A stretch of DNA of 64,000 nt, from assembly GCA_963716745.1 (NCBI GenBank), contig OY970320.1, positions 3,104,001 to 3,168,000 of the forward strand, given 5' to 3'. Below the pieces are notes generated by a model. That model did no database searches. It was not told where the DNA came from and saw only the letters and a list, made by a program, of their open reading frames with translations. This DNA comes from an uncultured Gemmatimonadaceae bacterium. Lineage in GTDB: Bacteria; Gemmatimonadota; Gemmatimonadetes; Gemmatimonadales; Gemmatimonadaceae. Shown here piece by piece: positions 1-64,000 of this stretch. A program made the position numbers and the translations under genes. Position 1 is the stretch's first letter. The number at the start of each line of letters is the position of its first letter.

Positions 1-1
1 G

Positions 2-1846
2 CTCGGCGACCAGCCGGTGCGGTTCGCGCTGCTCAAGGGCTGGCACAACTACCTGTGCCTGCAGCGGCTGGAGCAGGCGGTGGCCGCGCCCGCGGGGATG
101 TTCGACGACGGCCGCCGCGACGAGATCGACGGGCTGCGCGCATGGGCCGAGCGCACCGCCGATGGCTCGCTCAGCGATCTGCCGGTGGCGCCGCGCCCCG
201 AGGCGTGGGATGAGGTGGCGGCGGAATCCGATCTCTGCGGGCGGCTCAAGTGCCCGCACTTCGAGAAGTGCTTCCTGTTCAAGGCGCGCAGAGTCGCCGC
301 GCAGGCGGATGTGGTGGTGGTGAACCATCACCTGTTGCTCGCGGATCTCGCCGTGCGGCGCGCGCAGCAGAATTGGGGCGACGCGGCGGTGCTTCCCGCA
401 TACACGCGACTCGTGATCGACGAAGGGCATCATCTCGAGGACGCAGCGGTCTCGCATCTCGGGAGCACCGTCACGCGCCGCGCGCTCGAGCGGCTCCTCG
501 CGCGCCTCGAGCGGCGAGGCAAGGGCCTGCTCTCCGCGCTCACCCAGCGGCTCAGCGCACACGACGATCTCTTGAGCACCGCCAGCCTCGATCTCGTTCA
601 CGCGCGCCTCGCACCCGCGGTGCACGCCGCGCGCGATAAAGGCGCGCTGCTCTTCGATCTTCTCGCGACGGTGCTCGCCGAGAGCGGCCAGTCGCCGCTA
701 CGGCTCACGGCGGATTTCGCGTCGCATCCCGCGTGGCGCGCGGGGCTCGACGTGGCGCTCACCGATCTCCTGGGCGAGATCGCGCTGCTCCGCGAGGGCC
801 TTCGCCTCGTGCGTGAACGTCTCGAGACCGACGAGCGCCGCGCGGAAGCGGTCGCGCCGCTGCTCGCCGAGATGCGCGCGGTCACGCGCCGCCTCGAAGG
901 GATCGGCGACGGCCTCACGCGCGCACTGCGCCCGCCTCCCGACGCCGACCGCGGCACGGTGCGCTGGCTCGAGGCGCGAGGCAAGGAGAAGAACGTCGCG
1001 GCCGTCGCCGTTCCGCTCGACGTCGCGCCGATCCTGCGCGAGGATCTCTTCCTGAAAGTGGAGACCACGATCATCACGAGTGCGACGCTCACGAGCGAAG
1101 GCGAATTCGGATTCCTTCGCCAGCGGCTCGGGCTCGACCAACCCGAGGTCGAGCCCGAGACGGCGATCTTCCCATCGCCCTTCGATTATGCCGAGCAGTC
1201 CGTGCTCGTGGTGCCGTCCGATGTTCCCGCACCGAATGTGGACGGTCCCGCGCACCGCGCGACTGTCGCCACGATCGTGCGCGAACTCGCCGAAGCGAGC
1301 GATGGCGGCTTGTTCGCGCTCTTCACGAGCCACGCCGAAGTGCGCGCCGTCGCGGCGCTGCTCCGCGCCACGGGCGCGGACGCGCGATGGCCGCTGCTTG
1401 TGCACGGCGACGAATCGCGCGATACCCTCCTGCGCCGATTCCGCGAATCGGGGCGTGCGATGCTGCTCGGCACGTCGAGCTTCTGGGAAGGCGTGGATGT
1501 TGCCGGCGAAGCGCTGCGCGCTCTGCTCATCGCGAAGCTGCCCTTCCGCGTGCCGAGCGAGCCGCTCACCGCCGCGCACTGCGAAGCGATCTCCCTCGCG
1601 GGCGGCGATCCGTTCGCCGAATACATGTTGCCGCACGCGACGCTGAGACTCAAGCAGGGCTTCGGCCGTCTCATTCGCAGCACGACCGACCGCGGTGCCA
1701 TCGTTCTCGCCGATCCACGCGTACTGTCCAAGAGCTACGGCGCGGCACTGCTCGATGCGCTGCCGCCCGCGCGCCGGATCGTGGCATCGTGGGCCGAGTC
1801 GCGCACCGCACTCCAGCGCTTCTACCTCGAGGGACGCCGCACATGA
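2..1846 (+). CDS. DinG/YoaA-family ATP-dependent DNA helicase (5'-truncated by the window edge)
   Basis: LKGxxNYLC, Fe-S cysteines (LCGRLKCPHFEKC), VVVNHHLL, DEGH, SATL, SFWEGVD and QGFGRLIR helicase motifs. Confidence 0.92.
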   Translation, partial: LGDQPVRFALLKGWHNYLCLQRLEQAVAAPAGMFDDGRRDEIDGLRAWAERTADGSLSDLPVAPRPEAWDEVAAESDLCGRLKCPHFEKCFLFKARRVAAQADVVVVNHHLLLADLAVRRAQQNWGDAAVLPAYTRLVIDEGHHLEDAAVSHLGSTVTRRALERLLARLERRGKGLLSALTQRLSAHDDLLSTASLDLVHARLAPAVHAARDKGALLFDLLATVLAESGQSPLRLTADFASHPAWRAGLDVALTDLLGEIALLREGLRLVRERLETDERRAEAVAPLLAEMRAVTRRLEGIGDGLTRALRPPPDADRGTVRWLEARGKEKNVAAVAVPLDVAPILREDLFLKVETTIITSATLTSEGEFGFLRQRLGLDQPEVEPETAIFPSPFDYAEQSVLVVPSDVPAPNVDGPAHRATVATIVRELAEASDGGLFALFTSHAEVRAVAALLRATGADARWPLLVHGDESRDTLLRRFRESGRAMLLGTSSFWEGVDVAGEALRALLIAKLPFRVPSEPLTAAHCEAISLAGGDPFAEYMLPHATLRLKQGFGRLIRSTTDRGAIVLADPRVLSKSYGAALLDALPPARRIVASWAESRTALQRFYLEGRRT

Positions 1847-2457
1847 AGAGACCCGGCAAGATCGTCTGCGTGGGACGCAACTACCTGGCGCACGCGCAGG
1901 AGCTGGGCAACACGATGCCGAAGGAGCCGCTGCTCTTCCTCAAGCCGCCGTCGAGCGTGATCGGGAACGGCGGCACGATCCTCCTGCCGCCGCAGTCGCA
2001 GCAAGTGGAGTACGAAGGGGAGATCGGCATCGTGATCGGCCGCGCGCTGCATCACGCGAAGGAGAGCGAGGTGGCGCAGGCGATCGGGGGCATCATTGCG
2101 GTGAACGACGTCACGGCGCGCGACCTGCAGAACAAGGACGGGCAGTGGACCCGCGCGAAGGGCTTCGACACGTTCTGCGCGCTGGGCGAGCCGAAAGCGC
2201 CGCCCGCCGACCTGTCCCAAATCGAGGTCGTCACGCGCGTGAATGGCGGCGAGCGCCAGAGGGCCAAAGCGGGCGAAATGGCCTTCGCGATTCCCGTGCT
2301 GCTCGCGTACATTTCAAGTGTCATGACCCTCGAGCCGGGGGATGTCGTTGCCACGGGCACTCCGGAAGGAGTGGGACCACTCCAGCCGGGCGACCTGGTG
2401 GAAGTGAGCATCACTGGCCTGAGCGTCGTGAAGAACCCGGTGGCGCGCGCGCCCTAG
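1843..2457 (+). CDS. Fumarylacetoacetate hydrolase family protein
   Basis: KIVCVGRNY, FLKP, EGE, NDVTARDLQ, AKGFDTF and TGTPEGVG motifs; ATGA overlap with the helicase stop. Confidence 0.92.
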   Translation: MKRPGKIVCVGRNYLAHAQELGNTMPKEPLLFLKPPSSVIGNGGTILLPPQSQQVEYEGEIGIVIGRALHHAKESEVAQAIGGIIAVNDVTARDLQNKDGQWTRAKGFDTFCALGEPKAPPADLSQIEVVTRVNGGERQRAKAGEMAFAIPVLLAYISSVMTLEPGDVVATGTPEGVGPLQPGDLVEVSITGLSVVKNPVARAP

Positions 2458-2490
2458 GGTCGCCCGCCCACCACATCCAAGCTGGTCCGC

Positions 2491-3676
2491 ATGCCGAGAC
2501 TGTCCGCGCGTTTCAAGTCGCTGCCCGAGTATCCGCTCGCGGGGATCCCGCAGAAGAAGCGGGAATTGCTCGCGCGCGGCGTGGACGTGATCGATCTCGG
2601 CGCGGGCGATGCGGACCTCGCGCCGCCGCCCGCCGCGGTCGCGGCGCTCGCGCGCGCGGGGAGCACACCCGCGATGAGCCGCTACGGATTCGGACTCGGC
2701 CTCCCGGCGTATCGCGAAGCCGTCGCAGCGTGGATGTCGAAGCGATTCCAGCTGCGCTTCGATCCGATGAGCGAGATCGTGCCGCTCATCGGCAGCAAGG
2801 AAGGGCTCGCGCATCTCGGCGTTCGGCTACCTCGAGCGCGGCGACGTCGCGGTGATCCCCGAGCCCGGCTACCTCGCGTATCTCGGCGGCACGCTGCTCG
2901 CGGAGGCGACGCCGCATCTCGTGCCGCTGCGGCCGCACTCGGATTTCCTCATCGAGCTGGACGAGATCCCGCGCGACGTGCTGAAAAGAACGCGCATGCT
3001 CTACTTGAACTATCCGAACAATCCGACGGCCGCCGTCGCGCCGCGCGATTATCTCGAGCGCACCGTCGCGCGCTGCCGGGAACTCGACATCCTCCTGGTG
3101 TATGACAACGCGTACAGCGAGCTCGCGTTCGACGGCTACGTGCCGCCGAGCATCTTCGAGATCGAGGGCGCGGGCGAGATCGCGATCGAATTCCACTCCC
3201 TCTCGAAGACGTACAACATGACGGGCTGGCGCTGCGGCTGGGCGGCCGCGCGCGCCCCGCTCGCCGCGACGCTCGCGAAGATCAAGACCTTCGTCGACAC
3301 GGGAGCGTTCATGGCGGTGCAGTCGGCGGGCGTGGCGGCGCTCGAGAGCTGGGAGAGTTTCCTCCCGGGGAACCTCGCAGTGTTCCGTGAGCGGCGCGAC
3401 GCCGCGGTCGCGGCCTTCCGCGCCGCGGGTTTCGCCTGCGAGACGCCGCGCGCCACGATGTACCTGTGGATCCCGCTGCCCGAGGGCCTGCCGAGCGCCG
3501 CGTTCGCGGACCGGCTGCTGAATGACGAAGGCGTCGTTGTGATGCCCGGCTCGGCGTTCGGTGCGGGCGGAGAAGGATTCTTCCGCGTGTCGTTCATCGT
3601 GCCGCCGGCGCGGTTGAGCGAGGCCGCGGCGCGCGCGGGCCGCGTGCTCGCGTCGCTCGGAGCGGGCGTCGGGTGA
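2491..3676 (+). CDS. PLP-dependent class I/II aminotransferase (LL-diaminopimelate aminotransferase-like); apparent frameshift near 2820
   Basis: GSKEGLAH in the first frame; NYPNNPT, YDNAY and SLSKTYNMTGWR in the second frame. Confidence 0.85.
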
Positions 3677-4549
3677 AGCAGAACGAGAAGGAACGCGACG
3701 CGGCGTGGTTCGCGTCCGTCGCCCTGCACATCGTGCTGGGCTTGGCGATCCTGTGGGTATTGTCGCTGCCCATGCCGCTCGAGCAATGGCTGGTGCAGCA
3801 TCACGTTGGCCCGCAGCAGGAGAGCGTCCGCTACATCGCCACCGCGCAGCAGACCACCGCCGCGCCGCACGCGGGCGGGAACGGCAAGACGCACGTCGGC
3901 CCGGTCATTCCGCCGAAGAAGCTCGTCGCGCCGATCACGATCCCGGTGGGCATTCCCGACACGAAGCCGGGGGCGAAGCCTGTGCCCGAGGCAGCGACGG
4001 GGCCGGTGATCAGCGCGGGCGGCGCGGGACCGGGGATCATGCCGATGCTCACCGACGCGCGCATTCGGCTGCCGCCCGGCGCCGTGAACGTCGCGCCGCT
4101 CAGCGACAGCGCGCGATTCGACAGCGCGTTCCACGAATCCGTGCAGCATTTGCAGGATCTCGCGAAGAAGCAGGCGGGCGCGATCAACGGCGTGTTCAGT
4201 GCCGGCGGCAAGAAGTACGGGCTCGACTCGAACAACATCTGACATTGCCGACTACAAGATCCCCGCGGCGCTGCTCGCGCTATTGCCGATCCATCCGAGC
4301 GGACCGGCGTCGCAGGAGTACACGACGTCGGGCCGTCAGATCGCGGACGTGAATTATCAGGCGGGGCGCGCGCTGGATGCGGAAGATTTCAAGACTGCCG
4401 TGAAGCGCATCCGGCAGCGGAAGGAGCGCGAGAAGCGCGACAAGGAGATCGCGGCGGGCAAGACGCCGACGACCGCGGTGGATGCGCCCGTGGAGACGCC
4501 GGTGCACAAGAAGCCGATGGTGGATCCGATCGCGCTGACGCCTCCTTAA
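3673..4549 (+). CDS. Membrane-anchored proline-rich hypothetical protein; apparent frameshift near 4240
   Basis: N-terminal TM segment (SVALHIVLGLAILW) and Pro-rich linker; reading continues as ADYKIPAALLALLP if one base is removed at ATCTGACATT. Confidence 0.6.
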
Positions 4550-4577
4550 CTACGCGGGAAGCGGGAAGCGGGACGCG

Positions 4578-6026
4578 CTACTGCAAGAACTTTACGGCGG
4601 CGTCCAGGCGGGACAGGCTCAAATCGCGGCCCATGGCCATCAAGACTTCGAAGATCCCCGGACTCACCGACGTGCCCGTGAGGGCCACGCGCAGCGGCTG
4701 GAAGATCTTGCCGCCCGCGACGCCGCGCTGCTCGGCGAGGGCGCGCAGACTCTCCTCCATAGACTCGGCAGTCCAGTTGGGGAGCGCGGCGAGTGAAGCG
4801 CGCACCGCGGCGAGCAACTCCGCCGAGGAGGGCCGGTCCTTCCACTGCTTTGCCACGGCGTCCTCTTCGTAGGCGATCGTGCCCGCGAAGTAGGGAAGGG
4901 CTTGGCGCACCACGTCGTGCAGCAGTCGCGCGCGCACCTTCAGGAGGTCGAGGAGCGCGAGATACCAATCGCGGCGCGCGGCGAGCTCGGCGGCCGTCGT
5001 GACGCCTGCGGCGATGAGCGCCGGCGAAATGCGCGGCTCCAGGTCTGCGGCGCTCGTGCGGCTCAAGTGCTGTCCGTTCATCCACTCGAGCTTCTTCGTG
5101 TCGAACACGGCGGCCTTCTTCTGCAGGCCGTCGAGATCGAACAGCTGGACCATCTCGTCGAGCGACATCACCTCGCGGTCGCCGCCCGGGCTCCAGCCCA
5201 TGAGCGCGAGGAAATTCACCATCGCGCTCGCGAGGATGCCTTCGTTCTGATAGTCGCCCACCGCGGTGGCGCCATGGCGCTTGCTGAGTTTCTTGCCGTC
5301 CATGCCGTGGATCATCGGCACGTGCGCGAAGCGCGGCGGCTCGTGGCCGAGTGCGCGATAGAGCAGGATCTGCTTCGGCGTGTTCGAGATGTGATCGTCG
5401 CCGCGCATGACGAGCGTGATCCTCATCTCGATGTCATCGCTCACCACGGCCAGGTTGTAGATCGGCGTCCCGTCGGAGCGCAGGATGACGAAATCCTCGA
5501 TGTCCTTGTTCGGGAAGGTGATCGTCTCGTGCACCGCGTCGTTCCACGACGTTTCGCCGTGCACATCGGGGATCTTGAAGCGGATCACGAACGGCATGTT
5601 CGCCGCGACGCGCTTGGCGACCTCGGCGGCGTCGAGCTTGAGGCAGCGCCGGTCGTACTTGAACGCCTCGGCGCCCGAGTGCGCCGCTTTGCGCATTGCC
5701 TCGAGCTCGGCGGCGGTGCAAAAGCAGCGGTACGCCGCGCCGGAGGCGAGCATCGCGTTCGCATCGCGCTGATGGCGCGCGAGACCGAGGCCCTGATACA
5801 CGGGCTCTTCGTCCCAGTTGAGGCCGAGCCAGTTGAGCCCATCGAAGATCGCGCGCGTGCTCTCGTCGGTGGAGCGCGCCTTGTCGGTGTCCTCGATGCG
5901 CAGCAGGAACGTGCCGCCCATCTTGCGCGCGTAGAGCCAATTGAACAGCGCCGTTCGCGCGCCCCCGACATGCAGGTAGCCCGTGGGCGAGGGGGCGAAT
6001 CGAACTCGCAAGTTTGGATCGGTCAC
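4578..6026 (-). CDS. gltX: Glutamate--tRNA ligase
   Basis: RVRFAPSPTGYLHVG (HIGH-like), RIEDTD and KLSKR motifs; GTG start at 6026 inferred. Confidence 0.96.
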   Translation of the reverse strand: MTDPNLRVRFAPSPTGYLHVGGARTALFNWLYARKMGGTFLLRIEDTDKARSTDESTRAIFDGLNWLGLNWDEEPVYQGLGLARHQRDANAMLASGAAYRCFCTAAELEAMRKAAHSGAEAFKYDRRCLKLDAAEVAKRVAANMPFVIRFKIPDVHGETSWNDAVHETITFPNKDIEDFVILRSDGTPIYNLAVVSDDIEMRITLVMRGDDHISNTPKQILLYRALGHEPPRFAHVPMIHGMDGKKLSKRHGATAVGDYQNEGILASAMVNFLALMGWSPGGDREVMSLDEMVQLFDLDGLQKKAAVFDTKKLEWMNGQHLSRTSAADLEPRISPALIAAGVTTAAELAARRDWYLALLDLLKVRARLLHDVVRQALPYFAGTIAYEEDAVAKQWKDRPSSAELLAAVRASLAALPNWTAESMEESLRALAEQRGVAGGKIFQPLRVALTGTSVSPGIFEVLMAMGRDLSLSRLDAAVKFLQ

Positions 6027-6090
6027 TGTCTCATCGTGGCTTGGAGTGAGCCAACAACTTAACGCGTGCGTGGGCTCAGCGCGCAGGGCC

Positions 6091-6209
6091 GGCGGGCGGC
6101 GGGCTCCGCGCCGGCGGCGGACAGCTCGAACCGCTTCGAGCCTCGCGCACACTGCGCGCGAGTCTCTCGCTTCTCGCTGACGCCGCCTCTGCGGAGCCCG
6201 CCGCCCGCC
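6091..6209 (-). repeat. Hairpin repeat family A, copy 1 (variant middle stem)
   Basis: Core CCGCTTCGAGCCTCGCG...CGCGAGTCTCTCGCTT flanked by complementary arms GGCGGGCGGCGGGCTCCGC / GCGGAGCCCGCCGCCCGCC. Confidence 0.85.
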
Positions 6210-6384
6210 TTGGGATCGCCGCGCTCTGAATGCGCGCGGTCGATGCGCTCGCGCTGCCGGCGGCGTGCGCCGTGACCGATCCATGCGCGCTCGCTGCCCC
6301 CGTCGCCGCGACGGGCTCGCCGCTCACTTCCCGCACGGGCATGATGCGGTCGGGCCGCGGGTGGTCGAACGCGATCGACGTCAA

Positions 6385-6500
6385 GGAGCGGGGTGCCGGG
6401 GGCGTAGCCGCGATAGCGAAAAGCGAGAGACTCGCGGCAGTATCGCGAGGCTCGAAGCGGTTTGAGCGAAAGCGGCCAAGCCCCCGGCGGCCCCGCGACC
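6385..6500 (+). repeat. Hairpin repeat family A, copy 2
   Basis: GCGAAAAGCGAGAGACTCGCG-loop-CGCGAGGCTCGAAGCGGTTTGAGCGAAAGCGGCC core. Confidence 0.9.
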
Positions 6501-6603
6501 GGCGGCACAACGATCTCGGCCTTGAACGCCGAATGACCCAACCCGCATTCTTATAGCGCGGGCGCGCTATCGCGCGTCCGCGAACTCATGGCGGAGCGAC
6601 CGC

Positions 6604-8557
6604 ATGGCTCAGTACGTGCGACTCACGAAACCAATGGTGCGCGTGAACGGGGAACTACGCGAAGCCACGTGGGACGAGGCGCTCGACCGCGCCGCGAACG
6701 GCTTCCGCACTATCCGCGACCGCGACGGCGGCGATGCGCTCGGGATCTTCTCGTGCTCCAAGGCGAGCAACGAGATGAATTTCGTCGCGCAGAAACTCGC
6801 CCGCATCGCGTTCGGCACGCACAACATCGACAGCTGCAACCGAACGTGACACGCACCTAGCGTCGTCGGTCTGGCGACGGTGTTCGGGGCAGGCGGAGGC
6901 ACGAGCTCCTACCGCGAGGCGGAGGAGACGGACGTGATCTTCCTCTGGGGCGCGAATCCCCGGGAGAATCACCCCATCTTCTTCCACCACGTGCTGAAGG
7001 GCGTGCACAATGGCGCGCGCCTGTACGCCATGGATCCGCGCCGCACCTCTACCGCCGCGTGGGCGCACCGCTGGCTCGGCCTGAACGTGGGCAGCGATGT
7101 CGCGCTCGCCAACGCCATGGGTCGCGTGATCATCCACGAGGGACTCGCGAACACCAAGTTCATCGAGCACGCCACTTCCGGCTTCGAGGCGTATCGCAAG
7201 CGCGTCGAGTCGTACACGCTGGAGCGCGCCGAGAAGCTCACGGGCGTTCCGGCCGTCGACATCCGCGACGCCGCGCTCGCCTACGCGCGCGCCGACCGCG
7301 CGATGATCTGCTGGACGCTCGGCATCACGGAGCACCACAATGCCGTCGACAACGTGCGCTCGCTCATCAACCTCGCGCTGCTCACCGGTCATGTCGGCCG
7401 CTACGGCTCTGGGCTCAATCCGCTGCGCGGGCAGAACAACGTGCAGGGCGGGGGCGACATGGGCGCGATCCCAAACCGCCTGCCGGGCTTCCAGGACATC
7501 CTCGATCCCGCGGTGCGCGAGCGGATCGACAAGATGTGGAACATCAAGATGAAGCCCACGATCGGCATGCACATGACGCAGATGTTCGAGGCGATGCACA
7601 AGAAGAAGCTCAAAGGCCTTTATGTGATCGGCGAGAATCCCGCGCAGAGCGAGGCCGATCAGCATCTCGCGCATGAATGTCTCGAGGGACTCGAGTTGCT
7701 GGTCGCCCAGGACATCTTCCTCACGCGCACCGCGCAGATGGCGCACGTGGTGTTCCCCGCGGCGTCCAGCTGGTGCGAGTCGGAAGGCACGGTCACGAAC
7801 TCCGAGCGCCGCGTGCAGCGCGTGCGCAAAGCGCTCGAGCCGCCCGGCGATGCGCGCGACGACATGTGGATCATCGCGCAGATCGCCAAACGGCTCGGCC
7901 ACGATTGGGGCAGCCGACGGGCGAGGGCGTGTGGAACGAAGTGCGGGCGGTGGCGCCCGAGATGTTCGGCGGCATGTCCTACGCGCGCCTGGAGGCGGAG
8001 CACGGACTGCAGTGGCCGTGCGCGAGCGAATCGGATCCCGGCGCGCAGTTCCTGCATGCGCGGCTGTGGGCCGAGCCGATGACCACGGCGCGCGCTCCCT
8101 TCGCCGCGCTGGACGACGAGCCGCCGGTGGAGATGCCCGACGACGAGTATCCGTTCCAGCTCACAACGGGGCGCCGCCTCGAGTCGTATAACACCGGCGT
8201 GCAGACGGGCGGCTACGATTCACCGCTCCATCGCGGAGAATCGCTCGATCTCTCGCCCGAGGATGCGAAACGGCTTCGTCTCGGAGACGGCGATGCCGTG
8301 CGCATCACCTCGCGGCGCGGCAGCGTCGTGGCGCCGGCGCGCATCTCGCCGGCGATGCGCCCCGGTCTCGTCTTCATGACACTGCATTTCCAGGACGACG
8401 TCCGCGTGAACCTGCTCACGATCGATGCGACGGATCCGCAGTCCGGCACCGCCGAGTTCAAGGCATGCGCGGTGAAGCTGGAACCGGTGAGGAAGAAGAG
8501 CGCTGCGAAGGCATCCGCCAAGGCGAAGAAGGAAGAAGAGCCACCACCCGCCGCTAG
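6604..8557 (+). CDS. fdhF: Selenocysteine-containing formate dehydrogenase catalytic (Mo/W-bisPGD) subunit; Sec at TGA 6847-6849; apparent frameshifts near 7915 and 8540
   Basis: HNIDSCNRT-TGA-HAPSVVGLATVFG aligns with the FdhF CARVUHGPSV active site; PLRGQNNVQG, GTVTNSERRVQ and C-terminal LTTGR...AEFKAC motifs; stop inferred at TAG 8555-8557. Confidence 0.9.
6850..6882 (+). promoter_or_regulatory. Bacterial SECIS element
   Basis: Stem CGTCGTC (6861-6867) / GGCGACG (6873-6879) with a GGTCT loop, starting 11 nt after the TGA as in E. coli fdhF. Confidence 0.85.
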
Positions 8558-8568
8558 AGGAGCACGCA

Positions 8569-10461
8569 TTGGATCTGCATTTCGGCACGGCGGAGGCGAC
8601 GCTCGAGGAGCGCGAGCGCGGTGGATGCGTTGCTCGGACCGCCGCAGAGCGGATGGGACGGAGGTGAACGCGTCGCCGCACGCGACACCCGCGTGGCCGA
8701 CGGCGGACTCTCCTATCACGGCGAGCGTACGCAATTGCTCCCGGCGCTGCGCGCGGTGCAATCGCGCTGCGGTTGGATCAGCGAGGGCGCGCTCACGTAC
8801 ATCTGCCATGCGTCTGAACGTGCCGCCCGCCGAAGCGTACGGCGTGGCGACGTTCTACGCGCTGCTGTCCACCACGCCGCGGCCCAAACGCATGCTGCAC
8901 GTGTGCGACGACATCGCGTGCAAGACGCGCGGCGCCGACGCGCTCATCGCCGCGCTCGAGAAGAAGGCGGGGCCCGCGGCGCATCACTCGCCGAACGGCG
9001 ATCACGCGCATGTGAATGCGAGCGGCGCCTCGTGGCTGCGCAGTCCGTGCCTCGGACTTTGCGATCGCGCGCCGGCGGCGTTCTTGCAGGTGGCCGGCGC
9101 GAAGCCGCAGGAGACGCTCGCGGGCGATGTGACGGAGAAAGAATTGATCGCGATGCTCGGCGGCACGCACAAGGCCAAGCCCCTCGCGATGCCCGCGATC
9201 CCGCAGCGAGGACAGAAGGATCTCCGCCTCCTCGCTCGAGTCGGCGTCGTGGACCCGTCGAGCCTGGACGACTACCGCGCGAGCGGCGGCTACGGCGCGC
9301 TGCGCCGCGCCTTCGAGATGGGCGCGGAGGCCGTCATCCGCGAGGTCACCGAGTCCAAGCTCGCGGGCCGCGGCGGCGCCGCGTTCCCCACCGGCCGCAA
9401 ATGGGATGCGGTGTCGAAGCAAACGGCGCGCCCGCACTATCTCATCTGCAACGCCGACGAATCCGAGCCCGGCACCTTCAAGGACCGCGTGCTCATGGAG
9501 GGCGATCCGTTCGCGATCATCGAATCGATGACGATCGCCGCTTTCGCCACCGGCTGCGAGCGCGCGTTCATCTACATCCGCGGCGAATATCCGCTCGCCA
9601 CCGCGCGACTGCAGCACGCGATCGACACCGCGCGCGCACACGGCATGCTTGGGCCCAACGTCATGGGCCACGGCTTCGCGCTCGAGATCGAGATCCGCCG
9701 CGGCGGCGGCGCGTACATCTGCGGCGAAGAGACCGCCATCTTCAATTCCATCGAAGGCTATCGCGGCGAGCCGCGCAACAAGCCGCCCTTCCCGGCGGAG
9801 AGCGGCGTGTTCCGCAAGCCGACGTGTGTGAACAACGTCGAGACGCTCGCGAACATCCCCTTCATCGTGCTGAACGGCGGCGCCGCCTTCGCGGCCACGG
9901 GAACCAAGGAGTCCACCGGCACGAGGCTTTTCTGCCTCTCCGGCGCCGTCGAGCGGCCCGGCGTGTATGAAGTGCCCTTCGGCGCCACGCTGCGCGATCT
10001 CCTCGCGCTCGCCGGCGGCCCGCGCGGCAAGCGTCCGCTCAAAGCCATTCTGCTCGGCGGCGCGGCCGGAGTGTTCGTGCGTCCCGACGAGCTCGACATC
10101 CCGCTCACCTTCGAAGGCGCGCGCGAAGCCAAGGTGACGCTCGGCTCCGGCGTGATCATGGCGTTCGACGACAGCACCGATATCACGCAGGTCATCCGGC
10201 GCATCGCGTCGTTCTTCCGCGACGAATCGTGCGGCCAGTGCGTGCCGTGCCGCGTGGGCACCGTGCGCCAGGAGGAGGCGTTGCACCGCCTCGCCTCCAA
10301 GCGCACGCGCGGTGGCGTCGCGGCCGAGCTCGCGCTGCTCGACGAGATCGGCACGGCCATGAAGGATGCGTCGATCTGCGGACTCGGCCAAACGGCGTAC
10401 AGCGCGGTGGAGTCGGCGATGAAGCGACTCGAATCTCTACAGCGCGGAGGGCGCCGTATGA
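8569..10461 (+). CDS. Fused NuoE/NuoF-like (FdsG-FdsB) diaphorase subunit of NAD-dependent formate dehydrogenase; apparent frameshifts near 8608, 8805 and 10431
   Basis: GVATFY, VCDDIAC and CLGLCDRAP (2Fe-2S) followed by GRGGAAFPTG, NADESEPG, GAYICGEET and ESCGQCVPCR; TTG start after AGAGGAG inferred. Confidence 0.85.
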
Positions 10462-11405
10462 CCGCGCTCGTCCAGCTGCGCACGCCCAAGCGCACCGTCG
10501 CGCTCACGATCGACGGCGAGCAGGTGTCCGTGCCGGAGGGTTCGACGATCCTCGACGCGGCGGCCGCGATGGGCAAGTCGCTGCCCACGCTCTGCTATCT
10601 CGAAACACTGCACCCGGTGAACGCGTGCCGAGTGTGCGTGGTGGAGCTCGAGGGCTCACGCGTGCTCGTGCCCAGTTGCTCGCGCAAGGTGGAAGCGGGA
10701 ATGGTTGTGCGTACCAACAGCGAACGCGTGAAGCACAGCCGCAAGATGGTGCTCGAGTTCCTCGCGTCGAGCGTGGACCTCTCCACCACGCCGCACGTCT
10801 CCGAGTGGCTCGATGAGTACGACTGCCGGCCCGCGCGCTACGGTCCGCCGGCGCCCGCGGCCCAGGACGGCGCACGCGACGAGGTGCACACCGGCCATCA
10901 CGATGCGCCCGATCCCGCGTTCGCGGCCACCGTGCGTCAGCCGCTCAAGAACGACAACGAGCTCTACGTGCGCGATTACGGCAAGTGCATCCTGTGCTAC
11001 AAGTGCGTGGAAGCGTGCGGCACCGATTTCCAGAACACCTTCGCCATCGCCGTCGCGGGCCGTGGATTCGACGCGCGCATCTCCACCGAGTTCGCCACCC
11101 CGCTGCCGGGCTCGGCGTGCGTGTACTGCGGGAATTGCATCGCCGTGTGCCCCACGGGTGCGCTGATGTTCACGAGCGAACACACCAAGCGCGCCGACGG
11201 CACATGGGACGAATCGAAGCAGGCACAGGTGGACACGATCTGTCCGTACTGCGGTGTGGGCTGCACGCTCACGCTGCACGTGCAGGACAACGAGATCGTG
11301 AAAGTGACATCGCCCTTCGACGTGTCGATCACCGAGGGGAATCTCTGCATCAAGGGACGGTTCGGCTGGCGCTACGTGCAGTCGCGCGGCGACGCGCGCG
11401 CATGA
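10458..11405 (+). CDS. Iron-sulfur subunit equivalent to the N-terminal module of FdsA/NuoG (2Fe-2S, 2x4Fe-4S and the molybdopterin Fe4S4 domain)
   Basis: PTLC...ACRVCVV...PSC, CILCYKCVEAC, CVYCGNCIAVCPTGAL and terminal TICPYCGVGC...GNLCIKGRFG. Confidence 0.9.
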   Translation: MTALVQLRTPKRTVALTIDGEQVSVPEGSTILDAAAAMGKSLPTLCYLETLHPVNACRVCVVELEGSRVLVPSCSRKVEAGMVVRTNSERVKHSRKMVLEFLASSVDLSTTPHVSEWLDEYDCRPARYGPPAPAAQDGARDEVHTGHHDAPDPAFAATVRQPLKNDNELYVRDYGKCILCYKCVEACGTDFQNTFAIAVAGRGFDARISTEFATPLPGSACVYCGNCIAVCPTGALMFTSEHTKRADGTWDESKQAQVDTICPYCGVGCTLTLHVQDNEIVKVTSPFDVSITEGNLCIKGRFGWRYVQSRGDARA

Positions 11406-12254
11406 CGCTGCCCCCCGAGCTCACGCCGGGGCACCCGCTCTTCGGACTCGGCTACGCCAAGCCGCAACTCGAGCGCGAATTCGTGCGGCTCGATGAGGAC
11501 GGCGCGACGAAGGAGCATTCGAGCGTCGCGGAGGAAGTCCCCGTCGCGCTCGTGTACAACCAGCGTCCGCACGTCGTGATGATGGCGACGCCGGCCGACC
11601 TCGAAGATTTCGCGACGGGCTTCACCCTCTCCGAGGAGATCGTCGCGCGCGCGAGCGACATCGCGAGCGTGCGCGTGCAGCCATACAGCCAGGGCGTGGA
11701 GATCCAGATCACCATTCCTGCGAGCGCGGCGGCGGCGCTCGAGCAGCGCGGCCGCCAGCTCGTGGGACAAACGGGCTGTGGACTCTGCGGCGTGCAGACC
11801 ATCGCCGATGCACTCCGCCCCACGCGCGCCGTGACCGCCAAGTGGACGCTCCACGCGAGCGCAGTCTGGCGCGCCGAGGGCGCGCTGGCCGCGCGACAGG
11901 AACTGAACCAGAGCACCGGCGCCGTGCACGCCGCCGCGTGGGCCACGCGCGAGCGGCGAACTCACTGTCGTGCGCGAAGACGTCGGCCGCCACAACGCGC
12001 TCGACAAGGTGACCGGCGCCCTCGCGCGCGCCGGCACCGACGCGAGCGCGGGCTTCCTGGTGCTCACGAGTCGCGCGAGCTACGAATTGGTTCAGAAAGC
12101 CAGCGTCGCCGGCGTTCCCATTCTCGCGACGGTCTCGCGACCCACGGGTCTCGCGATCAGACTGGCCGAGGCTGCAGGGATCACGCTCATATCGTTGTTG
12201 CGCGGTTCCAGCGCGAACGTATACTCGCACCCCGAACGCGTGAGTAGTGCGTAG
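11402..12254 (+). CDS. fdhD: Formate dehydrogenase accessory sulfurtransferase; apparent frameshift near 11950
   Basis: MATPADLEDFATGF, GCGLCG, TGAVHAAA, REDVGRHNALDK and SRASYELVQK motifs. Confidence 0.92.
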
Positions 12255-12285
12255 GTCGCGCGCGCGTTGGTCATCGCGCGAAGAC

Positions 12286-12406
12286 GGCGGGCGGCGGTTC
12301 CCGGCTAGGCCGCTTTCGCTCGAACCGCTTCGAGCCTCGCGGCTGGACCGCGCCGCGAGTCTCTCGCTTCTCGCTGCCGCGGCTGCGCCGGGATCCGCCC
12401 CCCGCC
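12286..12406 (-). repeat. Hairpin repeat family A, copy 3
   Basis: Reverse complement of the core (CGGCTAGGCCGCTTTCGCTC...CTCTCGCTTCTCGCTGCCGCGGCTGCGCCG). Confidence 0.9.
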
Positions 12407-12503
12407 TCTGGATCGCGAACCGCGCGCAGCCCGCGAATGCGAGACCGGATCGCCGCGCTCTCCCGCTCGTTATGCGGCCATTTGGCGATTCAAGATCATC
12501 GCA

Positions 12504-12623
12504 GGGAGCGCCGCTGGCGTCGGCGCAGCCGCGGCAGCGAAAAGCGAGAGACTCGCGCGTAGTATGCGCGAGGCTCGAAGCGGTTTGAGCGAAAGCGGCC
12601 TAGCCGACGCCGGCGGCGCGACC
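12504..12623 (+). repeat. Hairpin repeat family A, copy 4
   Basis: GGGAGCG...core...CGCGACC. Confidence 0.9.
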
Positions 12624-12643
12624 GCGGCGCGATGTTCTAGGCC

Positions 12644-13744
12644 CTATGACAGCATCGCCGAGCCGAGATAAACAGCGAAGATCACGATGAGCACCGTGCC
12701 TTGGAGGATCGTCGTCTTCCCCGTGCGCAGCGCGAGTGCGGTCACGAAGAGCGAGAGGACGAGCAGCACCGTGCTCTTGCCGTCGATGCCGAGCGTGAGC
12801 GTGAGTCCGGTCGCGAGCGACACGATCGCGACTGCGGGGATCGTCAGCCCGATACTCGCGAGCGCGCTGCCGAGCGCGAGGTTGAGACTCGTCTGCAAGC
12901 GGTTCTGGCGCGCGGCGCGCACCGCGGCGATCCCCTCCGGCATGAGCACGACGCCAGCAATGATCACGCCGACCAGCGCCGGCGGCGCGCCCGCGCGCGC
13001 GACCGCGTCCTCGAGCGTGGGCGCGATCTTCTTCGCGAGCAGCACCACGGCCGCGAGACACACGAGCAGCAATGTCGCGCTGAGCGCGGTCGCGCGGTTC
13101 GACGGCGGCGGCGCGTCCACCGCGACGCCGCTCGGCGATGCCTCGAGGAAATAGCCGCGGTGGCGCACCGTCTGCACCAGCACGAAGGTCCCGTACAGCA
13201 CCAGCGAGACCAGCGCGATGAACGCGAGCTGTCCCGGCCCATACACCGGACCGGCCACGTGCGTGTCGTAATTGGGAAGGATGAGCGTGAGCACCGCGAT
13301 CGTCGCGAGCGTCGTGAGCGCGCCCGTGACGCCATCGATGCCGAACGTCTGCTCGCGATGCCGCATGGCGCCCACGAGCAGGCACATCCCGACCATGCCG
13401 GTGAGGATGATCATGAGCGTCGCGAACACCGTGTCGCGTGCGAGCGCGGCGGTGGCCGCGCCGCCCGCGATCATGAGCGACACGATGAGCGCGACCTCGA
13501 TGAGCGTCACCGCGATCGCGAGCACGAGCGTCCCGAAGGGCTCGCCCACGCGATGCGCTACCGCCTCGGCATGGTGCACCGCGGCGAGCACCGCTCCCAC
13601 GAGCGCGAGCGCGAGCACCACTACGAACCACGCGCCCGTGATCGCCAGCGCCGCCACTATCATCCCCCACGCCACCACCGGCGCCGCGATCGTCCACTTC
13701 GGCAAATGCGCGACACCGGGCGTCGTCTCTTGGTCTTCAGCCAT
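12644..13744 (-). CDS. chaA: Ca2+/H+ (Na+/H+) antiporter, CaCA family
   Basis: HHAEAVAHRVGEPFGTLVLAIAVTLIEV and MPEG...NLALGSALASIGLTIPAV alpha repeats. Confidence 0.88.
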   Translation of the reverse strand: MAEDQETTPGVAHLPKWTIAAPVVAWGMIVAALAITGAWFVVVLALALVGAVLAAVHHAEAVAHRVGEPFGTLVLAIAVTLIEVALIVSLMIAGGAATAALARDTVFATLMIILTGMVGMCLLVGAMRHREQTFGIDGVTGALTTLATIAVLTLILPNYDTHVAGPVYGPGQLAFIALVSLVLYGTFVLVQTVRHRGYFLEASPSGVAVDAPPPSNRATALSATLLLVCLAAVVLLAKKIAPTLEDAVARAGAPPALVGVIIAGVVLMPEGIAAVRAARQNRLQTSLNLALGSALASIGLTIPAVAIVSLATGLTLTLGIDGKSTVLLVLSLFVTALALRTGKTTILQGTVLIVIFAVYLGSAMLS

Positions 13745-13875
13745 GCGAGATAACCTAGCGCGTCAGGTGGATCATTGCAGTCAGCGCGCGCGAAGCGACC
13801 AGACCGCCGATCGCGCCTCATCGCATGGGTTGCGGCAATAGCACCCCGCCGAAACCATTGACGCGATCACGATCA

Positions 13876-13993
13876 GGGAGCGAGCGAGCGGTCGGCGCAG
13901 CCGCGATAGCGAAAAGCGAGAGACTCGCGGCGGTATCGCGAGGCTCGAAGCGGTTTGAGCGAAAGCGGCCTAGCCGACCGCTCGCTCGCGACC
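13876..13993 (+). repeat. Hairpin repeat family A, copy 5
   Basis: Core plus arms AGCGAGCGGTCGGC / GCCGACCGCTCGCT. Confidence 0.9.
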
Positions 13994-14196
13994 GGCCGCG
14001 CGATGACCCCGAACCTTGCAAGCAATTCGGGGTTATACTAGATACAAGAAGAATCGGACCGGTGCGGTCGACCGGTCCCCCGGACGTGCGAGGCTTGTCT
14101 CGCAAGTCGAGGGCGCAGGCGAGGCTCCCAGCGATGGGGCCGGCCGGCGCCCTTTTTCATTCGTGCACCTTCACCTCTCAACGAGGCGATCGATAC

Positions 14197-15975
14197 ATGC
14201 GAGTCTTCACCAAGGAACTCACCGCGATCGCGCTGGCGGCCGCCGTCCAGATGACGCTGCCGCCGTCGCTCTACGCCGATCCGCCGGCGCGCGTGGCGCG
14301 CATCAGCTTCGTTACGGGCGACGCATCGCTCCGCCATGGTACGTCGGGCGACTGGATGGCGTTCATGATGAACTATCCAGTGACCACCGGCGACGAACTC
14401 TGGGTCGACGCCGGCGGACGCTCGGAACTCCACTTCGGCTCGTCCGCGCTCCGGCTCGGCGAGCGTACGGCACTGTCATTCGTGCTGCTCGAGGACGATC
14501 GCGTCGTGCTGCGCCTCACGCAGGGCGAGATCTCGCTGCGCGTGCGCTCGCTCGATGAGAGCGATCACATGGAGATCGAGACGCCGACATCCACCGTGTC
14601 CGTCATGCGCCCCGGGGACTATCGGCTCACCGTGGACTCGTTGGGACTGAGTACGCTGGTCGCCGTGCGCGTCGGCGATGCGCAGGTCGCATCGTCCGGG
14701 GGAACCTATGAAGTGCTCGCGGGTCACGTGGGCCTCGCGTCGAGCGATCCGAATACGCCGTTCGATGTCCGGCCGCTGCCGGTGGAGCCGGCCGATGAAT
14801 TCGACGCCTGGGCGCAGTCGCGGGCGCGCGCCGAGGATGCGTCACCATCGGGCCGCTATGTGTCGATGGAGATGACGGGGTACGAAGCGCTCGACGCATA
14901 CGGACATTGGGAGGAGACGCCCGATTACGGCGAGGTGTGGGTCCCGTCGAACGTCGGCGACGATTGGGCGCCGTATCGCGTGGGCCGCTGGGTGTGGGTG
15001 GATCCGTGGGGATGGACGTGGATCGATGCGGAGCCGTGGGGCTTTGCGCCGTTCCACTATGGACGATGGGCGCGCTACGGCGGCGTATGGGTCTGGGCGC
15101 CGGGCGTGCGCGTCGCGCGGCCGGTGTACGCGCCCGCGCTGGTGGCCTTTGTTGGGGGAGGGACGTGGAGCGTGTCGGCCCGGTTCGGCCCGGCGGGAGG
15201 CGTCGCGTGGTTCCCGCTGGCGCCCGGCGAACCGTGGGTGCCGTCATATCACGCGAGCACGACGTACGTGAGGAACGTGAACATCACGAACGTGCACGTC
15301 ACGAACATCAACGTGACGAACGTGAACGTGCAGAACATCCACTATAAGAACGTGCAGGTCGCCGGCGCCGTGACGGCGGTGCCGCGCGAGACCTTCGTCT
15401 CCGCGAAGCCGGTGCGCGCTGCGGCGGTGCCGCTGCAGCCGCAGGACGTACGGCAGATCCAGGTGGTGGCGCACGCGCCGCCGGTGACCCCGAGCCCGGC
15501 GAGCCGGATCACTCCGGTCTCCGCGCATCCCGCCGCGCCGCCGCCACGCGTTGCGACGCACATCACGGAGTTGCACGCGGAGCCTCCACCGCACCCGGCG
15601 CCGGCAGCCGCACCGGCCGTTCCGCCAACACGAATGAACGGCCCGGGCACCGCCGTACGCGTGCCCGTGGATCCGCGTCCGCGCGCCGACATCATCGCGC
15701 AGCAGCGCGCGGTGCAATCACGCCAGGTACTCGAACACGCGCAGCTGCAGGACAAACATCTCCAGGAAAAAGCGAGCGCGCCGAAGGGCCAAGTGCCGCC
15801 CCAGATGCAGTCGCGCCAGCAGAAGGAGACCCAGACGATGGAAGCGCGCCACGCCACTGAGAACGCGCCCAAGCACCCGGTGTCGCCCGCGAAGGTAGCG
15901 CCGCCACCGAAACCCGTGCCGGCGCACGCGCCGCCGCCCAAACCGAAGGAGGAGCCGAAGCCGCCGACGCGTTAG
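14197..15975 (+). CDS. Secreted FecR-like / DUF6600-type protein with a Pro-rich tail
   Basis: Signal peptide, DPPARVARIS, then YGEVWVP...WAPYRVGRW...PWGFAPFHYGRW...WFPLAPGE and NVTNV repeats. Confidence 0.75.
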   Translation: MRVFTKELTAIALAAAVQMTLPPSLYADPPARVARISFVTGDASLRHGTSGDWMAFMMNYPVTTGDELWVDAGGRSELHFGSSALRLGERTALSFVLLEDDRVVLRLTQGEISLRVRSLDESDHMEIETPTSTVSVMRPGDYRLTVDSLGLSTLVAVRVGDAQVASSGGTYEVLAGHVGLASSDPNTPFDVRPLPVEPADEFDAWAQSRARAEDASPSGRYVSMEMTGYEALDAYGHWEETPDYGEVWVPSNVGDDWAPYRVGRWVWVDPWGWTWIDAEPWGFAPFHYGRWARYGGVWVWAPGVRVARPVYAPALVAFVGGGTWSVSARFGPAGGVAWFPLAPGEPWVPSYHASTTYVRNVNITNVHVTNINVTNVNVQNIHYKNVQVAGAVTAVPRETFVSAKPVRAAAVPLQPQDVRQIQVVAHAPPVTPSPASRITPVSAHPAAPPPRVATHITELHAEPPPHPAPAAAPAVPPTRMNGPGTAVRVPVDPRPRADIIAQQRAVQSRQVLEHAQLQDKHLQEKASAPKGQVPPQMQSRQQKETQTMEARHATENAPKHPVSPAKVAPPPKPVPAHAPPPKPKEEPKPPTR

Positions 15976-16007
15976 CTCAACCGGCCGTCAGCTTCGTGTT
16001 CGAGAAA

Positions 16008-16052
16008 GCCGGCCGGCCGCGCACCCAGTGAGTTGCGCGGCCGGCCGCCTTC
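16008..16052. terminator. GC-rich hairpin between convergent genes
   Basis: CGGCCGGCCGCGCA...TGCGCGGCCGGCCG inverted repeat. Confidence 0.4.
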
Positions 16053-16083
16053 GCGGTCAGCCGAGCAGGCGAGATCGACGGCA

Positions 16084-16202
16084 GGGAGCGCCGCCGCCTC
16101 CGGCGCAGCCGCGATAGCGAAAGCGAGAGCCTCGCGCGCAGTGTGCGCGAGGCTCGAAGCGGTTTGAGCGAAAGCGGCCTAGCCGGAGACGGCGTCGCGA
16201 CC
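16084..16202 (+). repeat. Hairpin repeat family A, copy 6
   Basis: GGGAGCG...core...CGCGACC. Confidence 0.9.
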
Positions 16203-16220
16203 GAGCGCGCGACCGAAGTT

Positions 16221-16991
16221 CTACTCGCGTGGCTCCGATCGATAGATGGGCCCGAGCTTCTCAACGGCCGACGTGCGCAGGAGCCGGAAGAACAGCGCGC
16301 GCAATTCGAAATGCAGGTTCTCGATCATGTCCTCGCGCTCCTTCCAGAAATCGTCGTCGATGCCGAGCTGGCGGCGGCACTCGATCGAGAGCGTGAGCCC
16401 GTTCACATCGGGATCCGGATCGATGAACGCGCCCATCGGGTTCGGCTGGATCTCCACCACGCGCGAATACGTCTCGTCGTTCAGCTCGACGCGCAGGTGC
16501 ATGCCGCGCTCGGGCACCGGCTCGCCGTTCATGCGCACATCCACGCGCAGTCCTTCCAGCTGCCGCTCCGGCATCTCGCGCAGCACGTTCACGAACTTCA
16601 GCGAGATGCGCTCCACCGCGCCCACCATCTTGCTCGCCCGCAGCGCGTCGGTGAGCGCCTCGATGCGGTCGCGCACTTCGTCCCACCCGGGATACGGCGC
16701 CACGAGCCGCAGCCACACCGCCTGATCGCCCACCATGACCGCCGCGAGGGGACTGAACTGACGGATCCGCGGCTGGTATCGCATCTCTTCCTGCGTCTTC
16801 CGGAATTGCGCGGGCGCTGCCGACACCGGGATCGACTCCGAGCGCGGATACGCCTCGGTGAGCACGGTGCGGAAATACGCCGGCAAACCCTCGGCTTTGT
16901 CGCCGCTCAGCGGCTTGAAGCGCAGCTCGAACGTGGCCTCCTCGATCGGCGGCCGCGCGAGTTCCTGCGGGAGAAGATATTTGTTGGACAC
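16221..16991 (-). CDS. TIGR04255-like hypothetical protein
   Basis: N-terminal [17 protein letters not shown]-like segment and [10 protein letters not shown] pattern. Confidence 0.6.
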
Positions 16992-17041
16992 GCCAAGAAC
17001 CTATCCCGCGCCCGCGGGTCGTGCCAGCCGCGCGGCTGCGT

Positions 17042-17725
17042 TCAGCGGGGCCCGAGCCGCGCGCGCAGTGCCCGCTCGCCGGCGGGGGAGACCATGACCG
17101 CGCGCGAGCCGCGATGCGGCCGCGCCCACCCGAGGGCGTAGAGGCGCCGGAGCATCGCGGCGCCGAGCGCGCCGGCGAGATGATGGCGGCGCGCACTCCA
17201 GTCGAGACACGCGAGACACAGCGGCCGCCGGCTCCGCTCGAGCGCCGCGAGGTCGATCCCCAGTTCGAGAAATGCTCTCGCGCCGGATTCGGTGAGTCTC
17301 ACGGTGGTGCCCGCGGACCGCAGCCATCCACGCTGGTGCATGCCGTCGTACACGAGCACGCCGAACTCTCCCGCCAGATGGTCGTAGCACACGCGCGCGC
17401 GGCGGAGCGCCGGGTCGGTCGGGCCGGAGTCCACGCGTACGGCACCCGCGCGATGTGCGAGCGTGCCGAGGCGTTCGATCACGGACGCGACGTCGTGCGA
17501 CGCGACGCGGAAATAGCGGTAGCGGCCGGCGTTCTCCACGGCCACGAGGTGCGCGCGCTCCAGCTTCCCGAGATGCGAGCTGGCCGTCGGCTTGGAAACG
17601 CGCGCGGCGCGCGCGAGTTCGGTGGCGGTGAGCGCGCGGCCGGACATGAGGGCGAGCAGGATCGTGGCGCGCGCGCGGTCGCCGATGAGCGCGGCGATCG
17701 CCGCGATGTCCGGGGTGTCGTCCAT
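17042..17725 (-). CDS. ArsR-family transcriptional regulator (long form with CYDH and CLDW motifs)
   Basis: TATELA...[19 protein letters not shown] and [13 protein letters not shown]. Confidence 0.88.
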
Positions 17726-17776
17726 GGTTCCATTGTAGTCGAACCATTAGCGAGAGGCAATGCGCCATCATCCGGC

Positions 17777-18200
17777 ATGGACCCACTCGACCCGATCGTT
17801 CCCCGCCGCGGGTTCCTCGGCCGACTCGCCGCCGGCGCGGCCGCGCTGGCCGGCATGCCTCTCTCTTCGCGCGGAGCCGCCATGCAAGTCACCTGCTTCA
17901 TCCGCTATGAGATCGACCCCGTGCAGCGCGACGCGTTCGCCGAGTATGCCGACCGGTGGGCGAAGATCATCCCGCGCTGCGGCGGCGATCTCATCGGGTA
18001 TTTCCTGCCGTACGAGGGGACGAACTACGTAGGCTTCGCGCTCATTTCGTTCAACTCTCTCGCGGCATACGAGCAATACCGCGCGCGGCTGCGCGGCGAT
18101 GCCGATGCGCAAGCGAACTTCGGTTTCGCTCAGTCGAAGCGGTTCATCCTGAAGGAGGAACAGGACGTTCCTGCAGGGAGTGCCGAGCACGATGAAGTGA
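17777..18200 (+). CDS. NIPSNAP-family protein with a possible Tat-type leader (alternative start at 17882); apparent frameshift near 18160
   Basis: [10 protein letters not shown]...GYFLPYEG...[12 protein letters not shown]; corrected C-terminus [17 protein letters not shown]. Confidence 0.8.
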
Positions 18201-18214
18201 CTTACCTTTCGCCA

Positions 18215-18703
18215 ATGGCCGAGGAAACTCCGGACTATCGCGCGCTGCCCAAGCGCGCCGCGTATGATGCGCTCGCCGCGAACGTGCGCGCCGTGCTCGA
18301 TGGCGTGCGCGATCCCATCACCGCGATGGCGACGGTGAGCGCGCTCGCGCACCACGGCTTCGGATTCCTGTGGACGGGTTTCTATCGCGTGGTCGAGCCC
18401 GGTCGGCTGCTGCAGGTCGGCCCGTACCAAGGCACGCTCGGCTGCATCGATATCACATTCGGGCGTGGCGTGTGCGGCACCGCGGCCGCCGAGCGACGCA
18501 CCGTGATCGTGCCCGACGTGAACGCGTTCCCGGGTCACATCGCGTGCGACGCCCGCGCGCGTTCGGAGATCGTGGTTCCCGTATTCGATGCATCGCGCGC
18601 ACTGATCGCGGTGCTCGACGTGGACAGCGATCGCGTGGGCGCCTTCGACGATGACGATCGCGCGGGATTGGAGCGCGTGGTCGAGTGGTTCGCGCAGCCA
18701 TGA
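18215..18703 (+). CDS. GAF-domain protein, free methionine-R-sulfoxide reductase-like
   Basis: [34 protein letters not shown] and VLDVDS motifs. Confidence 0.85.
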
Positions 18704-19518
18704 GCCTCATCTCACCGCGCGCGCAGCGTTTTCGCGAACTCCACGCGTCGGGCTGCTTCGTGATGCCCAACCCATGGGACCCGGGCAGCGCGCGCCTCCT
18801 CGCGCAACTCGGATTCCCGGCGATCGCCACCACGAGCTCCGGATTCGCGTGGAGCCGAGGCCGCTCGGACAATCACGTGCCGCTGCGCGAGATGCTCGAT
18901 CATCTCCGGTCCATCGCGGCTGCGGTGGATATTCCCGTGAACGCCGATTTCGAGGGCGGCTTCGCCGTGGGGCCGGTGGAGGTCGCGCGGAACGTTGGGT
19001 TGGCCGCCGTGACGGGCGTCGCCGGCCTTTCGATCGAGGATTCCACCGGCGATCCGGCGGACCCGCTCTTCGATTTCGCGCTCTCGGTGGATCGCATGCG
19101 TGCGGCGCGCCGCGCGATCGACGACGTGGGCACCGGCGTCGTGCTCACGGGGCGCTCCGAGGGATTCATCGTCGGCCGGCCCGATCTCGACGAGACCATT
19201 CGGCGCCTCGTCGCGTACGCCGGCGCCGGCGCGGATTGTCTCTACGCGCCCGGCATCAAGACGAAGGCGGAGATCGCCGCGGTCGTGAAGGCCGTCGCGC
19301 CGAAGCCGGTGAATGTCCTCGTCGGCGGCGATTTCACCACCGTCGCCGACCTCGCCGCGCTCGGCGTGCGCCGCATCAGCACCGGCGGCGCGCTCGCGCG
19401 CGCGGCGTGGGGCGCGTTCCTCGCGGCCGCGCGCGAGATCGAAGGGCAGGGGACGTTCGGCGCACTCACGCGCGGCGTGCCCTTTGACGAGATCGATCGG
19501 TCGTTCGCAGATTCGTGA
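18700..19518 (+). CDS. Isocitrate lyase / PEP mutase family protein
   Basis: PNPWD, ATTSSG, NADFEGG, SIED and [10 protein letters not shown] motifs. Confidence 0.88.
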
Positions 19519-19519
19519 C

Positions 19520-20134
19520 ATGATGCACGCCTACAGTTTCAGCGAGAACGTGCGCCGCGTGTTGGCGGAGGCTCGCGACGTGGCGTCGAGCCGGCGCCAG
19601 GAGTTCGTGATGCCGGATGACATGTTCGTGGCGCTGTCGCGCGCAACGAAATGCAGCGCGGTCCGGGTTCTCCAGGAGATGGGCGTCGATGTGCTCGGGA
19701 TCGCGGGGAAAGTGGAGGCTCGGAAGACGGTCGGTATTGCGTCACGGCCGACCGGACCCGATTTGCCCTACACGACGCGCGCGAAGACGGCGCTCGAGCT
19801 CGCGATGAAGGAGGCGGGCGAGTTGCAGCATAGCTTCGTCGGCACCGAGCATCTCCTGCTCGGCTTGATCAGCGAGGGGCAGAGCGATGCGGCAAAGGCT
19901 CTCCTTGCTGCGGGGGCGACGCTTGAGCGCACGCGCGCCGCCGTCGCGGACGCAGCGCTGCGGCGTGAGCCTGATGCACCCGGCATCGAGATCGGCGTTG
20001 GCCGGACCAGCACGGCCTCGCCGCTCAGGAGTGTCACGATCCTCGTGGAGCACGCCGATGGCCGTCTCGAGGCGGTACGCTTCGACCGCATCCAGGATGC
20101 GCTGCAGTTCTTGTTGAAGAACGCTGGATCCTGA
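19520..20134 (+). CDS. Stand-alone Clp protease N-terminal domain protein
   Basis: LPYTTRAKTALELAMKEA...HSFVGTEHLLLGL matches ClpC N-terminal repeats; no AAA+ domain. Confidence 0.8.
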   Translation: MMHAYSFSENVRRVLAEARDVASSRRQEFVMPDDMFVALSRATKCSAVRVLQEMGVDVLGIAGKVEARKTVGIASRPTGPDLPYTTRAKTALELAMKEAGELQHSFVGTEHLLLGLISEGQSDAAKALLAAGATLERTRAAVADAALRREPDAPGIEIGVGRTSTASPLRSVTILVEHADGRLEAVRFDRIQDALQFLLKNAGS

Positions 20135-20139
20135 ATGAC

Positions 20140-20601
20140 ATGCTCCGTCTAACGCTCGCGGTACTCCACCTGCTCGCCCTCGCGATCGGGTTCCGCGCGG
20201 TGATCGCGCGGGGGGTCGCGCTCCGTGAGCGCGTGACCGCCGATTCGCTCAAACGCGCCTTCCGCGCCGACAGCGAGTGGGGGATCGCCGCGCTGCTCTG
20301 GATCTCCACCGGCCTCTGGCGCTATCTGGCCGGCACCGAAAAGATGACGAACTACTATAACAAGAACGAGCTGTTCCGTACCAAGATGGCACTGCTCGTG
20401 CTCATCCTCGCGCTCGAGATGTGGCCGATGATCACGCTCATCCGCTGGCGCATTGCGCTCGGCCGCGGCGGGGCGCCCGCCAACGTCGTTTCCGAGAGCC
20501 GGGCACGCCGGATCGGGGCGATCAGCTTCATCCAGGCGGCGCTCGTGGTGCTCATGGTGTGCGCGGCCGTAGGCATGGCGCGCGGCTTCGGAACGCACTG
20601 A
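20140..20601 (+). CDS. DUF2214-family membrane protein
   Basis: LHLLAL, AD..WGIAALLWISTGLWR, EK...Y, LEMWPM and MARGFG pattern. Confidence 0.75.
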   Translation: MLRLTLAVLHLLALAIGFRAVIARGVALRERVTADSLKRAFRADSEWGIAALLWISTGLWRYLAGTEKMTNYYNKNELFRTKMALLVLILALEMWPMITLIRWRIALGRGGAPANVVSESRARRIGAISFIQAALVVLMVCAAVGMARGFGTH

Positions 20602-20663
20602 TGCTTGACGGAGCGGCCGCTCCGCATAACACTGCAGGCGTCCTCGCTCCCGGGAGCGCCCCC

Positions 20664-21317
20664 ATGTCCGGCCGCCTCACGATCGGTTCCACCCTGCTCA
20701 TTGCCGCAGCATCTGCCGCGTTCGCGCAAACGCCCCCCGTCACGCGCGCGCCGACCGCGTCCGCTCCGGCGACCGTGCACACGCCTCCGTCGCCGGCGTC
20801 CATCGCGCCCGCGCCTTCCGCGGTACAGCGCCAGAAGTTGCCGGATCTCACGTTCGCGTCGGTGAATGTGAACAACATGAATCACGAAGTGAGCGTGCGC
20901 ATGACGACGCCGCTGATCGTCGTCGACCACGTCTTTCCGCCTCAGTCGACCTCCGGCGCGAGGCAGCCGGCGGGCAGCCCGTGCAATCGCTCTTTCACCT
21001 TTCCCGTCGTGCTCTCGGTGCGGAACATCGGCAATGCCGACTTCGTGCCGCTCAGCTCGGCGCAGGCCGTGGGCCTGGACATTGGCACGTTCAATGCCGC
21101 GAAGGATCTCATCAAGCTCACGCCCAATCAGGCCCAGACGATGAGTTGGAGCGTGACCCTGCCGCCGGGGAACTACACGCTCAGCGCCTTCATCGACACG
21201 CACGGCCAGGTCGCGGAATCGAACGTGAACAACAACAAGCTGTCGTGGCCGCTCAAGGTGAGCTGCGAAGTCCGCTCCAGCGCGGCCGCCGCGCCGGCGC
21301 CGATCAAAAAGCCCTAG
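20664..21317 (+). CDS. Secreted protein with a CARDB/Ig-like domain
   Basis: Signal peptide, Pro/Ala linker, LPDL...VRNIG...GNYTL...VAESNVNNN. Confidence 0.6.
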   Translation: MSGRLTIGSTLLIAAASAAFAQTPPVTRAPTASAPATVHTPPSPASIAPAPSAVQRQKLPDLTFASVNVNNMNHEVSVRMTTPLIVVDHVFPPQSTSGARQPAGSPCNRSFTFPVVLSVRNIGNADFVPLSSAQAVGLDIGTFNAAKDLIKLTPNQAQTMSWSVTLPPGNYTLSAFIDTHGQVAESNVNNNKLSWPLKVSCEVRSSAAAAPAPIKKP

Positions 21318-21390
21318 GCGCTCGGCGCTAGGCGCTAGCGGGCGCTGACGGAGTTGCCCGGACAGCTCGCGCGCCCCTCGATCGATGGCA

Positions 21391-21508
21391 GGGAGCGGCG
21401 AGGCCTCCGGCGCAGCCGCGATAGCGAAAAGCGAGAGACTCGCGGCAGTATCGCGAGGCTCGAAGCGGTTTGAGCGAAAGCGGCCTAGCCGGAGGCGTCG
21501 CCGCGACC
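21391..21508 (+). repeat. Hairpin repeat family A, copy 7
   Basis: Core plus arms GCGGCGAGGCCTCCGGC / GCCGGAGGCGTCGCCGC. Confidence 0.9.
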
Positions 21509-21522
21509 GGCCGCGCGATAGG

Positions 21523-23054
21523 TCATCGCGCGCTCGCCGTAGAACGCGGACGAGATCCTTCTTGAGCTGCGCGAGCACCGGTTGGTGCAGATACATCATG
21601 TGCCCACTCTCGTAGTACCCGTACGTGATGTTCTTCTCGAGCGACGCGTCGATGCCCATGTGCTGCAGCGTGTACTCGGTCTCGAAAAACGGCGTCGCGA
21701 AATCGTAGTAGCCATTCGCTGAGAAGATGCGCAGGTACGGATTCTGGCTCATCACCTCGCGCAGATCCTCGCTCACGTTCGGGATCGGCCAACGATCGCC
21801 GGCCACGCGGTGGCGGTTGTCCCAGTCGTCGCCCACCTCCTTGCTCCCCTCGGGGAGATAGGGGATCCCGGGATCCCAGCGCAGGTCGCTCTTGATGTAC
21901 GACATGAACGCGGCGACGAATGCCCCCGACGTCGCCGCGTCGGCGGCGTCGTACTCAGTCGTCTCGCCGGCCGCGTCGTGATCGATGCCCATGAAGCGCG
22001 CGTCGAGCCTGCCCACGGTGCGCTCGTCGGCGCGCAGCAGCTCCTTCTGGAAGCGCTCGGGCGTGACGCGCAGGTGAGCCTTCTTGATGAACTCCACCGA
22101 CAACCCGGTGAAGTGGTGCAACTGCTCCGCCACACTATCGCGCTCGGCCGCACTCAGGTGATTGCCTTGCACGAGCGCGTGCTGGTACGCACCGATCGCG
22201 AAGGCGCGGGCTTCCACGAGGAACGGCGCCAATTCCGCCGGCTGCTGCGGCAGCTTCTTGTGGTACCACGCCGTCGCGGCCATGGTCGGGATGTTCAGCT
22301 GGTACGTGATGTCGAGGCTGTTCGGCGGGCCGCCGAAATCGACGTATGAGTTGAGCCACGACGAGATGAGCACCAAGCCGTTGAGCGTCACGCCGCGCTC
22401 CTGAAGGTGGTTCGCCAGGCCGGCCGCGCGCGTCGTGCCGTACGATTCGCCCATGAGATACTTGGGCGAGTTCCAGCGATTGAACACTGTCATGTAGCGA
22501 ATGATGAAGTCGCCGAAGGATCTAATGTCGGCGTCGGTGCCGTAGAAATCCTTGCCCGTGCCTTTGCCCACGATGCGACTGTAGCCGGTTCCCATCGCGT
22601 CGATGAACACGAGATCGCTCTTGTCGATCAGGCTCGAGCCGTTGTCGGCCAATGAGTACGGCGCGGGCGGCGTGAATTGCGGCTCGTTCGTCGCGACGCG
22701 CACCGGCGCGAACGATCCCATGTGCAGCCAGATCGTCGCCGAGCCGGGACCGCCGTTGAAGATGAACGTCACGGGCCGCGTGCGCGGATCGGCGCCGTCC
22801 TTCGTGTACGCCACGTAGAACATGCTGCCGATCGCCTGGTTCGAATCGTTCTTGATGAGCAGCGTGCCCGGACGCGCGGAGTACTTGATCACCTGGCCGT
22901 CGATGGTGATCGATCGCGGCGTGACCACGCTCGACTCGGCGGGAATCGGCTTCGCGGCGGAGTCCGCGGCGGGCTTGGCGGGGGCTTGAGCGGAAACGCT
23001 GCAGACGAACGCGGCGCTGAGAGCGCAGAGTGCGCCGAGGGAACGATGCGACAT
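21523..23054 (-). CDS. Peptidase S10 serine carboxypeptidase (3' end uncertain; probable indel near 21550)
   Basis: FNGGPGS, GTGYS, GESYG, GYYDFATP and SGHMMY motifs; signal peptide. Confidence 0.9.
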
Positions 23055-23135
23055 GAATGAGGCTCCAGGTGACCGAGTGACTTGCAGAGTGCGTGGTAAT
23101 ATCCGCCCGGCGCACGTGCGGTCAACCGCGCCGCC

Positions 23136-23253
23136 GGTCGCGGCGACGGGTCCGGCTAGGCCGCTTTCGCTCAAACCGCTTCGAGCCTCGCGATGGTGCC
23201 GCGAGTCTCTCGCTTTTCGCTGCCGCGGCTGCGCCGGACCCGTCGCCGCTCCC
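23136..23253 (-). repeat. Hairpin repeat family A, copy 8
   Basis: GGTCGCGGCGACGGGTCCGGC...core(rc)...GCCGGACCCGTCGCCGCTCCC. Confidence 0.9.
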
Positions 23254-23373
23254 TGTCGTCGCACCAGCGTCGCGCGAAGTCGTTCAGTTTGCGTAGCGAG
23301 TCGCCGCCGAGGTGCCCGCTGTTATTTCGATGAGCGTGAAGATCAATAGTTCGCGGCCCCACGATCGATGTCA

Positions 23374-23492
23374 GGGAGCGGTGCCGTCCCGGCAGAGGCG
23401 CCCCCGCGCGTAGCGAGAGACTCGCGCGCAGCATGCGCGAGGCTCGAAGCGTGTAAGCGCGAGGGCGCCGGCGCCGGGATGGCGCCGCGACC
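23374..23492 (+). repeat. Hairpin repeat family A, copy 9 (subtype A2)
   Basis: Same ends and AGCGAGAGACTCGCG/CGCGAGGCTCGAAGCG apex, different middle stem. Confidence 0.88.
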
Positions 23493-23506
23493 GGCGGCGA
23501 GATGAC

Positions 23507-25873
23507 CTACTCACCACGAAGCACGGTCATTGGATCAACGCGGCTCGACCGCCATGCGGGCACGTATGCAGCCACGAGCGCCGTGCCCATGGCGATCACC
23601 GCGCCGGCGGCGTACACGGTTGGATCCAGATGTGACACACCGTACAGGAGCGACTCGAGATAGCGCGTCGCGAAGAGCGCGCCCGCGACGCCCGCCGCGA
23701 TCCCGCCGGCGGCGGTGAGCGCGGCGCCGCGCATCACGTCGAGTCGCACGGTGTGCGCGCTGGCGCCAAGCGCCATGCGGATCCCGATCTCCTGCGTGCG
23801 CGTGGTGACGATGTAGGAGATCACGCCGTAGATGCCGATCGCGGCGAGCAGCAGCGCGATCGCGCCGAATCCGGTGAGCGCGAGCATTGCGAAGCGGCGG
23901 TCGGCGGCGCTGCGGGCGATGCGCTCCTCCAGCCGGCCGTAGAGCGCCGGCGTTCCGGGCAGGATCGTGCGCATGAGCGCGCGAATGGGCGCGACGATCG
24001 AGCCTTCCGCGTTCGAGATGCGGACCATCGCCACGACCGGCCCTTCGGCCTGCTTCGCATGCTGCGCCAGCGGCACATAGATCTCGTTCTGCGCGCCGCG
24101 CGGCGCCGTCCAGATCGACGCTTCGCTCACAACGCCCACCACGGTGAGCCACTGGTCGAACATGATGTTGCTCGAGATCGACTTGCCCACCGGATCCTCG
24201 CCGGGCCATAGCTTGGCCGCGATGCCGGGTGTGATGATCGCCACCGGGATGCTCCCCTCTCGATCCGCGTCGGTGAACGCCCGCCCGCGCAGCACCGGCT
24301 GCCGCAGCACGGAGAAGTATTCCGGACTGATGACGCGGAATCCCGCCATCGCCGGCCAATCGTGATCCGGCGGATCGCCGGGGCGCCGAACAGGTGACGA
24401 CATGGTCTCCCACGCGAGCGGAGCCCGCGTCGTATACGCGGCGCCGGTCACGCCGGGCAGCGCGCGGATGCCGGCGAGCAAGCGATCGTACTGCGCTTGC
24501 TCCCCGCTCTTCAGCGTCGCCGTGACGGTGAGAATGCCGTTCGGATCGAAGCCGCTGTCGGCCGTCATGATGTTGTGGAACGTCTCGATGAGCATCGCGG
24601 ATGCCGTGACGAGCACGATCGCGAGCGCGACTTCGAATCCGATGAGCACGCGCCACACCGGCGCACGCACCGCGAGCGAACTTGTGCGACTCCCGCGCAG
24701 CACGAGACCGGCATCCCGGTTCGCTAGGCGGAGCGCCGGATACACGCCCACGGCGAGCGTCGCCACTGCCGCCACCACGATCGCGAACGCGAGAACGCGC
24801 GTGTCCATCTCCAGCGATGCCAGGCGCGGCATGATCGCCGCTCCCTCGGCCGCGATCGCGCGAATGGCGAACGCCGACACCAGCGAGGCCAGCGCGGCGC
24901 CTGACGTCGCGATCACGAGACTCTCGGTGAGCAGCTGCCGGATCAACCGTGACCGCGACGCGCCCAGTGCCGCTCGCACTACCACCTCGCGCTCGCGCAC
25001 CCGGCCGCGGGCAAGCTGCGCGCTCACGAGATTCGTGCACGCGATGAGCAGCACGAGCGCCGCCGCACCGAACACGATCGGCGGCATCGTCCGGTAGTTC
25101 GCCACCAGATAGTCGCGCAGCGGCACGACGTCGGCGTCCACCGCCTGCGTCCCGTTGCCGAACTCGGCGAGCAGCGACTTCGAGAGCGCTGTCATGTTCG
25201 CGCGCGCGGCCCCGAGCGAAACGCCCGGGGTGAGCCGCGCGATCACGGTGTAGTTCGACGCGTTGCGCTGGTTGTCCGGGTAATGCTCGTGCGGATAGAA
25301 CACGTCCGCCGGCTGCATGAACTGGAATCCCGGCGGCATCACGCCCACCACCGGATATCGCTCTCCCGCGCCGAGCGTTCCGAGCGGGAGTCGCCCGCCC
25401 ATCTGCGTGCGCCAGAACTCGTACGACACCATGAGCGCCTGCGGCCCGCCGGGCGATTCTTCGTCGTCGGTGAATTCGCGGCCGATGGACGGCGAAACGC
25501 CGAGCGTCGCGAGGAAATGGCGCGAGATGCCGAGCATGGTGGCGTGCACCGGCTCACCATCGTTCGCGTCGGGCCACACGAATCGCGCACCGAGTCTCGT
25601 AGCGGAGGCCACGCTCTCGAAGGAGCGCGCGTTCTCTCTCCAGCTCACGAAGTTCGGATAGGACGGCGCAATGAGCTCCTGTTTCGCCGTGCGCTCGCGA
25701 ATGAACACAAGCCGGCCGGCGTCGCGATAGGGCAGGGGGCGGAGCAGCGTCGCATCGAGCACGGCGAACGCGACGGTAGCGGCCGCGATCCCGATTGTGA
25801 GCGTGCCCACGGCGAGCGCCGTGAAGCCCGGACTCTTGCGCAGCGAACGGAGTGCCCAGCGCAGGTCTTGCAT
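23507..25873 (-). CDS. Duplicated ABC transporter permease (ADOP/MacB-like, about 790 aa)
   Basis: QDLRWALRSLRKSPGF, LLIACTNL, RAALGASR, EIGIRMALGA and RVDPM motifs. Confidence 0.9.
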   Translation of the reverse strand: MQDLRWALRSLRKSPGFTALAVGTLTIGIAAATVAFAVLDATLLRPLPYRDAGRLVFIRERTAKQELIAPSYPNFVSWRENARSFESVASATRLGARFVWPDANDGEPVHATMLGISRHFLATLGVSPSIGREFTDDEESPGGPQALMVSYEFWRTQMGGRLPLGTLGAGERYPVVGVMPPGFQFMQPADVFYPHEHYPDNQRNASNYTVIARLTPGVSLGAARANMTALSKSLLAEFGNGTQAVDADVVPLRDYLVANYRTMPPIVFGAAALVLLIACTNLVSAQLARGRVREREVVVRAALGASRSRLIRQLLTESLVIATSGAALASLVSAFAIRAIAAEGAAIMPRLASLEMDTRVLAFAIVVAAVATLAVGVYPALRLANRDAGLVLRGSRTSSLAVRAPVWRVLIGFEVALAIVLVTASAMLIETFHNIMTADSGFDPNGILTVTATLKSGEQAQYDRLLAGIRALPGVTGAAYTTRAPLAWETMSSPVRRPGDPPDHDWPAMAGFRVISPEYFSVLRQPVLRGRAFTDADREGSIPVAIITPGIAAKLWPGEDPVGKSISSNIMFDQWLTVVGVVSEASIWTAPRGAQNEIYVPLAQHAKQAEGPVVAMVRISNAEGSIVAPIRALMRTILPGTPALYGRLEERIARSAADRRFAMLALTGFGAIALLLAAIGIYGVISYIVTTRTQEIGIRMALGASAHTVRLDVMRGAALTAAGGIAAGVAGALFATRYLESLLYGVSHLDPTVYAAGAVIAMGTALVAAYVPAWRSSRVDPMTVLRGE

Positions 25874-25945
25874 TCGGATCTCCTGGGGAATCGTGCTCCT
25901 AGCTAGACATCGGCGCGACACACATGGTTGCCGCCGGCCCGCGGT

Positions 25946-26686
25946 TCAATCTTCCAGCGACGGCAGCGTCTTCAGCACCTCACGCGCTTCCAGCCGCGCA
26001 CCCACGACGTCATCCTTCCGCACCTTGCCGTCGCGGAACACGATCACGCGCTTCGCGAACTGCGCGATATCCTGCTCATGCGTCACCATCACGATGGTGA
26101 GCCCGGCGTCGTTCAGCCGCTGGAAGATCTCCATGATCTCCACCGACGTGTGACTGTCGAGGTTACCCGTGGGCTCGTCGGCCAGCAAGATGGACGGTTG
26201 ATTCACCAGCGCGCGCGCGATCGCAACGCGCTGTTGTTGGCCGCCCGAGAGCTGCGACGGAAAATGGTCCGAGCGGTCGGCGAGGCCCACCAACGCCAGC
26301 GCATCCGTGGCGCGTCGCTGCGCTTCCTCCTTCGGGATGGTGGAGTAGAGCGTCGGCAGCGCCGTGTTCTCGAGCGCGGTGGTGCGCGCGATCAGGTTGA
26401 ATCCCTGGAACACGAACCCCAGCTTCTGGTTCCGGATCACCGCGAGCTGGCGCTTCTCCAGGCTCGCGACGTCGGTGCCATCCAGATGGTACGTGCCGGA
26501 CGTGGGCGTATCGAGGCAGCCGAGGATGTTCATGAACGTACTCTTCCCGCTGCCGCTCGCGCCCATGATCGCGACGAAGCCGCCCGCCGCGACCTCCACG
26601 CTCACGCCGCGCAGCGCGTGCACGCGTGTTTCGCCGAGCTGATAGTACTTATGCGCGTCCTGGACGCGGATCACCGACGCCGTCAT
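25946..26686 (-). CDS. MacB/LolD-type ABC transporter ATP-binding protein
   Basis: [28 protein letters not shown] and MVTHE motifs. Confidence 0.93.
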
Positions 26687-26702
26687 GCCGCCCCCGCGCG
26701 CG

Positions 26703-27995
26703 TCAGCGGCGGATGACAGGAACGGCCGCGCCCTTCCCGGCGAGCGAACCGGTGACGACATCGTCACCCAGCTTGAGTTCGCCGTGCAGCACGCTCTTCA
26801 CCTCGGTGAACGCGTGGTCTGTGATGCCGAGGCTCACGCGGACGGGCTCCAGCGTGTTGTCGGCGCGGAGCTTCCAGACGATCCCCGTGTCGGTGCGCCC
26901 GTGTGCCGCCTTCGCGCTGTCGGCGGCCGTCGCGTCGGCGGGGAGTTCGCTGTCCTGCATCCCGTACTTCGCGTAGAGTGCGTGCACCTGCTCAGGAGGA
27001 TACGGCGGCTTGTAGCGGAGCGCCGCGTTCGGGAGCTTCATCGCGCCCTCGACGGTCGCGACGGGGATGTTCACGTAGGCCGTCATCCCGGGATAGAGCT
27101 TGAGCTGCGGATTCGCGAAGGCGATGATCGCATCGTAGGTCACGACGTTCTGCACGGTGGTCGCATCCATGCGCACCTGGCTCACGATGCCTTCGAAGGT
27201 AGCCTCGGGGTACGCGTCCACTTTGAACGTGACACGGTGACCGATCTGGATGCGCCCCACATCGGACTCATCGATCTTCGCATACACGAGCATCTTCGTG
27301 AGATCCTGCGCGATCGAGAAGATCGTGGGCGCCTGCAGCGACGCCGCCACGGTCTGGCCCACGTCCACGTTCCGCGCGAGCACCACGCCGTCGATCGGCG
27401 AGCGGATCACGGTGTACGCGAGGTTCGCCTTCGCAATGGTGAGCGCGGCCTGCTTCTGGTCCACCTGCGCGTTCGCCTGTGTCACCGCCGCGCGCGATGC
27501 CGAGACGGATGCCGAAGCCGCGTCCGCGTTGGAACGTGCCACCTCGACATTCTCCTTCGTGTCGAAGCCTTGTCTCTCGAGCACCACGAGCCGCTCGTAC
27601 GCCGCCTTGGTCTGCACTTGCGCCGCGGTCGCCTTCTCGACGTTCGCCTCCGCGGCGGCCACGTTCGCCTGCGCGCTCGCGAGGTCCGCGCTCGCTTGCA
27701 GCACCGCGCCCTGCAGCAGCGCGGGATCGATGATCGCGATCACGTCACCGCGCTTCACCTTGGAATTGAAATCGGCGTTGAGCTTCGCGATCGTGCCCGA
27801 CACTTGCGATCCGACTTGCACGGTGATCACGGCGCTCACGGTGCCGGTCGCATCCACGGCATCATTGATCTCGCCGCGCTCCACGCGCACGGTGAAGTAT
27901 TGCAGCGAATCGCCTCGGCGGAATGCCAGCGCGGCGATCACACCGGCCGCGACCACGACGGCCGCGCCGGTGATCCATTTGTTCCGAACGGTCAT
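26703..27995 (-). CDS. MacA-like membrane fusion (periplasmic adaptor) protein
   Basis: VQVGSQVSG, coiled coil, IRSPIDG, GQTVAAS and LYPGMTA motifs. Confidence 0.9.
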   Translation of the reverse strand: MTVRNKWITGAAVVVAAGVIAALAFRRGDSLQYFTVRVERGEINDAVDATGTVSAVITVQVGSQVSGTIAKLNADFNSKVKRGDVIAIIDPALLQGAVLQASADLASAQANVAAAEANVEKATAAQVQTKAAYERLVVLERQGFDTKENVEVARSNADAASASVSASRAAVTQANAQVDQKQAALTIAKANLAYTVIRSPIDGVVLARNVDVGQTVAASLQAPTIFSIAQDLTKMLVYAKIDESDVGRIQIGHRVTFKVDAYPEATFEGIVSQVRMDATTVQNVVTYDAIIAFANPQLKLYPGMTAYVNIPVATVEGAMKLPNAALRYKPPYPPEQVHALYAKYGMQDSELPADATAADSAKAAHGRTDTGIVWKLRADNTLEPVRVSLGITDHAFTEVKSVLHGELKLGDDVVTGSLAGKGAAVPVIRR

Positions 27996-28027
27996 GACGA
28001 GTCTGTCTCCCTAGTTGCGAATATGTC

Positions 28028-29245
28028 TCATTCGAAGCGAAGCGCTTCGATCGGATCGAGCAACGACGCTTTGCGCGCCGGATAGTAGCCGAAGAACACG
28101 CCCACGCCCACCGAGAACAGCGCCGCCAGCACCACGGCTTTGAGGGACATCTGCATCGGCCAGCCGAGGGTGCTGCCGATCACGAGCGACGCCACGACGC
28201 CCAGCAGCACGCCGGCGCCGCCGCCCACAAGGCTCAGCATCACGGATTCGCCGAGGAATTGCACCTGGATCGCTTCCTCGGTCGCGCCCACGGCCACGCG
28301 CACGCCGATCTCGCGCGTGCGCTCGGTGACGGACACGAGCATCACGTTCATGATCCCGATCCCGCCCACCAGCAGCGAGATCGACGCGATCGCCACGAGC
28401 AGGATGGTCATCGTGCGGCTCGCTTCGAGCTGGGCCTGGATGATGTCCTCGGGATTCCGGATGTTGAAATCATCGGGCGAGTCCGGCCGCAGGTGGTGCC
28501 GGTCGCGCAGCAGCGCCCCCGCCTGTTTGCCCGCCAGCTTCACCGCGTCCGGTGACACCGCGGAGCAGAGGATGTCATCGAGCCACGGCGCGCCCTTGAT
28601 CTTCTTCATGACGGTCGTGTACGGCATGATGATCGTGTCATCCTGGTCCTGCCCCGAAACGGACAGCCCTTTCGGATGCAGCACGCCGATGATGCGGCAG
28701 GGCAGCCCCTTCACGCGTGCGATCTGCCCGATCGGATTGTCGGGGCCGAACAACTGCTCGCGCACGGTGCGCCCGATCACGCACACATCCGCGGCGTGGT
28801 CGACATCATCCTGCGTGAACATCGTGCCTTCATCGATGGTCCAGCGCTTGATGTCGAAGTATTCCGGCGAAACGCCCCGGTACCCGGTGTACCAGTTCTG
28901 ATTGGCGTAGATGATCTGCGTGGAGCCGTCCACGTTGGGCGAGACGCTCTTGATGAGAGGAACCTGGTCCTTGATCGCGAGCATGTCGCCGAGCGTGAGC
29001 GTGGGCGTCGCGTGCGTGCCGGTGCGCACGCCGTTCACGGCGCGGCCGCCTGCCTCGATCCACACGAGGTTGTCGCCCAGGTTGTTCATCTGCTGCTCGA
29101 CCCGCACCTGTCCGGCGTTGCCGATCGCGACGACGCAGATCACCGCTGCGATGCCGATCATGATGCCCAGCACGGTGAGCAGGCTCCGCATCTTGTTCCG
29201 CAGCAGCGCCCAGACGGACGACGCGAGCAGTGCGCGATGATTCAT
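28028..29245 (-). CDS. MacB-type ABC transporter permease
   Basis: RSLLTVLGIMIGI, GGIGIMNVMLVSVTERTREIG and FFGYYPARKA motifs. Confidence 0.92.
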   Translation of the reverse strand: MNHRALLASSVWALLRNKMRSLLTVLGIMIGIAAVICVVAIGNAGQVRVEQQMNNLGDNLVWIEAGGRAVNGVRTGTHATPTLTLGDMLAIKDQVPLIKSVSPNVDGSTQIIYANQNWYTGYRGVSPEYFDIKRWTIDEGTMFTQDDVDHAADVCVIGRTVREQLFGPDNPIGQIARVKGLPCRIIGVLHPKGLSVSGQDQDDTIIMPYTTVMKKIKGAPWLDDILCSAVSPDAVKLAGKQAGALLRDRHHLRPDSPDDFNIRNPEDIIQAQLEASRTMTILLVAIASISLLVGGIGIMNVMLVSVTERTREIGVRVAVGATEEAIQVQFLGESVMLSLVGGGAGVLLGVVASLVIGSTLGWPMQMSLKAVVLAALFSVGVGVFFGYYPARKASLLDPIEALRFE

Positions 29246-29348
29246 TGGGCTTCCACTGAGAGAATGCCGCCCACGGGCGACGCGACCTCATCATACGCGA
29301 TCGACATTCGTTTCGCTGGCTGCATTCCCGCGACGATCCCTTGCCGCA

Positions 29349-30329
29349 TCATGACATCTTTGTCATTCGCATCCCGCGCTGCACACTGTCCGCCATCTCG
29401 TCGAGCATCGCATATCTCCGCACGTACTGGCTTCGTTTGTTCGAACTGATCTCGCTCATCGGCCGCCGCGAGGCGCGCAGCGGCAGATCGTACCAGCCAT
29501 CGGCGGCCAAGGCGCCCCCCGCCTCGTTCCAGCAGGCGTCATAGCTGGCGGAGAGGTTGTGAAGGAACGGGATATCGATGAGGTGCTTGCGGTGGTGCAC
29601 CTGGATGCGGTCGCTCGCTCCCCGAAGATTCGTGCAGCCCGTCGCTCGTGCAATCGCCTGCACGGACGCGACCATCAAGGCACGAGGACGCACGCCGTGC
29701 ATCTCTTTCGTAGCCGCCTTGATGTCCGCAGCGGCGCCGCCTCGCCCTTGCACGCACCCGACGTAGCAGATCCGCCGCCCCGCGGATCCATCTTCCATCG
29801 AGAAGGCGAGGGACATGAGCACTCCGCCGAGCGCGTCACTGCGTGCGGTGAGGGTAATCTCTCCCTCCTTTCGGAACCGCTCGTCCCTGCCGAGGAAGAG
29901 TTCCGCGTCGCCGGCATCGCGCAGCGCGAATCGGCCAATGCGAACCGGAGCGGGCCGCAGCAGCGCTTCGCGCAACGCGCCGCCCTCGCGCTCAGAGACG
30001 CGGTACGTGCCCAGAATGACCTCCATGCGCCGCGCGATCGTCCAGCGCGTGGACATGTACGGCCGGAGCGGCCGGAAGGCGAGTCGCGGATTGGCGTCGC
30101 GATACTTGGCGAATTCGGGCGTGTCGAGCACATCGAACCAATTCCGGGCCCGATCAGCGTGCGCGGCCGCGAGAACGCTCCATCGCAAGTTCTGCTTGAT
30201 CTGTTGCGATACACGCTCGACGCCGAATGCCGCCGCACTGAGCATCCATGCTCGGCGGCCAATGGAGCGCGGGGGGTCCGGGTCGTTGTCTGTCACGGTA
30301 GCGTCTCCGAGCATAACAATAGCGGCCAC
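29349..30329 (-). CDS. VirK/YbjX (DUF535) family protein
   Basis: RPY, RKEGE, YVGCVQG, ATKEMHGVRP, YD..W.E.GG and SNKRSQYVRRY motifs; start uncertain. Confidence 0.8.
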   Translation of the reverse strand: MAAIVMLGDATVTDNDPDPPRSIGRRAWMLSAAAFGVERVSQQIKQNLRWSVLAAAHADRARNWFDVLDTPEFAKYRDANPRLAFRPLRPYMSTRWTIARRMEVILGTYRVSEREGGALREALLRPAPVRIGRFALRDAGDAELFLGRDERFRKEGEITLTARSDALGGVLMSLAFSMEDGSAGRRICYVGCVQGRGGAAADIKAATKEMHGVRPRALMVASVQAIARATGCTNLRGASDRIQVHHRKHLIDIPFLHNLSASYDACWNEAGGALAADGWYDLPLRASRRPMSEISSNKRSQYVRRYAMLDEMADSVQRGMRMTKMS

Positions 30330-30558
30330 ACGCGCGCCGAAGGCGCTCCGAATTATGACAACTTTGCAATCTTCGACCGGCGTGCAGCTCCCAATTCACA
30401 CACGACGGACGGCTCAAGGCGCGGATAAAACCCCTCGCACACGATGCAGATCCGTCGCCGTGACGTTACACGATCACCGCTTAACCGATACCACAATGTC
30501 TGACACCGGGCAGTAGCGTGCGGCTCCTGAAGTCCTCACTTGCTGCCCGGAGAAGCGT

Positions 30559-33469
30559 ATGCGCTCATCTCGCGTGTTCCCTTCCAGCATTTCGTGTCGC
30601 GTTGCCTCCGTTGCCGCACTCGTTGTCTTGTTGCCGTCCCTCACGCTGTCATTGCATGCACAGGTTCCGGTCGGCGTGATCGCTGGCCGCGTCGCCGATT
30701 CGTCCGGTAAGGGCATCGACGGCGCGCTCATCCACGTTGTCGGCACGCGGCTCGGCAGCCAGAGCGACTCCACCGGCGCGTTCCGCGTCATCATGATCCC
30801 GCCCGGCACGTATCGGGTGACGGTCGTGAGCCTCCTCGGGTTCGCGCCCGACACGTTCTCGGCGACCGTCGCCGCGAATGAGACCCTGCGCCACGATGTA
30901 CAGCTCAGGTTCACGGGCGCGACCACTGCCAAGTTGGCCACGGTGTTCGTGACCGCGGAGCGTTTGGGCCAGACCATGGCCGAAGCGCTGAACGAACAGA
31001 AGAACGCGACGAACATCATCAACGTGATGTCCGGCGATGAGATCCGCGCGCTCCCCAACTACAATGCCGCCGAGGCGGCTGGGCGGATCTCCGGCGTGTC
31101 CCTCGAGCGCGACGAAGGGGAGGGGAAGTACGTGCAGGTGCGCGGCACCGAACCGCGCCTCACGAATGTGACCGTGAATGGTGCGCAGGTGCCGGGCACG
31201 TCCACCGACCGCGTCGTCAAGCTGGATGATGTCCCGTCGGACATCCTGGGCGCGATCAAGGTGTCCAAGACGCTCACTGCCGACATGAATGCCGACGCGA
31301 TCGGCGGCTCGGTGGACCTCGTCACCAAGACGCCGGAGGATGCGCCGCAGGGCTACGTCTCGGGGCAATTCGGCGACATCGATCTGCTGAACCGCACGAG
31401 CGGCCAGGCCGGCTTCACGTACGGCGGTCGCTATGGAGATGCGAAACAGACGGGCTTCTTGATCGGCGCGTCCTGGGACCGGTCGTACCGCGCGATCAAC
31501 GACGTGGAACCCGCGTGGGCGTACAATGGCGATGGGACCTCGCATCCGGTGGAGTGGAGTCAGCGCGACTATCTGTACGATCGCACGCGCATCGGCGCCG
31601 GCGGCGATCTCGACTATCGCTTCGACGAGCACAACACGATCTACCTCAAGGGTATGTACAGTCACTTCGAGAATTTCGGGACGCGCTACGTGTACGATGT
31701 GGCGTCGAGCGATGACTCGGCAGCTTCGGGAACGACTGGATTCGGCACTGGCGTGGGCGCAACGCGTGAGGTGGAGTTCCGCACGCCCACGGAGCAGCTG
31801 TGGGGCGGAAGCGCCGGCGGTCTGCACGAGTTCTCGAAGTGGACGCTGAACTATCAGGTGAACTACACCGGCACGTCGCAGATCGACAATAACTACCGCT
31901 CCAGCACCTACGTCGCGAATGGCAGCGGCAACATGACGCTCGCCTACAACTACGCCAACCGCACGTACCCGACGTTCAACTTTCCCGATCCCTCGCAGGC
32001 GGCCGCGGCCGTCGCGGCGGGCGACTATGCCCTCAATGGCTACGACACCGACTACGATAAGACCACCGCGTACGACCTCGGCGGGAACATCGACATGCTT
32101 CGCCAATACTCGCTCGGCGATCACACGAGCTTCTTCAAGTTCGGCGTTCGCCTTCGCGACGACAACAAGGTGTACAACCAGAACGAGCAGAGCTTTGGTT
32201 CCAACACGCCCTATGCGAATGTCGTCGTCCCTGAGTTCGTTCACCGACCCTCACTTCTATAGCCGCCTCAGCCCGAGCTACCCGCTCGGCCCGGTCCCCG
32301 ATTACGGTTCGTCCCAGACGTACGAGAATTCGAATCCTGGCGCATTCGACAACCAGACCGACACGCTGGGCAATCAGCTTGCGAGCTTCACCGGCAGCGA
32401 GAAGATCTACGCGGGCTACCTGATGAACACCACCGAGTTCGGCCCGCTCCTGGTGAACCTCGGTCTCCGCGTGGAGCAAACGAACGACACCTATACCGGG
32501 AGCGCGGTGACGCAGAACGCGGCCGGCGACACCACGTTCGTCACGCCCGTTGCGGGGAAGTCGTCGTACGCCGACTGGTTCCCGAGTCTCCAGTTGAAGT
32601 ACTCGACGGAGTCCAATTGGAATTACCAGTTCGCCATCACGCGAGGGATCGCGCGGCCGAATTATTCGGATCTTGCGCCAAGCCTGTCGGGCATCGCCGA
32701 TCCGACGCTGATCAATGACTACTCGAACGTTTCCGCCGGCAATCCGGACCTCAAGGCGCAAACGGCTTGGAACTACGATATTTTCGTCGGCCACTTCTTC
32801 AAGAATGTCGGCATCCTGTCGGCGGGCGTCTTCTACAAGGACATCTCGAACTTCATCTTCACGCGCAATTTCCGGTATGCGGGGCCGTATGCGCCGCTCG
32901 TGGGTTACGCCGGCACGCAGCCGCAGAACGGCAACTCCGGGCATCTCTCCGGGATCGAGCTGGAGTGGATCCAGCACTTCAGCTTCCTGCCTGGTTGGAC
33001 CTCGGGATTCGGGATCGACGCGAACTACACGCACACCAACAGCTCGGCGGTCGTGCCATGCAGCGACCCCGGCGTAGGCGGCTGCTCGGTGAGCGGCGCC
33101 GACACGACCCGCAAGGCCACGCTCCCGCGGCAGGCGCCGGATATCGGGAACATCGCGCTCATCTATGACCGCGGCGTCGTGTCGGCACGCGTCGCCTGGA
33201 CGTACAACGGCGCCAGCATCTACTCTTACGGCGACGGGTCGAACTCGGGCGAGACCGGCGACACGTACTTCTATCCGCACTCGCAGTTCGACGCGTCGAT
33301 CATGTGGAACGTGACGCGCACCACGCAGCTCCAGTTCCAGGTGCTCAACATCAACAACGCGGTCTTCGGATTCAACAATGGCGTACCGGGTGACAACTAC
33401 AACATCCAGCGTGAGTACTACGGCGCCACGTTCTTCCTGGGCGTGCGCTACGGCTTCGTGGGCTACTGA
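30559..33469 (+). CDS. TonB-dependent receptor with an N-terminal carboxypeptidase-regulatory-like domain; apparent frameshift near 32230
   Basis: Plug motif NAAEAAGRISGVS...GEGKYVQVRG, DAIGGSVDL, GNPDLK and C-terminal YYGATFFLGVRY. Confidence 0.88.
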
Positions 33470-33471
33470 GA

Positions 33472-34419
33472 ATGCGGAGTCGCTGGAGTGCGGCGAGGAT
33501 GGCGGTCGTTGTCGTCTGCGTCATCGCGTGCGGAACATCGCGCGCGATGGCGCAGGCCCCTCAGGGGCAGCTCTCGTTCCTGGTGATGGGCGACTGGGGA
33601 CGCGACGGCGACTCCGCGCAGACGCGCGTCGCCCGGCAGATGGGCGTCACCGCGGAGGCGCTCCACGCGGCGTTCGTCCTCTCCACCGGCGACAATTTCT
33701 ATTCGGATGGCGTGAAGAGCGTCACCGACCGGCAGTGGCAGACGTCGTTCGAGCAAGTGTACACGGCCAAGTCGCTGCAGATCCCTTGGTACGTGGCGCT
33801 CGGCAATCACGACTATCACAGCGATCCGGATGTGCAGGTGCAGTACACGAAGACGAGTACGCGATGGCGGATGCCGGCTCGATATTTCTCATTCACCGAA
33901 CGCGTGGACGACACCACCAGCGCCGAATTCTTCATCATCGACACGTCACCCTTCGTCGAGAAATACTACACCGACAAGAAGATGGCGCCGCAGTTGAAGG
34001 GCATGAGCACCGCGCCACAGCTCGCGTGGCTCGACAGCGCGCTGCACGCGTCGAAGGCGCAGTGGAAGTTCGTGGCCGGGCACGGCACCATCTATTCGGC
34101 GAGCCCGGTGCACGGCAACACTTCCGAACTCATCCGCGACGTCGTGCCGCTCTTGGAGAAGTACCACGTGCAGGCGTACTTGAACGGACACGATCACGAT
34201 CTGCAGCACGCCCACGCGGGCAGCGTCGCCTACTTCACGAGTGGCGGTGGGTCCGAGACGCGCCCCACCGGCCACGATGCGCATACCGTGTTCAGCCGCG
34301 CGAGCACCGGCTTCCTCGCGGCGGTGTTGACGAGCGGCACGCTGCACGTACAGTTCATCAATGATTCGGGGCGCGTGTTGTACACCACCTCGATCAAGCG
34401 AGGCTCGCTCACCCACTGA
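33472..34419 (+). CDS. Purple/tartrate-resistant acid phosphatase (calcineurin-like metallophosphoesterase)
   Basis: GDWG, GDNFY, LGNHDY and NGHDH motifs; signal peptide. Confidence 0.9.
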   Translation: MRSRWSAARMAVVVVCVIACGTSRAMAQAPQGQLSFLVMGDWGRDGDSAQTRVARQMGVTAEALHAAFVLSTGDNFYSDGVKSVTDRQWQTSFEQVYTAKSLQIPWYVALGNHDYHSDPDVQVQYTKTSTRWRMPARYFSFTERVDDTTSAEFFIIDTSPFVEKYYTDKKMAPQLKGMSTAPQLAWLDSALHASKAQWKFVAGHGTIYSASPVHGNTSELIRDVVPLLEKYHVQAYLNGHDHDLQHAHAGSVAYFTSGGGSETRPTGHDAHTVFSRASTGFLAAVLTSGTLHVQFINDSGRVLYTTSIKRGSLTH

Positions 34420-34429
34420 GGTATCCGCC

Positions 34430-35308
34430 ATGCATCGTCATTGTCTCGTCGCAGTCCTCCTCACCACGGCGGCCGCGGCGAGCGTGGCGCAACAACCGGC
34501 GGCTGCGCCCGATTGGCACGCGGTGGAGCAGGCGCTTGGCCGCTCCGGAGCGCCGCAACCCGGCGGCGTGATCAAGTTCGCCTTCCCGCGTTCCGATCTC
34601 GCGGTGACCGTCGGCGACGTGACGGTGAAGCCTGGCTTGGCGCTCGGCACTTGGTTGGCGTTCATGCCGCAGGGGAGCGGCGCGATGGCGATGGGCGATC
34701 TCGTGCTCTTGACCGCCGAGGTCGCGCCGGTGATGCGCGCGCTCGAAGCCGGTGGCGTACACGTGGCGGCGGTGCACAACCATCTCCTTGGCGAGATGCC
34801 GCGCATCATCTACATGCACATCGTCGCCACCGGCGATCCGGCGAAGATCGCCGCCGCGGTGCACACTGCGCTCGAGCTCACCGGCACGCCGCTCGCAGCC
34901 CTGGCTCCGCCCGCCGCGATGACGTTCCCGCTCGATACCGCGGCGCTCGCGCGCGCGCTGGGGACATCGGGCAAGGTGAACGGAGGCATCTATCAGGTCA
35001 GCGCGGCGCGGAGCGCGCCGATCACGATCGGCGGCATGACCGTCCCACCGTCGATGGGGCTCGCCACCGCCATCAACATCCAGCCGCTCGATGCCGGCCG
35101 TGCCGCGGCGAGCGGAGATTTCGTGCTCACCGCGGATCAGGTGACGCCGGTGATGCAGGCGCTCACCGCGCACGGGATCGCCGTCACGGCGTTGCACAGC
35201 CACCTCATGTCATCGACGCCGTCGCTGCTGTTCATGCACTTCTGGGTGGCGGACAGCGCTTCCAAGGTCGCGGCGGGACTCGGCGCGGCGCTCGCCGCCG
35301 CGAAGTGA
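34430..35308 (+). CDS. DUF1259 (LppY/LpqO-like) secreted protein
   Basis: Two repeats: MGDLVL...AVHNH...YMH and GDFVL...ALHSH...FMHFW. Confidence 0.8.
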   Translation: MHRHCLVAVLLTTAAAASVAQQPAAAPDWHAVEQALGRSGAPQPGGVIKFAFPRSDLAVTVGDVTVKPGLALGTWLAFMPQGSGAMAMGDLVLLTAEVAPVMRALEAGGVHVAAVHNHLLGEMPRIIYMHIVATGDPAKIAAAVHTALELTGTPLAALAPPAAMTFPLDTAALARALGTSGKVNGGIYQVSAARSAPITIGGMTVPPSMGLATAINIQPLDAGRAAASGDFVLTADQVTPVMQALTAHGIAVTALHSHLMSSTPSLLFMHFWVADSASKVAAGLGAALAAAK

Positions 35309-35309
35309 C

Positions 35310-36245
35310 TCAGACACCGACGAGCGGGTAGCCCAAGTCGCGCCAAGCCTTGATCCCACCCTCGAGTGGCCGCACGCGCTCCACGCCGTGCCGCTTGAGC
35401 CGCAGCGCTGATCGCGCGCTCGACGCCTCGTTGGGACACGAGCAGTAGAGCACCACTTCGCCATGCGTCGGGATCTCGGAGAAGCGGATCTCCAGTTCCT
35501 CCGGCGTCATGCGCAGCGAACCCGGGATGCCGCCCGGTTCCGCCGCGAATTCCATCGTGTGCCGCAGATCGAGCACGACCGTCGGTTCGGCCGCGTCGAG
35601 CCGGCGCTTCAGTTCCTCCGGCGTGATGCGCGCCATGCGCAGCTCGCGATACAGCAGTTGCCGTCGCACGATCTTCCATCCGATGTAGATCGCGCAGAGC
35701 ACCACGAGCAGCTGCATGCCCGACACGCCGAAGCGCACGACGAGTTGCAGTATGTCCTCCACGCTCGCGCTGAATCCGTATCCGAGCCCGACGAACGCTG
35801 CGACCCATAGGACCGCGCCGAGGAGGTTGAGCGAATAGAACCGAACGCGCGACATGCCCGCGATCGCCGCGATCGGCTGCACCACGACGCCGGCGAATCC
35901 GGGCATGAAGTTCGCGATGAGCAGCGCCGCCGCGCCCCAGCTCGTGAAGAAATCGCGCGCCCCGCGCGCGCAACGATCGGGCTCGAGCGAAAGGCGGCAC
36001 ACGAGCGTCAGCACATCCCCGCGTCCATGGCGCGCCGCCTCGTACCACACTGCGTGCGCTGCCACCGACGCGAGCACCGCGACACTCATGACAAGGAACA
36101 GATCGAGTTGGCCGCCGCGCGCGATCGCGCCCGCGGCGATCAAGAATGGAATGGCCGGCAGCGGAACGCCGAGTTGGTCGGCCAGCACCAGCGCGAAGAG
36201 CACCGCGTAGCCGTGCTGCAGGAGGAACCCGTTCGCGTCACCCAT
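35310..36245 (-). CDS. DedA/VTT membrane protein fused to a rhodanese-like domain
   Basis: QLGVPLPA DedA motif; C-terminal VLYCSCPNEASSA...LEGG. Confidence 0.85.
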   Translation of the reverse strand: MGDANGFLLQHGYAVLFALVLADQLGVPLPAIPFLIAAGAIARGGQLDLFLVMSVAVLASVAAHAVWYEAARHGRGDVLTLVCRLSLEPDRCARGARDFFTSWGAAALLIANFMPGFAGVVVQPIAAIAGMSRVRFYSLNLLGAVLWVAAFVGLGYGFSASVEDILQLVVRFGVSGMQLLVVLCAIYIGWKIVRRQLLYRELRMARITPEELKRRLDAAEPTVVLDLRHTMEFAAEPGGIPGSLRMTPEELEIRFSEIPTHGEVVLYCSCPNEASSARSALRLKRHGVERVRPLEGGIKAWRDLGYPLVGV

Positions 36246-36276
36246 GATGCGCGTATCATAGACCATTCTCGCGCTT

Positions 36277-36399
36277 GGTCGCGACCCGGCCTCCGGCTAG
36301 GCCGCTTTCGCTCAAACCGCTTCGAGCCTCGCGGCTGTGGGGCGCCACGAGTCTCTCGCTTTTCGCTGCCGCGGCTGCGCCGGAGGCCGGCTCGCTCCC
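36277..36399 (-). repeat. Hairpin repeat family A, copy 10
   Basis: GGTCGCGACCCGGCCTCCGGC...core(rc)...GCCGGAGGCCGGCTCGCTCCC. Confidence 0.9.
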
Positions 36400-36518
36400 T
36401 GCCAAGGATCGAGCTACGCGCGGGAGCTCTCACTGCGCCTAACTCCGCACAGCGCGCATACGGCGCAGAGAACTGATCTGACGCGGCATTCAGCCCGCGC
36501 GAACCGTGATCGACGTCA

Positions 36519-36637
36519 GGGAGCGGTGCCATCCCGGCAGAGGCGCCCCCGCGCGTAGCGAGAGACTCGCGCGCCGTTTGCGCGAGGCTCGAAGCGTGTA
36601 AGCGCGAGGGCGCCGGCGCCGGGATGGCGCCGCGACC
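36519..36637 (+). repeat. Hairpin repeat family A, copy 11 (subtype A2)
   Basis: Nearly identical to copy 9 except in the apical loop. Confidence 0.88.
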
Positions 36638-36651
36638 GGCGGCGCGCCAAC

Positions 36652-37335
36652 CTACTCCCGCGCCAACCGGTACCCGACTTTCCGCACGGTAAGAATGTGG
36701 ATCGGCCGTTCCGCGCTCGGCTCGAGTTTGCGGCGCAGTTCGGCGATGTGTGTGTCAACGGTCCGGCTCAGTACGTCCGCGCCGTACCCCCACACGCGCT
36801 CCATCAACCGGTCGCGGCTGAGCGCTGCGCCGTTCGCTTCCACCAACGCCCAGAGGAGATCGAATTCCTTGGGCGCGAGCGCCACCTCCGCGCCGGACAC
36901 GCGCACCGTCCTTGGGCCGGGATCAACCGCCACGAGTCCGAAGCGCACCACCGGACCCGACGGCCGCGCCGGCTGCGTGCGCCGGAGCAGTGCCTCAACG
37001 CGCGCCATGAGCTCCAGCACACCGAACGGCTTCGTCACATAGTCGTCGGCGCCGAGTCGCAGGCCGCGCACCTTGTCCTCCTCCTGGCCGCGCGCGGTGA
37101 GGATGAGCACGGGCGTGCGACAGCCGCGCTCGCGCAGCGCGCGCAGCACGCGAAATCCATCCAGCCCCGGCAGCATCAGGTCGAGCAGCACGAGATCGAA
37201 CGGGCCCTCGAGCGCGCGCGACAGGCCCGCGTTCCCATCCACGGCGATCTCTACATGGTAGCCATCGATCTCGAGATTGTTGCGCACGCCGAAGGCGAGG
37301 TCGGCGTTGTCCTCGATCACTAGAATGCGGCTCAT
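36652..37335 (-). CDS. OmpR/PhoB-family response regulator
   Basis: IEDN, LDLMLP, GADDYVTKPF and RTVDTHIAELRRK motifs. Confidence 0.93.
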   Translation of the reverse strand: MSRILVIEDNADLAFGVRNNLEIDGYHVEIAVDGNAGLSRALEGPFDLVLLDLMLPGLDGFRVLRALRERGCRTPVLILTARGQEEDKVRGLRLGADDYVTKPFGVLELMARVEALLRRTQPARPSGPVVRFGLVAVDPGPRTVRVSGAEVALAPKEFDLLWALVEANGAALSRDRLMERVWGYGADVLSRTVDTHIAELRRKLEPSAERPIHILTVRKVGYRLARE

Positions 37336-38876
37336 GCCGGCTGCCTCGGGAGCCGCAGCACGATGCGGGCGCCGCCGCCGGGTGCCGCTTCGGCCACCGA
37401 CGAGCCGCCGTGCGCGGCGACGAGATCGCTGACGATCGCGAGTCCGATCCCGGTGCCCGTCGTGTTCCCGCGGCGCGCCGCCTCGCCGCGCCAGAATCGC
37501 TCCCAGATGCGCGCGCGGGAGCCGGCGTCAATGCCGTCGCCCTGATCCTCGACCTCGATGCGCACTTCGCTCGCGTCGGACGCCAGCCGCACGGTGATCG
37601 TTTGCGGCCGGCGTCCGTACTTCAGCGCGTTGTCGAGCACGTTCAGCAGCACCTGCCGGATCGCGGCGCGGTCCACGTTCGCATGCACATCGCGCGTAAG
37701 CACCGGCTCCACGCGCGAGCCTTCCCGCTCGGCGAGCGGCGCGAATCCCGCGATCACTTCGCTGATCAGCGCCGTGAGATCGGTGGGCGTCATGTCCACC
37801 GTGAGCGCGCGGCGCTCGGCGCGTGAGAAATGCAGGAGATTCTCCACGAGATGCTCGAGGCGTTTCGCCTCGTTCTCGATGATCCCGATCGACCGTTCGC
37901 CTTCGGCGTCGGACCGCACGCGGCCGAGGCGCAGCGTCTCCGCGAAGAGCCGGATCTGCGCGAGCGGCGTTCGCAATTCGTGCGAGACGCTCGCGACGAA
38001 ATCCTCACGGAGTCGGGACAGTTCGCTCTCGCGCCGCAGCTGCGCGACCGCGAGCGCTGTGAGCAGGAGCGTGACGCCGAGCAGCGCGAGCGAGACGGGC
38101 AGGCGCGATCGCGGAAGGCCCCCGATCACGAGCGCGGGCGCGAGCGATTCACTCAAACTAACCTCGATGGCGAGATCGCCGAACGGCTGCCCGAGTGGAA
38201 GCGCGGTGTGGAACGGCGATGCGGAATCGAAGCCGCGATCGGCCAGCGCGCCGGTGGCGCTCGTGACGCGCAGTCCGACGCCCGACGTAAGCGGCGCGCC
38301 GTGCACGAGACTGGACGGAAGAACGGGATCCTGCGCGATCATGTCCTGTAGCACCGCGATGAGCGCGACGCGGGGGAGCGTGAACGCAGTGGATGGTGAA
38401 CCATTGGCGCGCAGCGGCTGGAACACGAGCAGCTCGCCACCTGCCGGCGGCGGCCACGCGAGCCCGAAGTAGGCGTAACCGGGCACATGCGTGGTCGCCT
38501 CGGCCACGAACCGCGTGATGGAATCGGCGGCGGCGGAGGAGAGCGGGGCGCCATTCGTGCGCACGGTGTTCGCATGGGGGTCGATGCGCAGGATGCGGCT
38601 CGCGCGCTCGAAGACGTCCTTCGCGCCGCCGCTCAGCGGCGCAGCGGGCGCCGCGGCGGCGAGCAGCACGGGATTGAAGCGCGCGCCGAGCTGCCCTTTG
38701 AGGCGCAGCGCCGACGCTTCCGCGCCCAGAGTCGCGTAGTCGCGAAGTACGCGCTCCGCACTCGCGCGCTGATCGCGCGCCGCCGTCACCGCCTGCACCG
38801 TGAGCAGGGCGGAGAGCAGCGCTGTGAGGCCGAGAGCGATGGCCACGAGATTCGAGGGGCGTGCGGGGTCGCGCAT
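37332..38876 (-). CDS. Sensor histidine kinase
   Basis: SHELRTPL, NVLDNALKY, DQGDGI and GTGIGL boxes; two TM segments. Confidence 0.92.
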   Translation of the reverse strand: MRDPARPSNLVAIALGLTALLSALLTVQAVTAARDQRASAERVLRDYATLGAEASALRLKGQLGARFNPVLLAAAAPAAPLSGGAKDVFERASRILRIDPHANTVRTNGAPLSSAAADSITRFVAEATTHVPGYAYFGLAWPPPAGGELLVFQPLRANGSPSTAFTLPRVALIAVLQDMIAQDPVLPSSLVHGAPLTSGVGLRVTSATGALADRGFDSASPFHTALPLGQPFGDLAIEVSLSESLAPALVIGGLPRSRLPVSLALLGVTLLLTALAVAQLRRESELSRLREDFVASVSHELRTPLAQIRLFAETLRLGRVRSDAEGERSIGIIENEAKRLEHLVENLLHFSRAERRALTVDMTPTDLTALISEVIAGFAPLAEREGSRVEPVLTRDVHANVDRAAIRQVLLNVLDNALKYGRRPQTITVRLASDASEVRIEVEDQGDGIDAGSRARIWERFWRGEAARRGNTTGTGIGLAIVSDLVAAHGGSSVAEAAPGGGARIVLRLPRQPA

Positions 38877-38986
38877 GGCGAAAGTTAACGGAACTCGCGA
38901 AAGGCCGGTTCGGGGTTCATCGATCCCTGACAATTCGCTTGCAGCATGGCCACTCGCGGATTGGCGGGTGCGCGTACCGTTCGCAC

Positions 38987-39382
38987 ATGAAGCGACCGGT
39001 CACGACGCTCAAGATGGTGCGGCTCGCCGCGGCGTGGGGAGTGGGGCTCTATCTCGCGCGCATGTACGTCGAGATGGGCTGGGTCAAGTTCGATCCCAAT
39101 GGCTTCTGGACCAAGGCATTCGAGCGGTGGGGCTATCCGGTGTGGATGCGATGGACCGTGGGCGCGATCGAGGTAACGGGCGGCATCATGCTGCTCATTC
39201 CCTGGGTGGCGTCGTACGGCGCGATCGCGGTGGCCGTCATCATGACGGGCGCGTTCTTCACCCGCATGCACGACCATCGCTACGTTGACTCGGCATGGAT
39301 CGCCGCGTATTGGGCCGGGCTCGCGTGGATCGCGTACGAGTGGTGGCCATTCCGGCGCCCGGCGCCAGGAGCTAAACGGTGA
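38987..39382 (+). CDS. DoxX-family membrane protein
   Basis: GWVKF, F..WGYP.W...VG.IE..GG.LLIP pattern. Confidence 0.75.
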   Translation: MKRPVTTLKMVRLAAAWGVGLYLARMYVEMGWVKFDPNGFWTKAFERWGYPVWMRWTVGAIEVTGGIMLLIPWVASYGAIAVAVIMTGAFFTRMHDHRYVDSAWIAAYWAGLAWIAYEWWPFRRPAPGAKR

Positions 39383-39888
39383 GGAACATGATCTTCGGCG
39401 CGATCTCGGCGCTCGTCGCGCTGCCCCTGTTCGCGTTCGTATATGCGGCACTCGGCGTCGGTGACGTGCGCTCCGACGTCGCGCCGGGCGCGCTCGAGAC
39501 GTCCGTCATGCGCGCCGCCGTGCACGCATCAGTGCGACGGAGCGCGAAAAACGACTCCGCGCCGCCGCCTGCGACCGATTCGCTCGTGATCGCCGGCGGC
39601 CGGCGGTACATGAATGACTGCATCGGCTGCCACGGCACGCCCGGCAAGGGGCCGAGCAAGTTCGGCCAGTCGTTCTATCCGCCGGCACCGCAGTTCCCGG
39701 ACGCGGGCACGGAGTACACTCCCACCGAGCTCATGTGGATCGCGACCCACGGCATTCGCATGACGGGCATGGATTCGAAATCGGAATACAAACCAACGAG
39801 CCGGCAGACGCTGGTGGCGTTCATCGCGGCCGTGCACACGCTGCCTCCGGCGCTGCTCGACAGCATCAACGTGGAGGCGAAGAAGTAG
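39379..39888 (+). CDS. Membrane-anchored cytochrome c
   Basis: CIGCHG heme motif; HGIRMTGM. Confidence 0.85.
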   Translation: MRNMIFGAISALVALPLFAFVYAALGVGDVRSDVAPGALETSVMRAAVHASVRRSAKNDSAPPPATDSLVIAGGRRYMNDCIGCHGTPGKGPSKFGQSFYPPAPQFPDAGTEYTPTELMWIATHGIRMTGMDSKSEYKPTSRQTLVAFIAAVHTLPPALLDSINVEAKK

Positions 39889-40389
39889 ATGAAACGATTC
39901 GCGTTGGGTTTCTTCGGAATGCTCGCGTTGCTCGGTGTTGGCGCGCTCGCGTTCTTGCTGCTCGGATTTGCCGATGTGCGCGACGATGCACCTGCGCCCG
40001 CGGTCTACCGAGCGTTCCACGCGATGGCCGTGCGTGCCTCCGTGCACCGGCGCGCGCCGGCGGCAAGTCCGCTCGCGCCGAGCGACTCCGATCTCATCGC
40101 GGGTGGACATCTGTATCTCAACGGATGCGCCGGGTGTCACGGCACGCCCGGCAAGACGCGACCGGCGTTCACGGGATTCAACCCGCCACCGCAGCTATCG
40201 GCGTTGCAGCCGCGCTACAGCGAACCGGAGATGTTCTGGATCATCGACCACGGCGTGCGCCGCACGGGCATGTCGGCGTACGGAGTGTTCTACAAGGACA
40301 AAGAGATGTGGCAGGAGGCGGCGTTTCTCGCGCGAATACACTCGCTGCCGCCGGCGGTGGCGGATTCGTTGGGGCTGCCGCGGCAATAG
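39889..40389 (+). CDS. Membrane-anchored cytochrome c (paralog of the upstream gene)
   Basis: CAGCHG heme motif; HGVRRTGM. Confidence 0.85.
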   Translation: MKRFALGFFGMLALLGVGALAFLLLGFADVRDDAPAPAVYRAFHAMAVRASVHRRAPAASPLAPSDSDLIAGGHLYLNGCAGCHGTPGKTRPAFTGFNPPPQLSALQPRYSEPEMFWIIDHGVRRTGMSAYGVFYKDKEMWQEAAFLARIHSLPPAVADSLGLPRQ

Positions 40390-40400
40390 CGTCTAACAGC

Positions 40401-40516
40401 CGGGAACCGATTGCCGGGAACCGGTGTGGCATGACAACGCATGGCGTTACGACATCGCGCCTTGTCGTGATGCAATGCGTTCTTATGCCTCACCGGTTCC
40501 CGGCAATCGGTTCCCG
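40401..40516. repeat. 116-bp palindrome family B, copy 1
   Basis: 26-bp perfect arms CGGGAACCGATTGCCGGGAACCGGTG / CACCGGTTCCCGGCAATCGGTTCCCG with an imperfect inner stem. Confidence 0.9.
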
Positions 40517-40533
40517 GTTGTTCGCAGTGTTGG

Positions 40534-40791
40534 TTACTTCGCGTTCTCCTCTCCCGCCACGATCCCCAGATTCACCTGTTTGATCGCCTGTACCACGAGA
40601 TTCTCCGCATCCGCGCGGTGACCACCCTTGTTGTGCTCGGCCTCCTTCAAGTGCATTTGCGCCTGCTTGAGCGCGTCCAGTGCGGCGTTCATATGCGGCT
40701 GATCCACATTGCGGGTCGCGGCCACGGCGGCCGGAACGAACAGCACGCCAGCGACCAGCACCGCGACGAGAATGCGAAGCGTCTTCTGCAT
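40534..40791 (-). CDS. Small secreted helical protein (QPHM...HNKGGHR type)
   Basis: Signal peptide, His-containing helical hairpin, GGAG RBS. Confidence 0.65.
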   Translation of the reverse strand: MQKTLRILVAVLVAGVLFVPAAVAATRNVDQPHMNAALDALKQAQMHLKEAEHNKGGHRADAENLVVQAIKQVNLGIVAGEENAK

Positions 40792-40934
40792 GGTGCGTAT
40801 CTCCGTTGAGGTGACCTGCCTGGCGCCGTCCCGCCCGCACGGCGCCCTCTTACAAACGTTTCGTACGCGCCGTGTGTCAATACGTTGGCGCGGCGCTTCG
40901 CCGCGTCTGTTACACTCATATTCCGGAGGGATCG

Positions 40935-41738
40935 ATGCGCAGATCGATCTTGGTGCTGGCGATGCTCGCGGTGCCCGTCGCCTTGTCGGCCCAGGCGCCC
41001 GCGCGCGCGGAGATCCTCGTCATCGGCACGTACCACATGGCCAATCCGGGGCACGACATCCACAACATGCAGGCCGACGACATGCTGTCGTCCAAACGCC
41101 AGCAGGAGATCGCGCAGTTGCTCAATGTCTTGAAGCAGTTCCATCCCACGAAGATCGCGATCGAGGCCAATGTGGGGAGCAAGAGAGTCGCGCAGCAGTA
41201 CGCGGACTATCTCGCCGGCAAATACGCGCTCACCGCGAACGAGATCGACCAGGTGGGCTATCGTCTCGCGAAAGAACTCGGCCACAAGGAAGTGTACGCC
41301 GTGGACGTCGACGGCGATTTTCCCTGGCAGCGCGTCGTGAACTACGCGAAGGCCAACGGCCGCACCGCCGAGCTCGACTCGATCAATGCGGGGTGGGGCG
41401 CGCTCGTCACGGAGGACGGCGAGTATCTGCGCACGCACACCGTGCTCGAGATGTTCCGCTTCCTCAACGCCGATGCGCGCGTGACGCGCGACATGGCCCT
41501 CTATTTCGCGGTCGACAAGTTGGGCGAGCCGTGGGAGTACGCGGGATCCGACCTCATCGCGTCGTGGTACCAGCGGAACATCCGCATCTACCACAACATC
41601 GCTGCGCTCGCGGCCGCGCCGGGCGACCGGGTGCTCGTGATCTACGGGGCAGGGCACCTTGGGTGGCTGCGGCAGGACGCGGCGAACGACACGACTGTGC
41701 GGCTACGAAAACTTTCGGAGTTCGGACAGACGCCCTGA
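40935..41738 (+). CDS. DUF5694-like (TraB/GumN-fold) secreted protein
   Basis: IGTYH, F.PTKIAIE, NEIDQVGYRLA, WYQRN and IYGAGH motifs. Confidence 0.7.
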   Translation: MRRSILVLAMLAVPVALSAQAPARAEILVIGTYHMANPGHDIHNMQADDMLSSKRQQEIAQLLNVLKQFHPTKIAIEANVGSKRVAQQYADYLAGKYALTANEIDQVGYRLAKELGHKEVYAVDVDGDFPWQRVVNYAKANGRTAELDSINAGWGALVTEDGEYLRTHTVLEMFRFLNADARVTRDMALYFAVDKLGEPWEYAGSDLIASWYQRNIRIYHNIAALAAAPGDRVLVIYGAGHLGWLRQDAANDTTVRLRKLSEFGQTP

Positions 41739-41770
41739 GAGGGCGTTAGCGCGCGAGGCACCTAAGAAAT

Positions 41771-41886
41771 CGGGAACCGGTTACCGGGAACCGGTGTGGC
41801 ACGAAAACGCATTGCATCACGACATCGCGCGATGTCGTGATGCAATGCGTTGTTATGCATCACCGGTTCCCGGTAATCGGTTCCCG
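41771..41886. repeat. 116-bp palindrome family B, copy 2
   Basis: Same length and sequence pattern as 40401-40516, with a compensatory TTACC/GGTAA change. Confidence 0.9.
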
Positions 41887-41905
41887 GCCGCCTGCGGTAC
41901 CGCAG

Positions 41906-42844
41906 TTACGGCGCCAGTACCGCCACCGTCATCGTCGCCGTCGCGCGGTCGGTGCCCGTGTAATAGAACAGGTACACCTTGTGCGTCTTCTCATCCACCG
42001 CGCACGTGCGCGCGCCTCCGCCCGTCTTCACGGTCTCCGTGATCGTGTACGTGTCCGGCGAATCCATGTGGATCACGTTCATTGTGCTGTCCACGCGATT
42101 CGGATTGAACACCAGCTTCGTGCTCGCGTCGTAGCAATTCTGGTCGGCGCGGCTCGCCACGCGAATGCGCGTCACCACGTTGCCGTTGTCGGCGTTCACC
42201 ACCACCATGTTCGTGTCGCACGCCATGAACAGGCGGCGCGCGCTCGTGTCCATCGCGAGTCCCTGCGCGCGGCCGCAGCCCGGCACCGGCGTGTACACGG
42301 TGTCGATCGTGAGCGCCTTCGTGTCGAAGCGCTCGATCGCCCCCGCGTTCTCCACGTTCGCGAACATCTTGCCGCGCCCGTCCACCACGCCGGTCTCGAG
42401 GCCGTCGCCGATCATCATCTTCTTCTCGAGCTTGCCGGTGGTCATGTTCACCACCCAGCCGTTCTTGTCCTCCCACACGAACGCGCGGTGCGTGAACATG
42501 TCGTAGCGAATGCCGTCGCCCTTCACGTCTTCCTGGCCGGTGACCGCGAGCGTCTTGAGGTCGAACACGACACCGTTCCGCACGAGGCCTCGGTGCAGGT
42601 CGGGCGCGATCGCGTATCCGCCGCCGCCGCCCTTCACGTGACCCACCACCTCATCCTTGTCGACATCGATCACGGCGTCGGCCATGCCATAAAGGCGTCG
42701 CCCGCTCTGGTCGATGATGATGTAGTCCGAACGGACGACCCCCATCGGCATCGTCTTGATCACATGATAGTGCGTGGTCTGCACCGCGCCGGTGAATGTG
42801 GCGACGGTCAACACAGCGGTGGCAGCGATACTGGAACGGCGCAT
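41906..42844 (-). CDS. YncE-like secreted beta-propeller protein
   Basis: Signal peptide, repeated blades (GLAMD...RLFMAC, GARTCAVD..THKVYL). Confidence 0.75.
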   Translation of the reverse strand: MRRSSIAATAVLTVATFTGAVQTTHYHVIKTMPMGVVRSDYIIIDQSGRRLYGMADAVIDVDKDEVVGHVKGGGGGYAIAPDLHRGLVRNGVVFDLKTLAVTGQEDVKGDGIRYDMFTHRAFVWEDKNGWVVNMTTGKLEKKMMIGDGLETGVVDGRGKMFANVENAGAIERFDTKALTIDTVYTPVPGCGRAQGLAMDTSARRLFMACDTNMVVVNADNGNVVTRIRVASRADQNCYDASTKLVFNPNRVDSTMNVIHMDSPDTYTITETVKTGGGARTCAVDEKTHKVYLFYYTGTDRATATMTVAVLAP

Positions 42845-42906
42845 AAGTGCTCCTGGAGGAATGCCCTGCAACGTACGAGATTGCCGGAGGCAACTCCACA
42901 CACGCG

Positions 42907-45348
42907 ATGATTACAATTCTGCAAGACACGCGCTACGCCGCTCGCACGCTGCTCAAATCGCGGGGCTTCGCCGCCACGGCGATCCTGACGCTCGCGCTCG
43001 GCATCGGCGCGAACACCGCGCTCTTTTCCGTGGTGAATGGCGTGCTGCTCGATCCGCTCGCGTATCCCGACGCGGGGCAGCTCGCCGCGATCTACGGTGA
43101 TTCGCCCGGCTTCGCCAAGGCGCCCATCAACTATCTGAATTTCCTCGACTGGCAACGCGTGTCGCACGCGTTCTCGTCCATGGCGATGTACCGCAATCAG
43201 GACTACAACTTCACCGGCTCCGAGCAGGCCGAGCGGCTGAGCGGCTTCATGGTGTCCGCCGATTTCTTCCGCACGCTGGGCCAGGCGCCGGTGCTCGGGC
43301 GCGACTTCAACGCCGCCGACGATGTGCTCGGCGCGGCGCCGGTCGCGGTCCTGGGCGGCGGGTTCTGGCAGCGCCGGTTCGGTGGTTCGCCATCGGTGCT
43401 GGGAACGGTGATCACGCTCAACGGCACGCCGTACACGGTGGTCGGCGTGATGCCACCGGCTTTCACGTTCTACGGACCGCAGCGCGAGGTGTACACGCCC
43501 ATCGGTCAATGGGCCGACAAGAATTTCCGTGACCGGCGGGTGGATGTCAGCTCGCACGGCGTGGGGCGACTGAGAACGGGGGTGACGGTCGCGGCCGCGC
43601 GCGCCGAGATGGACGCGATCGCGCGCGATCTTGCTGCGCAGTACCCGGACGCGAACAAGAATGTTGGCATCACGATCCTTCCGATGAAGGAGGACATCGT
43701 GGGCAACGTGCAGCCCTTCCTGATCGTACTGCTCGGCGCCGTGGGGTTCCTGTTGCTCATCGCCTGCGCGAACGTCGCGAACCTTCTGCTCGCGCGTTCT
43801 CTCGCGCGGTCGCACGAGTTCGCTGTGCGCGCCGCGCTCGGTGCGAGCGCGCGCCGCGTGATCCAGCAGCTGCTCACCGAGAGCGTCCTGCTCGCGATGA
43901 GCGGCGGCGCGCTGGGGATGCTGCTTGCCTGGTGGGGCACGCGCGCGATCCTCACGCTGTTGCCCGCGTCGCTGCCGCGCTCCTCGGATGTCGCGCTCGA
44001 TGCGCGTGTCCTGCTGTTCACGCTCGGCGTGTCGCTGCTGGCCGGCGTGTTGTTCGGTCTCGTGCCGGCGATCAAGGCGTCACGATCGGATCTCAACGAG
44101 GTGCTCAAGGAATCGGGGCGGGGCGGGAGCGGCGCGCGCCACCGGCTGCAGCGCGTGTTCGTGGCGGCGGAGGTCGGGCTCGCCCTGGTGCTGCTCGTTG
44201 GCGCCGGACTCATGCTGCGCAGCTTGCAGGCGCTCTGGCGCGTGGACCCCGGTTTCGAGCCGGCGCACGCGATCACATTCTCGCTCTCGCTTCCGGCCAC
44301 GCCGAACACGACGAGTGCCGAGACACGCGCGCGACTGCGCAGGTTCGACGCGGCCATGCGCGACGTGCCGGGCGTTGATGCCGTGAGCGTCACCCTCGGC
44401 TCGCGACCGATGATCCACGACACCTCGCTGCCATTCTGGATCGAGGGCACGCCCACACCGGCCACGCAGCACGACATGCCGCAGGCGATGTTCTATCTCG
44501 TGGAGAGCGGTTTCCAGCAGGCGATGGGCGTGCATCTCGTGCGCGGACGGTTCGTGGCGCCGCAGGACGACGAACATTCCCCGCTGGTCGTGGACATCGA
44601 CACCGAGTTCGCACAACGATATTTCCCGAACGCCGATCCGATCGGGCAGCGCATCAATATCGGCGGCTTCGAAGTGCAGGCGCAGATCGTGGGCGTGGTG
44701 GGCCACATCAGACAATGGCGCCTGGATGGCGATCCGTCGTCGGCGGTGGAGGCACAGGTCTACTATCCGTTCATGCAACTCCCCGAGAAGATCATGCCGC
44801 TCGCGGCCAACGCGGTGGCGGTGGTGTTGCGTACGCGCGGCGATCCGGCGGCGGCGATGAACGCCGTGCGGAAAGCCGTGCATGCTGTGGAACCGGGCGG
44901 CGTGGTGTACGCCGCGCAAACGATGAACGACGTGATCGCGACCTCGTTCGCGGCGCGTCGCCTGTCGATGATCCTGCTCAGCGTGTTCGCGGCGCTCGCA
45001 CTCATGCTCGCATGCGTGGGGATCTACGGCGTGATCTCGTATCTCGTGGGCCAGCGAACGCGCGAGATTGGCGTACGGATCGCACTTGGCGCGCAGCGAC
45101 GGGAGGTCATGCGGCTCGTGCTCGGCGAGGGCGTTCGCATGGCGTTGGCCGGAGCGGCGATCGGCACTCTTGCGGCGCTGGCGCTGGCGCGGCTCATCGC
45201 CGCGCAACTGTTCGGAGTTTCCGCGCACGATCCGGTGACCTTTGTGGGCGTCGGCGTGCTGCTCGTGGTCGTCGCGATCGGGGCGTGCTACGTTCCGGCG
45301 CGGCGCGCCATGAGTGTGGATCCGGTGGAGGCGCTACGCCACGAGTAA
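42907..45348 (+). CDS. Duplicated ABC transporter permease (ADOP family)
   Basis: QDTRYAARTL, LGIGANTALFS, LLIACANVANL, REIGVRIALGA and VDPVEALR motifs. Confidence 0.92.
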   Translation: MITILQDTRYAARTLLKSRGFAATAILTLALGIGANTALFSVVNGVLLDPLAYPDAGQLAAIYGDSPGFAKAPINYLNFLDWQRVSHAFSSMAMYRNQDYNFTGSEQAERLSGFMVSADFFRTLGQAPVLGRDFNAADDVLGAAPVAVLGGGFWQRRFGGSPSVLGTVITLNGTPYTVVGVMPPAFTFYGPQREVYTPIGQWADKNFRDRRVDVSSHGVGRLRTGVTVAAARAEMDAIARDLAAQYPDANKNVGITILPMKEDIVGNVQPFLIVLLGAVGFLLLIACANVANLLLARSLARSHEFAVRAALGASARRVIQQLLTESVLLAMSGGALGMLLAWWGTRAILTLLPASLPRSSDVALDARVLLFTLGVSLLAGVLFGLVPAIKASRSDLNEVLKESGRGGSGARHRLQRVFVAAEVGLALVLLVGAGLMLRSLQALWRVDPGFEPAHAITFSLSLPATPNTTSAETRARLRRFDAAMRDVPGVDAVSVTLGSRPMIHDTSLPFWIEGTPTPATQHDMPQAMFYLVESGFQQAMGVHLVRGRFVAPQDDEHSPLVVDIDTEFAQRYFPNADPIGQRINIGGFEVQAQIVGVVGHIRQWRLDGDPSSAVEAQVYYPFMQLPEKIMPLAANAVAVVLRTRGDPAAAMNAVRKAVHAVEPGGVVYAAQTMNDVIATSFAARRLSMILLSVFAALALMLACVGIYGVISYLVGQRTREIGVRIALGAQRREVMRLVLGEGVRMALAGAAIGTLAALALARLIAAQLFGVSAHDPVTFVGVGVLLVVVAIGACYVPARRAMSVDPVEALRHE

Positions 45349-45468
45349 CATTTTCGTCGTGCAAGCTGCCAAAGCCGTTGCAGGGTGCGGGCGGAATGCG
45401 GCATCGGGCAAGATGACGGCATTGGTTAAGTGCATGAGTACCAAGCAGTTGACGGGTGATACATCACG

Positions 45469-45484
45469 TGGCCGCAAACGTGCA
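45469..45484 (+). promoter_or_regulatory. Candidate sigma54 (-24/-12) promoter of the pilin gene
   Basis: TGGCCGCAAACGTGCA: GG and GC separated by exactly 10 bp. Confidence 0.55.
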
Positions 45485-45562
45485 TTATTTCAGCACACCA
45501 TCGTCCGCGGCGGCCCGCTCCGGACGATTGGCGCGTTCAATACTCTCAACGGATCTCGCGCC

Positions 45563-45940
45563 ATGATGCCAGCCAGTAGGAGAGGTTTTTCGCTCATCGA
45601 GCTGATGATCGTCATCGTGATCATCGGCATCCTGGTGGCGATCGCGGCTCCGAAGTTCGCGAACACGAAGGAGAAGGCGCTCGAGGCGGCACTCAAGTCG
45701 GACTTGCGCAATCTGACGATCGCGGAGGAGGCGTACTTCGGCGACAATCAGACGTACACGAATGACCAGAACTCGATGCACTTCACGCCGTCCGAAGCGG
45801 TGGTGGTCAGCATCACCGATTTCAAGACCACCGGTTGGGCGGCGAACACCTCACATCCCGCGACGGCGTTCACGTGCGAGATCGGATTCGGATCCGACTC
45901 GATCGCAGGGGTAGGCGACGGGGTGATCAAGTGCCAATGA
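45563..45940 (+). CDS. Type IV pilin
   Basis: RRG/FSLIELMIVIVIIGILVAIAAP prepilin cleavage motif; C-terminal Cys pair. Confidence 0.92.
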   Translation: MMPASRRGFSLIELMIVIVIIGILVAIAAPKFANTKEKALEAALKSDLRNLTIAEEAYFGDNQTYTNDQNSMHFTPSEAVVVSITDFKTTGWAANTSHPATAFTCEIGFGSDSIAGVGDGVIKCQ

Positions 45941-45953
45941 CCTGAACGGCAAA

Positions 45954-46008
45954 GGCAGGCTGTCGGCTGTCGGCTGTAGCAGGCAACAGCCAACAGCCGA
46001 CAGTCCGC
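45954..46008. terminator. Hairpin built from heptamer repeats after the pilin gene
   Basis: (GGCTGTC)n arm pairing with ACAGCCAACAGCCGACAG. Confidence 0.5.
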
Positions 46009-46024
46009 CGTTAGGCCTTTTGGA

Positions 46025-46053
46025 TTGCACTTGGAACCAACTCGTGCTACACT
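46025..46053 (+). promoter_or_regulatory. Candidate sigma70 promoter
   Basis: TTGCAC-17 bp-TACACT with a TG extended -10. Confidence 0.6.
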
Positions 46054-46074
46054 AGATATCAGTAAGTAGAAACA

Positions 46075-46157
46075 CCTCGACGTCCGGGCCAACGGCCTGA
46101 AAGTCGGAGGCGCGACAGGGATCTGCAGTCATGATCCCGCGCGCCTTTTTTGTTTTT
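46075..46157 (+). promoter_or_regulatory. Candidate structured leader/attenuator with an intrinsic terminator
   Basis: CCTCGAC/GTCGGAGG stem enclosing a GGCC-AAC-GGCC hairpin, overlapping a GGCGCG..GGGATC/GATCCC..CGCGCC terminator followed by TTTTTTGTTTTT. Confidence 0.6.
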
Positions 46158-46183
46158 CGGGATCCCCCGCCTGGGAGGCGACC

Positions 46184-46612
46184 ATGCAAACGAATTCGAT
46201 CGCGACCGCCACGACGTCCATTCGTGCCACGCCGCGTGAGGTCTGGAAGGCGCTCATCTCGCCCGCCGCGCTCAAGGAGTACATGTTCGGCGCCGAAGTG
46301 AGATCCGATTGGGACGAGGGCAGCGTCATCACGTGGAAGGGTGAGATGAACGGAAAGCGCTACGAGGACCGGGGCGTCGTGCTCCAGTCGGTGCCGGGCA
46401 AGACGCTCCAGTACGTGCATTTCGGCCCCGCCTCCGGCGAGATGCAAAAGATCGCGAATTTCCACACGGTCACGATCACGCTCGCGGACCAAGGCGATCT
46501 GACCGCGGTCTCGCTCTCGCAGAACAACAATTCGAGCGAGGCGATGCGGAAGGAATCGGAGAGGAACTGGGCGACAATGCTGCGGGGGCTGAAGCAGTAC
46601 CTGGAGCACTAG
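46184..46612 (+). CDS. SRPBCC (AHSA1-like) domain protein
   Basis: IRATPREVWKAL...YMFG...SDW..GS and NW..ML.GLK patterns. Confidence 0.85.
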   Translation: MQTNSIATATTSIRATPREVWKALISPAALKEYMFGAEVRSDWDEGSVITWKGEMNGKRYEDRGVVLQSVPGKTLQYVHFGPASGEMQKIANFHTVTITLADQGDLTAVSLSQNNNSSEAMRKESERNWATMLRGLKQYLEH

Positions 46613-48132
46613 CGCCCGGCGATCGATCGCTCGAATTCGAGTTCCGCCCGCAGTAACTCGAGATCACGCTGGATCGTGACGACGGCCAGTCGCTTGCCGC
46701 CGTCGCGATAGGTGATGGTGCAATCGCGCTTGCCCAGGTCGCCCGTGATCTCCACGCGGTCGAATTTCTCGGCGTGGCCGATGTACGACAGCTGGAAGTC
46801 GTAGTGCTCGCTCCAGAAGAACGGCACCGCGGTGTAGCGCTCGCGCATCCCGAGCATGTTGCGCGCCGCAGTCTGCCCCTGACGCTCGGCCACCACGAAG
46901 TGCTCCACACGAATGCGCTCGCCGGTGTACGGGTCGGGCCAGCGCGCGATGTCGCCGGCGGCGAACACGCCGGGAGCGCTCGTCTCGAGATATTCGTTCA
47001 CGCTCACACCCTTGTCCACGGCAATGCCGGCCTGCTCCGCGAGCGCGATCTGTGGCCGCACGCCCACGCCGATCACGACGAGATCGGCCGCGAGCCGCTC
47101 GCCATTCTTGAGTGTGACGCCCGTCTCGTCGAATGAGACGGCGGTGTTCTCGAGATGGAATACGACGCCGTGCTCTTCGTGCAGCCGCCGGATGAACGTC
47201 CCGACCTCGGGGCCGAGGATCCGCTCCATGGGGATCGCCTCGGGCGCGACCACGTGAACGGGCACGTTGCGCGTGCGCAGCGAGGCCGCGACCTCGAGTC
47301 CGATGAAGCTCGCGCCGATCACCACGGCGCTCTTGGACTTCTTCGCCTTCGCCACGAGCGCGCGACTGTCGGCGTAGGTGCGCAGGTAGTGTACGTGCGG
47401 GAGATCGGCGCCGGGGATCGGGAGTCGCACGGGATCGGCGCCGGTGGCGAGCAGCAAGCGGTCGTACGCGAGTGAGGCGCCGCTCTCGAGGCGCACTTCG
47501 CGCTTCGCCGTATCGATCGAGGCGACGCGCGTCTTCAGCTTGAGAGCGATCTTCTTCGACTTGTAGAACGCGCGCGAACGCAGCGGCACATAACTCGCGG
47601 GCCCAGTGCCCGCGAGGAAGCTCTTCGAGAGATTGGGACGATCCACCGGAACGTCGGCATCCGCGCTGAGCATCGTGATGCGGCCGCTGTATCCCTCACG
47701 CCGCAGCATTTCGGCGGCGGCATTTCCCGCCGGGCCGCCGCCGATGATCACGATCCGCTTGGGCGAATTGCTCGCCGCCGGGAATTTCTTCGCAGCCGGT
47801 CTGATCTTCGTGCCGACATACACTTTCCCGTTGCGCTGCTCCACGTGCCAGCACGCCACCGGCTTGAGCGCCGGCGCGCGGAGCGCTTCACCGGTGCGGA
47901 GACTGAAGCACGCATGATGCCACGGGCAGCGGATCGTGTCGCCGACCATCAGCCCTTCGGCGAGCGGCCCGCCGTAATGGGTGCAGTGTGCTCCCACGGC
48001 GAATACTTCATCGCCCTGTCGCGCAAGCAACACGGGCTCGCCCTTCGCATGCCCCAGAAGTGTGCCGCCATCCGCGATCTTCTCGAGTGCGACACCTCTC
48101 GTGAGATCGGGCGGCTTGATCGCTTTGCTCAT
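46609..48132 (-). CDS. Rieske [2Fe-2S] plus FAD-dependent oxidoreductase (AIF/ferredoxin reductase-like)
   Basis: CTHYG, CPWHHA, GGGPAG, GASFIGLE, FAAGD and VPFFWS motifs. Confidence 0.9.
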   Translation of the reverse strand: MSKAIKPPDLTRGVALEKIADGGTLLGHAKGEPVLLARQGDEVFAVGAHCTHYGGPLAEGLMVGDTIRCPWHHACFSLRTGEALRAPALKPVACWHVEQRNGKVYVGTKIRPAAKKFPAASNSPKRIVIIGGGPAGNAAAEMLRREGYSGRITMLSADADVPVDRPNLSKSFLAGTGPASYVPLRSRAFYKSKKIALKLKTRVASIDTAKREVRLESGASLAYDRLLLATGADPVRLPIPGADLPHVHYLRTYADSRALVAKAKKSKSAVVIGASFIGLEVAASLRTRNVPVHVVAPEAIPMERILGPEVGTFIRRLHEEHGVVFHLENTAVSFDETGVTLKNGERLAADLVVIGVGVRPQIALAEQAGIAVDKGVSVNEYLETSAPGVFAAGDIARWPDPYTGERIRVEHFVVAERQGQTAARNMLGMRERYTAVPFFWSEHYDFQLSYIGHAEKFDRVEITGDLGKRDCTITYRDGGKRLAVVTIQRDLELLRAELEFERSIAGR

Positions 48133-48204
48133 GCCTAAAGAATCCGAGGAGCGGCGGCGGCGTCAAGAGCGCGATAGCTTTCCCGGCAACCAGGAGGCTC
48201 TGCG

Positions 48205-48477
48205 ATGGCGAAGTTCCTGCTGATCTACACGAATGGCGATCTCTCGAAGGCGCCCGCGAATTTCCCCGCGCACCGGGAACTCTGGCACAAGTTCGCGGGG
48301 CAGGGCACGCTGCTCATGGTCGGTCCCGTGCTCGGCTCGCCGCACGTTGGCGCGCTTGCCGTGTTCACCACGAAGGAAGCCGCCAACGACTTCGCCCGCG
48401 ACGACCCGTTCGTCACGAACGGCGTCGTCGCGAGCTGGTCCGTCGTCGAGTGGAAGGAAGCGCTCGTGCCGGGGTGA
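48205..48477 (+). CDS. YciI-family protein
   Basis: AH...LLMVGP...DDPFV.NG pattern. Confidence 0.8.
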   Translation: MAKFLLIYTNGDLSKAPANFPAHRELWHKFAGQGTLLMVGPVLGSPHVGALAVFTTKEAANDFARDDPFVTNGVVASWSVVEWKEALVPG

Positions 48478-48486
48478 TCCGCCCGG

Positions 48487-48885
48487 CTACTTCTTCCACT
48501 GATCGAGCTTCACGAGCTGCACGATGTTCCCGCACCCATCCTTCAGCATCGCGATCGTCGAGCCGGTGACCTTAGTGGGCGGCATGGTGAACTCCGCGCC
48601 GAGCGGCTTCATGCGGTCGTGCTCCTTCTGGACGTCGTCCACGTAGAAGAGCGCGGCCGGTTTGTTCTTTTCGAACATCGCTTGCTGGTAGGTTTTCGCA
48701 GCGGGATCGTCATTCAGCGCCAACTGCAACTCGGTGCCATCCGGTTCTTCGGCTGATGCGACGGTGAGCCAGCGGAACGGGCCCTGCGAGAAATCGGCTT
48801 TCTTCACGAAGCCCAGCACGTTCGTATAGAAGCGCAGGGCTCCCTCCTGATCGTTCACGTAGATGCTGGTGATCTTGATCTTCAT
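48487..48885 (-). CDS. VOC/glyoxalase family protein
   Basis: SIYVNDQ..ALRFYTNVLGF, RWLTV and DGCGNIVQL motifs. Confidence 0.88.
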   Translation of the reverse strand: MKIKITSIYVNDQEGALRFYTNVLGFVKKADFSQGPFRWLTVASAEEPDGTELQLALNDDPAAKTYQQAMFEKNKPAALFYVDDVQKEHDRMKPLGAEFTMPPTKVTGSTIAMLKDGCGNIVQLVKLDQWKK

Positions 48886-48900
48886 CGGCCTATCCTCTCC

Positions 48901-49455
48901 TCAGGTGGTGGTGGGCGGGTCCATCGGTTCGATGCCGAACTGCTTGGAGTACTCGGCGTGCAAGCGCTTCCAGTCGAAGCTCATTGCGTTGCCGCCGACA
49001 ATGCGGCCGATCGTGCGTCCGGCGAGGAACCCGGCGAGCACGTCGAAGCAGATGTGCCAGCCGGCTGCGCCCATGGCGACGTAGCGGCGGCCGATGCTGT
49101 GCCAGAGTGTGAGCCGGGTGCCGGCGCCGAGTGGCGCGAGCTCCCATCGCATGTCGTTCTCGCCCCAGCGATACTCGAGGAATCGCGGCGCTTCGGCGCG
49201 GGTGATGGTGGTGTCGGAGACCTGGACCTTGGGCGTCGCGACGGTTGAGAGCTTCACGGGGCCGGTGGTGCTCATATCGCGGTCGGCGTCGAAGGGCGCC
49301 CACTCACGGAGTTCGGCGGGATCCGTGAGCGCGCGCCAGACTTTCGCGGGCGGCTGACGGAAGTCGCGCACGAGCACGAGCGTCCAGGTGTCACCCTGCT
49401 TCAACACGTTGGCGCCGGACGCGGGGCCGGGTGTGTATTTCTCGCGAGTAGTCAT
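48901..49455 (-). CDS. SRPBCC family protein
   Basis: KVWRALTDPAELREWAPF, LEYRWG and GAAGWHICFD motifs. Confidence 0.85.
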   Translation of the reverse strand: MTTREKYTPGPASGANVLKQGDTWTLVLVRDFRQPPAKVWRALTDPAELREWAPFDADRDMSTTGPVKLSTVATPKVQVSDTTITRAEAPRFLEYRWGENDMRWELAPLGAGTRLTLWHSIGRRYVAMGAAGWHICFDVLAGFLAGRTIGRIVGGNAMSFDWKRLHAEYSKQFGIEPMDPPTTT

Positions 49456-49787
49456 TTGTTCTTCCTCTTCTTGGGAGGCTTCCGGTCCATCCGCTCCAGA
49501 TGGCGCTCGAGCTTGTCGAGGTGCGTGGACCAGAGGCGCCGGAAGGGCGCGAGCCACTCGTGGATCTCGATGAGCGGCTCCGGCCGAATGCGGTAGACGC
49601 GCCGCTGCGCGTCCACGCGGGCTTCGACGAAGCCGGCGTCCCGGAGCACCCGGAGGTGCTTGGAGACCGACGGCTGCGACATCCGGAGCCGGCGCTCGAT
49701 CTCGCTCACGGATCGTTCCGACGTGGCGAGGAGACTCAGGATGGCGCGGCGGTTCGGTTCCGCGATGATGCCGAAGGAGGATTCCAT
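49452..49787 (-). CDS. ArsR/SmtB-family transcriptional regulator
   Basis: AEPNRRAIL, SQPSVSKHLRVL and AQRRVYR motifs. Confidence 0.9.
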   Translation of the reverse strand: MESSFGIIAEPNRRAILSLLATSERSVSEIERRLRMSQPSVSKHLRVLRDAGFVEARVDAQRRVYRIRPEPLIEIHEWLAPFRRLWSTHLDKLERHLERMDRKPPKKRKNK

Positions 49788-49792
49788 GGCCT

Positions 49793-49816
49793 GTATATAC
49801 CTAATGAGGTATATAC
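49793..49816. promoter_or_regulatory. Probable ArsR operator palindrome
   Basis: Perfect inverted repeat GTATATACCT-AATG-AGGTATATAC directly upstream of the ArsR start, next to a minus-strand TTGACA (49818-49823). Confidence 0.7.
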
Positions 49817-49874
49817 TTGTCAAGCCATGGAACCCATCGATCCCCGGTGAGCCGCCGGGGCGGGGGTCAGCCCC

Positions 49875-50561
49875 TCAGTTGGCGGCGGTGGGCAGCGCCA
49901 GCTTGCCGTCGGACCAGAGGCGGACGGGGATCATGATCACGACCACCTGGGCATCGGGGTCCAGCTGCGAGCCGTCGATGGTGGTGTTGGTCGCGCCCCC
50001 CACGCCCCACTGCGTGACCGGCATCGACTTGTCATAGAAGAACATCAGATGCGGCACCCAATGCGGATTGGTCTCCGACAAGTGCTGATCGGGCGAGAGC
50101 ATGAAGGCCATCGCACCCGCCTCCGGCATGGTGAACTCATGCAATGCGTAGGCCTGTTTCGTGCGGAGTTCGATGTCGGCCAGGCTCACGCCGGTCACGA
50201 TCCACTCGGCGCGCTTGCGCATCTCCGGCAGCACCGTGCGCACCGCGGGAGGGTTCAGGCAGATCGGGCCGCGGCTCTTCGGATTCCAGAATCCGGGATC
50301 GCCGATCTTCCCGTCGAATGAGTGCTGCACCATGCAGGTGAATCCATTGGTCCCGCGTGCGGCCTCGATGTAGCCGGACCTGGTGAGCACGAGTACCGTG
50401 GCCGAATCTCCGACGTGCTTGGGCGCGGCGCTGCGTGCGAGCGCGATCTCCGCGGCGCGGTCGGACATGAGGTATGGCGTGAGGTCCGGAGTCTGCGCCG
50501 CGATCAATGATCCGGCGGTCACGAGACTGACGGCGGCGAGCACTGACAAGTGAGTTGGCAT
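49875..50561 (-). CDS. Secreted hypothetical protein
   Basis: Signal peptide; EIALARSAAP, GTNGFTCMV, PICLN and HWVPHLMF; GAAGGA RBS. Confidence 0.65.
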   Translation of the reverse strand: MPTHLSVLAAVSLVTAGSLIAAQTPDLTPYLMSDRAAEIALARSAAPKHVGDSATVLVLTRSGYIEAARGTNGFTCMVQHSFDGKIGDPGFWNPKSRGPICLNPPAVRTVLPEMRKRAEWIVTGVSLADIELRTKQAYALHEFTMPEAGAMAFMLSPDQHLSETNPHWVPHLMFFYDKSMPVTQWGVGGATNTTIDGSQLDPDAQVVVIMIPVRLWSDGKLALPTAAN

Positions 50562-50667
50562 CGTCCTTCTCCTTCGTGATAGGGTGAACCGCGACTGCCG
50601 GAGCGTCCCCTTGCGTACCCCGGAACGTGGAGTTGGTTTTGGAGCGAACACTGTTCTCCAAGGAGAC

Positions 50668-51450
50668 GTGGAACTTCATTCTGCGCGTGGCGAGCACAGT
50701 ATCGCTAAGCTGTTCGATGGCGCGCCGCCCTGGTACGTGCCCGATTCGCCGCTCCCTCGCGCGTCGCGGATAGCCGTGGTCGCCCCGCATCCGGATGACT
50801 TCGACGTCATCGCCATCACGCTGCGGCACTTCCAACGAGCCTCGGCGCAGATCGCCGTCGCGGTCCTGACCTCCGGCGCATCCGGAGTCGAGGACGGATT
50901 CGTGACAGATGCCGCGCCCGACGCCAAGCGGCGCGTTCGTGAGGCCGAGCAGCAAGCGAGCTGCGCATTCTTCGGCCTGCCGGCCGAGCAGTTGCATTTC
51001 CTCCGGCTCGCCGAGGATCCTGAGGGGCATCTCGCCGAATCCGCGGACAACCGCGGGCGCGTGGACGAGTTCTTGAAGCGGTGGCAGCCGGAGTTCGTGT
51101 TCCTGCCGCACGGCAACGATCCGAATCGCGCCCACCAGCTCACCTTCGCCATGGTCGCGGAATCGCTCTCGCGTCAACTGCCCGCGGCCACTCTCTGGCT
51201 CAACCGGGACCCCAAGACCGTCGCGATGCGCGAGGACGTGTACGTCGTGTTCGACGACGAGGCCGCGGAATGGAAGCGAACGCTCCTGCGCCACCATGCC
51301 TCGCAGCAGTCGCGCAACCTGCACGCGCGCGGTCACGGATTCGATGAACGAATTCTGCGCAGCAACGCCGTCGTCGCAGCGTCCGCGGGACGTCCCGGCG
51401 CCTTCGCGGAGACATTCGAGTTGCGCTCGGCACTCCGCCCGAAGGGATGA
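50668..51450 (+). CDS. PIG-L family deacetylase
   Basis: APHPDD, R..EQ..S, PHGND.N..H and H.SQ motifs. Confidence 0.82.
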   Translation: MELHSARGEHSIAKLFDGAPPWYVPDSPLPRASRIAVVAPHPDDFDVIAITLRHFQRASAQIAVAVLTSGASGVEDGFVTDAAPDAKRRVREAEQQASCAFFGLPAEQLHFLRLAEDPEGHLAESADNRGRVDEFLKRWQPEFVFLPHGNDPNRAHQLTFAMVAESLSRQLPAATLWLNRDPKTVAMREDVYVVFDDEAAEWKRTLLRHHASQQSRNLHARGHGFDERILRSNAVVAASAGRPGAFAETFELRSALRPKG

Positions 51451-51609
51451 CGCATCCGGGCCTGTGCGTCCGCCTTTACTCACAACTGCCAGGGGCTGGG
51501 GCGCGGCGCCTAGAGGATTGCGACCGTGGTGGCGCGGAGTCGCGCGGAGGTCTTCGGAGGTCATCGCTTGACTTCGCTTCGACCCGCTCGCAATCTGAAC
51601 GAATCCAAC

Positions 51610-51927
51610 ATGCTTAACTCTCTCCGCATACTCGCGCTCGGCGCATCGCTCTCGCTTACCGCGCAGCTGTATGGCGACCTGCGCGAAGGCGACAAGCAGT
51701 TGCCGGGGGTCAAGATGGAGCTGGCGTGCGGATCCGAGACCGCGCGGGCGACGACCGATAGCGCCGGGGCCTTCGTGCTCTTCGTGAAGCAGCCGGGCAA
51801 GTGCGTCCTCAAGGTCGTGTACCAGGATCAGACCGCCACCTTGCCGGTGGTCCTGTACAATGAGCCGGTGCGCTATCGCCTCGCGCTCGAGCGGAAGGGT
51901 AGCGCGTTCGTACTCACACGCCGGTAG
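51610..51927 (+). CDS. Small secreted hypothetical protein (beta-sandwich-like)
   Basis: Signal-like N-terminus, TDSAGAF motif, two Cys. Confidence 0.55.
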   Translation: MLNSLRILALGASLSLTAQLYGDLREGDKQLPGVKMELACGSETARATTDSAGAFVLFVKQPGKCVLKVVYQDQTATLPVVLYNEPVRYRLALERKGSAFVLTRR

Positions 51928-51933
51928 GGTCGC

Positions 51934-52878
51934 ATGAGCGACTCCGCCGACAAGGCTTCGCAAAGGGACGGGTGGGGCAAGGCGGCGATCATCCTCGAGC
52001 CCGTCGGCGGTCTGTTCACGGCGCTCGCCGTCGCCGGATTGGGCTTCTTCGGATCGCAGTATCTCAATCAGCGATCGACCCGAGAGGCCAAGCTCAACCT
52101 CTACACCCAACTGCTCAGTGCGCGTGAGGAATCCGAGGCGGCCCTCCGGAAGGACATGTTCCAATCGATCATCACGTCCTTCCTCGCTGGCCAATCGCAC
52201 GCGACGGATCGGGGTGCGTCGCCGGTCTCGCAGGCGGAGGCCATGGAAGCGCAGGTACTGAACCTGGAACTGCTCGCGCAGAACTTCCACGAGTCGCTCA
52301 GCCTCACACCGCTCTTCTATCACGTGCAGCGCGAGATCATCGGCTCGAAGCTGCCGTTGGCAGCGAAGCGTGAGTTCGAGGGCCGGTTGACCGCGTTGGG
52401 CCGCGAAGTGAGCCGCCAGCAGATGGCGGCGCTGGAAGATGGCGGCGCGCGATTCGATCTCCACGTCCCGCTCGACAGCGTGCCAATGCAATTCCCTGGT
52501 GAGATCCTCACGCTGGACGGGATCACGCGCCGATTCACGGTCACGGTGGATTCCGTGGACCGGCTGCAAGGGACGCTCCGCGTCAATCTGAGAGTGGAGA
52601 AACTTGCGCCCGCCGGGACGACTGGGGAAGCGATGACGGCGTCCATCTTCGAGGTCTCGCCATTCGACGCGCCGATGATCGACAACCTGCGCCTCTCCGA
52701 CGATCAGCGCATCGCGATCGTGCTGACCCACTTCCGCAGCGGGGATGGCTCGGCGGAGCTTGCCGGACTGTTCTTCCCCGCGTCCCACGCGGGCATCCGC
52801 GAGAAACCGTACTACGAGGACATCCTGCGCAAGCTGGGAGACACCGCGCTCACGACCGGCTCGACCTCGCCGCCCTGA
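51934..52878 (+). CDS. Membrane-anchored hypothetical protein
   Basis: Long ORF with GC-rich third positions and an N-terminal TM segment after DGWGKA. Confidence 0.65.
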   Translation: MSDSADKASQRDGWGKAAIILEPVGGLFTALAVAGLGFFGSQYLNQRSTREAKLNLYTQLLSAREESEAALRKDMFQSIITSFLAGQSHATDRGASPVSQAEAMEAQVLNLELLAQNFHESLSLTPLFYHVQREIIGSKLPLAAKREFEGRLTALGREVSRQQMAALEDGGARFDLHVPLDSVPMQFPGEILTLDGITRRFTVTVDSVDRLQGTLRVNLRVEKLAPAGTTGEAMTASIFEVSPFDAPMIDNLRLSDDQRIAIVLTHFRSGDGSAELAGLFFPASHAGIREKPYYEDILRKLGDTALTTGSTSPP

Positions 52879-52893
52879 CTCCAGCGGGTGCGC

Positions 52894-53427
52894 TCAACGT
52901 TCCTGCCGCACGATGCGTGTCGTCACCGAAAGCTGCCCCACATGACGCATCGCGTGCTCCGCCCCGTGCACGAGGCAGCCGATGACCGTTGACGGGAGCT
53001 GCGCCCTCCCCACGCCTCGAAAATCGCCGAGCGTGGAGACGTCGATCGTGCGGAGTTCGGCCACAGCGGCCTGAACTCGCGCGGTCAATACATCGAGCAC
53101 CCGCGCGACGTCGGCCGCGGCAAGCGGACCGCCTTCCGCACGGATCTCCGCGAATTGTTCTTCCGAGAGCGCGTTCCCACGGGCGTACGTGAACAACCGG
53201 TCGATGACTGCGGCAATGTGTCGCACGTGGAACGCCGCCGACGCCACTCCGCCGGGCCGCGCGTTCCACTCGGCCTCAGTCAGATCCTCGACGAGGCCGC
53301 GCACACTCTCGTCGACTTGAAGCAGGATGTGCGCAACGGGCTGCAAGACGGCGGGGACGCCCTCGACGGGACCGCGCTGCCACCATTCGGTAGTTGCCGT
53401 TCTCCCCGGCTTCGCCGGCTCGCTCAT
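52894..53427 (-). CDS. DinB-family protein
   Basis: SAAFHVRHI, DRLFTYA and HGAEHAMRHVGQ His triad. Confidence 0.85.
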   Translation of the reverse strand: MSEPAKPGRTATTEWWQRGPVEGVPAVLQPVAHILLQVDESVRGLVEDLTEAEWNARPGGVASAAFHVRHIAAVIDRLFTYARGNALSEEQFAEIRAEGGPLAAADVARVLDVLTARVQAAVAELRTIDVSTLGDFRGVGRAQLPSTVIGCLVHGAEHAMRHVGQLSVTTRIVRQER

Positions 53428-53693
53428 TTCTTGATCCGCCTCACGATCCATAGGAGCAAACAAGCCCCGATCACCGCGATGAGGATCTCGCCGATATACC
53501 CGGAGCCGTGGAGACCGATCAGGCCGAAGACGAAATTGCCGAGAAGCGCGCCGACCACGCCGACGAGGAGATCGCCGAGCAGCCCGAATCCGCTTCCCTT
53601 CATGATCTTGCCGGCGAGAAAGCCGGCGATGATGCCGACGATGACGATGTAGAGCAGCGTCTGTGCTTCGAAGCCTAGGTAGTAGTCGTGCAA
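53424..53693 (-). CDS. GlsB/YeaQ/YmgE stress-response membrane protein
   Basis: GIIAGFLAG.IM.G.G.G...DLLVGVVGALLG pattern. Confidence 0.85.
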   Translation of the reverse strand: MHDYYLGFEAQTLLYIVIVGIIAGFLAGKIMKGSGFGLLGDLLVGVVGALLGNFVFGLIGLHGSGYIGEILIAVIGACLLLWIVRRIKK

Positions 53694-53814
53694 TGGGCGC
53701 TCCGCCGATTCGGATCTGGATAATCATAGGGCTTTTCGGAGTGTGGCGCTGACGGCAGGAATGGGCGGCTGGCGATCGCCCGTCGTGACCCGGGTGACGT
53801 AGATGACAGCCAAA

Positions 53815-53884
53815 GAAAAAGCCCGCGCTCCCGCGCGGGCTTTGACTGAATGACGGTGGACGCAGTCGACGGCGAAGCGGTGTC
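53815..53884 (-). mobile_element. att-like site C (hairpin, TGACGG core, conserved arm)
   Basis: GAAAAAGCCCGC..CGCGCGGGCT, then TGACGG-TGGACGCAGTC..GCGAA; related to the tRNA-Ser 3' flank and to 59548-59618. Confidence 0.6.
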
Positions 53885-53896
53885 CCGCTCGTCGCG

Positions 53897-54505
53897 CTAG
53901 ATGCGGAGCGCGAGCACCATCAGCCCGACGGCGGCGATCCAGCTGCCGGCCACGCGTACGGCGATCCGTGTCCACCCCGCAGTGAGCCAGCGGACCGCGC
54001 TAATGGTGTAGGCGAGAACGAGCAGCCCGCCGATCGCGACGCCGGGGGCGAAGCGCCATATGGAGGCGCCGGCGCCGATCTCGCCACCGTTCGCGAAGCC
54101 AAGCGTGAGCCCCACGATCGCGGCGAGTGCCAGCAGCGCCGCGCGCGGCAGCGGCCACGCGCCGGCCACCAGCACGCCGAGCACCAGCATGGCGCCAAGC
54201 TCCAGTACTCCGAGGTCGGGCACGCGCCCGAGCGCGGCGCCGATCGCTGCGCCGGCGAGTAGCGCGAGCGGCGCGATGCCGAGCACGCGCACTGCTGCAT
54301 CGCGTCCCTGCTGCGCCGCGAGCATGCCGAGCGCGATGGTGGGGGTGAGCGTCTCCAGCGCGGAGAGCATGTGAAGCATGCCGCCGTAGAAATCGCCGGC
54401 GCCGGGAAATGCGTGCGCATGCGCCGTGGCTGGCAGAGCCGCCAAGAGCACCATCGCCGCGCGCACACTCCGCGCGGTTGGTCGCCAGTAGGCCGCGCGT
54501 CTCAC
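53897..54505 (-). CDS. HupE/UreJ family protein (divergent)
   Basis: AHAH...FYGGMLH, GFANG and RVAGSWIAA; GTG start overlapping the upstream stop. Confidence 0.75.
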   Translation of the reverse strand: MRRAAYWRPTARSVRAAMVLLAALPATAHAHAFPGAGDFYGGMLHMLSALETLTPTIALGMLAAQQGRDAAVRVLGIAPLALLAGAAIGAALGRVPDLGVLELGAMLVLGVLVAGAWPLPRAALLALAAIVGLTLGFANGGEIGAGASIWRFAPGVAIGGLLVLAYTISAVRWLTAGWTRIAVRVAGSWIAAVGLMVLALRI

Positions 54506-55092
54506 AGCGCGAGCACCAAGTAGTACACGCCGCCGGCGGCGATCGCCGCGCCGAGCGTGCGGAGCAATCGATCTCCCCATGACCAACGGTGCACGAGGGC
54601 GATCGCGATCCCGGTGACGTGCAGCAAGCCGGTGGCGAGCACGAATCCCAAGCCGTAGGCCAGCGGCGCCGCCGCCTTGGGCAGCTCGAGCCCATGCGCG
54701 TAGCCGTGAAAAATGGCGAAGATCCCGACGAGGATCGCCGCCGCCCACAGCGGCGGCTTGAGCGCGAAGAGGATCGCGGCGCCGAGGAGCAACGCCGACG
54801 CCGCCACGCCGATCTCCACGCCGGGGAGATACACGCCGCGAACACCGAGCGCGCCGCCTACGGACATCACGAGTGGGAACGTGACCGGCAGCAGCCAGAT
54901 GGCCGGCGCGCCGAGCTGCGAACCCCAAATGCCCACCGCGATCATCGCGAGCATGTGATCGGGCCCCGTGAGCGGATGCAGGAATCCGCTCGCGAATCCT
55001 GTCGCTACGCCGCCGGTGTGCGCGCTCGCCGGGGCCGCAGCCAGCGCGAGCGCCAGCAGCGCGAACGCGAGCACCGAGCCGCGCGGCCTCAC
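54502..55092 (-). CDS. HupE/UreJ family protein
   Basis: GFLHPLTGPDHMLAM, FHGYAHG and ATGLLH motifs. Confidence 0.9.
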   Translation of the reverse strand: MRPRGSVLAFALLALALAAAPASAHTGGVATGFASGFLHPLTGPDHMLAMIAVGIWGSQLGAPAIWLLPVTFPLVMSVGGALGVRGVYLPGVEIGVAASALLLGAAILFALKPPLWAAAILVGIFAIFHGYAHGLELPKAAAPLAYGLGFVLATGLLHVTGIAIALVHRWSWGDRLLRTLGAAIAAGGVYYLVLAL

Positions 55093-56114
55093 CAAAACCC
55101 CACGACCCGCTGAATGAACCAACTCGCCGCGATGATCCCAATGGCGTACGCCGGCACGGGGCGCGTCCATCGCGGCCACTTGATGGCGAGCGATCGCAGC
55201 GACCACACGAACGACAGGACCACCGTCACGAACACCAGTTGTCCGAGCTCCACGCCCACGTTGAACGTGAACAGCGCCAACGGAATGTCGCCGCGCGGAA
55301 GCCCGACGCGCGTGAGCGTACCGGCGAATCCGAAGCCGTGCAGCAGTCCGAAGGCGAATGCGATCACCCATGGATGGCGCTGCGCCAAGCCCACCTCGCC
55401 GCGCGCCTGCTTCGCCAGCTCGGTGGCGAGGAACACAATGCTGAGCGCGATCACCGCCTCGACCGGCGGTGGCGGAACGCGCACCAGTCCCAGCGCCGCC
55501 ACCGCGAGCGTGATGCTATGCGCCACGGTGAACGCCGTGATGGTCTTGAGCAGCGGGATCGCGCCGTGCACGAGCAGGAGCAGCCCGAGCACGAAGAGCA
55601 GGTGATCGATGCCGAAGAGGATGTGCTGCATGCCGTACTCGATGTACGTCGCCGACAGCTCGGCGAGCCCGCTCCGCGCCGCCACCACGAGATAGGGGCG
55701 CGACGGATGGACGAGCGTCACGAATCGCGTGCCGTCCTGGAACTCAATGCGCACCAGGACATCGGTGATCGTCATCGCGAGGCCGGGGAAGGCGATCCGC
55801 AATCCCTCGAGCGAACCGGTGGTCGACATCACCACCCATCGCGTGAGATACGAGTCGCCGAGGTCCTGCTCAATGGGCTGTGTCTCGTTGCGCAGCTGGG
55901 CGGGCAGCACCACTGCCACCGGCAGCCGCATTCCCGAGAGCTGCGGCGTGCGCCAGAGCACGGTGTAACGTCCAGGCGCCGTCTCCTTGATCTCGAGGTA
56001 CGCGGGCCGTGACTCGTGCGCATCGAGTGGGCGAGCGCCCACGAGCAGACCGATCGCGGTGAGCAACACCAGCGCGGCGAGGCGCGTGAACGCGCCGGAT
56101 GAGGAACGGATCAT
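55089..56114 (-). CDS. HupE/UreJ-2 family protein with a periplasmic N-terminal domain
   Basis: AHESRP, HILFGIDHLLF, TAFTVAHSITL, GLLHGFGFA and FNVGVELGQ motifs. Confidence 0.88.
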   Translation of the reverse strand: MIRSSSGAFTRLAALVLLTAIGLLVGARPLDAHESRPAYLEIKETAPGRYTVLWRTPQLSGMRLPVAVVLPAQLRNETQPIEQDLGDSYLTRWVVMSTTGSLEGLRIAFPGLAMTITDVLVRIEFQDGTRFVTLVHPSRPYLVVAARSGLAELSATYIEYGMQHILFGIDHLLFVLGLLLLVHGAIPLLKTITAFTVAHSITLAVAALGLVRVPPPPVEAVIALSIVFLATELAKQARGEVGLAQRHPWVIAFAFGLLHGFGFAGTLTRVGLPRGDIPLALFTFNVGVELGQLVFVTVVLSFVWSLRSLAIKWPRWTRPVPAYAIGIIAASWFIQRVVGFW

Positions 56115-57040
56115 GTGGGCGGCGGCCCCTCATCCAGCGCGCCGGCCGGGAGCCGGTAATGCTCCCATCCCGAAGGGAGCACTACCTCGTAGCGGGATCG
56201 CATTTCCTGATACAGCCGATCCCGGATCTTCGCCCGCTCCTCTGCCATGAACTGATCTCGCACGTCTGCGCCGGCCTCTTCGTACGTGGGGACGCGCCCC
56301 GCCGCGAGCGATTCGATGAACACGAGGTGCCAACCCAATCCGGACTCCACCGGGCCGCGCCACGCACCGGGCGCGAGCACGAAGAGGGAATCCGCGAAGT
56401 CGCGCCCGAAAACGCTGGCAACGTTCTGCGGCGTGCGGTCGGCGTAGTAGTCCTGCAGCGCGAACTGGTCGCCGAGCGCCGCGGCACCGCTCCAGCCCGC
56501 CGGCTTCCCCTTGAGCGTCGCGAGCGCCGCCGCCGCGTCAGCTCTTGCGTGTGCACGGCGCGCGTCCGGCGAGAAGTAGATGTGCCGGAAGGAGATGCGC
56601 GGCGGGAAAGCGAATTGCGCAGCGTGAGCCGCGAAGTACGCGCGCAGCGCCGAGTCGGTGGGGATTTCCAGCTTGGACAGATCCTCGGCCAGGAAATCCA
56701 TCTTCTGCACCATCCGGCGCTTGAGGATCTCGTCGCCCTGATCGAGGCCCAGCGCGATCGCTTCGCGATAGAGCACTTCCTCGCGCACGCGCTCGTCCAC
56801 GAGCGAGCGCATCTGTTCGGGCGTGGGAGCCGGGCGCCCTTCCGCCAAGAACGCGACGGTCATCTGGCGCAGGTCGTCGTTCGTGAGTTCGATGCGGCCG
56901 GTGCGGTGCGCGGCATCGCCCCGGTGCACGATCGCATACGCCGCGAAGACCACGAGCCCCCCGGCCAGGAAATGGACGAGGGGCTCGCGCGACCACTGTT
57001 TCGCGAGCTGCCGCAGCCGCGCGGCGCGTGTGCCGCTCAG
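56111..57040 (-). CDS. Parvulin/PpiC-type peptidyl-prolyl isomerase (start approximate)
   Basis: REPLVHF, EEVLYREAIALGLD, FRHIYFS and GPVESGLGWHLV motifs. Confidence 0.82.
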   Translation of the reverse strand: MSGTRAARLRQLAKQWSREPLVHFLAGGLVVFAAYAIVHRGDAAHRTGRIELTNDDLRQMTVAFLAEGRPAPTPEQMRSLVDERVREEVLYREAIALGLDQGDEILKRRMVQKMDFLAEDLSKLEIPTDSALRAYFAAHAAQFAFPPRISFRHIYFSPDARRAHARADAAAALATLKGKPAGWSGAAALGDQFALQDYYADRTPQNVASVFGRDFADSLFVLAPGAWRGPVESGLGWHLVFIESLAAGRVPTYEEAGADVRDQFMAEERAKIRDRLYQEMRSRYEVVLPSGWEHYRLPAGALDEGPPPT

Positions 57041-59349
57041 GGAGTCGCGCCCGCCGGCTTCCCCGCGGCGGCCTTCATCTTCGCCATCACCGATGGGGCG
57101 AGAAACTGCGGCTCGGCCACCACCTCGTAGTTGGCGTAGCCGAATTCGTTGCTGCGCGCGAGGTAGACCTTCTTGTCGAGCTTGTAGAGCGTGTACGAGA
57201 ATGGCGCGTTGCCGACCATGGTGTTGATCCGGCCATCCTTGATCTCGTAGTGCGCGCCGTCGCCGGCAGTGCCGCGCATCGTGACTTCGCCGAAATCGCT
57301 GGGCTGCGGCACCGCGGGATCGGCGAAGAAGATCATGAAGTTCCCATTCGGCGCCGCGCTCACTTGCACCACGCCGCCGGTGACGTCGTTCTTGATCCAC
57401 GTGGCCTTGTTCACGAACATCGCCGCGAGTTCGGCGTCCATCACCTGCGTGTAGCCCTTGGCCTTGAGATCGGCCACGCTCATCCCCGCGGCGGGGGCGG
57501 CCTTTCGCGCGTCGGTGCTCGGCGTGTACCAGATCGGGGAGCCCCACGCGCGCTCCTGCACTGTTGCCGCCACGATCTCGGGGGGCGCGATGCCGAGGTC
57601 TTTCGCCTGGATGGTGGTCCACCGCGGAGTGGGGATCTCGAGCACGCGGGCATAGTAGAATGCGTGAACGCCGGGCTCGAAGTTCGGATCGGTCCACACC
57701 GCCTTGAGCTCGACGTTGCCGATGGTGTTCGTATACGTGGCGTTCGCGATATCCACCGTGCTGCCCACCGGCCCCACGCGGCCGGTGAACTTGTTCGGCC
57801 TCCGATTACCCGACCACGCGACGTCGTAGATTCGTTCGAAGCTCTGGCCGCTCTTGGACCATCCTTTCACGATCTGTAGCCGGTCGAGATTGCCCGACGC
57901 CGGATCTTTCATGGCCCACACCATAATGGTGGGCGCCCTGCCGGCCATGGCGGGAAGATCGCTCCCCATGGGCACTCCCATCGTGTAGCCCTTGTCGGCC
58001 CAATCTCTCGCGCCGAGCATGGCGGCGGTGTACTTCCACCCGCCGAACATGCGGATCTTGATATGCGGACCGCTGGTGCCGAACGTCTCGCGGCGCTGCA
58101 TCGCGTCGAAGATCGACGCGCGCGTGTTCTCCTCCGCCCACACGCCCGCGATACCGCCGGGGTTCATGTAGCGCACGTCCATCCCGCCGAAGTAGAAGCC
58201 TGCCATGCGCGTCTCGGGCGTCCCATTGAGACCGGCATGTCCGCCGAAGAAGTTCGATTGGCGATATGGCGACGCGCTGTTGTGCGAGTCGGACCCGGCG
58301 GTGAATCCGGTCTTGTACGGATTGAACCCCCAGACGTCCTGCATCGTGATGCCATCCTTCAGCGCCTGGCGCACGTAGCTGCCCGGGATAGCGGGCACCC
58401 CCTGCGGGGTGGCGATGAGCCAACTCATGATCTCGTAGTTCGCGAACTCGTCGTTCGGCGAGAGCAGCGGATGGGCTTCCGATTGCCCCTTGATCTGCTT
58501 GATCTCGATCAGCCGCTCATTGCGCTCACGCGAGGCGGCCCACGCCGCGTCGATGGGACGTCCCTTCTCGTCCACATCGATCGGATACATATGGCCGTCG
58601 GACAGATTGGCGTTGTGCGAAATGGCGAGCAACTCGTTCCCTTGGCTGCGCTGGCCGTCCATCCAGTTCCAGAGATCGGAGGGATCCTGCGAATCGAGCG
58701 CACTGAACGGTTGCGCTGGCAGCTTCGCGCAATCCCGGAAGAAGACATTGCGGTGCATGTTGCGGGCCTGCGGCGCCGAGGTCCACTCGTAGGAGCAGAA
58801 GGCGGTGAACTTGCCGGGCTTGTTGGCGGCATTGGCGGCGGCGTTGTTGGCCTGCCACACCGTGCCGGCCACCTCCGGCGACACGAGCGACTTGATCGGC
58901 TTGTTCTCTATCATCGTCGTGCCGAGCATGAGATAGATGCGCGCCACATTGTCCGGGGTCCGCACCTTGAGCGATTCCGCCACCGGCAGCTTGCTGATGG
59001 CGGACGATGGATCGTTCGCCAGCCGCACAACTCCGGCGTACTCGGCGTGGTCGGTGACGCCCATCCAGTCCAGCGGCGTCTCGATCTTGATCATGAAGCC
59101 GAGCGGGTGCTTGATGGCTTTCCCTTGCGCGTACTCGTAGGCCTCCGCAGGACCGGTGATGCGGTTGCCGAACACATACGCGTCGAAGGACCAGCTCGTA
59201 TGCAGGTGGGTTTCGCCGAAGTAGGGGTTGCGATGCGGTACCTTCGCGGCCGCCGGCTTGGCGGGCGGGTTCGCCTGCGCGAACGATGTGACCGCGCCGA
59301 GCGCGAGCGCGAGCGATGCGGCAGTGATGCGGCGACGAATGCGTGGCAT
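57037..59349 (-). CDS. DUF3604 domain secreted protein (PHP-like metal-binding motifs)
   Basis: GETHLHTSWSFDAY, PLDW..VTDHAEY, MHRNV, HNANLSDG, SDSH and QERAWGSPIWY motifs. Confidence 0.85.
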   Translation of the reverse strand: MPRIRRRITAASLALALGAVTSFAQANPPAKPAAAKVPHRNPYFGETHLHTSWSFDAYVFGNRITGPAEAYEYAQGKAIKHPLGFMIKIETPLDWMGVTDHAEYAGVVRLANDPSSAISKLPVAESLKVRTPDNVARIYLMLGTTMIENKPIKSLVSPEVAGTVWQANNAAANAANKPGKFTAFCSYEWTSAPQARNMHRNVFFRDCAKLPAQPFSALDSQDPSDLWNWMDGQRSQGNELLAISHNANLSDGHMYPIDVDEKGRPIDAAWAASRERNERLIEIKQIKGQSEAHPLLSPNDEFANYEIMSWLIATPQGVPAIPGSYVRQALKDGITMQDVWGFNPYKTGFTAGSDSHNSASPYRQSNFFGGHAGLNGTPETRMAGFYFGGMDVRYMNPGGIAGVWAEENTRASIFDAMQRRETFGTSGPHIKIRMFGGWKYTAAMLGARDWADKGYTMGVPMGSDLPAMAGRAPTIMVWAMKDPASGNLDRLQIVKGWSKSGQSFERIYDVAWSGNRRPNKFTGRVGPVGSTVDIANATYTNTIGNVELKAVWTDPNFEPGVHAFYYARVLEIPTPRWTTIQAKDLGIAPPEIVAATVQERAWGSPIWYTPSTDARKAAPAAGMSVADLKAKGYTQVMDAELAAMFVNKATWIKNDVTGGVVQVSAAPNGNFMIFFADPAVPQPSDFGEVTMRGTAGDGAHYEIKDGRINTMVGNAPFSYTLYKLDKKVYLARSNEFGYANYEVVAEPQFLAPSVMAKMKAAAGKPAGATP

Positions 59350-59547
59350 GCGTGGGGCTCCAGCGCTGAGGCGTGCGGTTCGTGGGACAGCGCGAGTTGC
59401 CGTATGCCGAGAATGTGGGTCACGGCGTGCGGGCGTGCAATGGGGAGTAGGGAGCGGGGCGAGGTCGCCGCCGCTCGGCGCGCCGCGGCGCGCTATCGCG
59501 GAGCTAAGGGCGGGGGGGGCGTGCACAATTGCACGGCAAGCACGAAA

Positions 59548-59660
59548 GAAAAAGCCCGCACTTCGCGCGGGATTTTTTTCGTTGTGACGGTGAAAGGAGT
59601 CCGGGCCGACCCCGTCTCAAGCGCGAATTCCCATCATTACGGAATTCATCAGGGAGTTTC
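59548..59660 (-). mobile_element. att-like site B (hairpin, TGACGG core, conserved arm)
   Basis: GAAAAAGCCCGCACTTCGCGCGGG, then TGACGG-TGAAAGGAGTC...CGA..GTCTC and a GAATTCCC/GGAATTC/CAGGGAG tract. Confidence 0.6.
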
Positions 59661-59817
59661 CTAGGAATGTGCACGGACTCATGCGAGGAGGCTGCTGATT
59701 CTTGGGGACTCGCCTCGCACGCACGAATCGTTGGCCGCTGACCAGGGAATGGTAGGTCGTGTGAATAGACAATGGTGGCCGCGGAGCAGGGATCGCGGCC
59801 TCTTCATTTTGCGCGCC

Positions 59818-62265
59818 TTACTCAGCCCGGATCGCTTCCAGCGGATCGATACGCATTGCGCGAGCGGCAGGCGCGGCAGTGGCGACGAGTCCAACGGCGA
59901 GCAGTCCCGCCGCGACTGCCACGAGCGTGACAGGATCATCCGGTCCGATGCCGAATAGCACGCTCGCCAAGAGCCGATTCGCGGCGAGGGCGAGACCGGC
60001 GCCGAGCGCGAGGCCGGCGCTCACCGGCACGAGGCTCTGCCGCACGACGAGTCCCGCCACCGCGCCATTCGGCGCCCCCAATGCCCGGCGGATCCCGATC
60101 TCGGGGGCGCGCCGCGCCACGTTATACGATGCCGCGCCGAAGATGCCGATCGCCGAGAGCGCGATCGCGAGGAGCCCGAATGCACCGAGTATGATGGCCC
60201 GGTCCCGCTCCGGTGCGACGGAATCAATGCGCACTTGGCCGAATGATCGGATCCGGAAAACCGGAGCGGTGTTGTCCAGTCCGTGTACGGATGCACGGAT
60301 CGTCGCCGCTATGCTCGTCTCGCTGGCGGAACCTCTCACGACAATGCTGAGGTATTCCGACGGCTGCTGTGCGAAGGGATAGTAGACCTGTGGCACCGGC
60401 CTACTCCTGAGCGAGAACGAGTGGATCGTGTGAACGACCCCGACGATCGTTCGCGGATCGCCCCCGACGGACACCGTCTCGCCGAGCGGATTCGCCCCGG
60501 CCCAGTAGCGCTTCGCCATCTCGTCGCTGATGATCGCGACGGAGGGTGCGCCCATCCCATCCCGCTCATCGAAGTCGCGTCCGCGAACGAGCGCGAGTCC
60601 CATGGTTCGAAAGTAGCCTGGCGAGATCGGCTCGAGATCGGCGAAAAGATCCTGCAGTTCCGCCGCCGGAACGGTCGAGCCGCTGATCTGTGCTTGGATC
60701 ATGAGTGACGCTTGACCACCCAACGGGAGATTGCTCACCAATCCCGCCGAAGTGACTCCCGGCGTCCGTCGGATCCTGGCAAGGATGTCGTTCGCGAATG
60801 CCGCGCGCAGCGCCACCGTCGGATACTTCACGGGCGACATGCTGATCTCGGCTGTGACAACGCTCGCGGGCAGCACGCGATCTTGATCGAGCATTCTTGA
60901 AAGGCTCTGGATCACGAGCACGGCGCCGGTCAAAAGGACGAAGCAGAGCGCGACCTGCGCCGTGAGAACGACTTGACGCGTCCTGAGCCCCATTCGAGAA
61001 AGCCCAGCCCGAGCGGCGCCTGGAATACCCTGCGCCTGGCGGCGCAAGATCCCGGCCGCGATCGCTCCCGCAACGAGGCCGGAGAACAGCGAGATCCCCA
61101 GTGTAATGGCATACGCCCGCACGCCGAGTTGTACGTCGCCGAGATCTGAATGTTCAACGACCCCCGAGGCGACCAGGCTGCGCGCGCAAATGAGAGCGAT
61201 CACGAGCCCGGCCAGCCCCCCGAACAGCGACAAGACGAGCGGCTCCGCCATCAGCTGCGCTCTGAATCCGGGCCGGCGTGCCGCCGAGTGCGATGCGAAC
61301 TCTCATCTCGTCCAGGCGCGAACTCGCGCGCGCGAGGAGGAGGCTCGTCACGTTCGCCGTCGCGATCAGCAGAAGGAGACCGGCCATGGTCGCCAACAGG
61401 CGCAAGCTGTCCAACCGATCGTGAGAGAGACTGGAGCGAAGAAGGGTCACCAGCACTCGGGCATCGTACCTCGGCTTGGGGTTCATCAGCCCCGCAATTT
61501 GTGCGGCGAGGAGGTCGACCCGGCGCTGCGCTTGCTGCGATTGAACTCCGGGCCGCAGGCGCGCAACGATCGTCTCGAGGAGCGCGATCTTCAGGAAGCT
61601 TACCTGTGACGGGTCGAACGGCACCGACAGCGGGATCCAGGCCTCCGTCTCGCCGGGAAAGCGGAAGTCCCGGCGGCATGATGCCGACGACCGTGAACGA
61701 TCCGCCGCTCAGCTGGATCACGCTGCCGATAGTGCTCGTTGCGCCTCCGAAATCGCGCCGCCACAGCCCGTCACTGATCACGACGACGTTTCCGTGAATG
61801 CGGCACACGGTCTTCCGGCAGGAACGCGCGGCCGGCGGCGGGTGCGACCCCGAGCACCGAAAAGAAGCCTGGCGTCGCCAGAGTGATCTTGATCCGCTCG
61901 GCACCATCCGCAGACTGGAGATTGGCTGCGCCGGGGGCATATGAGGCGACGCTCTCGAACACATCGCTCTGCGCTTCCCAATCGAGGAGATCGGGAACTG
62001 ATCGCGAGGCGCGATCAGGGTCGCCCGAGCCGTTCGCATTCTCGAGCACCACGATCCGATCCGGTTGGCTCAGAGGCCCCGATTGAAAGAGGACCGTATC
62101 GGCAACGAGAAAGACTGCGACATTCGCGCCGATCCCGAGCGCGAGCGTGGCGATCGTCGCCAGCGCGAAGCCGGGCTGTCGCGCTAGGCGACGGGCGGAG
62201 TCATAGAGGTCGGAGACGAGTCCGCCCGGCAACTGCGGCCATGTCCAAGAAAACTTCCAGCTCAA
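59818..62265 (-). pseudogene. Duplicated ABC permease (ADOP family) broken into at least four frames
   Basis: RRLARQPGF/LGIGAN, TVVGIMP, LLIATANV and EIGIRRALGA segments lie in different frames (shifts near 61790, 61620, 61260); decay or sequencing error. Confidence 0.75.
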
Positions 62266-62912
62266 AGAAGCTCCCTACGGTGCGGACGCACGGATCGACG
62301 GGCGCGAGGTGCTGAGGTCTCTTCCACACGGATCGCCGCGGTCGCTAGTGGTCGCGAATCGAGAGGCCGGTCGCGGTGGAGGCGATCTCCACTCGGGCGC
62401 CGTCGGCCCAAAGGCGCGTCTGCTCGCGCCACGGCAGTGACGTCCAACTTTCCATCACCGAGCGCGCGGAAGTCGGCTGTCTTTATCCCGGGGCCGAGGA
62501 CTACGTTTGCGGGGGTCGATGCCTCGAGCCGTGCGTCGGTGGCCCATCCGCGCATTTCGCGGGGCGACCAGCCGCGCCTCACCGCCGGTGACATCGAGCG
62601 TAAAGCGGACGGGCGTGGCTGGGGTCGGTGGATTTGACGCGGACGGTCACTTGTTCGCCGATCGGCCGCGGCACTGGAGTGAAGCAACCGATCAAGAGGG
62701 TGCCGAGCAATACGCCGATGATGTGCGCGAATCTCTGAGGCACGGCTCACCTCCCGGTCGAGATGTCGATGGCGACGCCATAAGATTATGCAGTGCTCGC
62801 TCCGTCGTCGCAATGAACACATTCGAGAATGTCCGGTTCTTTGGGCCAAATTTGGATGCGGACTGTCGTTGGCGGAGGCTCGCTATTCCCCGCTTCCTTG
62901 ATGGGTCAATCA

Positions 62913-63357
62913 ATGTCGACTGCTCGCCATTTCCTGATCGCTTTTGCTCTGCTCGTGCCAGTTGCCGCTCTGCGGCCAGTGTCAGTGCGGAACCTCGCGA
63001 CATCGAACCTCCTGTGCAGCCGCGACCAATTCAACCGACGGCGTGGGGTACCATATTAAGGAGATTGTTTCAAGCACTGACACGGCAACGGCGCGCTACC
63101 GCGCACTCCTCGGCCTCCCGCAGATGGCGAAGACTGCGGTAACCGTTGACGTCGCGAGCTCGGATTGCGGCCGGCTCTTGACCGCGTATCAAGCCGCAGG
63201 CGGATACCCTGCCGCGCATGGGCAGCTTTTCGTGTGGCGGCTCGCGAATGGGATTTACTACGCCGCGTACGATCCATACGGCGTTCCCGGCACCAGAGCG
63301 GTGCTCTTCTTTCGAGCGGATTGGACCTTCCTCAGCATGATGCCGACCGACTACTGA
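62913..63357 (+). CDS. Small secreted hypothetical protein; apparent frameshift near 63025
   Basis: Signal peptide MSTARHFLIAFALLVPVAA in one frame; ARYRALLGLP...CGRLLTAY...FRADWTFL in the next. Confidence 0.45.
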
Positions 63358-63418
63358 GTATCGCGGGCATCCATACCTAAGTCGCCGCGGTCCCAGGGCG
63401 AAATCGATGGCCACCCAA

Positions 63419-63445
63419 GAAAAAGCCCGCACTTTCGCGCGGGCT
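63419..63445 (-). terminator. Intrinsic terminator downstream of tRNA-Ser (part of att-like site A)
   Basis: Minus strand AGCCCGCGCGAAAGTGCGGGCT followed by a T run. Confidence 0.7.
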
Positions 63446-63457
63446 CAGACTTCCTGA

Positions 63458-63548
63458 CGGAGCGGGAGGGATTCGAACCCTCGATAGAGGTTTAAGCCCC
63501 TATGCCGGTTTAGCAAACCGGTGCCTTCAGCCTCTCGGCCACCGCTCC
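63458..63548 (-). tRNA. tRNA-Ser(GCT)
   Basis: GGAGCGG/CCGCTCC acceptor stem, CCGGT-TTGCTAA-ACCGG anticodon arm, long variable arm, GGTTCGAATCC T-loop; followed by TCA rather than CCA. Confidence 0.96.
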
Positions 63549-63644
63549 TATGTGCCAGACGCTATACGCGCCTTTTTTTGTAGTTGCATGGCGTTGCCGA
63601 GCGGCGAAGTCTAGCCGCCCGACACCACTTGGGCAACGACTTAA

Positions 63645-64000
63645 CTACTTCCTCACGCACACCGTCAGCGTATGCGCCAGCCCGATATGGTCGGTCTCGC
63701 TGCTCGATCCGTAGCCCCGCGCGCTCGATACAATCGTGCATCACCTTCGAATGGTACAGCTGACTATTCCCATTGGCGATGCACGTGAAGTACAGCGAGA
63801 TCTGCTGCAGGCAGAACGCGGCGTTCTCGAAGAGCTGGCGGTCCCAGTACGTCTCGAGGATCAGCAGTTTCGCCTCTGCTGACATCGCATTCACTGTCTT
63901 CCGCAGGATGGAGACGATCTCATCCTCGGAGAAACAGTCGAGGAACTGGCTCATCCAGATCACGTCGTGGCCGGAGGGCAGGGCGCTGCTCTCCAAGAGT
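63645..64000 (-). CDS. SAM-dependent O-methyltransferase, C-terminal part (probable indel near 63700)
   Basis: DVIWMSQFLDCFSEDEI, ILETYWDRQ and SLYFTCIANGNS motifs. Confidence 0.75.

Follow-up and report, generated by a model that had tools for sequence, protein, structure and literature searches.

A candidate REP-like family of large hairpins at gene boundaries in Gemmatimonadaceae

Introduction

A stretch of 64,000 nucleotides from an uncultured Gemmatimonadaceae bacterium (GCA_963716745.1 OY970320.1:3104001-3168000; hereafter the window) contains 11 copies of a hairpin repeat, all within 31 kb. The question raised by this locus is what kind of element the repeat is and what keeps it in place. 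The original prediction, made from the sequence, described intergenic copies with fixed internal loops and covarying stems, proposed that selection acts on a folded single strand, and set the element apart from known repeat patterns. To our knowledge, work on REP-type repeats has dealt almost exclusively with Proteobacteria, and their function as well as the origin and persistence of RAYT-less REPs are unsettled.

Results

Structure of the hairpin repeat

A covariance model recovered all 11 copies at the predicted positions, each spanning 118–124 nt in the coordinates of the model (Table 1). The copies are thus close to the predicted length of 116–123 bp, but this range does not describe the whole unit. 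Specifically, the flanks (GATCGAtGnCA on the 5′ side and GGCgGCGCGATGA on the 3′ side) also pair, so that the hairpin extends to a full unit of ~145 nt. An additional conserved block, AGCtCGCGCG, is located ~20 nt upstream of the element. The 25-nt core motif gave 8 matches at ≤3 mismatches, compared with none in 100 shuffles. The predicted fold of the copies is a very stable rod, and the minimum free energies of the ten copies folded were -73 to -100 kcal/mol with z-scores of -6.4 to -9.0.

Each copy has 36 modelled pairs and several internal loops. A purine-rich, asymmetric core, AGCGAGAGAC / GGCTCGAAGCG, flanks a variable apical stem-loop and is enclosed by basal stems with copy-specific sequence and preserved pairing; the arms are unique to each copy, without a master sequence. 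The conservation predicted for the unpaired purine-rich parts applies to AGCGAGAGAC...GGCTCGAAGCG, the only invariant part, whereas the GATA/GAAA and GCA/CTA loops differ among three subfamilies. Pairing within the core is a prediction of the model, and the core pairs show no variation; readings of the core as a K-turn, sarcin-ricin motif, T-loop or DNA mini-hairpin were considered by eye and not adopted. The spacers between the members of a pair are 76–221 nt long, are unrelated in sequence and have no conserved content beyond the 5′ flank.

Table 1 Copies of the hairpin repeat in the window, with neighbouring genes and orthologous sites.
Copy	Position	Strand	Subfamily	Arrangement	R1 (bits)	Fold	3′ (CGCGACC-type) end	Orthologous sites
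1	6089..6210	-	C	left member, inverted pair	99.3	-100.3 kcal/mol, z -9.0	faces gltX start (4578-6026, -; gltX by Pfam match)	
2	6384..6501	+	A	right member of pair	121.4		faces start of molybdopterin oxidoreductase gene	
3	12284..12407	-		left member of pair between convergent genes	101		~38 nt beyond fdhD end (12247)	partial deletion in G002, absence in G004
4	12504..12624	+		right member of pair	133		21 nt from TAG stop (12644-12646) of Na/Ca exchanger gene	G004: gene without element, TGA at same codon
5	13876..13994	+		single; upstream of and sense to DUF6600 gene (14062-15975)	134.7			G002: compensatory A:T to C:G change
6	16084..16203	+		single; downstream of DUF6600 gene	122		19 nt from TAG stop of convergent gene 16221-16991	deleted in G002, last ~12 nt remain
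7	21391..21509	+		single; downstream of CARDB-domain gene (ends 21317)	134.5	extended fold -89 kcal/mol	stop of adjacent convergent peptidase S10 gene not callable because gene is frame-broken	
8	23135..23253	-		left member of pair	131		faces peptidase S10 gene start	identical at 117/118 (G004) and 116/118 (G002) aligned bases
9	23374..23493	+	B	right member of pair	86.7		15 nt from TAG stop of MacB-type gene 23507-25873	MacB-type gene absent from G002
10	36276..36399	-		left member of pair	116.5		adjoins start of rhodanese/VTT gene (35310-36266)	block 36246-40396 missing in G004
11	36519..36638	+	B	right member of pair	89.8		15 nt from TAG stop of response-regulator gene 36652-37335	

Covariation, strand preference and constraint

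The basal arms covary as predicted, with double changes in 14 of the 36 pairs among the 11 copies and in 26 of the 36 among 97 distinct copies; copy counts here and below include orthologues, and the counted copies are therefore not independent. In the 97 distinct copies, 96.8% of the cells were paired, compared with 81.1% in shuffles, and double-change cells numbered 433, compared with 113 in shuffles. Slid controls gave pairing at 31–51%. The corresponding values for the metagenome set were 93.9% paired and 67.8% in shuffles. G-U pairs numbered 97, compared with 16 A-C. The strand running from GGGAGCG to CGCGACC (hereafter the reader's strand) had the more stable fold in 76 of 77 copies, and its advantage was 9.7 kcal/mol with RNA parameters and 6.4 kcal/mol with DNA parameters.

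Orthologous copies were identical at 806 of 828 and 1037 of 1073 bases (~97%), whereas the identity at third codon positions of five neighbouring genes was 0.75–0.91. From these alignments, the element is estimated to evolve several times slower than silent codon sites. Together with the covariation, the excess of G-U over A-C and the strand bias, this identity agrees with the prediction that a folded single strand is under selection. Forms of the apical part have been exchanged at orthologous loci, and copy 2 seems to be a mosaic, built from two copies present in G002; as these two features suggest, gene conversion may contribute to the invariance of the core.

Orientation and association with TAG stops

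The copies are intergenic with respect to Pfam-supported genes, as had been proposed, although mechanical ORFs cross some of them. The GGGAGCG ends face each other in all 10 pairs of the genome that contains the window. Loci with two matches elsewhere have the same facing polarity (19/19 and 8/8), and a map of elements and genes in G131 and G145 indicated the same pair polarity in other genera. The polarity is fixed, with CGCGACC directed towards the adjoining gene, and units that share an intergenic region consequently always face each other by their GGGAGCG ends.

In 12 of 28 copies, the CGCGACC (3′) end is located 15–49 nt, typically 15–30 nt, from the stop of a convergent gene, and a stop lies beside the 5′ end in 3 of 28. 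TAG, often as part of GTAG, accounts for 11 of those 12 convergent stops, compared with 27% of stops genome-wide. Downstream of the 3′ end, at 9–23 nt, 24 of 80 copies have CTAC (GTAG on the other strand), with about 2 expected by chance, and 40 of 80 have CTA; the numbers in control windows were 6 and 9 of 80, respectively. This enrichment is confined to the 3′ side. Near the 5′ end (within 8 nt), 21 of 80 copies have CGTC or TGTC, a feature that the metagenome set does not conserve. In two orthologue pairs, the gene without the element ends in TGA and the gene with the element has TAG at the same codon. Rough ORF calls in the metagenome set placed a convergent stop at 38 of 59 copies, comprising 25 TAG and 13 TGA. 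The terminus of the element seems either to supply the TAG stop or to select for it.

Relative to the gene at whose stop the element lies, the best-folding strand is antisense, and the mRNA of that gene would therefore carry the weaker hairpin. A consistent sense orientation to neighbouring genes was rejected, as 5′ sense, 3′ sense and antisense contexts all occur. The genes adjoining the ~31 copies of the genome are unrelated and have no functional theme, and neighbouring proteins without a Pfam match gave nothing relevant by NCBIfam. Single copies are on the + strand in 10 of 11 cases; a replication-strand bias was considered and dropped, single copies occupying both halves of a weak GC-skew curve. 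By eye, no T-run is present in the 3′ flank GGCgGCGCGATGA or in the 5′ flank of the other strand (TGnCATCGATC). Since neither strand form is followed by a U-tract, the element is not a canonical terminator, and an intrinsic (Rho-independent) terminator, which would require a GC-rich hairpin with a U-tract immediately after it, was rejected.

Distribution

The element is present at about 31 places in the genome that contains the window (3.29 Mb), 11 of them in 31 kb, and in all five other genomes of the genus. It was found in 4 of the 31 sampled genomes of Gemmatimonadaceae and in none of the 119 sampled from the phylum's other families. More distant versions that share the core are present in other genera of Gemmatimonadaceae, including a cluster of 7 copies in 31 kb in G131, and in soil metagenomes, where at least 124 stretches have the subfamily-B core. 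The element-carrying contigs are titled as Gemmatimonadaceae MAGs. In the genomes searched, the family is limited to Gemmatimonadaceae, and across genera the core keeps its sequence while covariation is seen in the stems. A phage, plasmid or virus origin was rejected, as no viral contig contained the core pattern and a search gave no plasmid match.

A search of the window against Rfam 15 at the gathering score returned a tRNA as the sole match, and a search of positions 12200–14100 at E up to 10 returned only chance-level matches (≤21 bits). At these thresholds the element has no Rfam match.

Mobility and orthologous sites

The original prediction had noted that the window contains no transposase or integrase and had named an HUH/RAYT enzyme as a possible mobiliser. 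The first statement is correct for the 55 predicted proteins, and no transposase or integrase was found among the neighbours examined. The second gained no support: PF01797 (Y1_Tnp) had no match in the six element-bearing genomes G000, G002, G004, G005, G131 and G145, in a search whose control was positive in 6 of 14 reference genomes and in which the genus genomes were 63–90% complete. Y1_Tnp was detected in 35 of 150 other genomes of the family, G190 among them, and none of the 19 relatives' Y1_Tnp loci searched carries the element. Phage_integrase matches are located near 0.30, 0.51, 1.44 and 2.78 Mb of the genome that contains the window. Those near 0.30 and 1.44 Mb are strong genes, and the other two are a broken gene and a weak match; all lie more than 300 kb from the window at 3.10–3.17 Mb.

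Most copies are found at orthologous sites in species about 92% identical, and inheritance at these sites is vertical. The suggested comparison of orthologous regions revealed sites where copies are missing but no clean empty site, and no target duplication was observed at the sites compared. In particular, the "empty" site of copy 6 in G002 proved to be an imprecise deletion. Besides this copy and copy 3 in G002, degenerate or partly deleted copies are located at 2490384 and 1062806. Gene-content differences at element boundaries involve the MacB gene, a 4.1-kb block and a histidine-kinase gene, and G002 has an extra element copy with two genes at such a boundary, without a clean junction. 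A DNA search with an 11-kb stretch against the five genus genomes returned only the orthologous copies and many other repeat families. In four soil DNA runs, the contigs were short and of low depth, and none bridged or skipped an element.

Comparison with known repeats

The element was compared with REPIN-RAYT systems (Bertels and Rainey, 2011, PMC3116915; PMC3337134), ERIC/IRU and other bacterial MITEs (PMC3184786, PMC2759123) and GTAG-/CGTC-tagged REPs (Di Nocera, De Gregorio and Rocco, 2013, PMC3733652); the string "Gemmatimon" has no occurrence in the last paper. In PMC3733652, REPs are defined as 20–40 bp stem-loops with one stem of 8–9 or more bp and a small loop, and tagged REPs end on one side in the tetranucleotide GTAG or CGTC (TGTC). 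Dimers are as a rule inverted, and the head-to-tail arrangement is negligible. REPs are found at most about 20 bp from the 3′ ends of ORFs, above all where genes converge, and their terminus can provide a TAG stop. They also contain G-T pairs and form subfamilies with alternative complementary stem residues, and the CGTC class has no dedicated transposase (PMC3733652).

Measured against that description (PMC3733652), our element is likewise an intergenic palindrome that forms inverted dimers only, is placed at ORF 3′ ends, appears to supply or select TAG stops, contains G-T pairs and has alternative complementary stems. The claim that the repeat falls outside known patterns is correct as to attC-type ends, which it lacks, but does not separate it from REPs, whose organisation it shares. 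The element differs in being three to four times longer (118–124 nt, or ~145 nt with flanks, against the published 20–40 bp) and in having a conserved asymmetric purine-rich core and several internal loops (PMC3733652). Its tags are degenerate, with GTAG/TAG in only 24–40 of 80 copies and CGTC/TGTC in only 21 of 80. The length and loops, the degenerate tags and the lack of a RAYT in the six element-bearing genomes count against a REP reading.

REPINs are long-lived, vertically inherited hairpins of ~100 nt with tens of copies per genome and apparently maintained pairing; two short REPs in the arms are conserved and the middle varies. The element is also a large, vertically inherited hairpin with tens of copies and apparently kept pairing, but it has a conserved middle and variable arms, and the six genomes have no detected RAYT. 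ERIC sequences are imperfect palindromes of ~127 bp that lie in transcribed intergenic regions in either orientation and form long RNA hairpins, and MITEs are defined by terminal inverted repeats and target duplication. The element resembles both as a long imperfect intergenic palindrome, whereas it shows no target duplication or sequence likeness and its arms are not shared between copies. In attC sites, which end in R″/R′ boxes of the RYYYAAC/GTTRRRY type, structure is conserved over sequence and one folded strand is functional; they are located just past an ORF stop with the folded (bottom) strand antisense to the ORF. Structure-level conservation, one preferred folded strand and a site near an ORF stop are common to both. 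However, the ends of the element are GGGAGCG/CGCGACC and do not fit the box consensus, its orientation alternates, its neighbours include housekeeping genes, and no integron integrase is nearby.

Discussion

We favour the interpretation that the repeat is an undescribed family of large REP-like hairpins, without a RAYT found, that is maintained at gene boundaries in the form of a folded single strand, and we assign it a probability of roughly 0.55. The family would have spread long ago via a REP-type single-strand mechanism whose enzyme has since been lost or is unrecognised. Its copies would now be retained because the host uses the folded reader's strand, most likely as an RNA hairpin in transcripts running from the intergenic region towards the gene, where it could act as a 3′-end, stability or read-through barrier element. 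Binding of the conserved loops by some protein is plausible. The antisense orientation of the best-folding strand relative to the abutted gene does not fit this interpretation well.

More tentatively, the repeat may be a host-kept module in which a putative protein reads the purine-rich core on one folded strand, while the element itself marks or insulates gene boundaries and writes its (G)TAG stop onto the adjoining genes. Such a module would be either a RAYT-less REP-type system or a new class of dispersed structured RNA.

It is rather unlikely that the element is a still-active ssDNA substrate, that is, a non-autonomous mobile element or an attC-/HUH-like recombination site whose bulges are bound by an unrecognised enzyme that cuts near (G)TAG and moves elements or adjoining genes. 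The polarity of the folded strand, antisense to the ORF with its 3′ end at the stop, would be that of the attC bottom strand, the tag is at one end only without a target duplication seen, and element boundaries coincide with gene-content differences between members of the genus. The clustering of copies, with 31-kb stretches containing 11 in the window and 7 in G131, points the same way, as does the G-U excess, since DNA tolerates G-T better than any other mismatch, and the strand asymmetry persists with DNA parameters. However, no Y1 transposase was found in six genomes, no Phage_integrase is within 300 kb of the window, and the neighbours examined include no transposase or integrase. Moreover, most copies stay at orthologous sites in species about 92% identical, the arms are unique per copy without a master sequence, the orientation alternates unlike that of an attC array, and the sole loss examined was an imprecise deletion.

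We give even less weight to the reading of each copy as its own small-RNA gene or cis-regulatory leader, with a promoter in the 5′ flank and loops that bind a regulatory protein. The blocks AGCtCGCGCG and GATCGA are at a fixed distance from the element, divergent pairs fit transcription outwards from the spacer, and the cross-genus conservation of the core, the covarying stems and the strong purifying constraint would all be expected of such genes. Nevertheless, inspection by eye revealed no sigma-70-like hexamers in the 5′ flank, which pairs with the 3′ flank inside the hairpin, and there is no terminator U-tract or Rfam family match. The ~31 copies adjoin unrelated genes without a functional theme, and relative to the nearest gene both sense and antisense contexts occur.

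A reading in which the repeat is the decaying remnant of a now extinct mobile element, has no present function and only mimics conservation through arm-to-arm and copy-to-copy gene conversion is improbable. Degenerate or partly deleted copies, the apparent conversion of apical parts and the failure to find a mobiliser would fit it. However, other copies offer no template for repair of the copy-specific arms, and yet these are ~97% conserved against 75–91% at silent sites. Symmetric arm-to-arm conversion would not be expected to leave mismatched loops intact or an excess of G-U over A-C, and the core is conserved across genera.

The family is informative as a large hairpin whose stems covary across >100 copies while its core is conserved across genera, with measurable constraint, one strand preferred for folding and a terminus tied to TAG stops. 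It would help directly to find the protein by which such hairpins are read and to test whether they act as RNA or DNA. For the annotation of Gemmatimonadota, these repeats matter in practice: short-read assemblies break at them, spurious ORFs arise from them, and they coincide with places where closely related species differ in gene content.

Fold and covariation of the hairpin element

The element is a real and constrained family of hairpins resembling repetitive extragenic palindromic (REP) repeats, with an unusual size and no RAYT, the transposase type tied to REPs. All 11 originally predicted copies were confirmed in place with lengths of 118–124 nt, and the 25-nt core motif gave 8 matches (≤3 mismatches) versus 0 in 100 shuffles. 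Folding of ten copies gave very stable rods (z-scores −6.4 to −9.0), whose minimum free energies lay between −73 and −100 kcal/mol. Because pairing continues from the hairpin into both flanks (5′ GATCGAtGnCA with 3′ GGCgGCGCGATGA), the unit is ~145 nt. An additional conserved block, AGCtCGCGCG, is located ~20 nt upstream. The copies fall into three subfamilies, and the only invariant part is AGCGAGAGAC...GGCTCGAAGCG, which surrounds the apical stem. A GCAGTT(C) motif recurs beyond the hairpin at a distance of ~20 nt, on one side or the other (see the table), and the stem of some copies (own genome 2175163; extracted stretch L077) is lengthened by pairing of 5′-flank GGTAGTTC with 3′-flank GAACTACC.

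The original prediction of a single-stranded fold with covarying stems was borne out. Among 97 distinct copies, which include orthologues and were aligned by fitting to the model, 96.8% of paired cells were complementary versus 81.1% in shuffles; double changes occurred at 26 of 36 pairs, and double-change cells numbered 433 versus 113. Slid controls gave pairing of only 31–51%. Among the metagenome matches listed, where the core is held constant by the search pattern itself, the paired cells were 93.9% versus 67.8% in shuffles. Covariation extends to every one of the 16 basal-helix pairs. The pairs within the invariant core do not vary at all, and the core fold is a predicted one. G-U outnumbered A-C in the stems (97 versus 16). 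Of 77 distinct copies, 76 were more stable on the strand reading GGGAGCG to CGCGACC, whose advantage was 9.7 kcal/mol under RNA and 6.4 kcal/mol under DNA folding parameters. Folding is therefore a property of one strand, whether as RNA or single-stranded DNA.

Distribution of the element

The window belongs to a single 3.29-Mb contig (67% G+C), and a covariance model trained on the 11 window copies located the element at ~31 places in this genome, 11 of them within the present 31 kb. It was found in all five other genomes of the genus, with a lower copy number in fragmented assemblies, and the element-bearing records are Gemmatimonadaceae MAGs by title. Diverged relatives in other genera of the family keep GCGUAGCRAGAGAC...GGCUCGNNGCGUGUAAGC, with different stems and longer loops, and this core occurs in at least 124 soil-metagenome stretches. 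With a broader model, 4 of the 31 Gemmatimonadaceae genomes sampled gave the element, as did 0 of 119 genomes from eleven other families of the phylum. The genera with the element are g1, g2, g14, g22, g30, g46, and g54, and none was found in the remaining genera searched. No viral contigs with the element and no plasmid matches were found, and the family is absent from Rfam 15.

Comparison with REPs and search for a mobiliser

The element had been thought not to match REP patterns, but its organisation agrees with that of GTAG- and CGTC-tagged REPs. According to Di Nocera et al. (PMC3733652), those repeats form inverted dimers as the norm, are located ~20 bp or less from ORF 3′ ends, supply TAG stops by their termini, and contain G-T pairs and alternative complementary stems, while the CGTC class has no dedicated transposase. 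The element shares all of these traits, including the last with the CGTC class, and differs in its size, conserved multi-loop core, and degenerate tags. That paper does not mention the phylum, and the element family was not found in print there or by a full-text literature search on REPs in Gemmatimonadetes, which gave only unrelated papers.

As originally noted, the window (55 predicted proteins) yielded no transposase or integrase; none was found next to other copies either, and the Phage_integrase matches in the own genome are far from the window. Y1_Tnp was not found in this genome or in five further genomes with the element, of which two are 99% complete. It was present in 35 of 150 other family genomes (including the unpublished G190), and the element was found at 0 of the 19 Y1_Tnp loci searched. 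The suggested HUH/RAYT gene flanked by copies was not found. A single-stranded DNA substrate would also fold on one strand; given these searches, we consider this reading unlikely.

Inverted pairs and placement at gene ends

The GGGAGCG ends of paired copies always face each other, in 10/10 own-genome pairs, 19/19 two-match loci, and 8/8 pairs among the metagenome matches listed, and likewise in two other genera. This polarity is independent of gene orientation, and the spacers between pair members are unrelated to each other.

The orientation of the element follows no simple rule relative to neighbouring genes. Its polarity is fixed, with the nearest gene on the CGCGACC-end side. A convergent-gene stop was located 15–49 nt from this end in 12 of 28 own-genome copies, and a stop beside the GGGAGCG end in only 3 of 28. 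TAG accounted for 11 of the 12 convergent stops versus 27% among 1881 roughly called genes. At 9–23 nt beyond the 3′ end, 40/80 copies have CTA and 24/80 have CTAC, the reverse complement of GTAG, with ~2 expected; control windows in this test gave 6/80 and 9/80. One copy in the same-genus genome G002 has the tag at a place where, going by the gene map of the window, a convergent gene is not expected. Two orthologue pairs differ in the stop of the gene at the same codon, which is TGA where no element abuts and TAG where one does. By rough ORF calls among the metagenome matches listed, a convergent ORF ended ≤60 nt away in 38 of 59 copies (25 TAG, 13 TGA). Three large genes in the window are split between frames, possibly through assembly indel errors or as pseudogenes, which bears on ORF-based statements. 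An independent small RNA is judged slightly less probable than a single-stranded DNA substrate.

Evolution of the region

The region is syntenic with the same-genus genomes G002 and G004 at 91–95% identity, and most copies are orthologous, with 806/828 and 1037/1073 identical bases. In five neighbouring genes, third codon positions are 0.75–0.91 identical, and first and second positions 0.92–0.998. The copy-specific arms are also conserved, with occasional compensatory changes (A:T to C:G in copy 5, G:C to T:A in copy 2). Since orthologous loci alternate among three forms of the apical parts, and since copy 2 is mosaic-like, gene conversion also appears to act. Losses of the element are imprecise. 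A functionless relic, against which the conserved arms count, is the least probable reading. Differences in gene content among the three genomes coincide with element boundaries.

The genomes G002, G004, and G005 (also same-genus) are carriers of several hairpin-repeat families. A second, unrelated family consists of near-perfect palindromes of ~125 nt (CCGGGAACCG-type) on both sides of a DUF5694 gene in the window; in G002, one of these sites is occupied by the hairpin element described above instead. A third repeat, GTCGTTAGTCGTACGC...GGCATGACAAC, borders a GAF-PAS histidine-kinase gene of G004 as direct copies and likewise terminates ~8 nt from a stop codon. Further ~125-nt palindromic families are represented in these three genomes, with dozens of copies spread over both strands. 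A terminator-like hairpin, AAAAAGCCCGCGC...GCGCGGGCTTT, lies in a two-copy stretch of the window (75% alike).

Coordinates of genes, repeats, and motifs in the window and related sequences.
Feature	Location	Remark
MacB-type gene	window 23507-25950	missing from G002
4.1-kb block (two-component system, DoxX, two cytochromes c, copies 10 and 11)	window 36246-40396	missing from G004
634-bp stretch	window 19506-20140	missing from G002
GAF-PAS histidine-kinase gene	L109:12342-15559 (G004)	in place of copy 3/4 pair
Second palindrome family	window 40395-40522 and 41768-41888	
Further palindromic repeat families	L118:1688-1873, 2753-2893, 10023-10154, 10794-10930 (own genome G000, 906-917 kb)	
Terminator-like hairpin stretch	window 53789-53856 and 63393-63460	second copy adjoins tRNA gene 63458-63548
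GCAGTT(C) motif	flanks of G000 copies 761715, 1675031, 2914421 and many metagenome copies (L170, L197, L215, L220)	
Molybdopterin oxidoreductase with Nuo-like domains	window 6605-11405	split between frames
Peptidase S10	window 20355-23264	split between frames
TonB-dependent receptor	window 30628-33469	split between frames

Regarding mechanism, we infer that the element most likely serves at gene boundaries as a folded part of transcripts, with a probability of roughly 0.55.

Follow-up and report, generated by a model that had tools for sequence, protein, structure and literature searches.

The 3′ end of the tRNA-Ser(GCT) gene in the window (the whole stretch of 64 kb from an uncultured soil Gemmatimonadaceae bacterium that was analyzed) is followed by three related sites. 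These sites are rare in the genome, coincide with insertion and deletion differences between relatives, and include a conserved, previously undescribed DNA module of ~240 bp. With a probability of about one half, they are relic attachment sites of non-autonomous cassettes that a tyrosine recombinase moved in trans. The locus would then be an eroded stack, formed by small non-autonomous cassettes that docked at the tRNA-Ser(GCT) 3′ end.

Table 1. Features of the tRNA-Ser(GCT) locus, in window coordinates.
Feature	Position	Strand	Basis or remark
Site 1, left arm and terminator hairpin (stem-loop 53818-53843)	53790..53850	.	Orthologous to the relatives' single site at that position
Site 1, core TGACGG (53851-53856) and ~37-nt relic of module start	53851..53887	+	HupE-type gene stop directly after; pattern match, 2 mismatches
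Block 1, cargo operon	53900..59349	-	Pfam
Block 1, HupE/UreJ gene	53900-54469	-	Pfam
Block 1, HupE/UreJ gene	54505-55110	-	Pfam
Block 1, HupE_UreJ_2 gene	55092-56114	-	Pfam
Block 1, PPIC-type rotamase	56114-57130 (ORF extends to 57697)	-	Pfam
Block 1, DUF3604	57040-59349	-	Pfam
Site 2, hairpin (59555-59571)	59541..59584	.	A-run on one side, T-run on the other; terminator-like on both strands
Site 2, core TGACGG (59585-59590) and decayed full-length module	59585..59823	+	Module profile E 1.4e-49
Block 2, MacB/FtsX-type (duplicated orphan permease-like) gene	59821..62265	-	Pfam; split over three frames
Block 2, orphan ORF, 137 aa	62944..63354	+	No Pfam family; region beside tRNA-Ser(TGA) in G002 contig C20
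Site 3, left arm, native terminator hairpin (63423-63446) and core TGACGG (63455-63460)	63394..63460	.	3 nt tRNA overlap
tRNA-Ser(GCT)	63458..63548	-	Rfam tRNA, 59.2 bits

An earlier note, made from the letters of this DNA alone, had described a hairpin followed by TGACGG at three places, and the cores were confirmed at 53851, 59585 and 63455. TGACGG by itself is frequent (0.3 per kb per strand). The hairpin pattern GAAAAAGCCCGC.{1,8}CGCGCGGG has four matches in the 3,292,296-bp genome, the three window sites and one at 1602052 (minus strand), and after addition of TGACGG 9-15 nt further on, the three window sites alone are left. The full motif is thus not common genome-wide, its only three matches being those at the tRNA-Ser(GCT) locus. 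For a non-circular test, a hairpin profile was built from the relatives' sites only and run on the genome of the window. It identified five places in 3.29 Mb: site 3 (E 8e-17), site 1 (E 1.4e-16), site 2 (E 2.3e-5), the terminator of tRNA-Ser(TGA) (E 1.5e-11) and 1602014-1602057 (E 2e-8). The two family members outside the locus therefore belong to the tRNA-Ser(TGA) end and to one ordinary protein gene, which is terminated by the hairpin at 1602014-1602057; this site is conserved in the relative G002.

The three window hairpins lie within 9.7 kb on one strand, and their flanks are common on both sides of the stem. They show the features of intrinsic (Rho-independent) terminators, each of them downstream of a minus-strand gene or tRNA, and have folding energies of -27, -18 and -26.2 kcal/mol for sites 1, 2 and 3 (z -4.4, -2.8 and -3.4). 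In a terminator scan, all three were terminator-like on the minus strand, and site 2 on the plus strand too. The hairpin is the native terminator of tRNA-Ser(GCT) and is conserved in a second genus. As the 3′ end of the minus-strand tRNA gene is at 63458, its share of the site 3 core is CGG only, and sites 1 and 2 are terminator copies repeating just this CGG of the tRNA. The repeat is located downstream of the tRNA and not inside it, unlike in classical tRNA islands, which is an observation against the cassette reading.

To the right of the core, the two non-tRNA sites had been described as sharing a short stretch of sequence. This shared right arm is real, but it is not merely a short stretch: it represents the first ~35 nt of the ~240-bp module, which is found in other genera and also occurs away from tRNAs. 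In 11 aligned copies and in further copies, similarity begins sharply at the core motif (TGACGG, CGACGG or TGGCGG), whereas on the left there is unrelated sequence or a terminator hairpin, either that of tRNA-Ser or another one. The arm TGG..GCAGTC...GGCGAA.CCGTCTC is followed by the palindrome AATTCCCTG-N3-CAGGGAATT and by four further direct CAGGGAAT boxes, giving one inverted and five direct boxes in the module. An imperfect dyad CTTCC/GGAAG surrounds TGACGGT in only 3 of 12 modules, so that the recombinase core is not readable from the sequence.

The module is rare. Its model matches two of 151 genomes of the family, and its core pattern two of 401 genomes of the order, with 0 matches in the control. 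Genomes with the module contain one or two copies each, in direct tandem where repeated, and their position is always at the edge of variable or low-GC DNA. A right-arm profile made without the genome of the window recovers site 2 with E 2e-15 and site 1 with just E 0.055, yet the latter is the second-best match genome-wide and in register with the hairpin. Both module copies of the window are decayed: site 1 retains just ~37 nt, and at site 2 two CAGGGAAT-like boxes are left, together with a plus-strand hairpin and a T-rich tail at 59777-59800. As both copies in this genome are decayed, the stack is probably frozen. Ten modules give only a weak consensus fold (-19.7 kcal/mol over 279 columns, covariation term +1.24), and in a search of 53000-64000 against Rfam 15 only the tRNA was above threshold, with no notable match on the module.

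Evidence for the cassette reading also comes from relatives. An empty site had been expected at their tRNA-Ser(GCT) loci, and it was found in G004 and in contig C20 of G002, which are without the DUF3604 block. In both, the match to the window breaks off after 53859 and is taken up again at 59813 (identity 96-97% and 88-96%, respectively), with one hybrid site, in which the left arm and hairpin of site 1 are joined to a right arm of the site 2 type. The crossover falls within the 8-nt TGACGGTG and not within the longer identical hairpin run GAAAGAAAAAGCCCGC. It should be mentioned that a deletion between direct hairpin repeats could imitate such an empty site, which speaks against the cassette reading.

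Different cargo at the relatives' sites, also foreseen in the earlier note, was observed as well. In contig C10 of G002 the order is hairpin, module, 2.07 kb, hairpin and tRNA, whereas the window has the hairpin and then the tRNA. An extra 2.1-kb block in G004 carries a 43-nt displaced tRNA 3′ fragment, and in a metagenome contig a patatin gene is located between two complete sites 2.1 kb apart. In G372 and G292, the gltX flank and the module are common (84% identity), nothing is common past the inner end of the module, which indicates a cargo switch, and a different terminator hairpin adjoins the module at the same place. In G625, a member of another family, the module is located where the GC content drops from ~0.68 to 0.56, and 31 kb off there is another copy with the same orientation. 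The junction recurs in independent indels, among them those of contig C10 and of the metagenome contig.

The segment with the DUF3604 operon, block 1, proved to be a discrete unit, as it is absent from the two congeners with a break just after TGACGGTGG. DUF3604 was not found in the genomes G004 and G002; it is present in two of 151 family genomes, the other copy being just 42% identical. Its best database match is 71% identical, and the named matches at 63-65% are proteobacterial, so the cargo of block 1 looks acquired, judged by these similarities. Later integrations push older elements away from the tRNA in tycheposons, as stated in the account of these elements (bioRxiv 10.1101/2020.12.28.424599). 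Since the DUF3604 block is lineage-specific and tRNA-distal, it may have entered at an internal site or have been lost from the relatives. The ~3.9-kb segment next to the tRNA, block 2, had been proposed to be a single captured cassette, and this idea was not borne out: the permease part is at the same place in two to three congeners, and the orphan-gene part lies beside tRNA-Ser(TGA) in one relative.

A further block of 5.9 kb is located behind tRNA-Ser(TGA) in the same genome. It begins with CGACGG (3184967-72), where the flank common to G002 stops at 3184969, contains a decayed module (3185068-3185212, E 9.5e-8) and ends with hairpin and tRNA. No recombinase was found in this 5.9-kb block. 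The ends of tRNA-Ser(GCT) and tRNA-Ser(TGA) have ~70 nt in common.

Three parts would make up the site of a cassette: a duplicate of the tRNA-Ser terminator hairpin together with the ~25 nt on its left, a short stretch at (T/C)GACGG in which crossover would take place, and the ~240-bp arm. In a circular cassette, this site would recombine with the tRNA end or with a resident site copy, leading to insertion, and the hairpin of the inserted cassette would serve as terminator for whatever stands upstream. In agreement with the earlier suggestion that each segment restores a terminator, the end of each block is a terminator copy, which adjoins the following site or the tRNA. Repeated insertion would produce a direct-repeat array. 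Since no autonomous parent, circular junction or recombinase was found, we infer this mechanism, including circular intermediates, crossover point and kind of enzyme.

The enzyme would be encoded elsewhere, as neither segment of the window encodes a recombinase; this had been noted before, and no recombinase domain was detected in the nine ORFs tested with Pfam. Beside the module or hairpin loci, the ORFs tested at ~15 loci contained neither a PF00589 nor a PF00239 domain. A filter on length and third-position GC had been applied to these ORFs beforehand, so that small or atypical genes were possibly missed. PF00589 occurs genome-wide only at 0.30, 0.51, 1.44 and 2.78 Mb, XerC- and XerD-like genes are present, and in five genomes with the module, the integrase matches lie far off or on different contigs. 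The serine recombinase suggested in the earlier note is not supported, as PF00239, the resolvase/invertase-type domain that was searched for, has 0 matches in this genome and matches in 12 of 14 control genomes. According to the Islander account (PMC4383910), tyrosine recombinases are the only ones known to target tRNA genes. Because this family is known at tRNA genes and the boxes resemble arm-type protein sites, a tyrosine recombinase with arm-binding seems the best candidate. An autonomous parent element was not found in the part of the public data that was searched, and two module patterns had 0 matches in viral contigs.

The most serious alternative, although fairly unlikely, is that no dedicated site-specific system exists. 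The hairpins would be duplicated useful terminators and the module a cis element (a small RNA, 3′ UTR element or operator array), whereas the cargo differences would arise via homologous or illegitimate recombination at repeats and whole-allele exchange through flanking genes. The hairpin is indeed the native, conserved tRNA-Ser terminator and also ends a protein gene, linkage to a recombinase is absent, the different terminator hairpin against the module in G372 and G292 also fits an RNA ending there, and the stretch common to both tRNA-Ser ends could move the orphan gene by homology. However, the crossover lies in the 8-nt TGACGGTG instead of the longer GAAAGAAAAAGCCCGC, and the junction recurs in independent indels. 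An RNA is also difficult to reconcile with the weak consensus folding and the missing Rfam match, and a housekeeping element with the patchy and rare module, which marks a GC break in G625. Chance likeness of three GC-rich terminators, on the other hand, has practically no probability. Terminators of the AAAAAGCCCGC...GCGGGC type do occur in unrelated phyla, and 31 of 44 pattern-scan loci belong to other lineages, but the genome has just the five family members, with the clustering and the shared flanks described above. Chance resemblance is contradicted by the rarity of the motif and the recovery with the relatives-only profile.

It is improbable that the module forms one end of a DDE-type transposon (like Tn7, Mu or Tn402) that homes to the gap between RNA gene and terminator. 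In that case, a transposase would bind the CAGGGAAT boxes and 5′-TG would be the tip, which is consistent with the TG start of most copies, with several same-sense boxes over ~200 bp and with rve-family transposase genes 0.5 kb and 3.8 kb from two of ~15 module loci. The two rve proteins share just 22% identity, though, no TnsABC-like set was present among the ORFs scanned, and some copies start with CGACGG. The boxes are at one end only; the other end of every block is the hairpin, with no inverted module or box copy, and the blocks contain no transposase. Even less probable is that an integron integrase moves the blocks with hairpin, core and module as a non-canonical site. An IntI-type gene in several frames (genome 2775534-2776658) with five canonical attC sites is present, this gene is intact in G372, and a canonical attC cassette lies inside the tRNA-Ser locus of G002. 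Nevertheless, a strict scan combined with a profile from three attC sites of this family, which finds the five at genome 2777320-2779818, detected nothing of the attC type in the 64-kb window. Integron regions contain no match to the hairpin and module profiles, the RYYYAAC...GTTRRRY pair is absent from the sites, and the integrons of the family use ordinary attC.

The proposed cassettes nevertheless resemble integron cassette arrays and integrase-less attC clusters in their small or promoter-poor, co-oriented cargo, the own site at the gene 3′ side and the integrase outside the cassettes. They differ in that the sites are not attC, the dock is formed by tRNA-Ser ends instead of attI, and a block may consist of a whole operon. 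Dif-like (pdif) modules also carry integrase-less cargo between short bounding sites and are moved by the housekeeping XerC/XerD; at the borders of the window blocks, inspection by eye shows no obvious 11-6-11 dif-like site. Classical tRNA-gene islands, as characterized by Islander (PMC4383910), have an intact tRNA at one end and a direct-repeat site at the other and can form tandem arrays. In the same account they require a tRNA fragment and an integrase gene, and the two window blocks are without either; a displaced fragment is found only in the extra block of G004. Islands of Prochlorococcus tycheposons are alike in their tRNA docks, including tRNA-Ser(TGA), integrase-less remnants and small cargo modules. 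They are described as bounded by partial tRNA copies, many with their own tyrosine recombinase (bioRxiv 10.1101/2020.12.28.424599), whereas the window sites repeat 3 nt of the tRNA and no recombinase-bearing element was found. Elements that decayed to integrase-less forms with both att sites kept are termed CIMEs, and those of the ICESt1/ICESt3 family of Streptococcus thermophilus are reported to be without integration or transfer genes, to keep att-type flanks, to form direct tandems at the target gene's 3′ end and possibly to use an enzyme in trans (PMC5704250). The window blocks, too, are flanked on both sides by related sites and contain neither recombinase nor transfer genes, but no related autonomous ICE or IME is known, and the blocks at sites of this kind are 2-6 kb long with one gene or one operon. 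The action of an island integrase in trans on an integrase-less unit is described for GIsul2 and CR2-sul2 (PMC9376610); there the helper island is known, and none is known for the window blocks.

It appears doubtful, on present evidence, that the Gemmatimonadales possess a whole undescribed cassette system, in which a chromosomal recombinase encoded elsewhere would shuffle small cargo units, with tRNA-Ser 3′ ends and other such units as targets, via ~320-bp composite sites (a tRNA-Ser terminator mimic, the (T/C)GACGG crossover and a 240-bp arm that bears six CAGGGAAT boxes). If true, it would correspond in function to integron cassettes or pdif modules, but with another site and another dock. 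If the reading as relic attachment sites is right, hairpin, core and boxed module form a searchable signature for the swapping of single genes or operons without self-mobile elements in a little-studied soil phylum. Docking would be tRNA-linked with the homology in the terminator and not in the tRNA, and would be missed by island finders keyed on tRNA fragments and integrases. If instead no dedicated system exists, Gemmatimonadales still have in the module a conserved 240-bp element that is unannotated and in need of a function. The cargo seen includes metal-handling, stress, permease and regulator genes.

The three TGACGG positions reported in the earlier note were confirmed in the window, which corresponds to positions 3104001-3168000 of one 3.29-Mb contig with a GC content of 67%. 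Each site consists, when read on the minus strand, of a GC-rich stem followed by TTTTTC, which is an intrinsic terminator. All three sites were listed in a terminator scan, site 2 for both strands, with hairpin folding energies of -27, -18, and -26.2 kcal/mol for sites 1, 2, and 3. The units located upstream on the minus strand are an operon coding for DUF3604, a rotamase and three HupE-UreJ proteins (site 1), a gene coding for a MacB/FtsX-type permease (site 2) and tRNA-Ser(GCT) (site 3).

Coordinates of the sites and associated features
Feature	Sequence	Position	Strand
Intact 833-aa MacB/FtsX-type duplicated permease	window	42847-45345	plus
TGACGG of site 1	window	53851	
TGACGG of site 2	window	59585	
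Hairpin at inner end of the site 2 module	window	59777-59800	plus
TGACGG of site 3	window	63455	
tRNA-Ser(GCT)	window	63458-63548	minus
Fifth member of the hairpin family	genome	1602014-1602057	minus
Small chromosomal integron	genome	2775534-2779818	
tRNA-Ser(TGA) block	genome	3184967-3190945	
CGACGG at start of the block	genome	3184967-72	
Decayed module in the block	genome	3185068-3185212	
CAGGGAA cluster	genome	3290135-3290236	
attC and small ORF, G002 contig C20	locus L014	14247-14349	
attC and small ORF, G002 contig C9	locus L015	7-109	
Low-GC region (L123-L125)	G625 contig C2	9.8-59.7 kb	

The hairpin motif of 12+8 nt occurs four times in the whole genome, and the three copies with TGACGG downstream all lie in the window. 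Using profiles built from the relatives only, five members of the hairpin family were found in the genome, namely sites 1-3, the terminator of tRNA-Ser(TGA), 23 kb away, and one further copy. With these numbers the motif is not common genome-wide, and this refuting condition of the earlier note does not apply. The same hairpin with a similar left flank is present at the tRNA-Ser(GCT) of G372, a genome of another genus, and tRNA-Ser(TGA) of the source genome is also followed by it. The hairpin is native to the tRNA-Ser gene. The fifth member is the terminator of a protein gene converging on tRNA-Gln(CTG) and is orthologous to a copy at position 7551 of locus L018. It keeps the hairpin and CTTCCTGA, and divergence begins exactly at the would-be tRNA start.

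The right arm, which had been described as replacing the tRNA sequence at the two sites away from the tRNA, was compared with all 51 tRNA and tmRNA genes by local alignment. The score for tRNA-Ser(GCT) was 21 and unrelated tRNAs scored 19-24, so that the arm has no specific likeness to tRNA-Ser. A decayed tRNA-Ser 3′ end was rejected as the origin of the arm.

Searching metagenomes with the pattern of the right arm yielded 14 loci, four of which are chance matches in coding sequence, while the other ten collapse to six distinct sequences. The hairpin precedes three of these six (L068, the L071 type, and L077) and is missing upstream of the other three (the L069 type, L070, and L075). By alignment, the arm is the beginning of a conserved module of about 240 bp in total, which starts with (T/C)GACGG-TGG..GCAGTC...GGCGAA.CCGTCTC, continues with AATTCCCTG-N3-CAGGGAATT and ATCAGGGAATT, followed by a GC-rich stretch of about 90 nt, and ends with three further CAGGGAA(T/C) boxes. 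The similarity among the copies always starts at the core motif. A tRNA-Ser-type hairpin is located upstream of the module in G414, and in G372 and G292 the module adjoins the upstream region of gltX and comes with a terminator hairpin of another kind. Two copies each were found in G117 and in G625, a genome from another family of the order, in which they have the same orientation and are 31 kb apart.

The module is rare, with one or two copies per genome. The module model matched 2 of 151 family genomes, and BLAST matches of at least 70 nt were obtained in 5 of 401. Any match with E ≤ 0.001 was seen in 15 of the 401, and nine of the remaining ten are matches of 23-41 nt, which were regarded as noise. 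The match in G162 and loci L064-L067 showed nothing beyond the pattern itself on inspection and were treated as chance. The core pattern was found in 2 of 401 order genomes (reversed control: 0 matches). Site 2 carries a decayed full-length module (E 1.4e-49) with two boxes left, and at site 1 only about 37 nt of the module are left. At the inner end of the site 2 module lies a plus-strand hairpin that faces the 3′ end of the permease gene; its loop contains a CAGGGA box and its tail is T-rich. A CAGGGAA cluster elsewhere in the genome has no module core and was discarded.

Related genomes were compared at the locus. In two congeners, G004 and G002 (contig C20), the alignment to the window runs with 96-97% identity up to 53859 and picks up again at 59813. 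Their single site combines a left arm and hairpin of the site 1 type with a right arm of the site 2 type. DUF3604 was not found in either genome (76% and 63% complete), and just 2 of the 151 family genomes were found to contain it, the other copy being 42% identical; its best database relative has 71% identity. In G004 an extra 2.1-kb block encoding one NHL-repeat protein adjoins the tRNA and is bounded by the hairpin and a 43-nt displaced tRNA 3′ fragment, the signature of a classical tRNA island. Contig C10 of G002, a variant of the C20 region with about 92% identity, has the order hairpin, right arm, 2.07 kb, hairpin, tRNA, where the window has the hairpin followed by the tRNA. The relatives offered a putative empty site, which may reflect either gain or loss of the DUF3604 block, and different cargo. 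The segment of about 3.9 kb between sites 2 and 3 did not hold as a single captured unit: its permease part is common to all three genomes and its orphan-gene region adjoins tRNA-Ser(TGA) in contig C20 of G002, so that the segment is composite.

Contigs C9 and C10 of G002 (L015-L017) are short variants of the C20 tRNA-Ser region with about 92% identity, probably from co-binned related populations, and represent extra natural variants of the locus. Both C20 and C9 carry a small ORF and a canonical attC of the integron type in the interval from the permease gene to the tRNA-Ser hairpin; the hotspot therefore also accepts integron cassettes.

Modules were also found at the edges of variable DNA elsewhere. 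G372 and G292 have gltX and the module in common and share nothing past the module inner end. In G625 the GC content is about 0.68 on one side of the module and drops to 0.56 on the other. The source genome has a 5.9-kb block at tRNA-Ser(TGA), whose content differs from that in G002. It starts where the homology to G002 stops (genome position 3184969), with CGACGG and a decayed module at this end and the hairpin and the tRNA at the other. As cargo it carries genes for a response regulator of the LuxR type and for an FtsX permease, the latter broken, together with a DsbA-like fragment, and no recombinase was found among its ORFs. Both modules of G625 lie within some 50 kb of DNA with a low GC content (0.53-0.60, compared with 0.66-0.70 in the flank), which also contains a 220-aa tyrosine recombinase beside a cation-efflux gene and genes for cyclic-nucleotide signalling.

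The simplest account fitting all observations is conservative site-specific recombination at or beside (T/C)GACGG. The partners would be a circular cassette carrying hairpin, core and module, and a tRNA-Ser end or a resident site. Internal junctions would then be complete sites, which matches site 2, L071 and contig C10 of G002. First insertions would leave hybrid junctions whose left flank is foreign, which matches G372, L069, and L070, and the proximal end would give hairpin-tRNA junctions. The CAGGGAAT boxes of the module are best read as putative arm sites bound by a protein. Other readings of the module were considered. As CAGGGA resembles a CsrA box, a protein sponge of the CsrB/RsmZ type was considered and was dropped since the genome contains no CsrA gene (PF02599). 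A structured RNA was rejected, because an Rfam search gave nothing on the module, RNAalifold on 10 modules was weak with no net covariation, and no consistent plus-strand terminator exists at the inner end, the one in the window copy being the only case. A viral origin was rejected as well, since two module patterns had no matches in viral contigs.

By precedent from tRNA-gene islands, as outlined in PMC4383910, the enzyme would be a tyrosine recombinase. The serine recombinase suggested in the earlier note finds no counterpart in the source genome, which has none. This genome does encode recombinases similar to XerD and XerC, one integrase next to tRNA-Leu/Gly (at 0.51 Mb) and an integron integrase whose gene is spread over several frames. 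Neither a tyrosine nor a serine recombinase domain was detected in the ORFs tested around some 15 loci with a module or hairpin, these ORFs having been pre-selected by length and third-position GC. The segments between the window sites likewise appear to encode none, as had been claimed. Integrase matches in G002, G004, G372, G292, and G414 are all away from modules. The recombinase of G625 lies between its two modules, and was not linked to them because it is 8 and 23 kb distant. Two of the module loci have an rve transposase nearby; the two proteins share only 22% identity and were treated as incidental. Known relatives of the cassette idea are CIME accretion, as presented in PMC5704250, and the tycheposon islands outlined in bioRxiv 10.1101/2020.12.28.424599; in a limited check of the literature, no account of sites of this kind in Gemmatimonadota was found.

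The window contains no attC or integron sites. A small chromosomal integron is located elsewhere in the source genome, with a split IntI-type gene followed by a stretch of lower GC content (0.55-0.61) and five canonical attC. G002 and G004 also seem to have a split copy of the gene; the copy of G372 is intact, and that of G414 probably is as well.

Five soil-metagenome runs contain 5-24% of the sampled words, and no RNA runs were among those listed. The contigs from these metagenomes are short, have a low depth and do not span any of the sites, and no joint was seen at 53851, 59585 or 63455; the joints listed have sides of 21-32 nt and are unreliable. These contigs are one base shorter than the window at each of 61265, 61797, 63005, and 63701. 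Once the base at 61265 is removed, the longest frame of the permease, of 494 aa, grows to 629 aa. Assembly indels may partly account for the broken permease, and perhaps for the split intI as well. An intact duplicated permease of the same type is encoded 15 kb from the broken one, and another broken copy lies within the tRNA-Ser(TGA) block.
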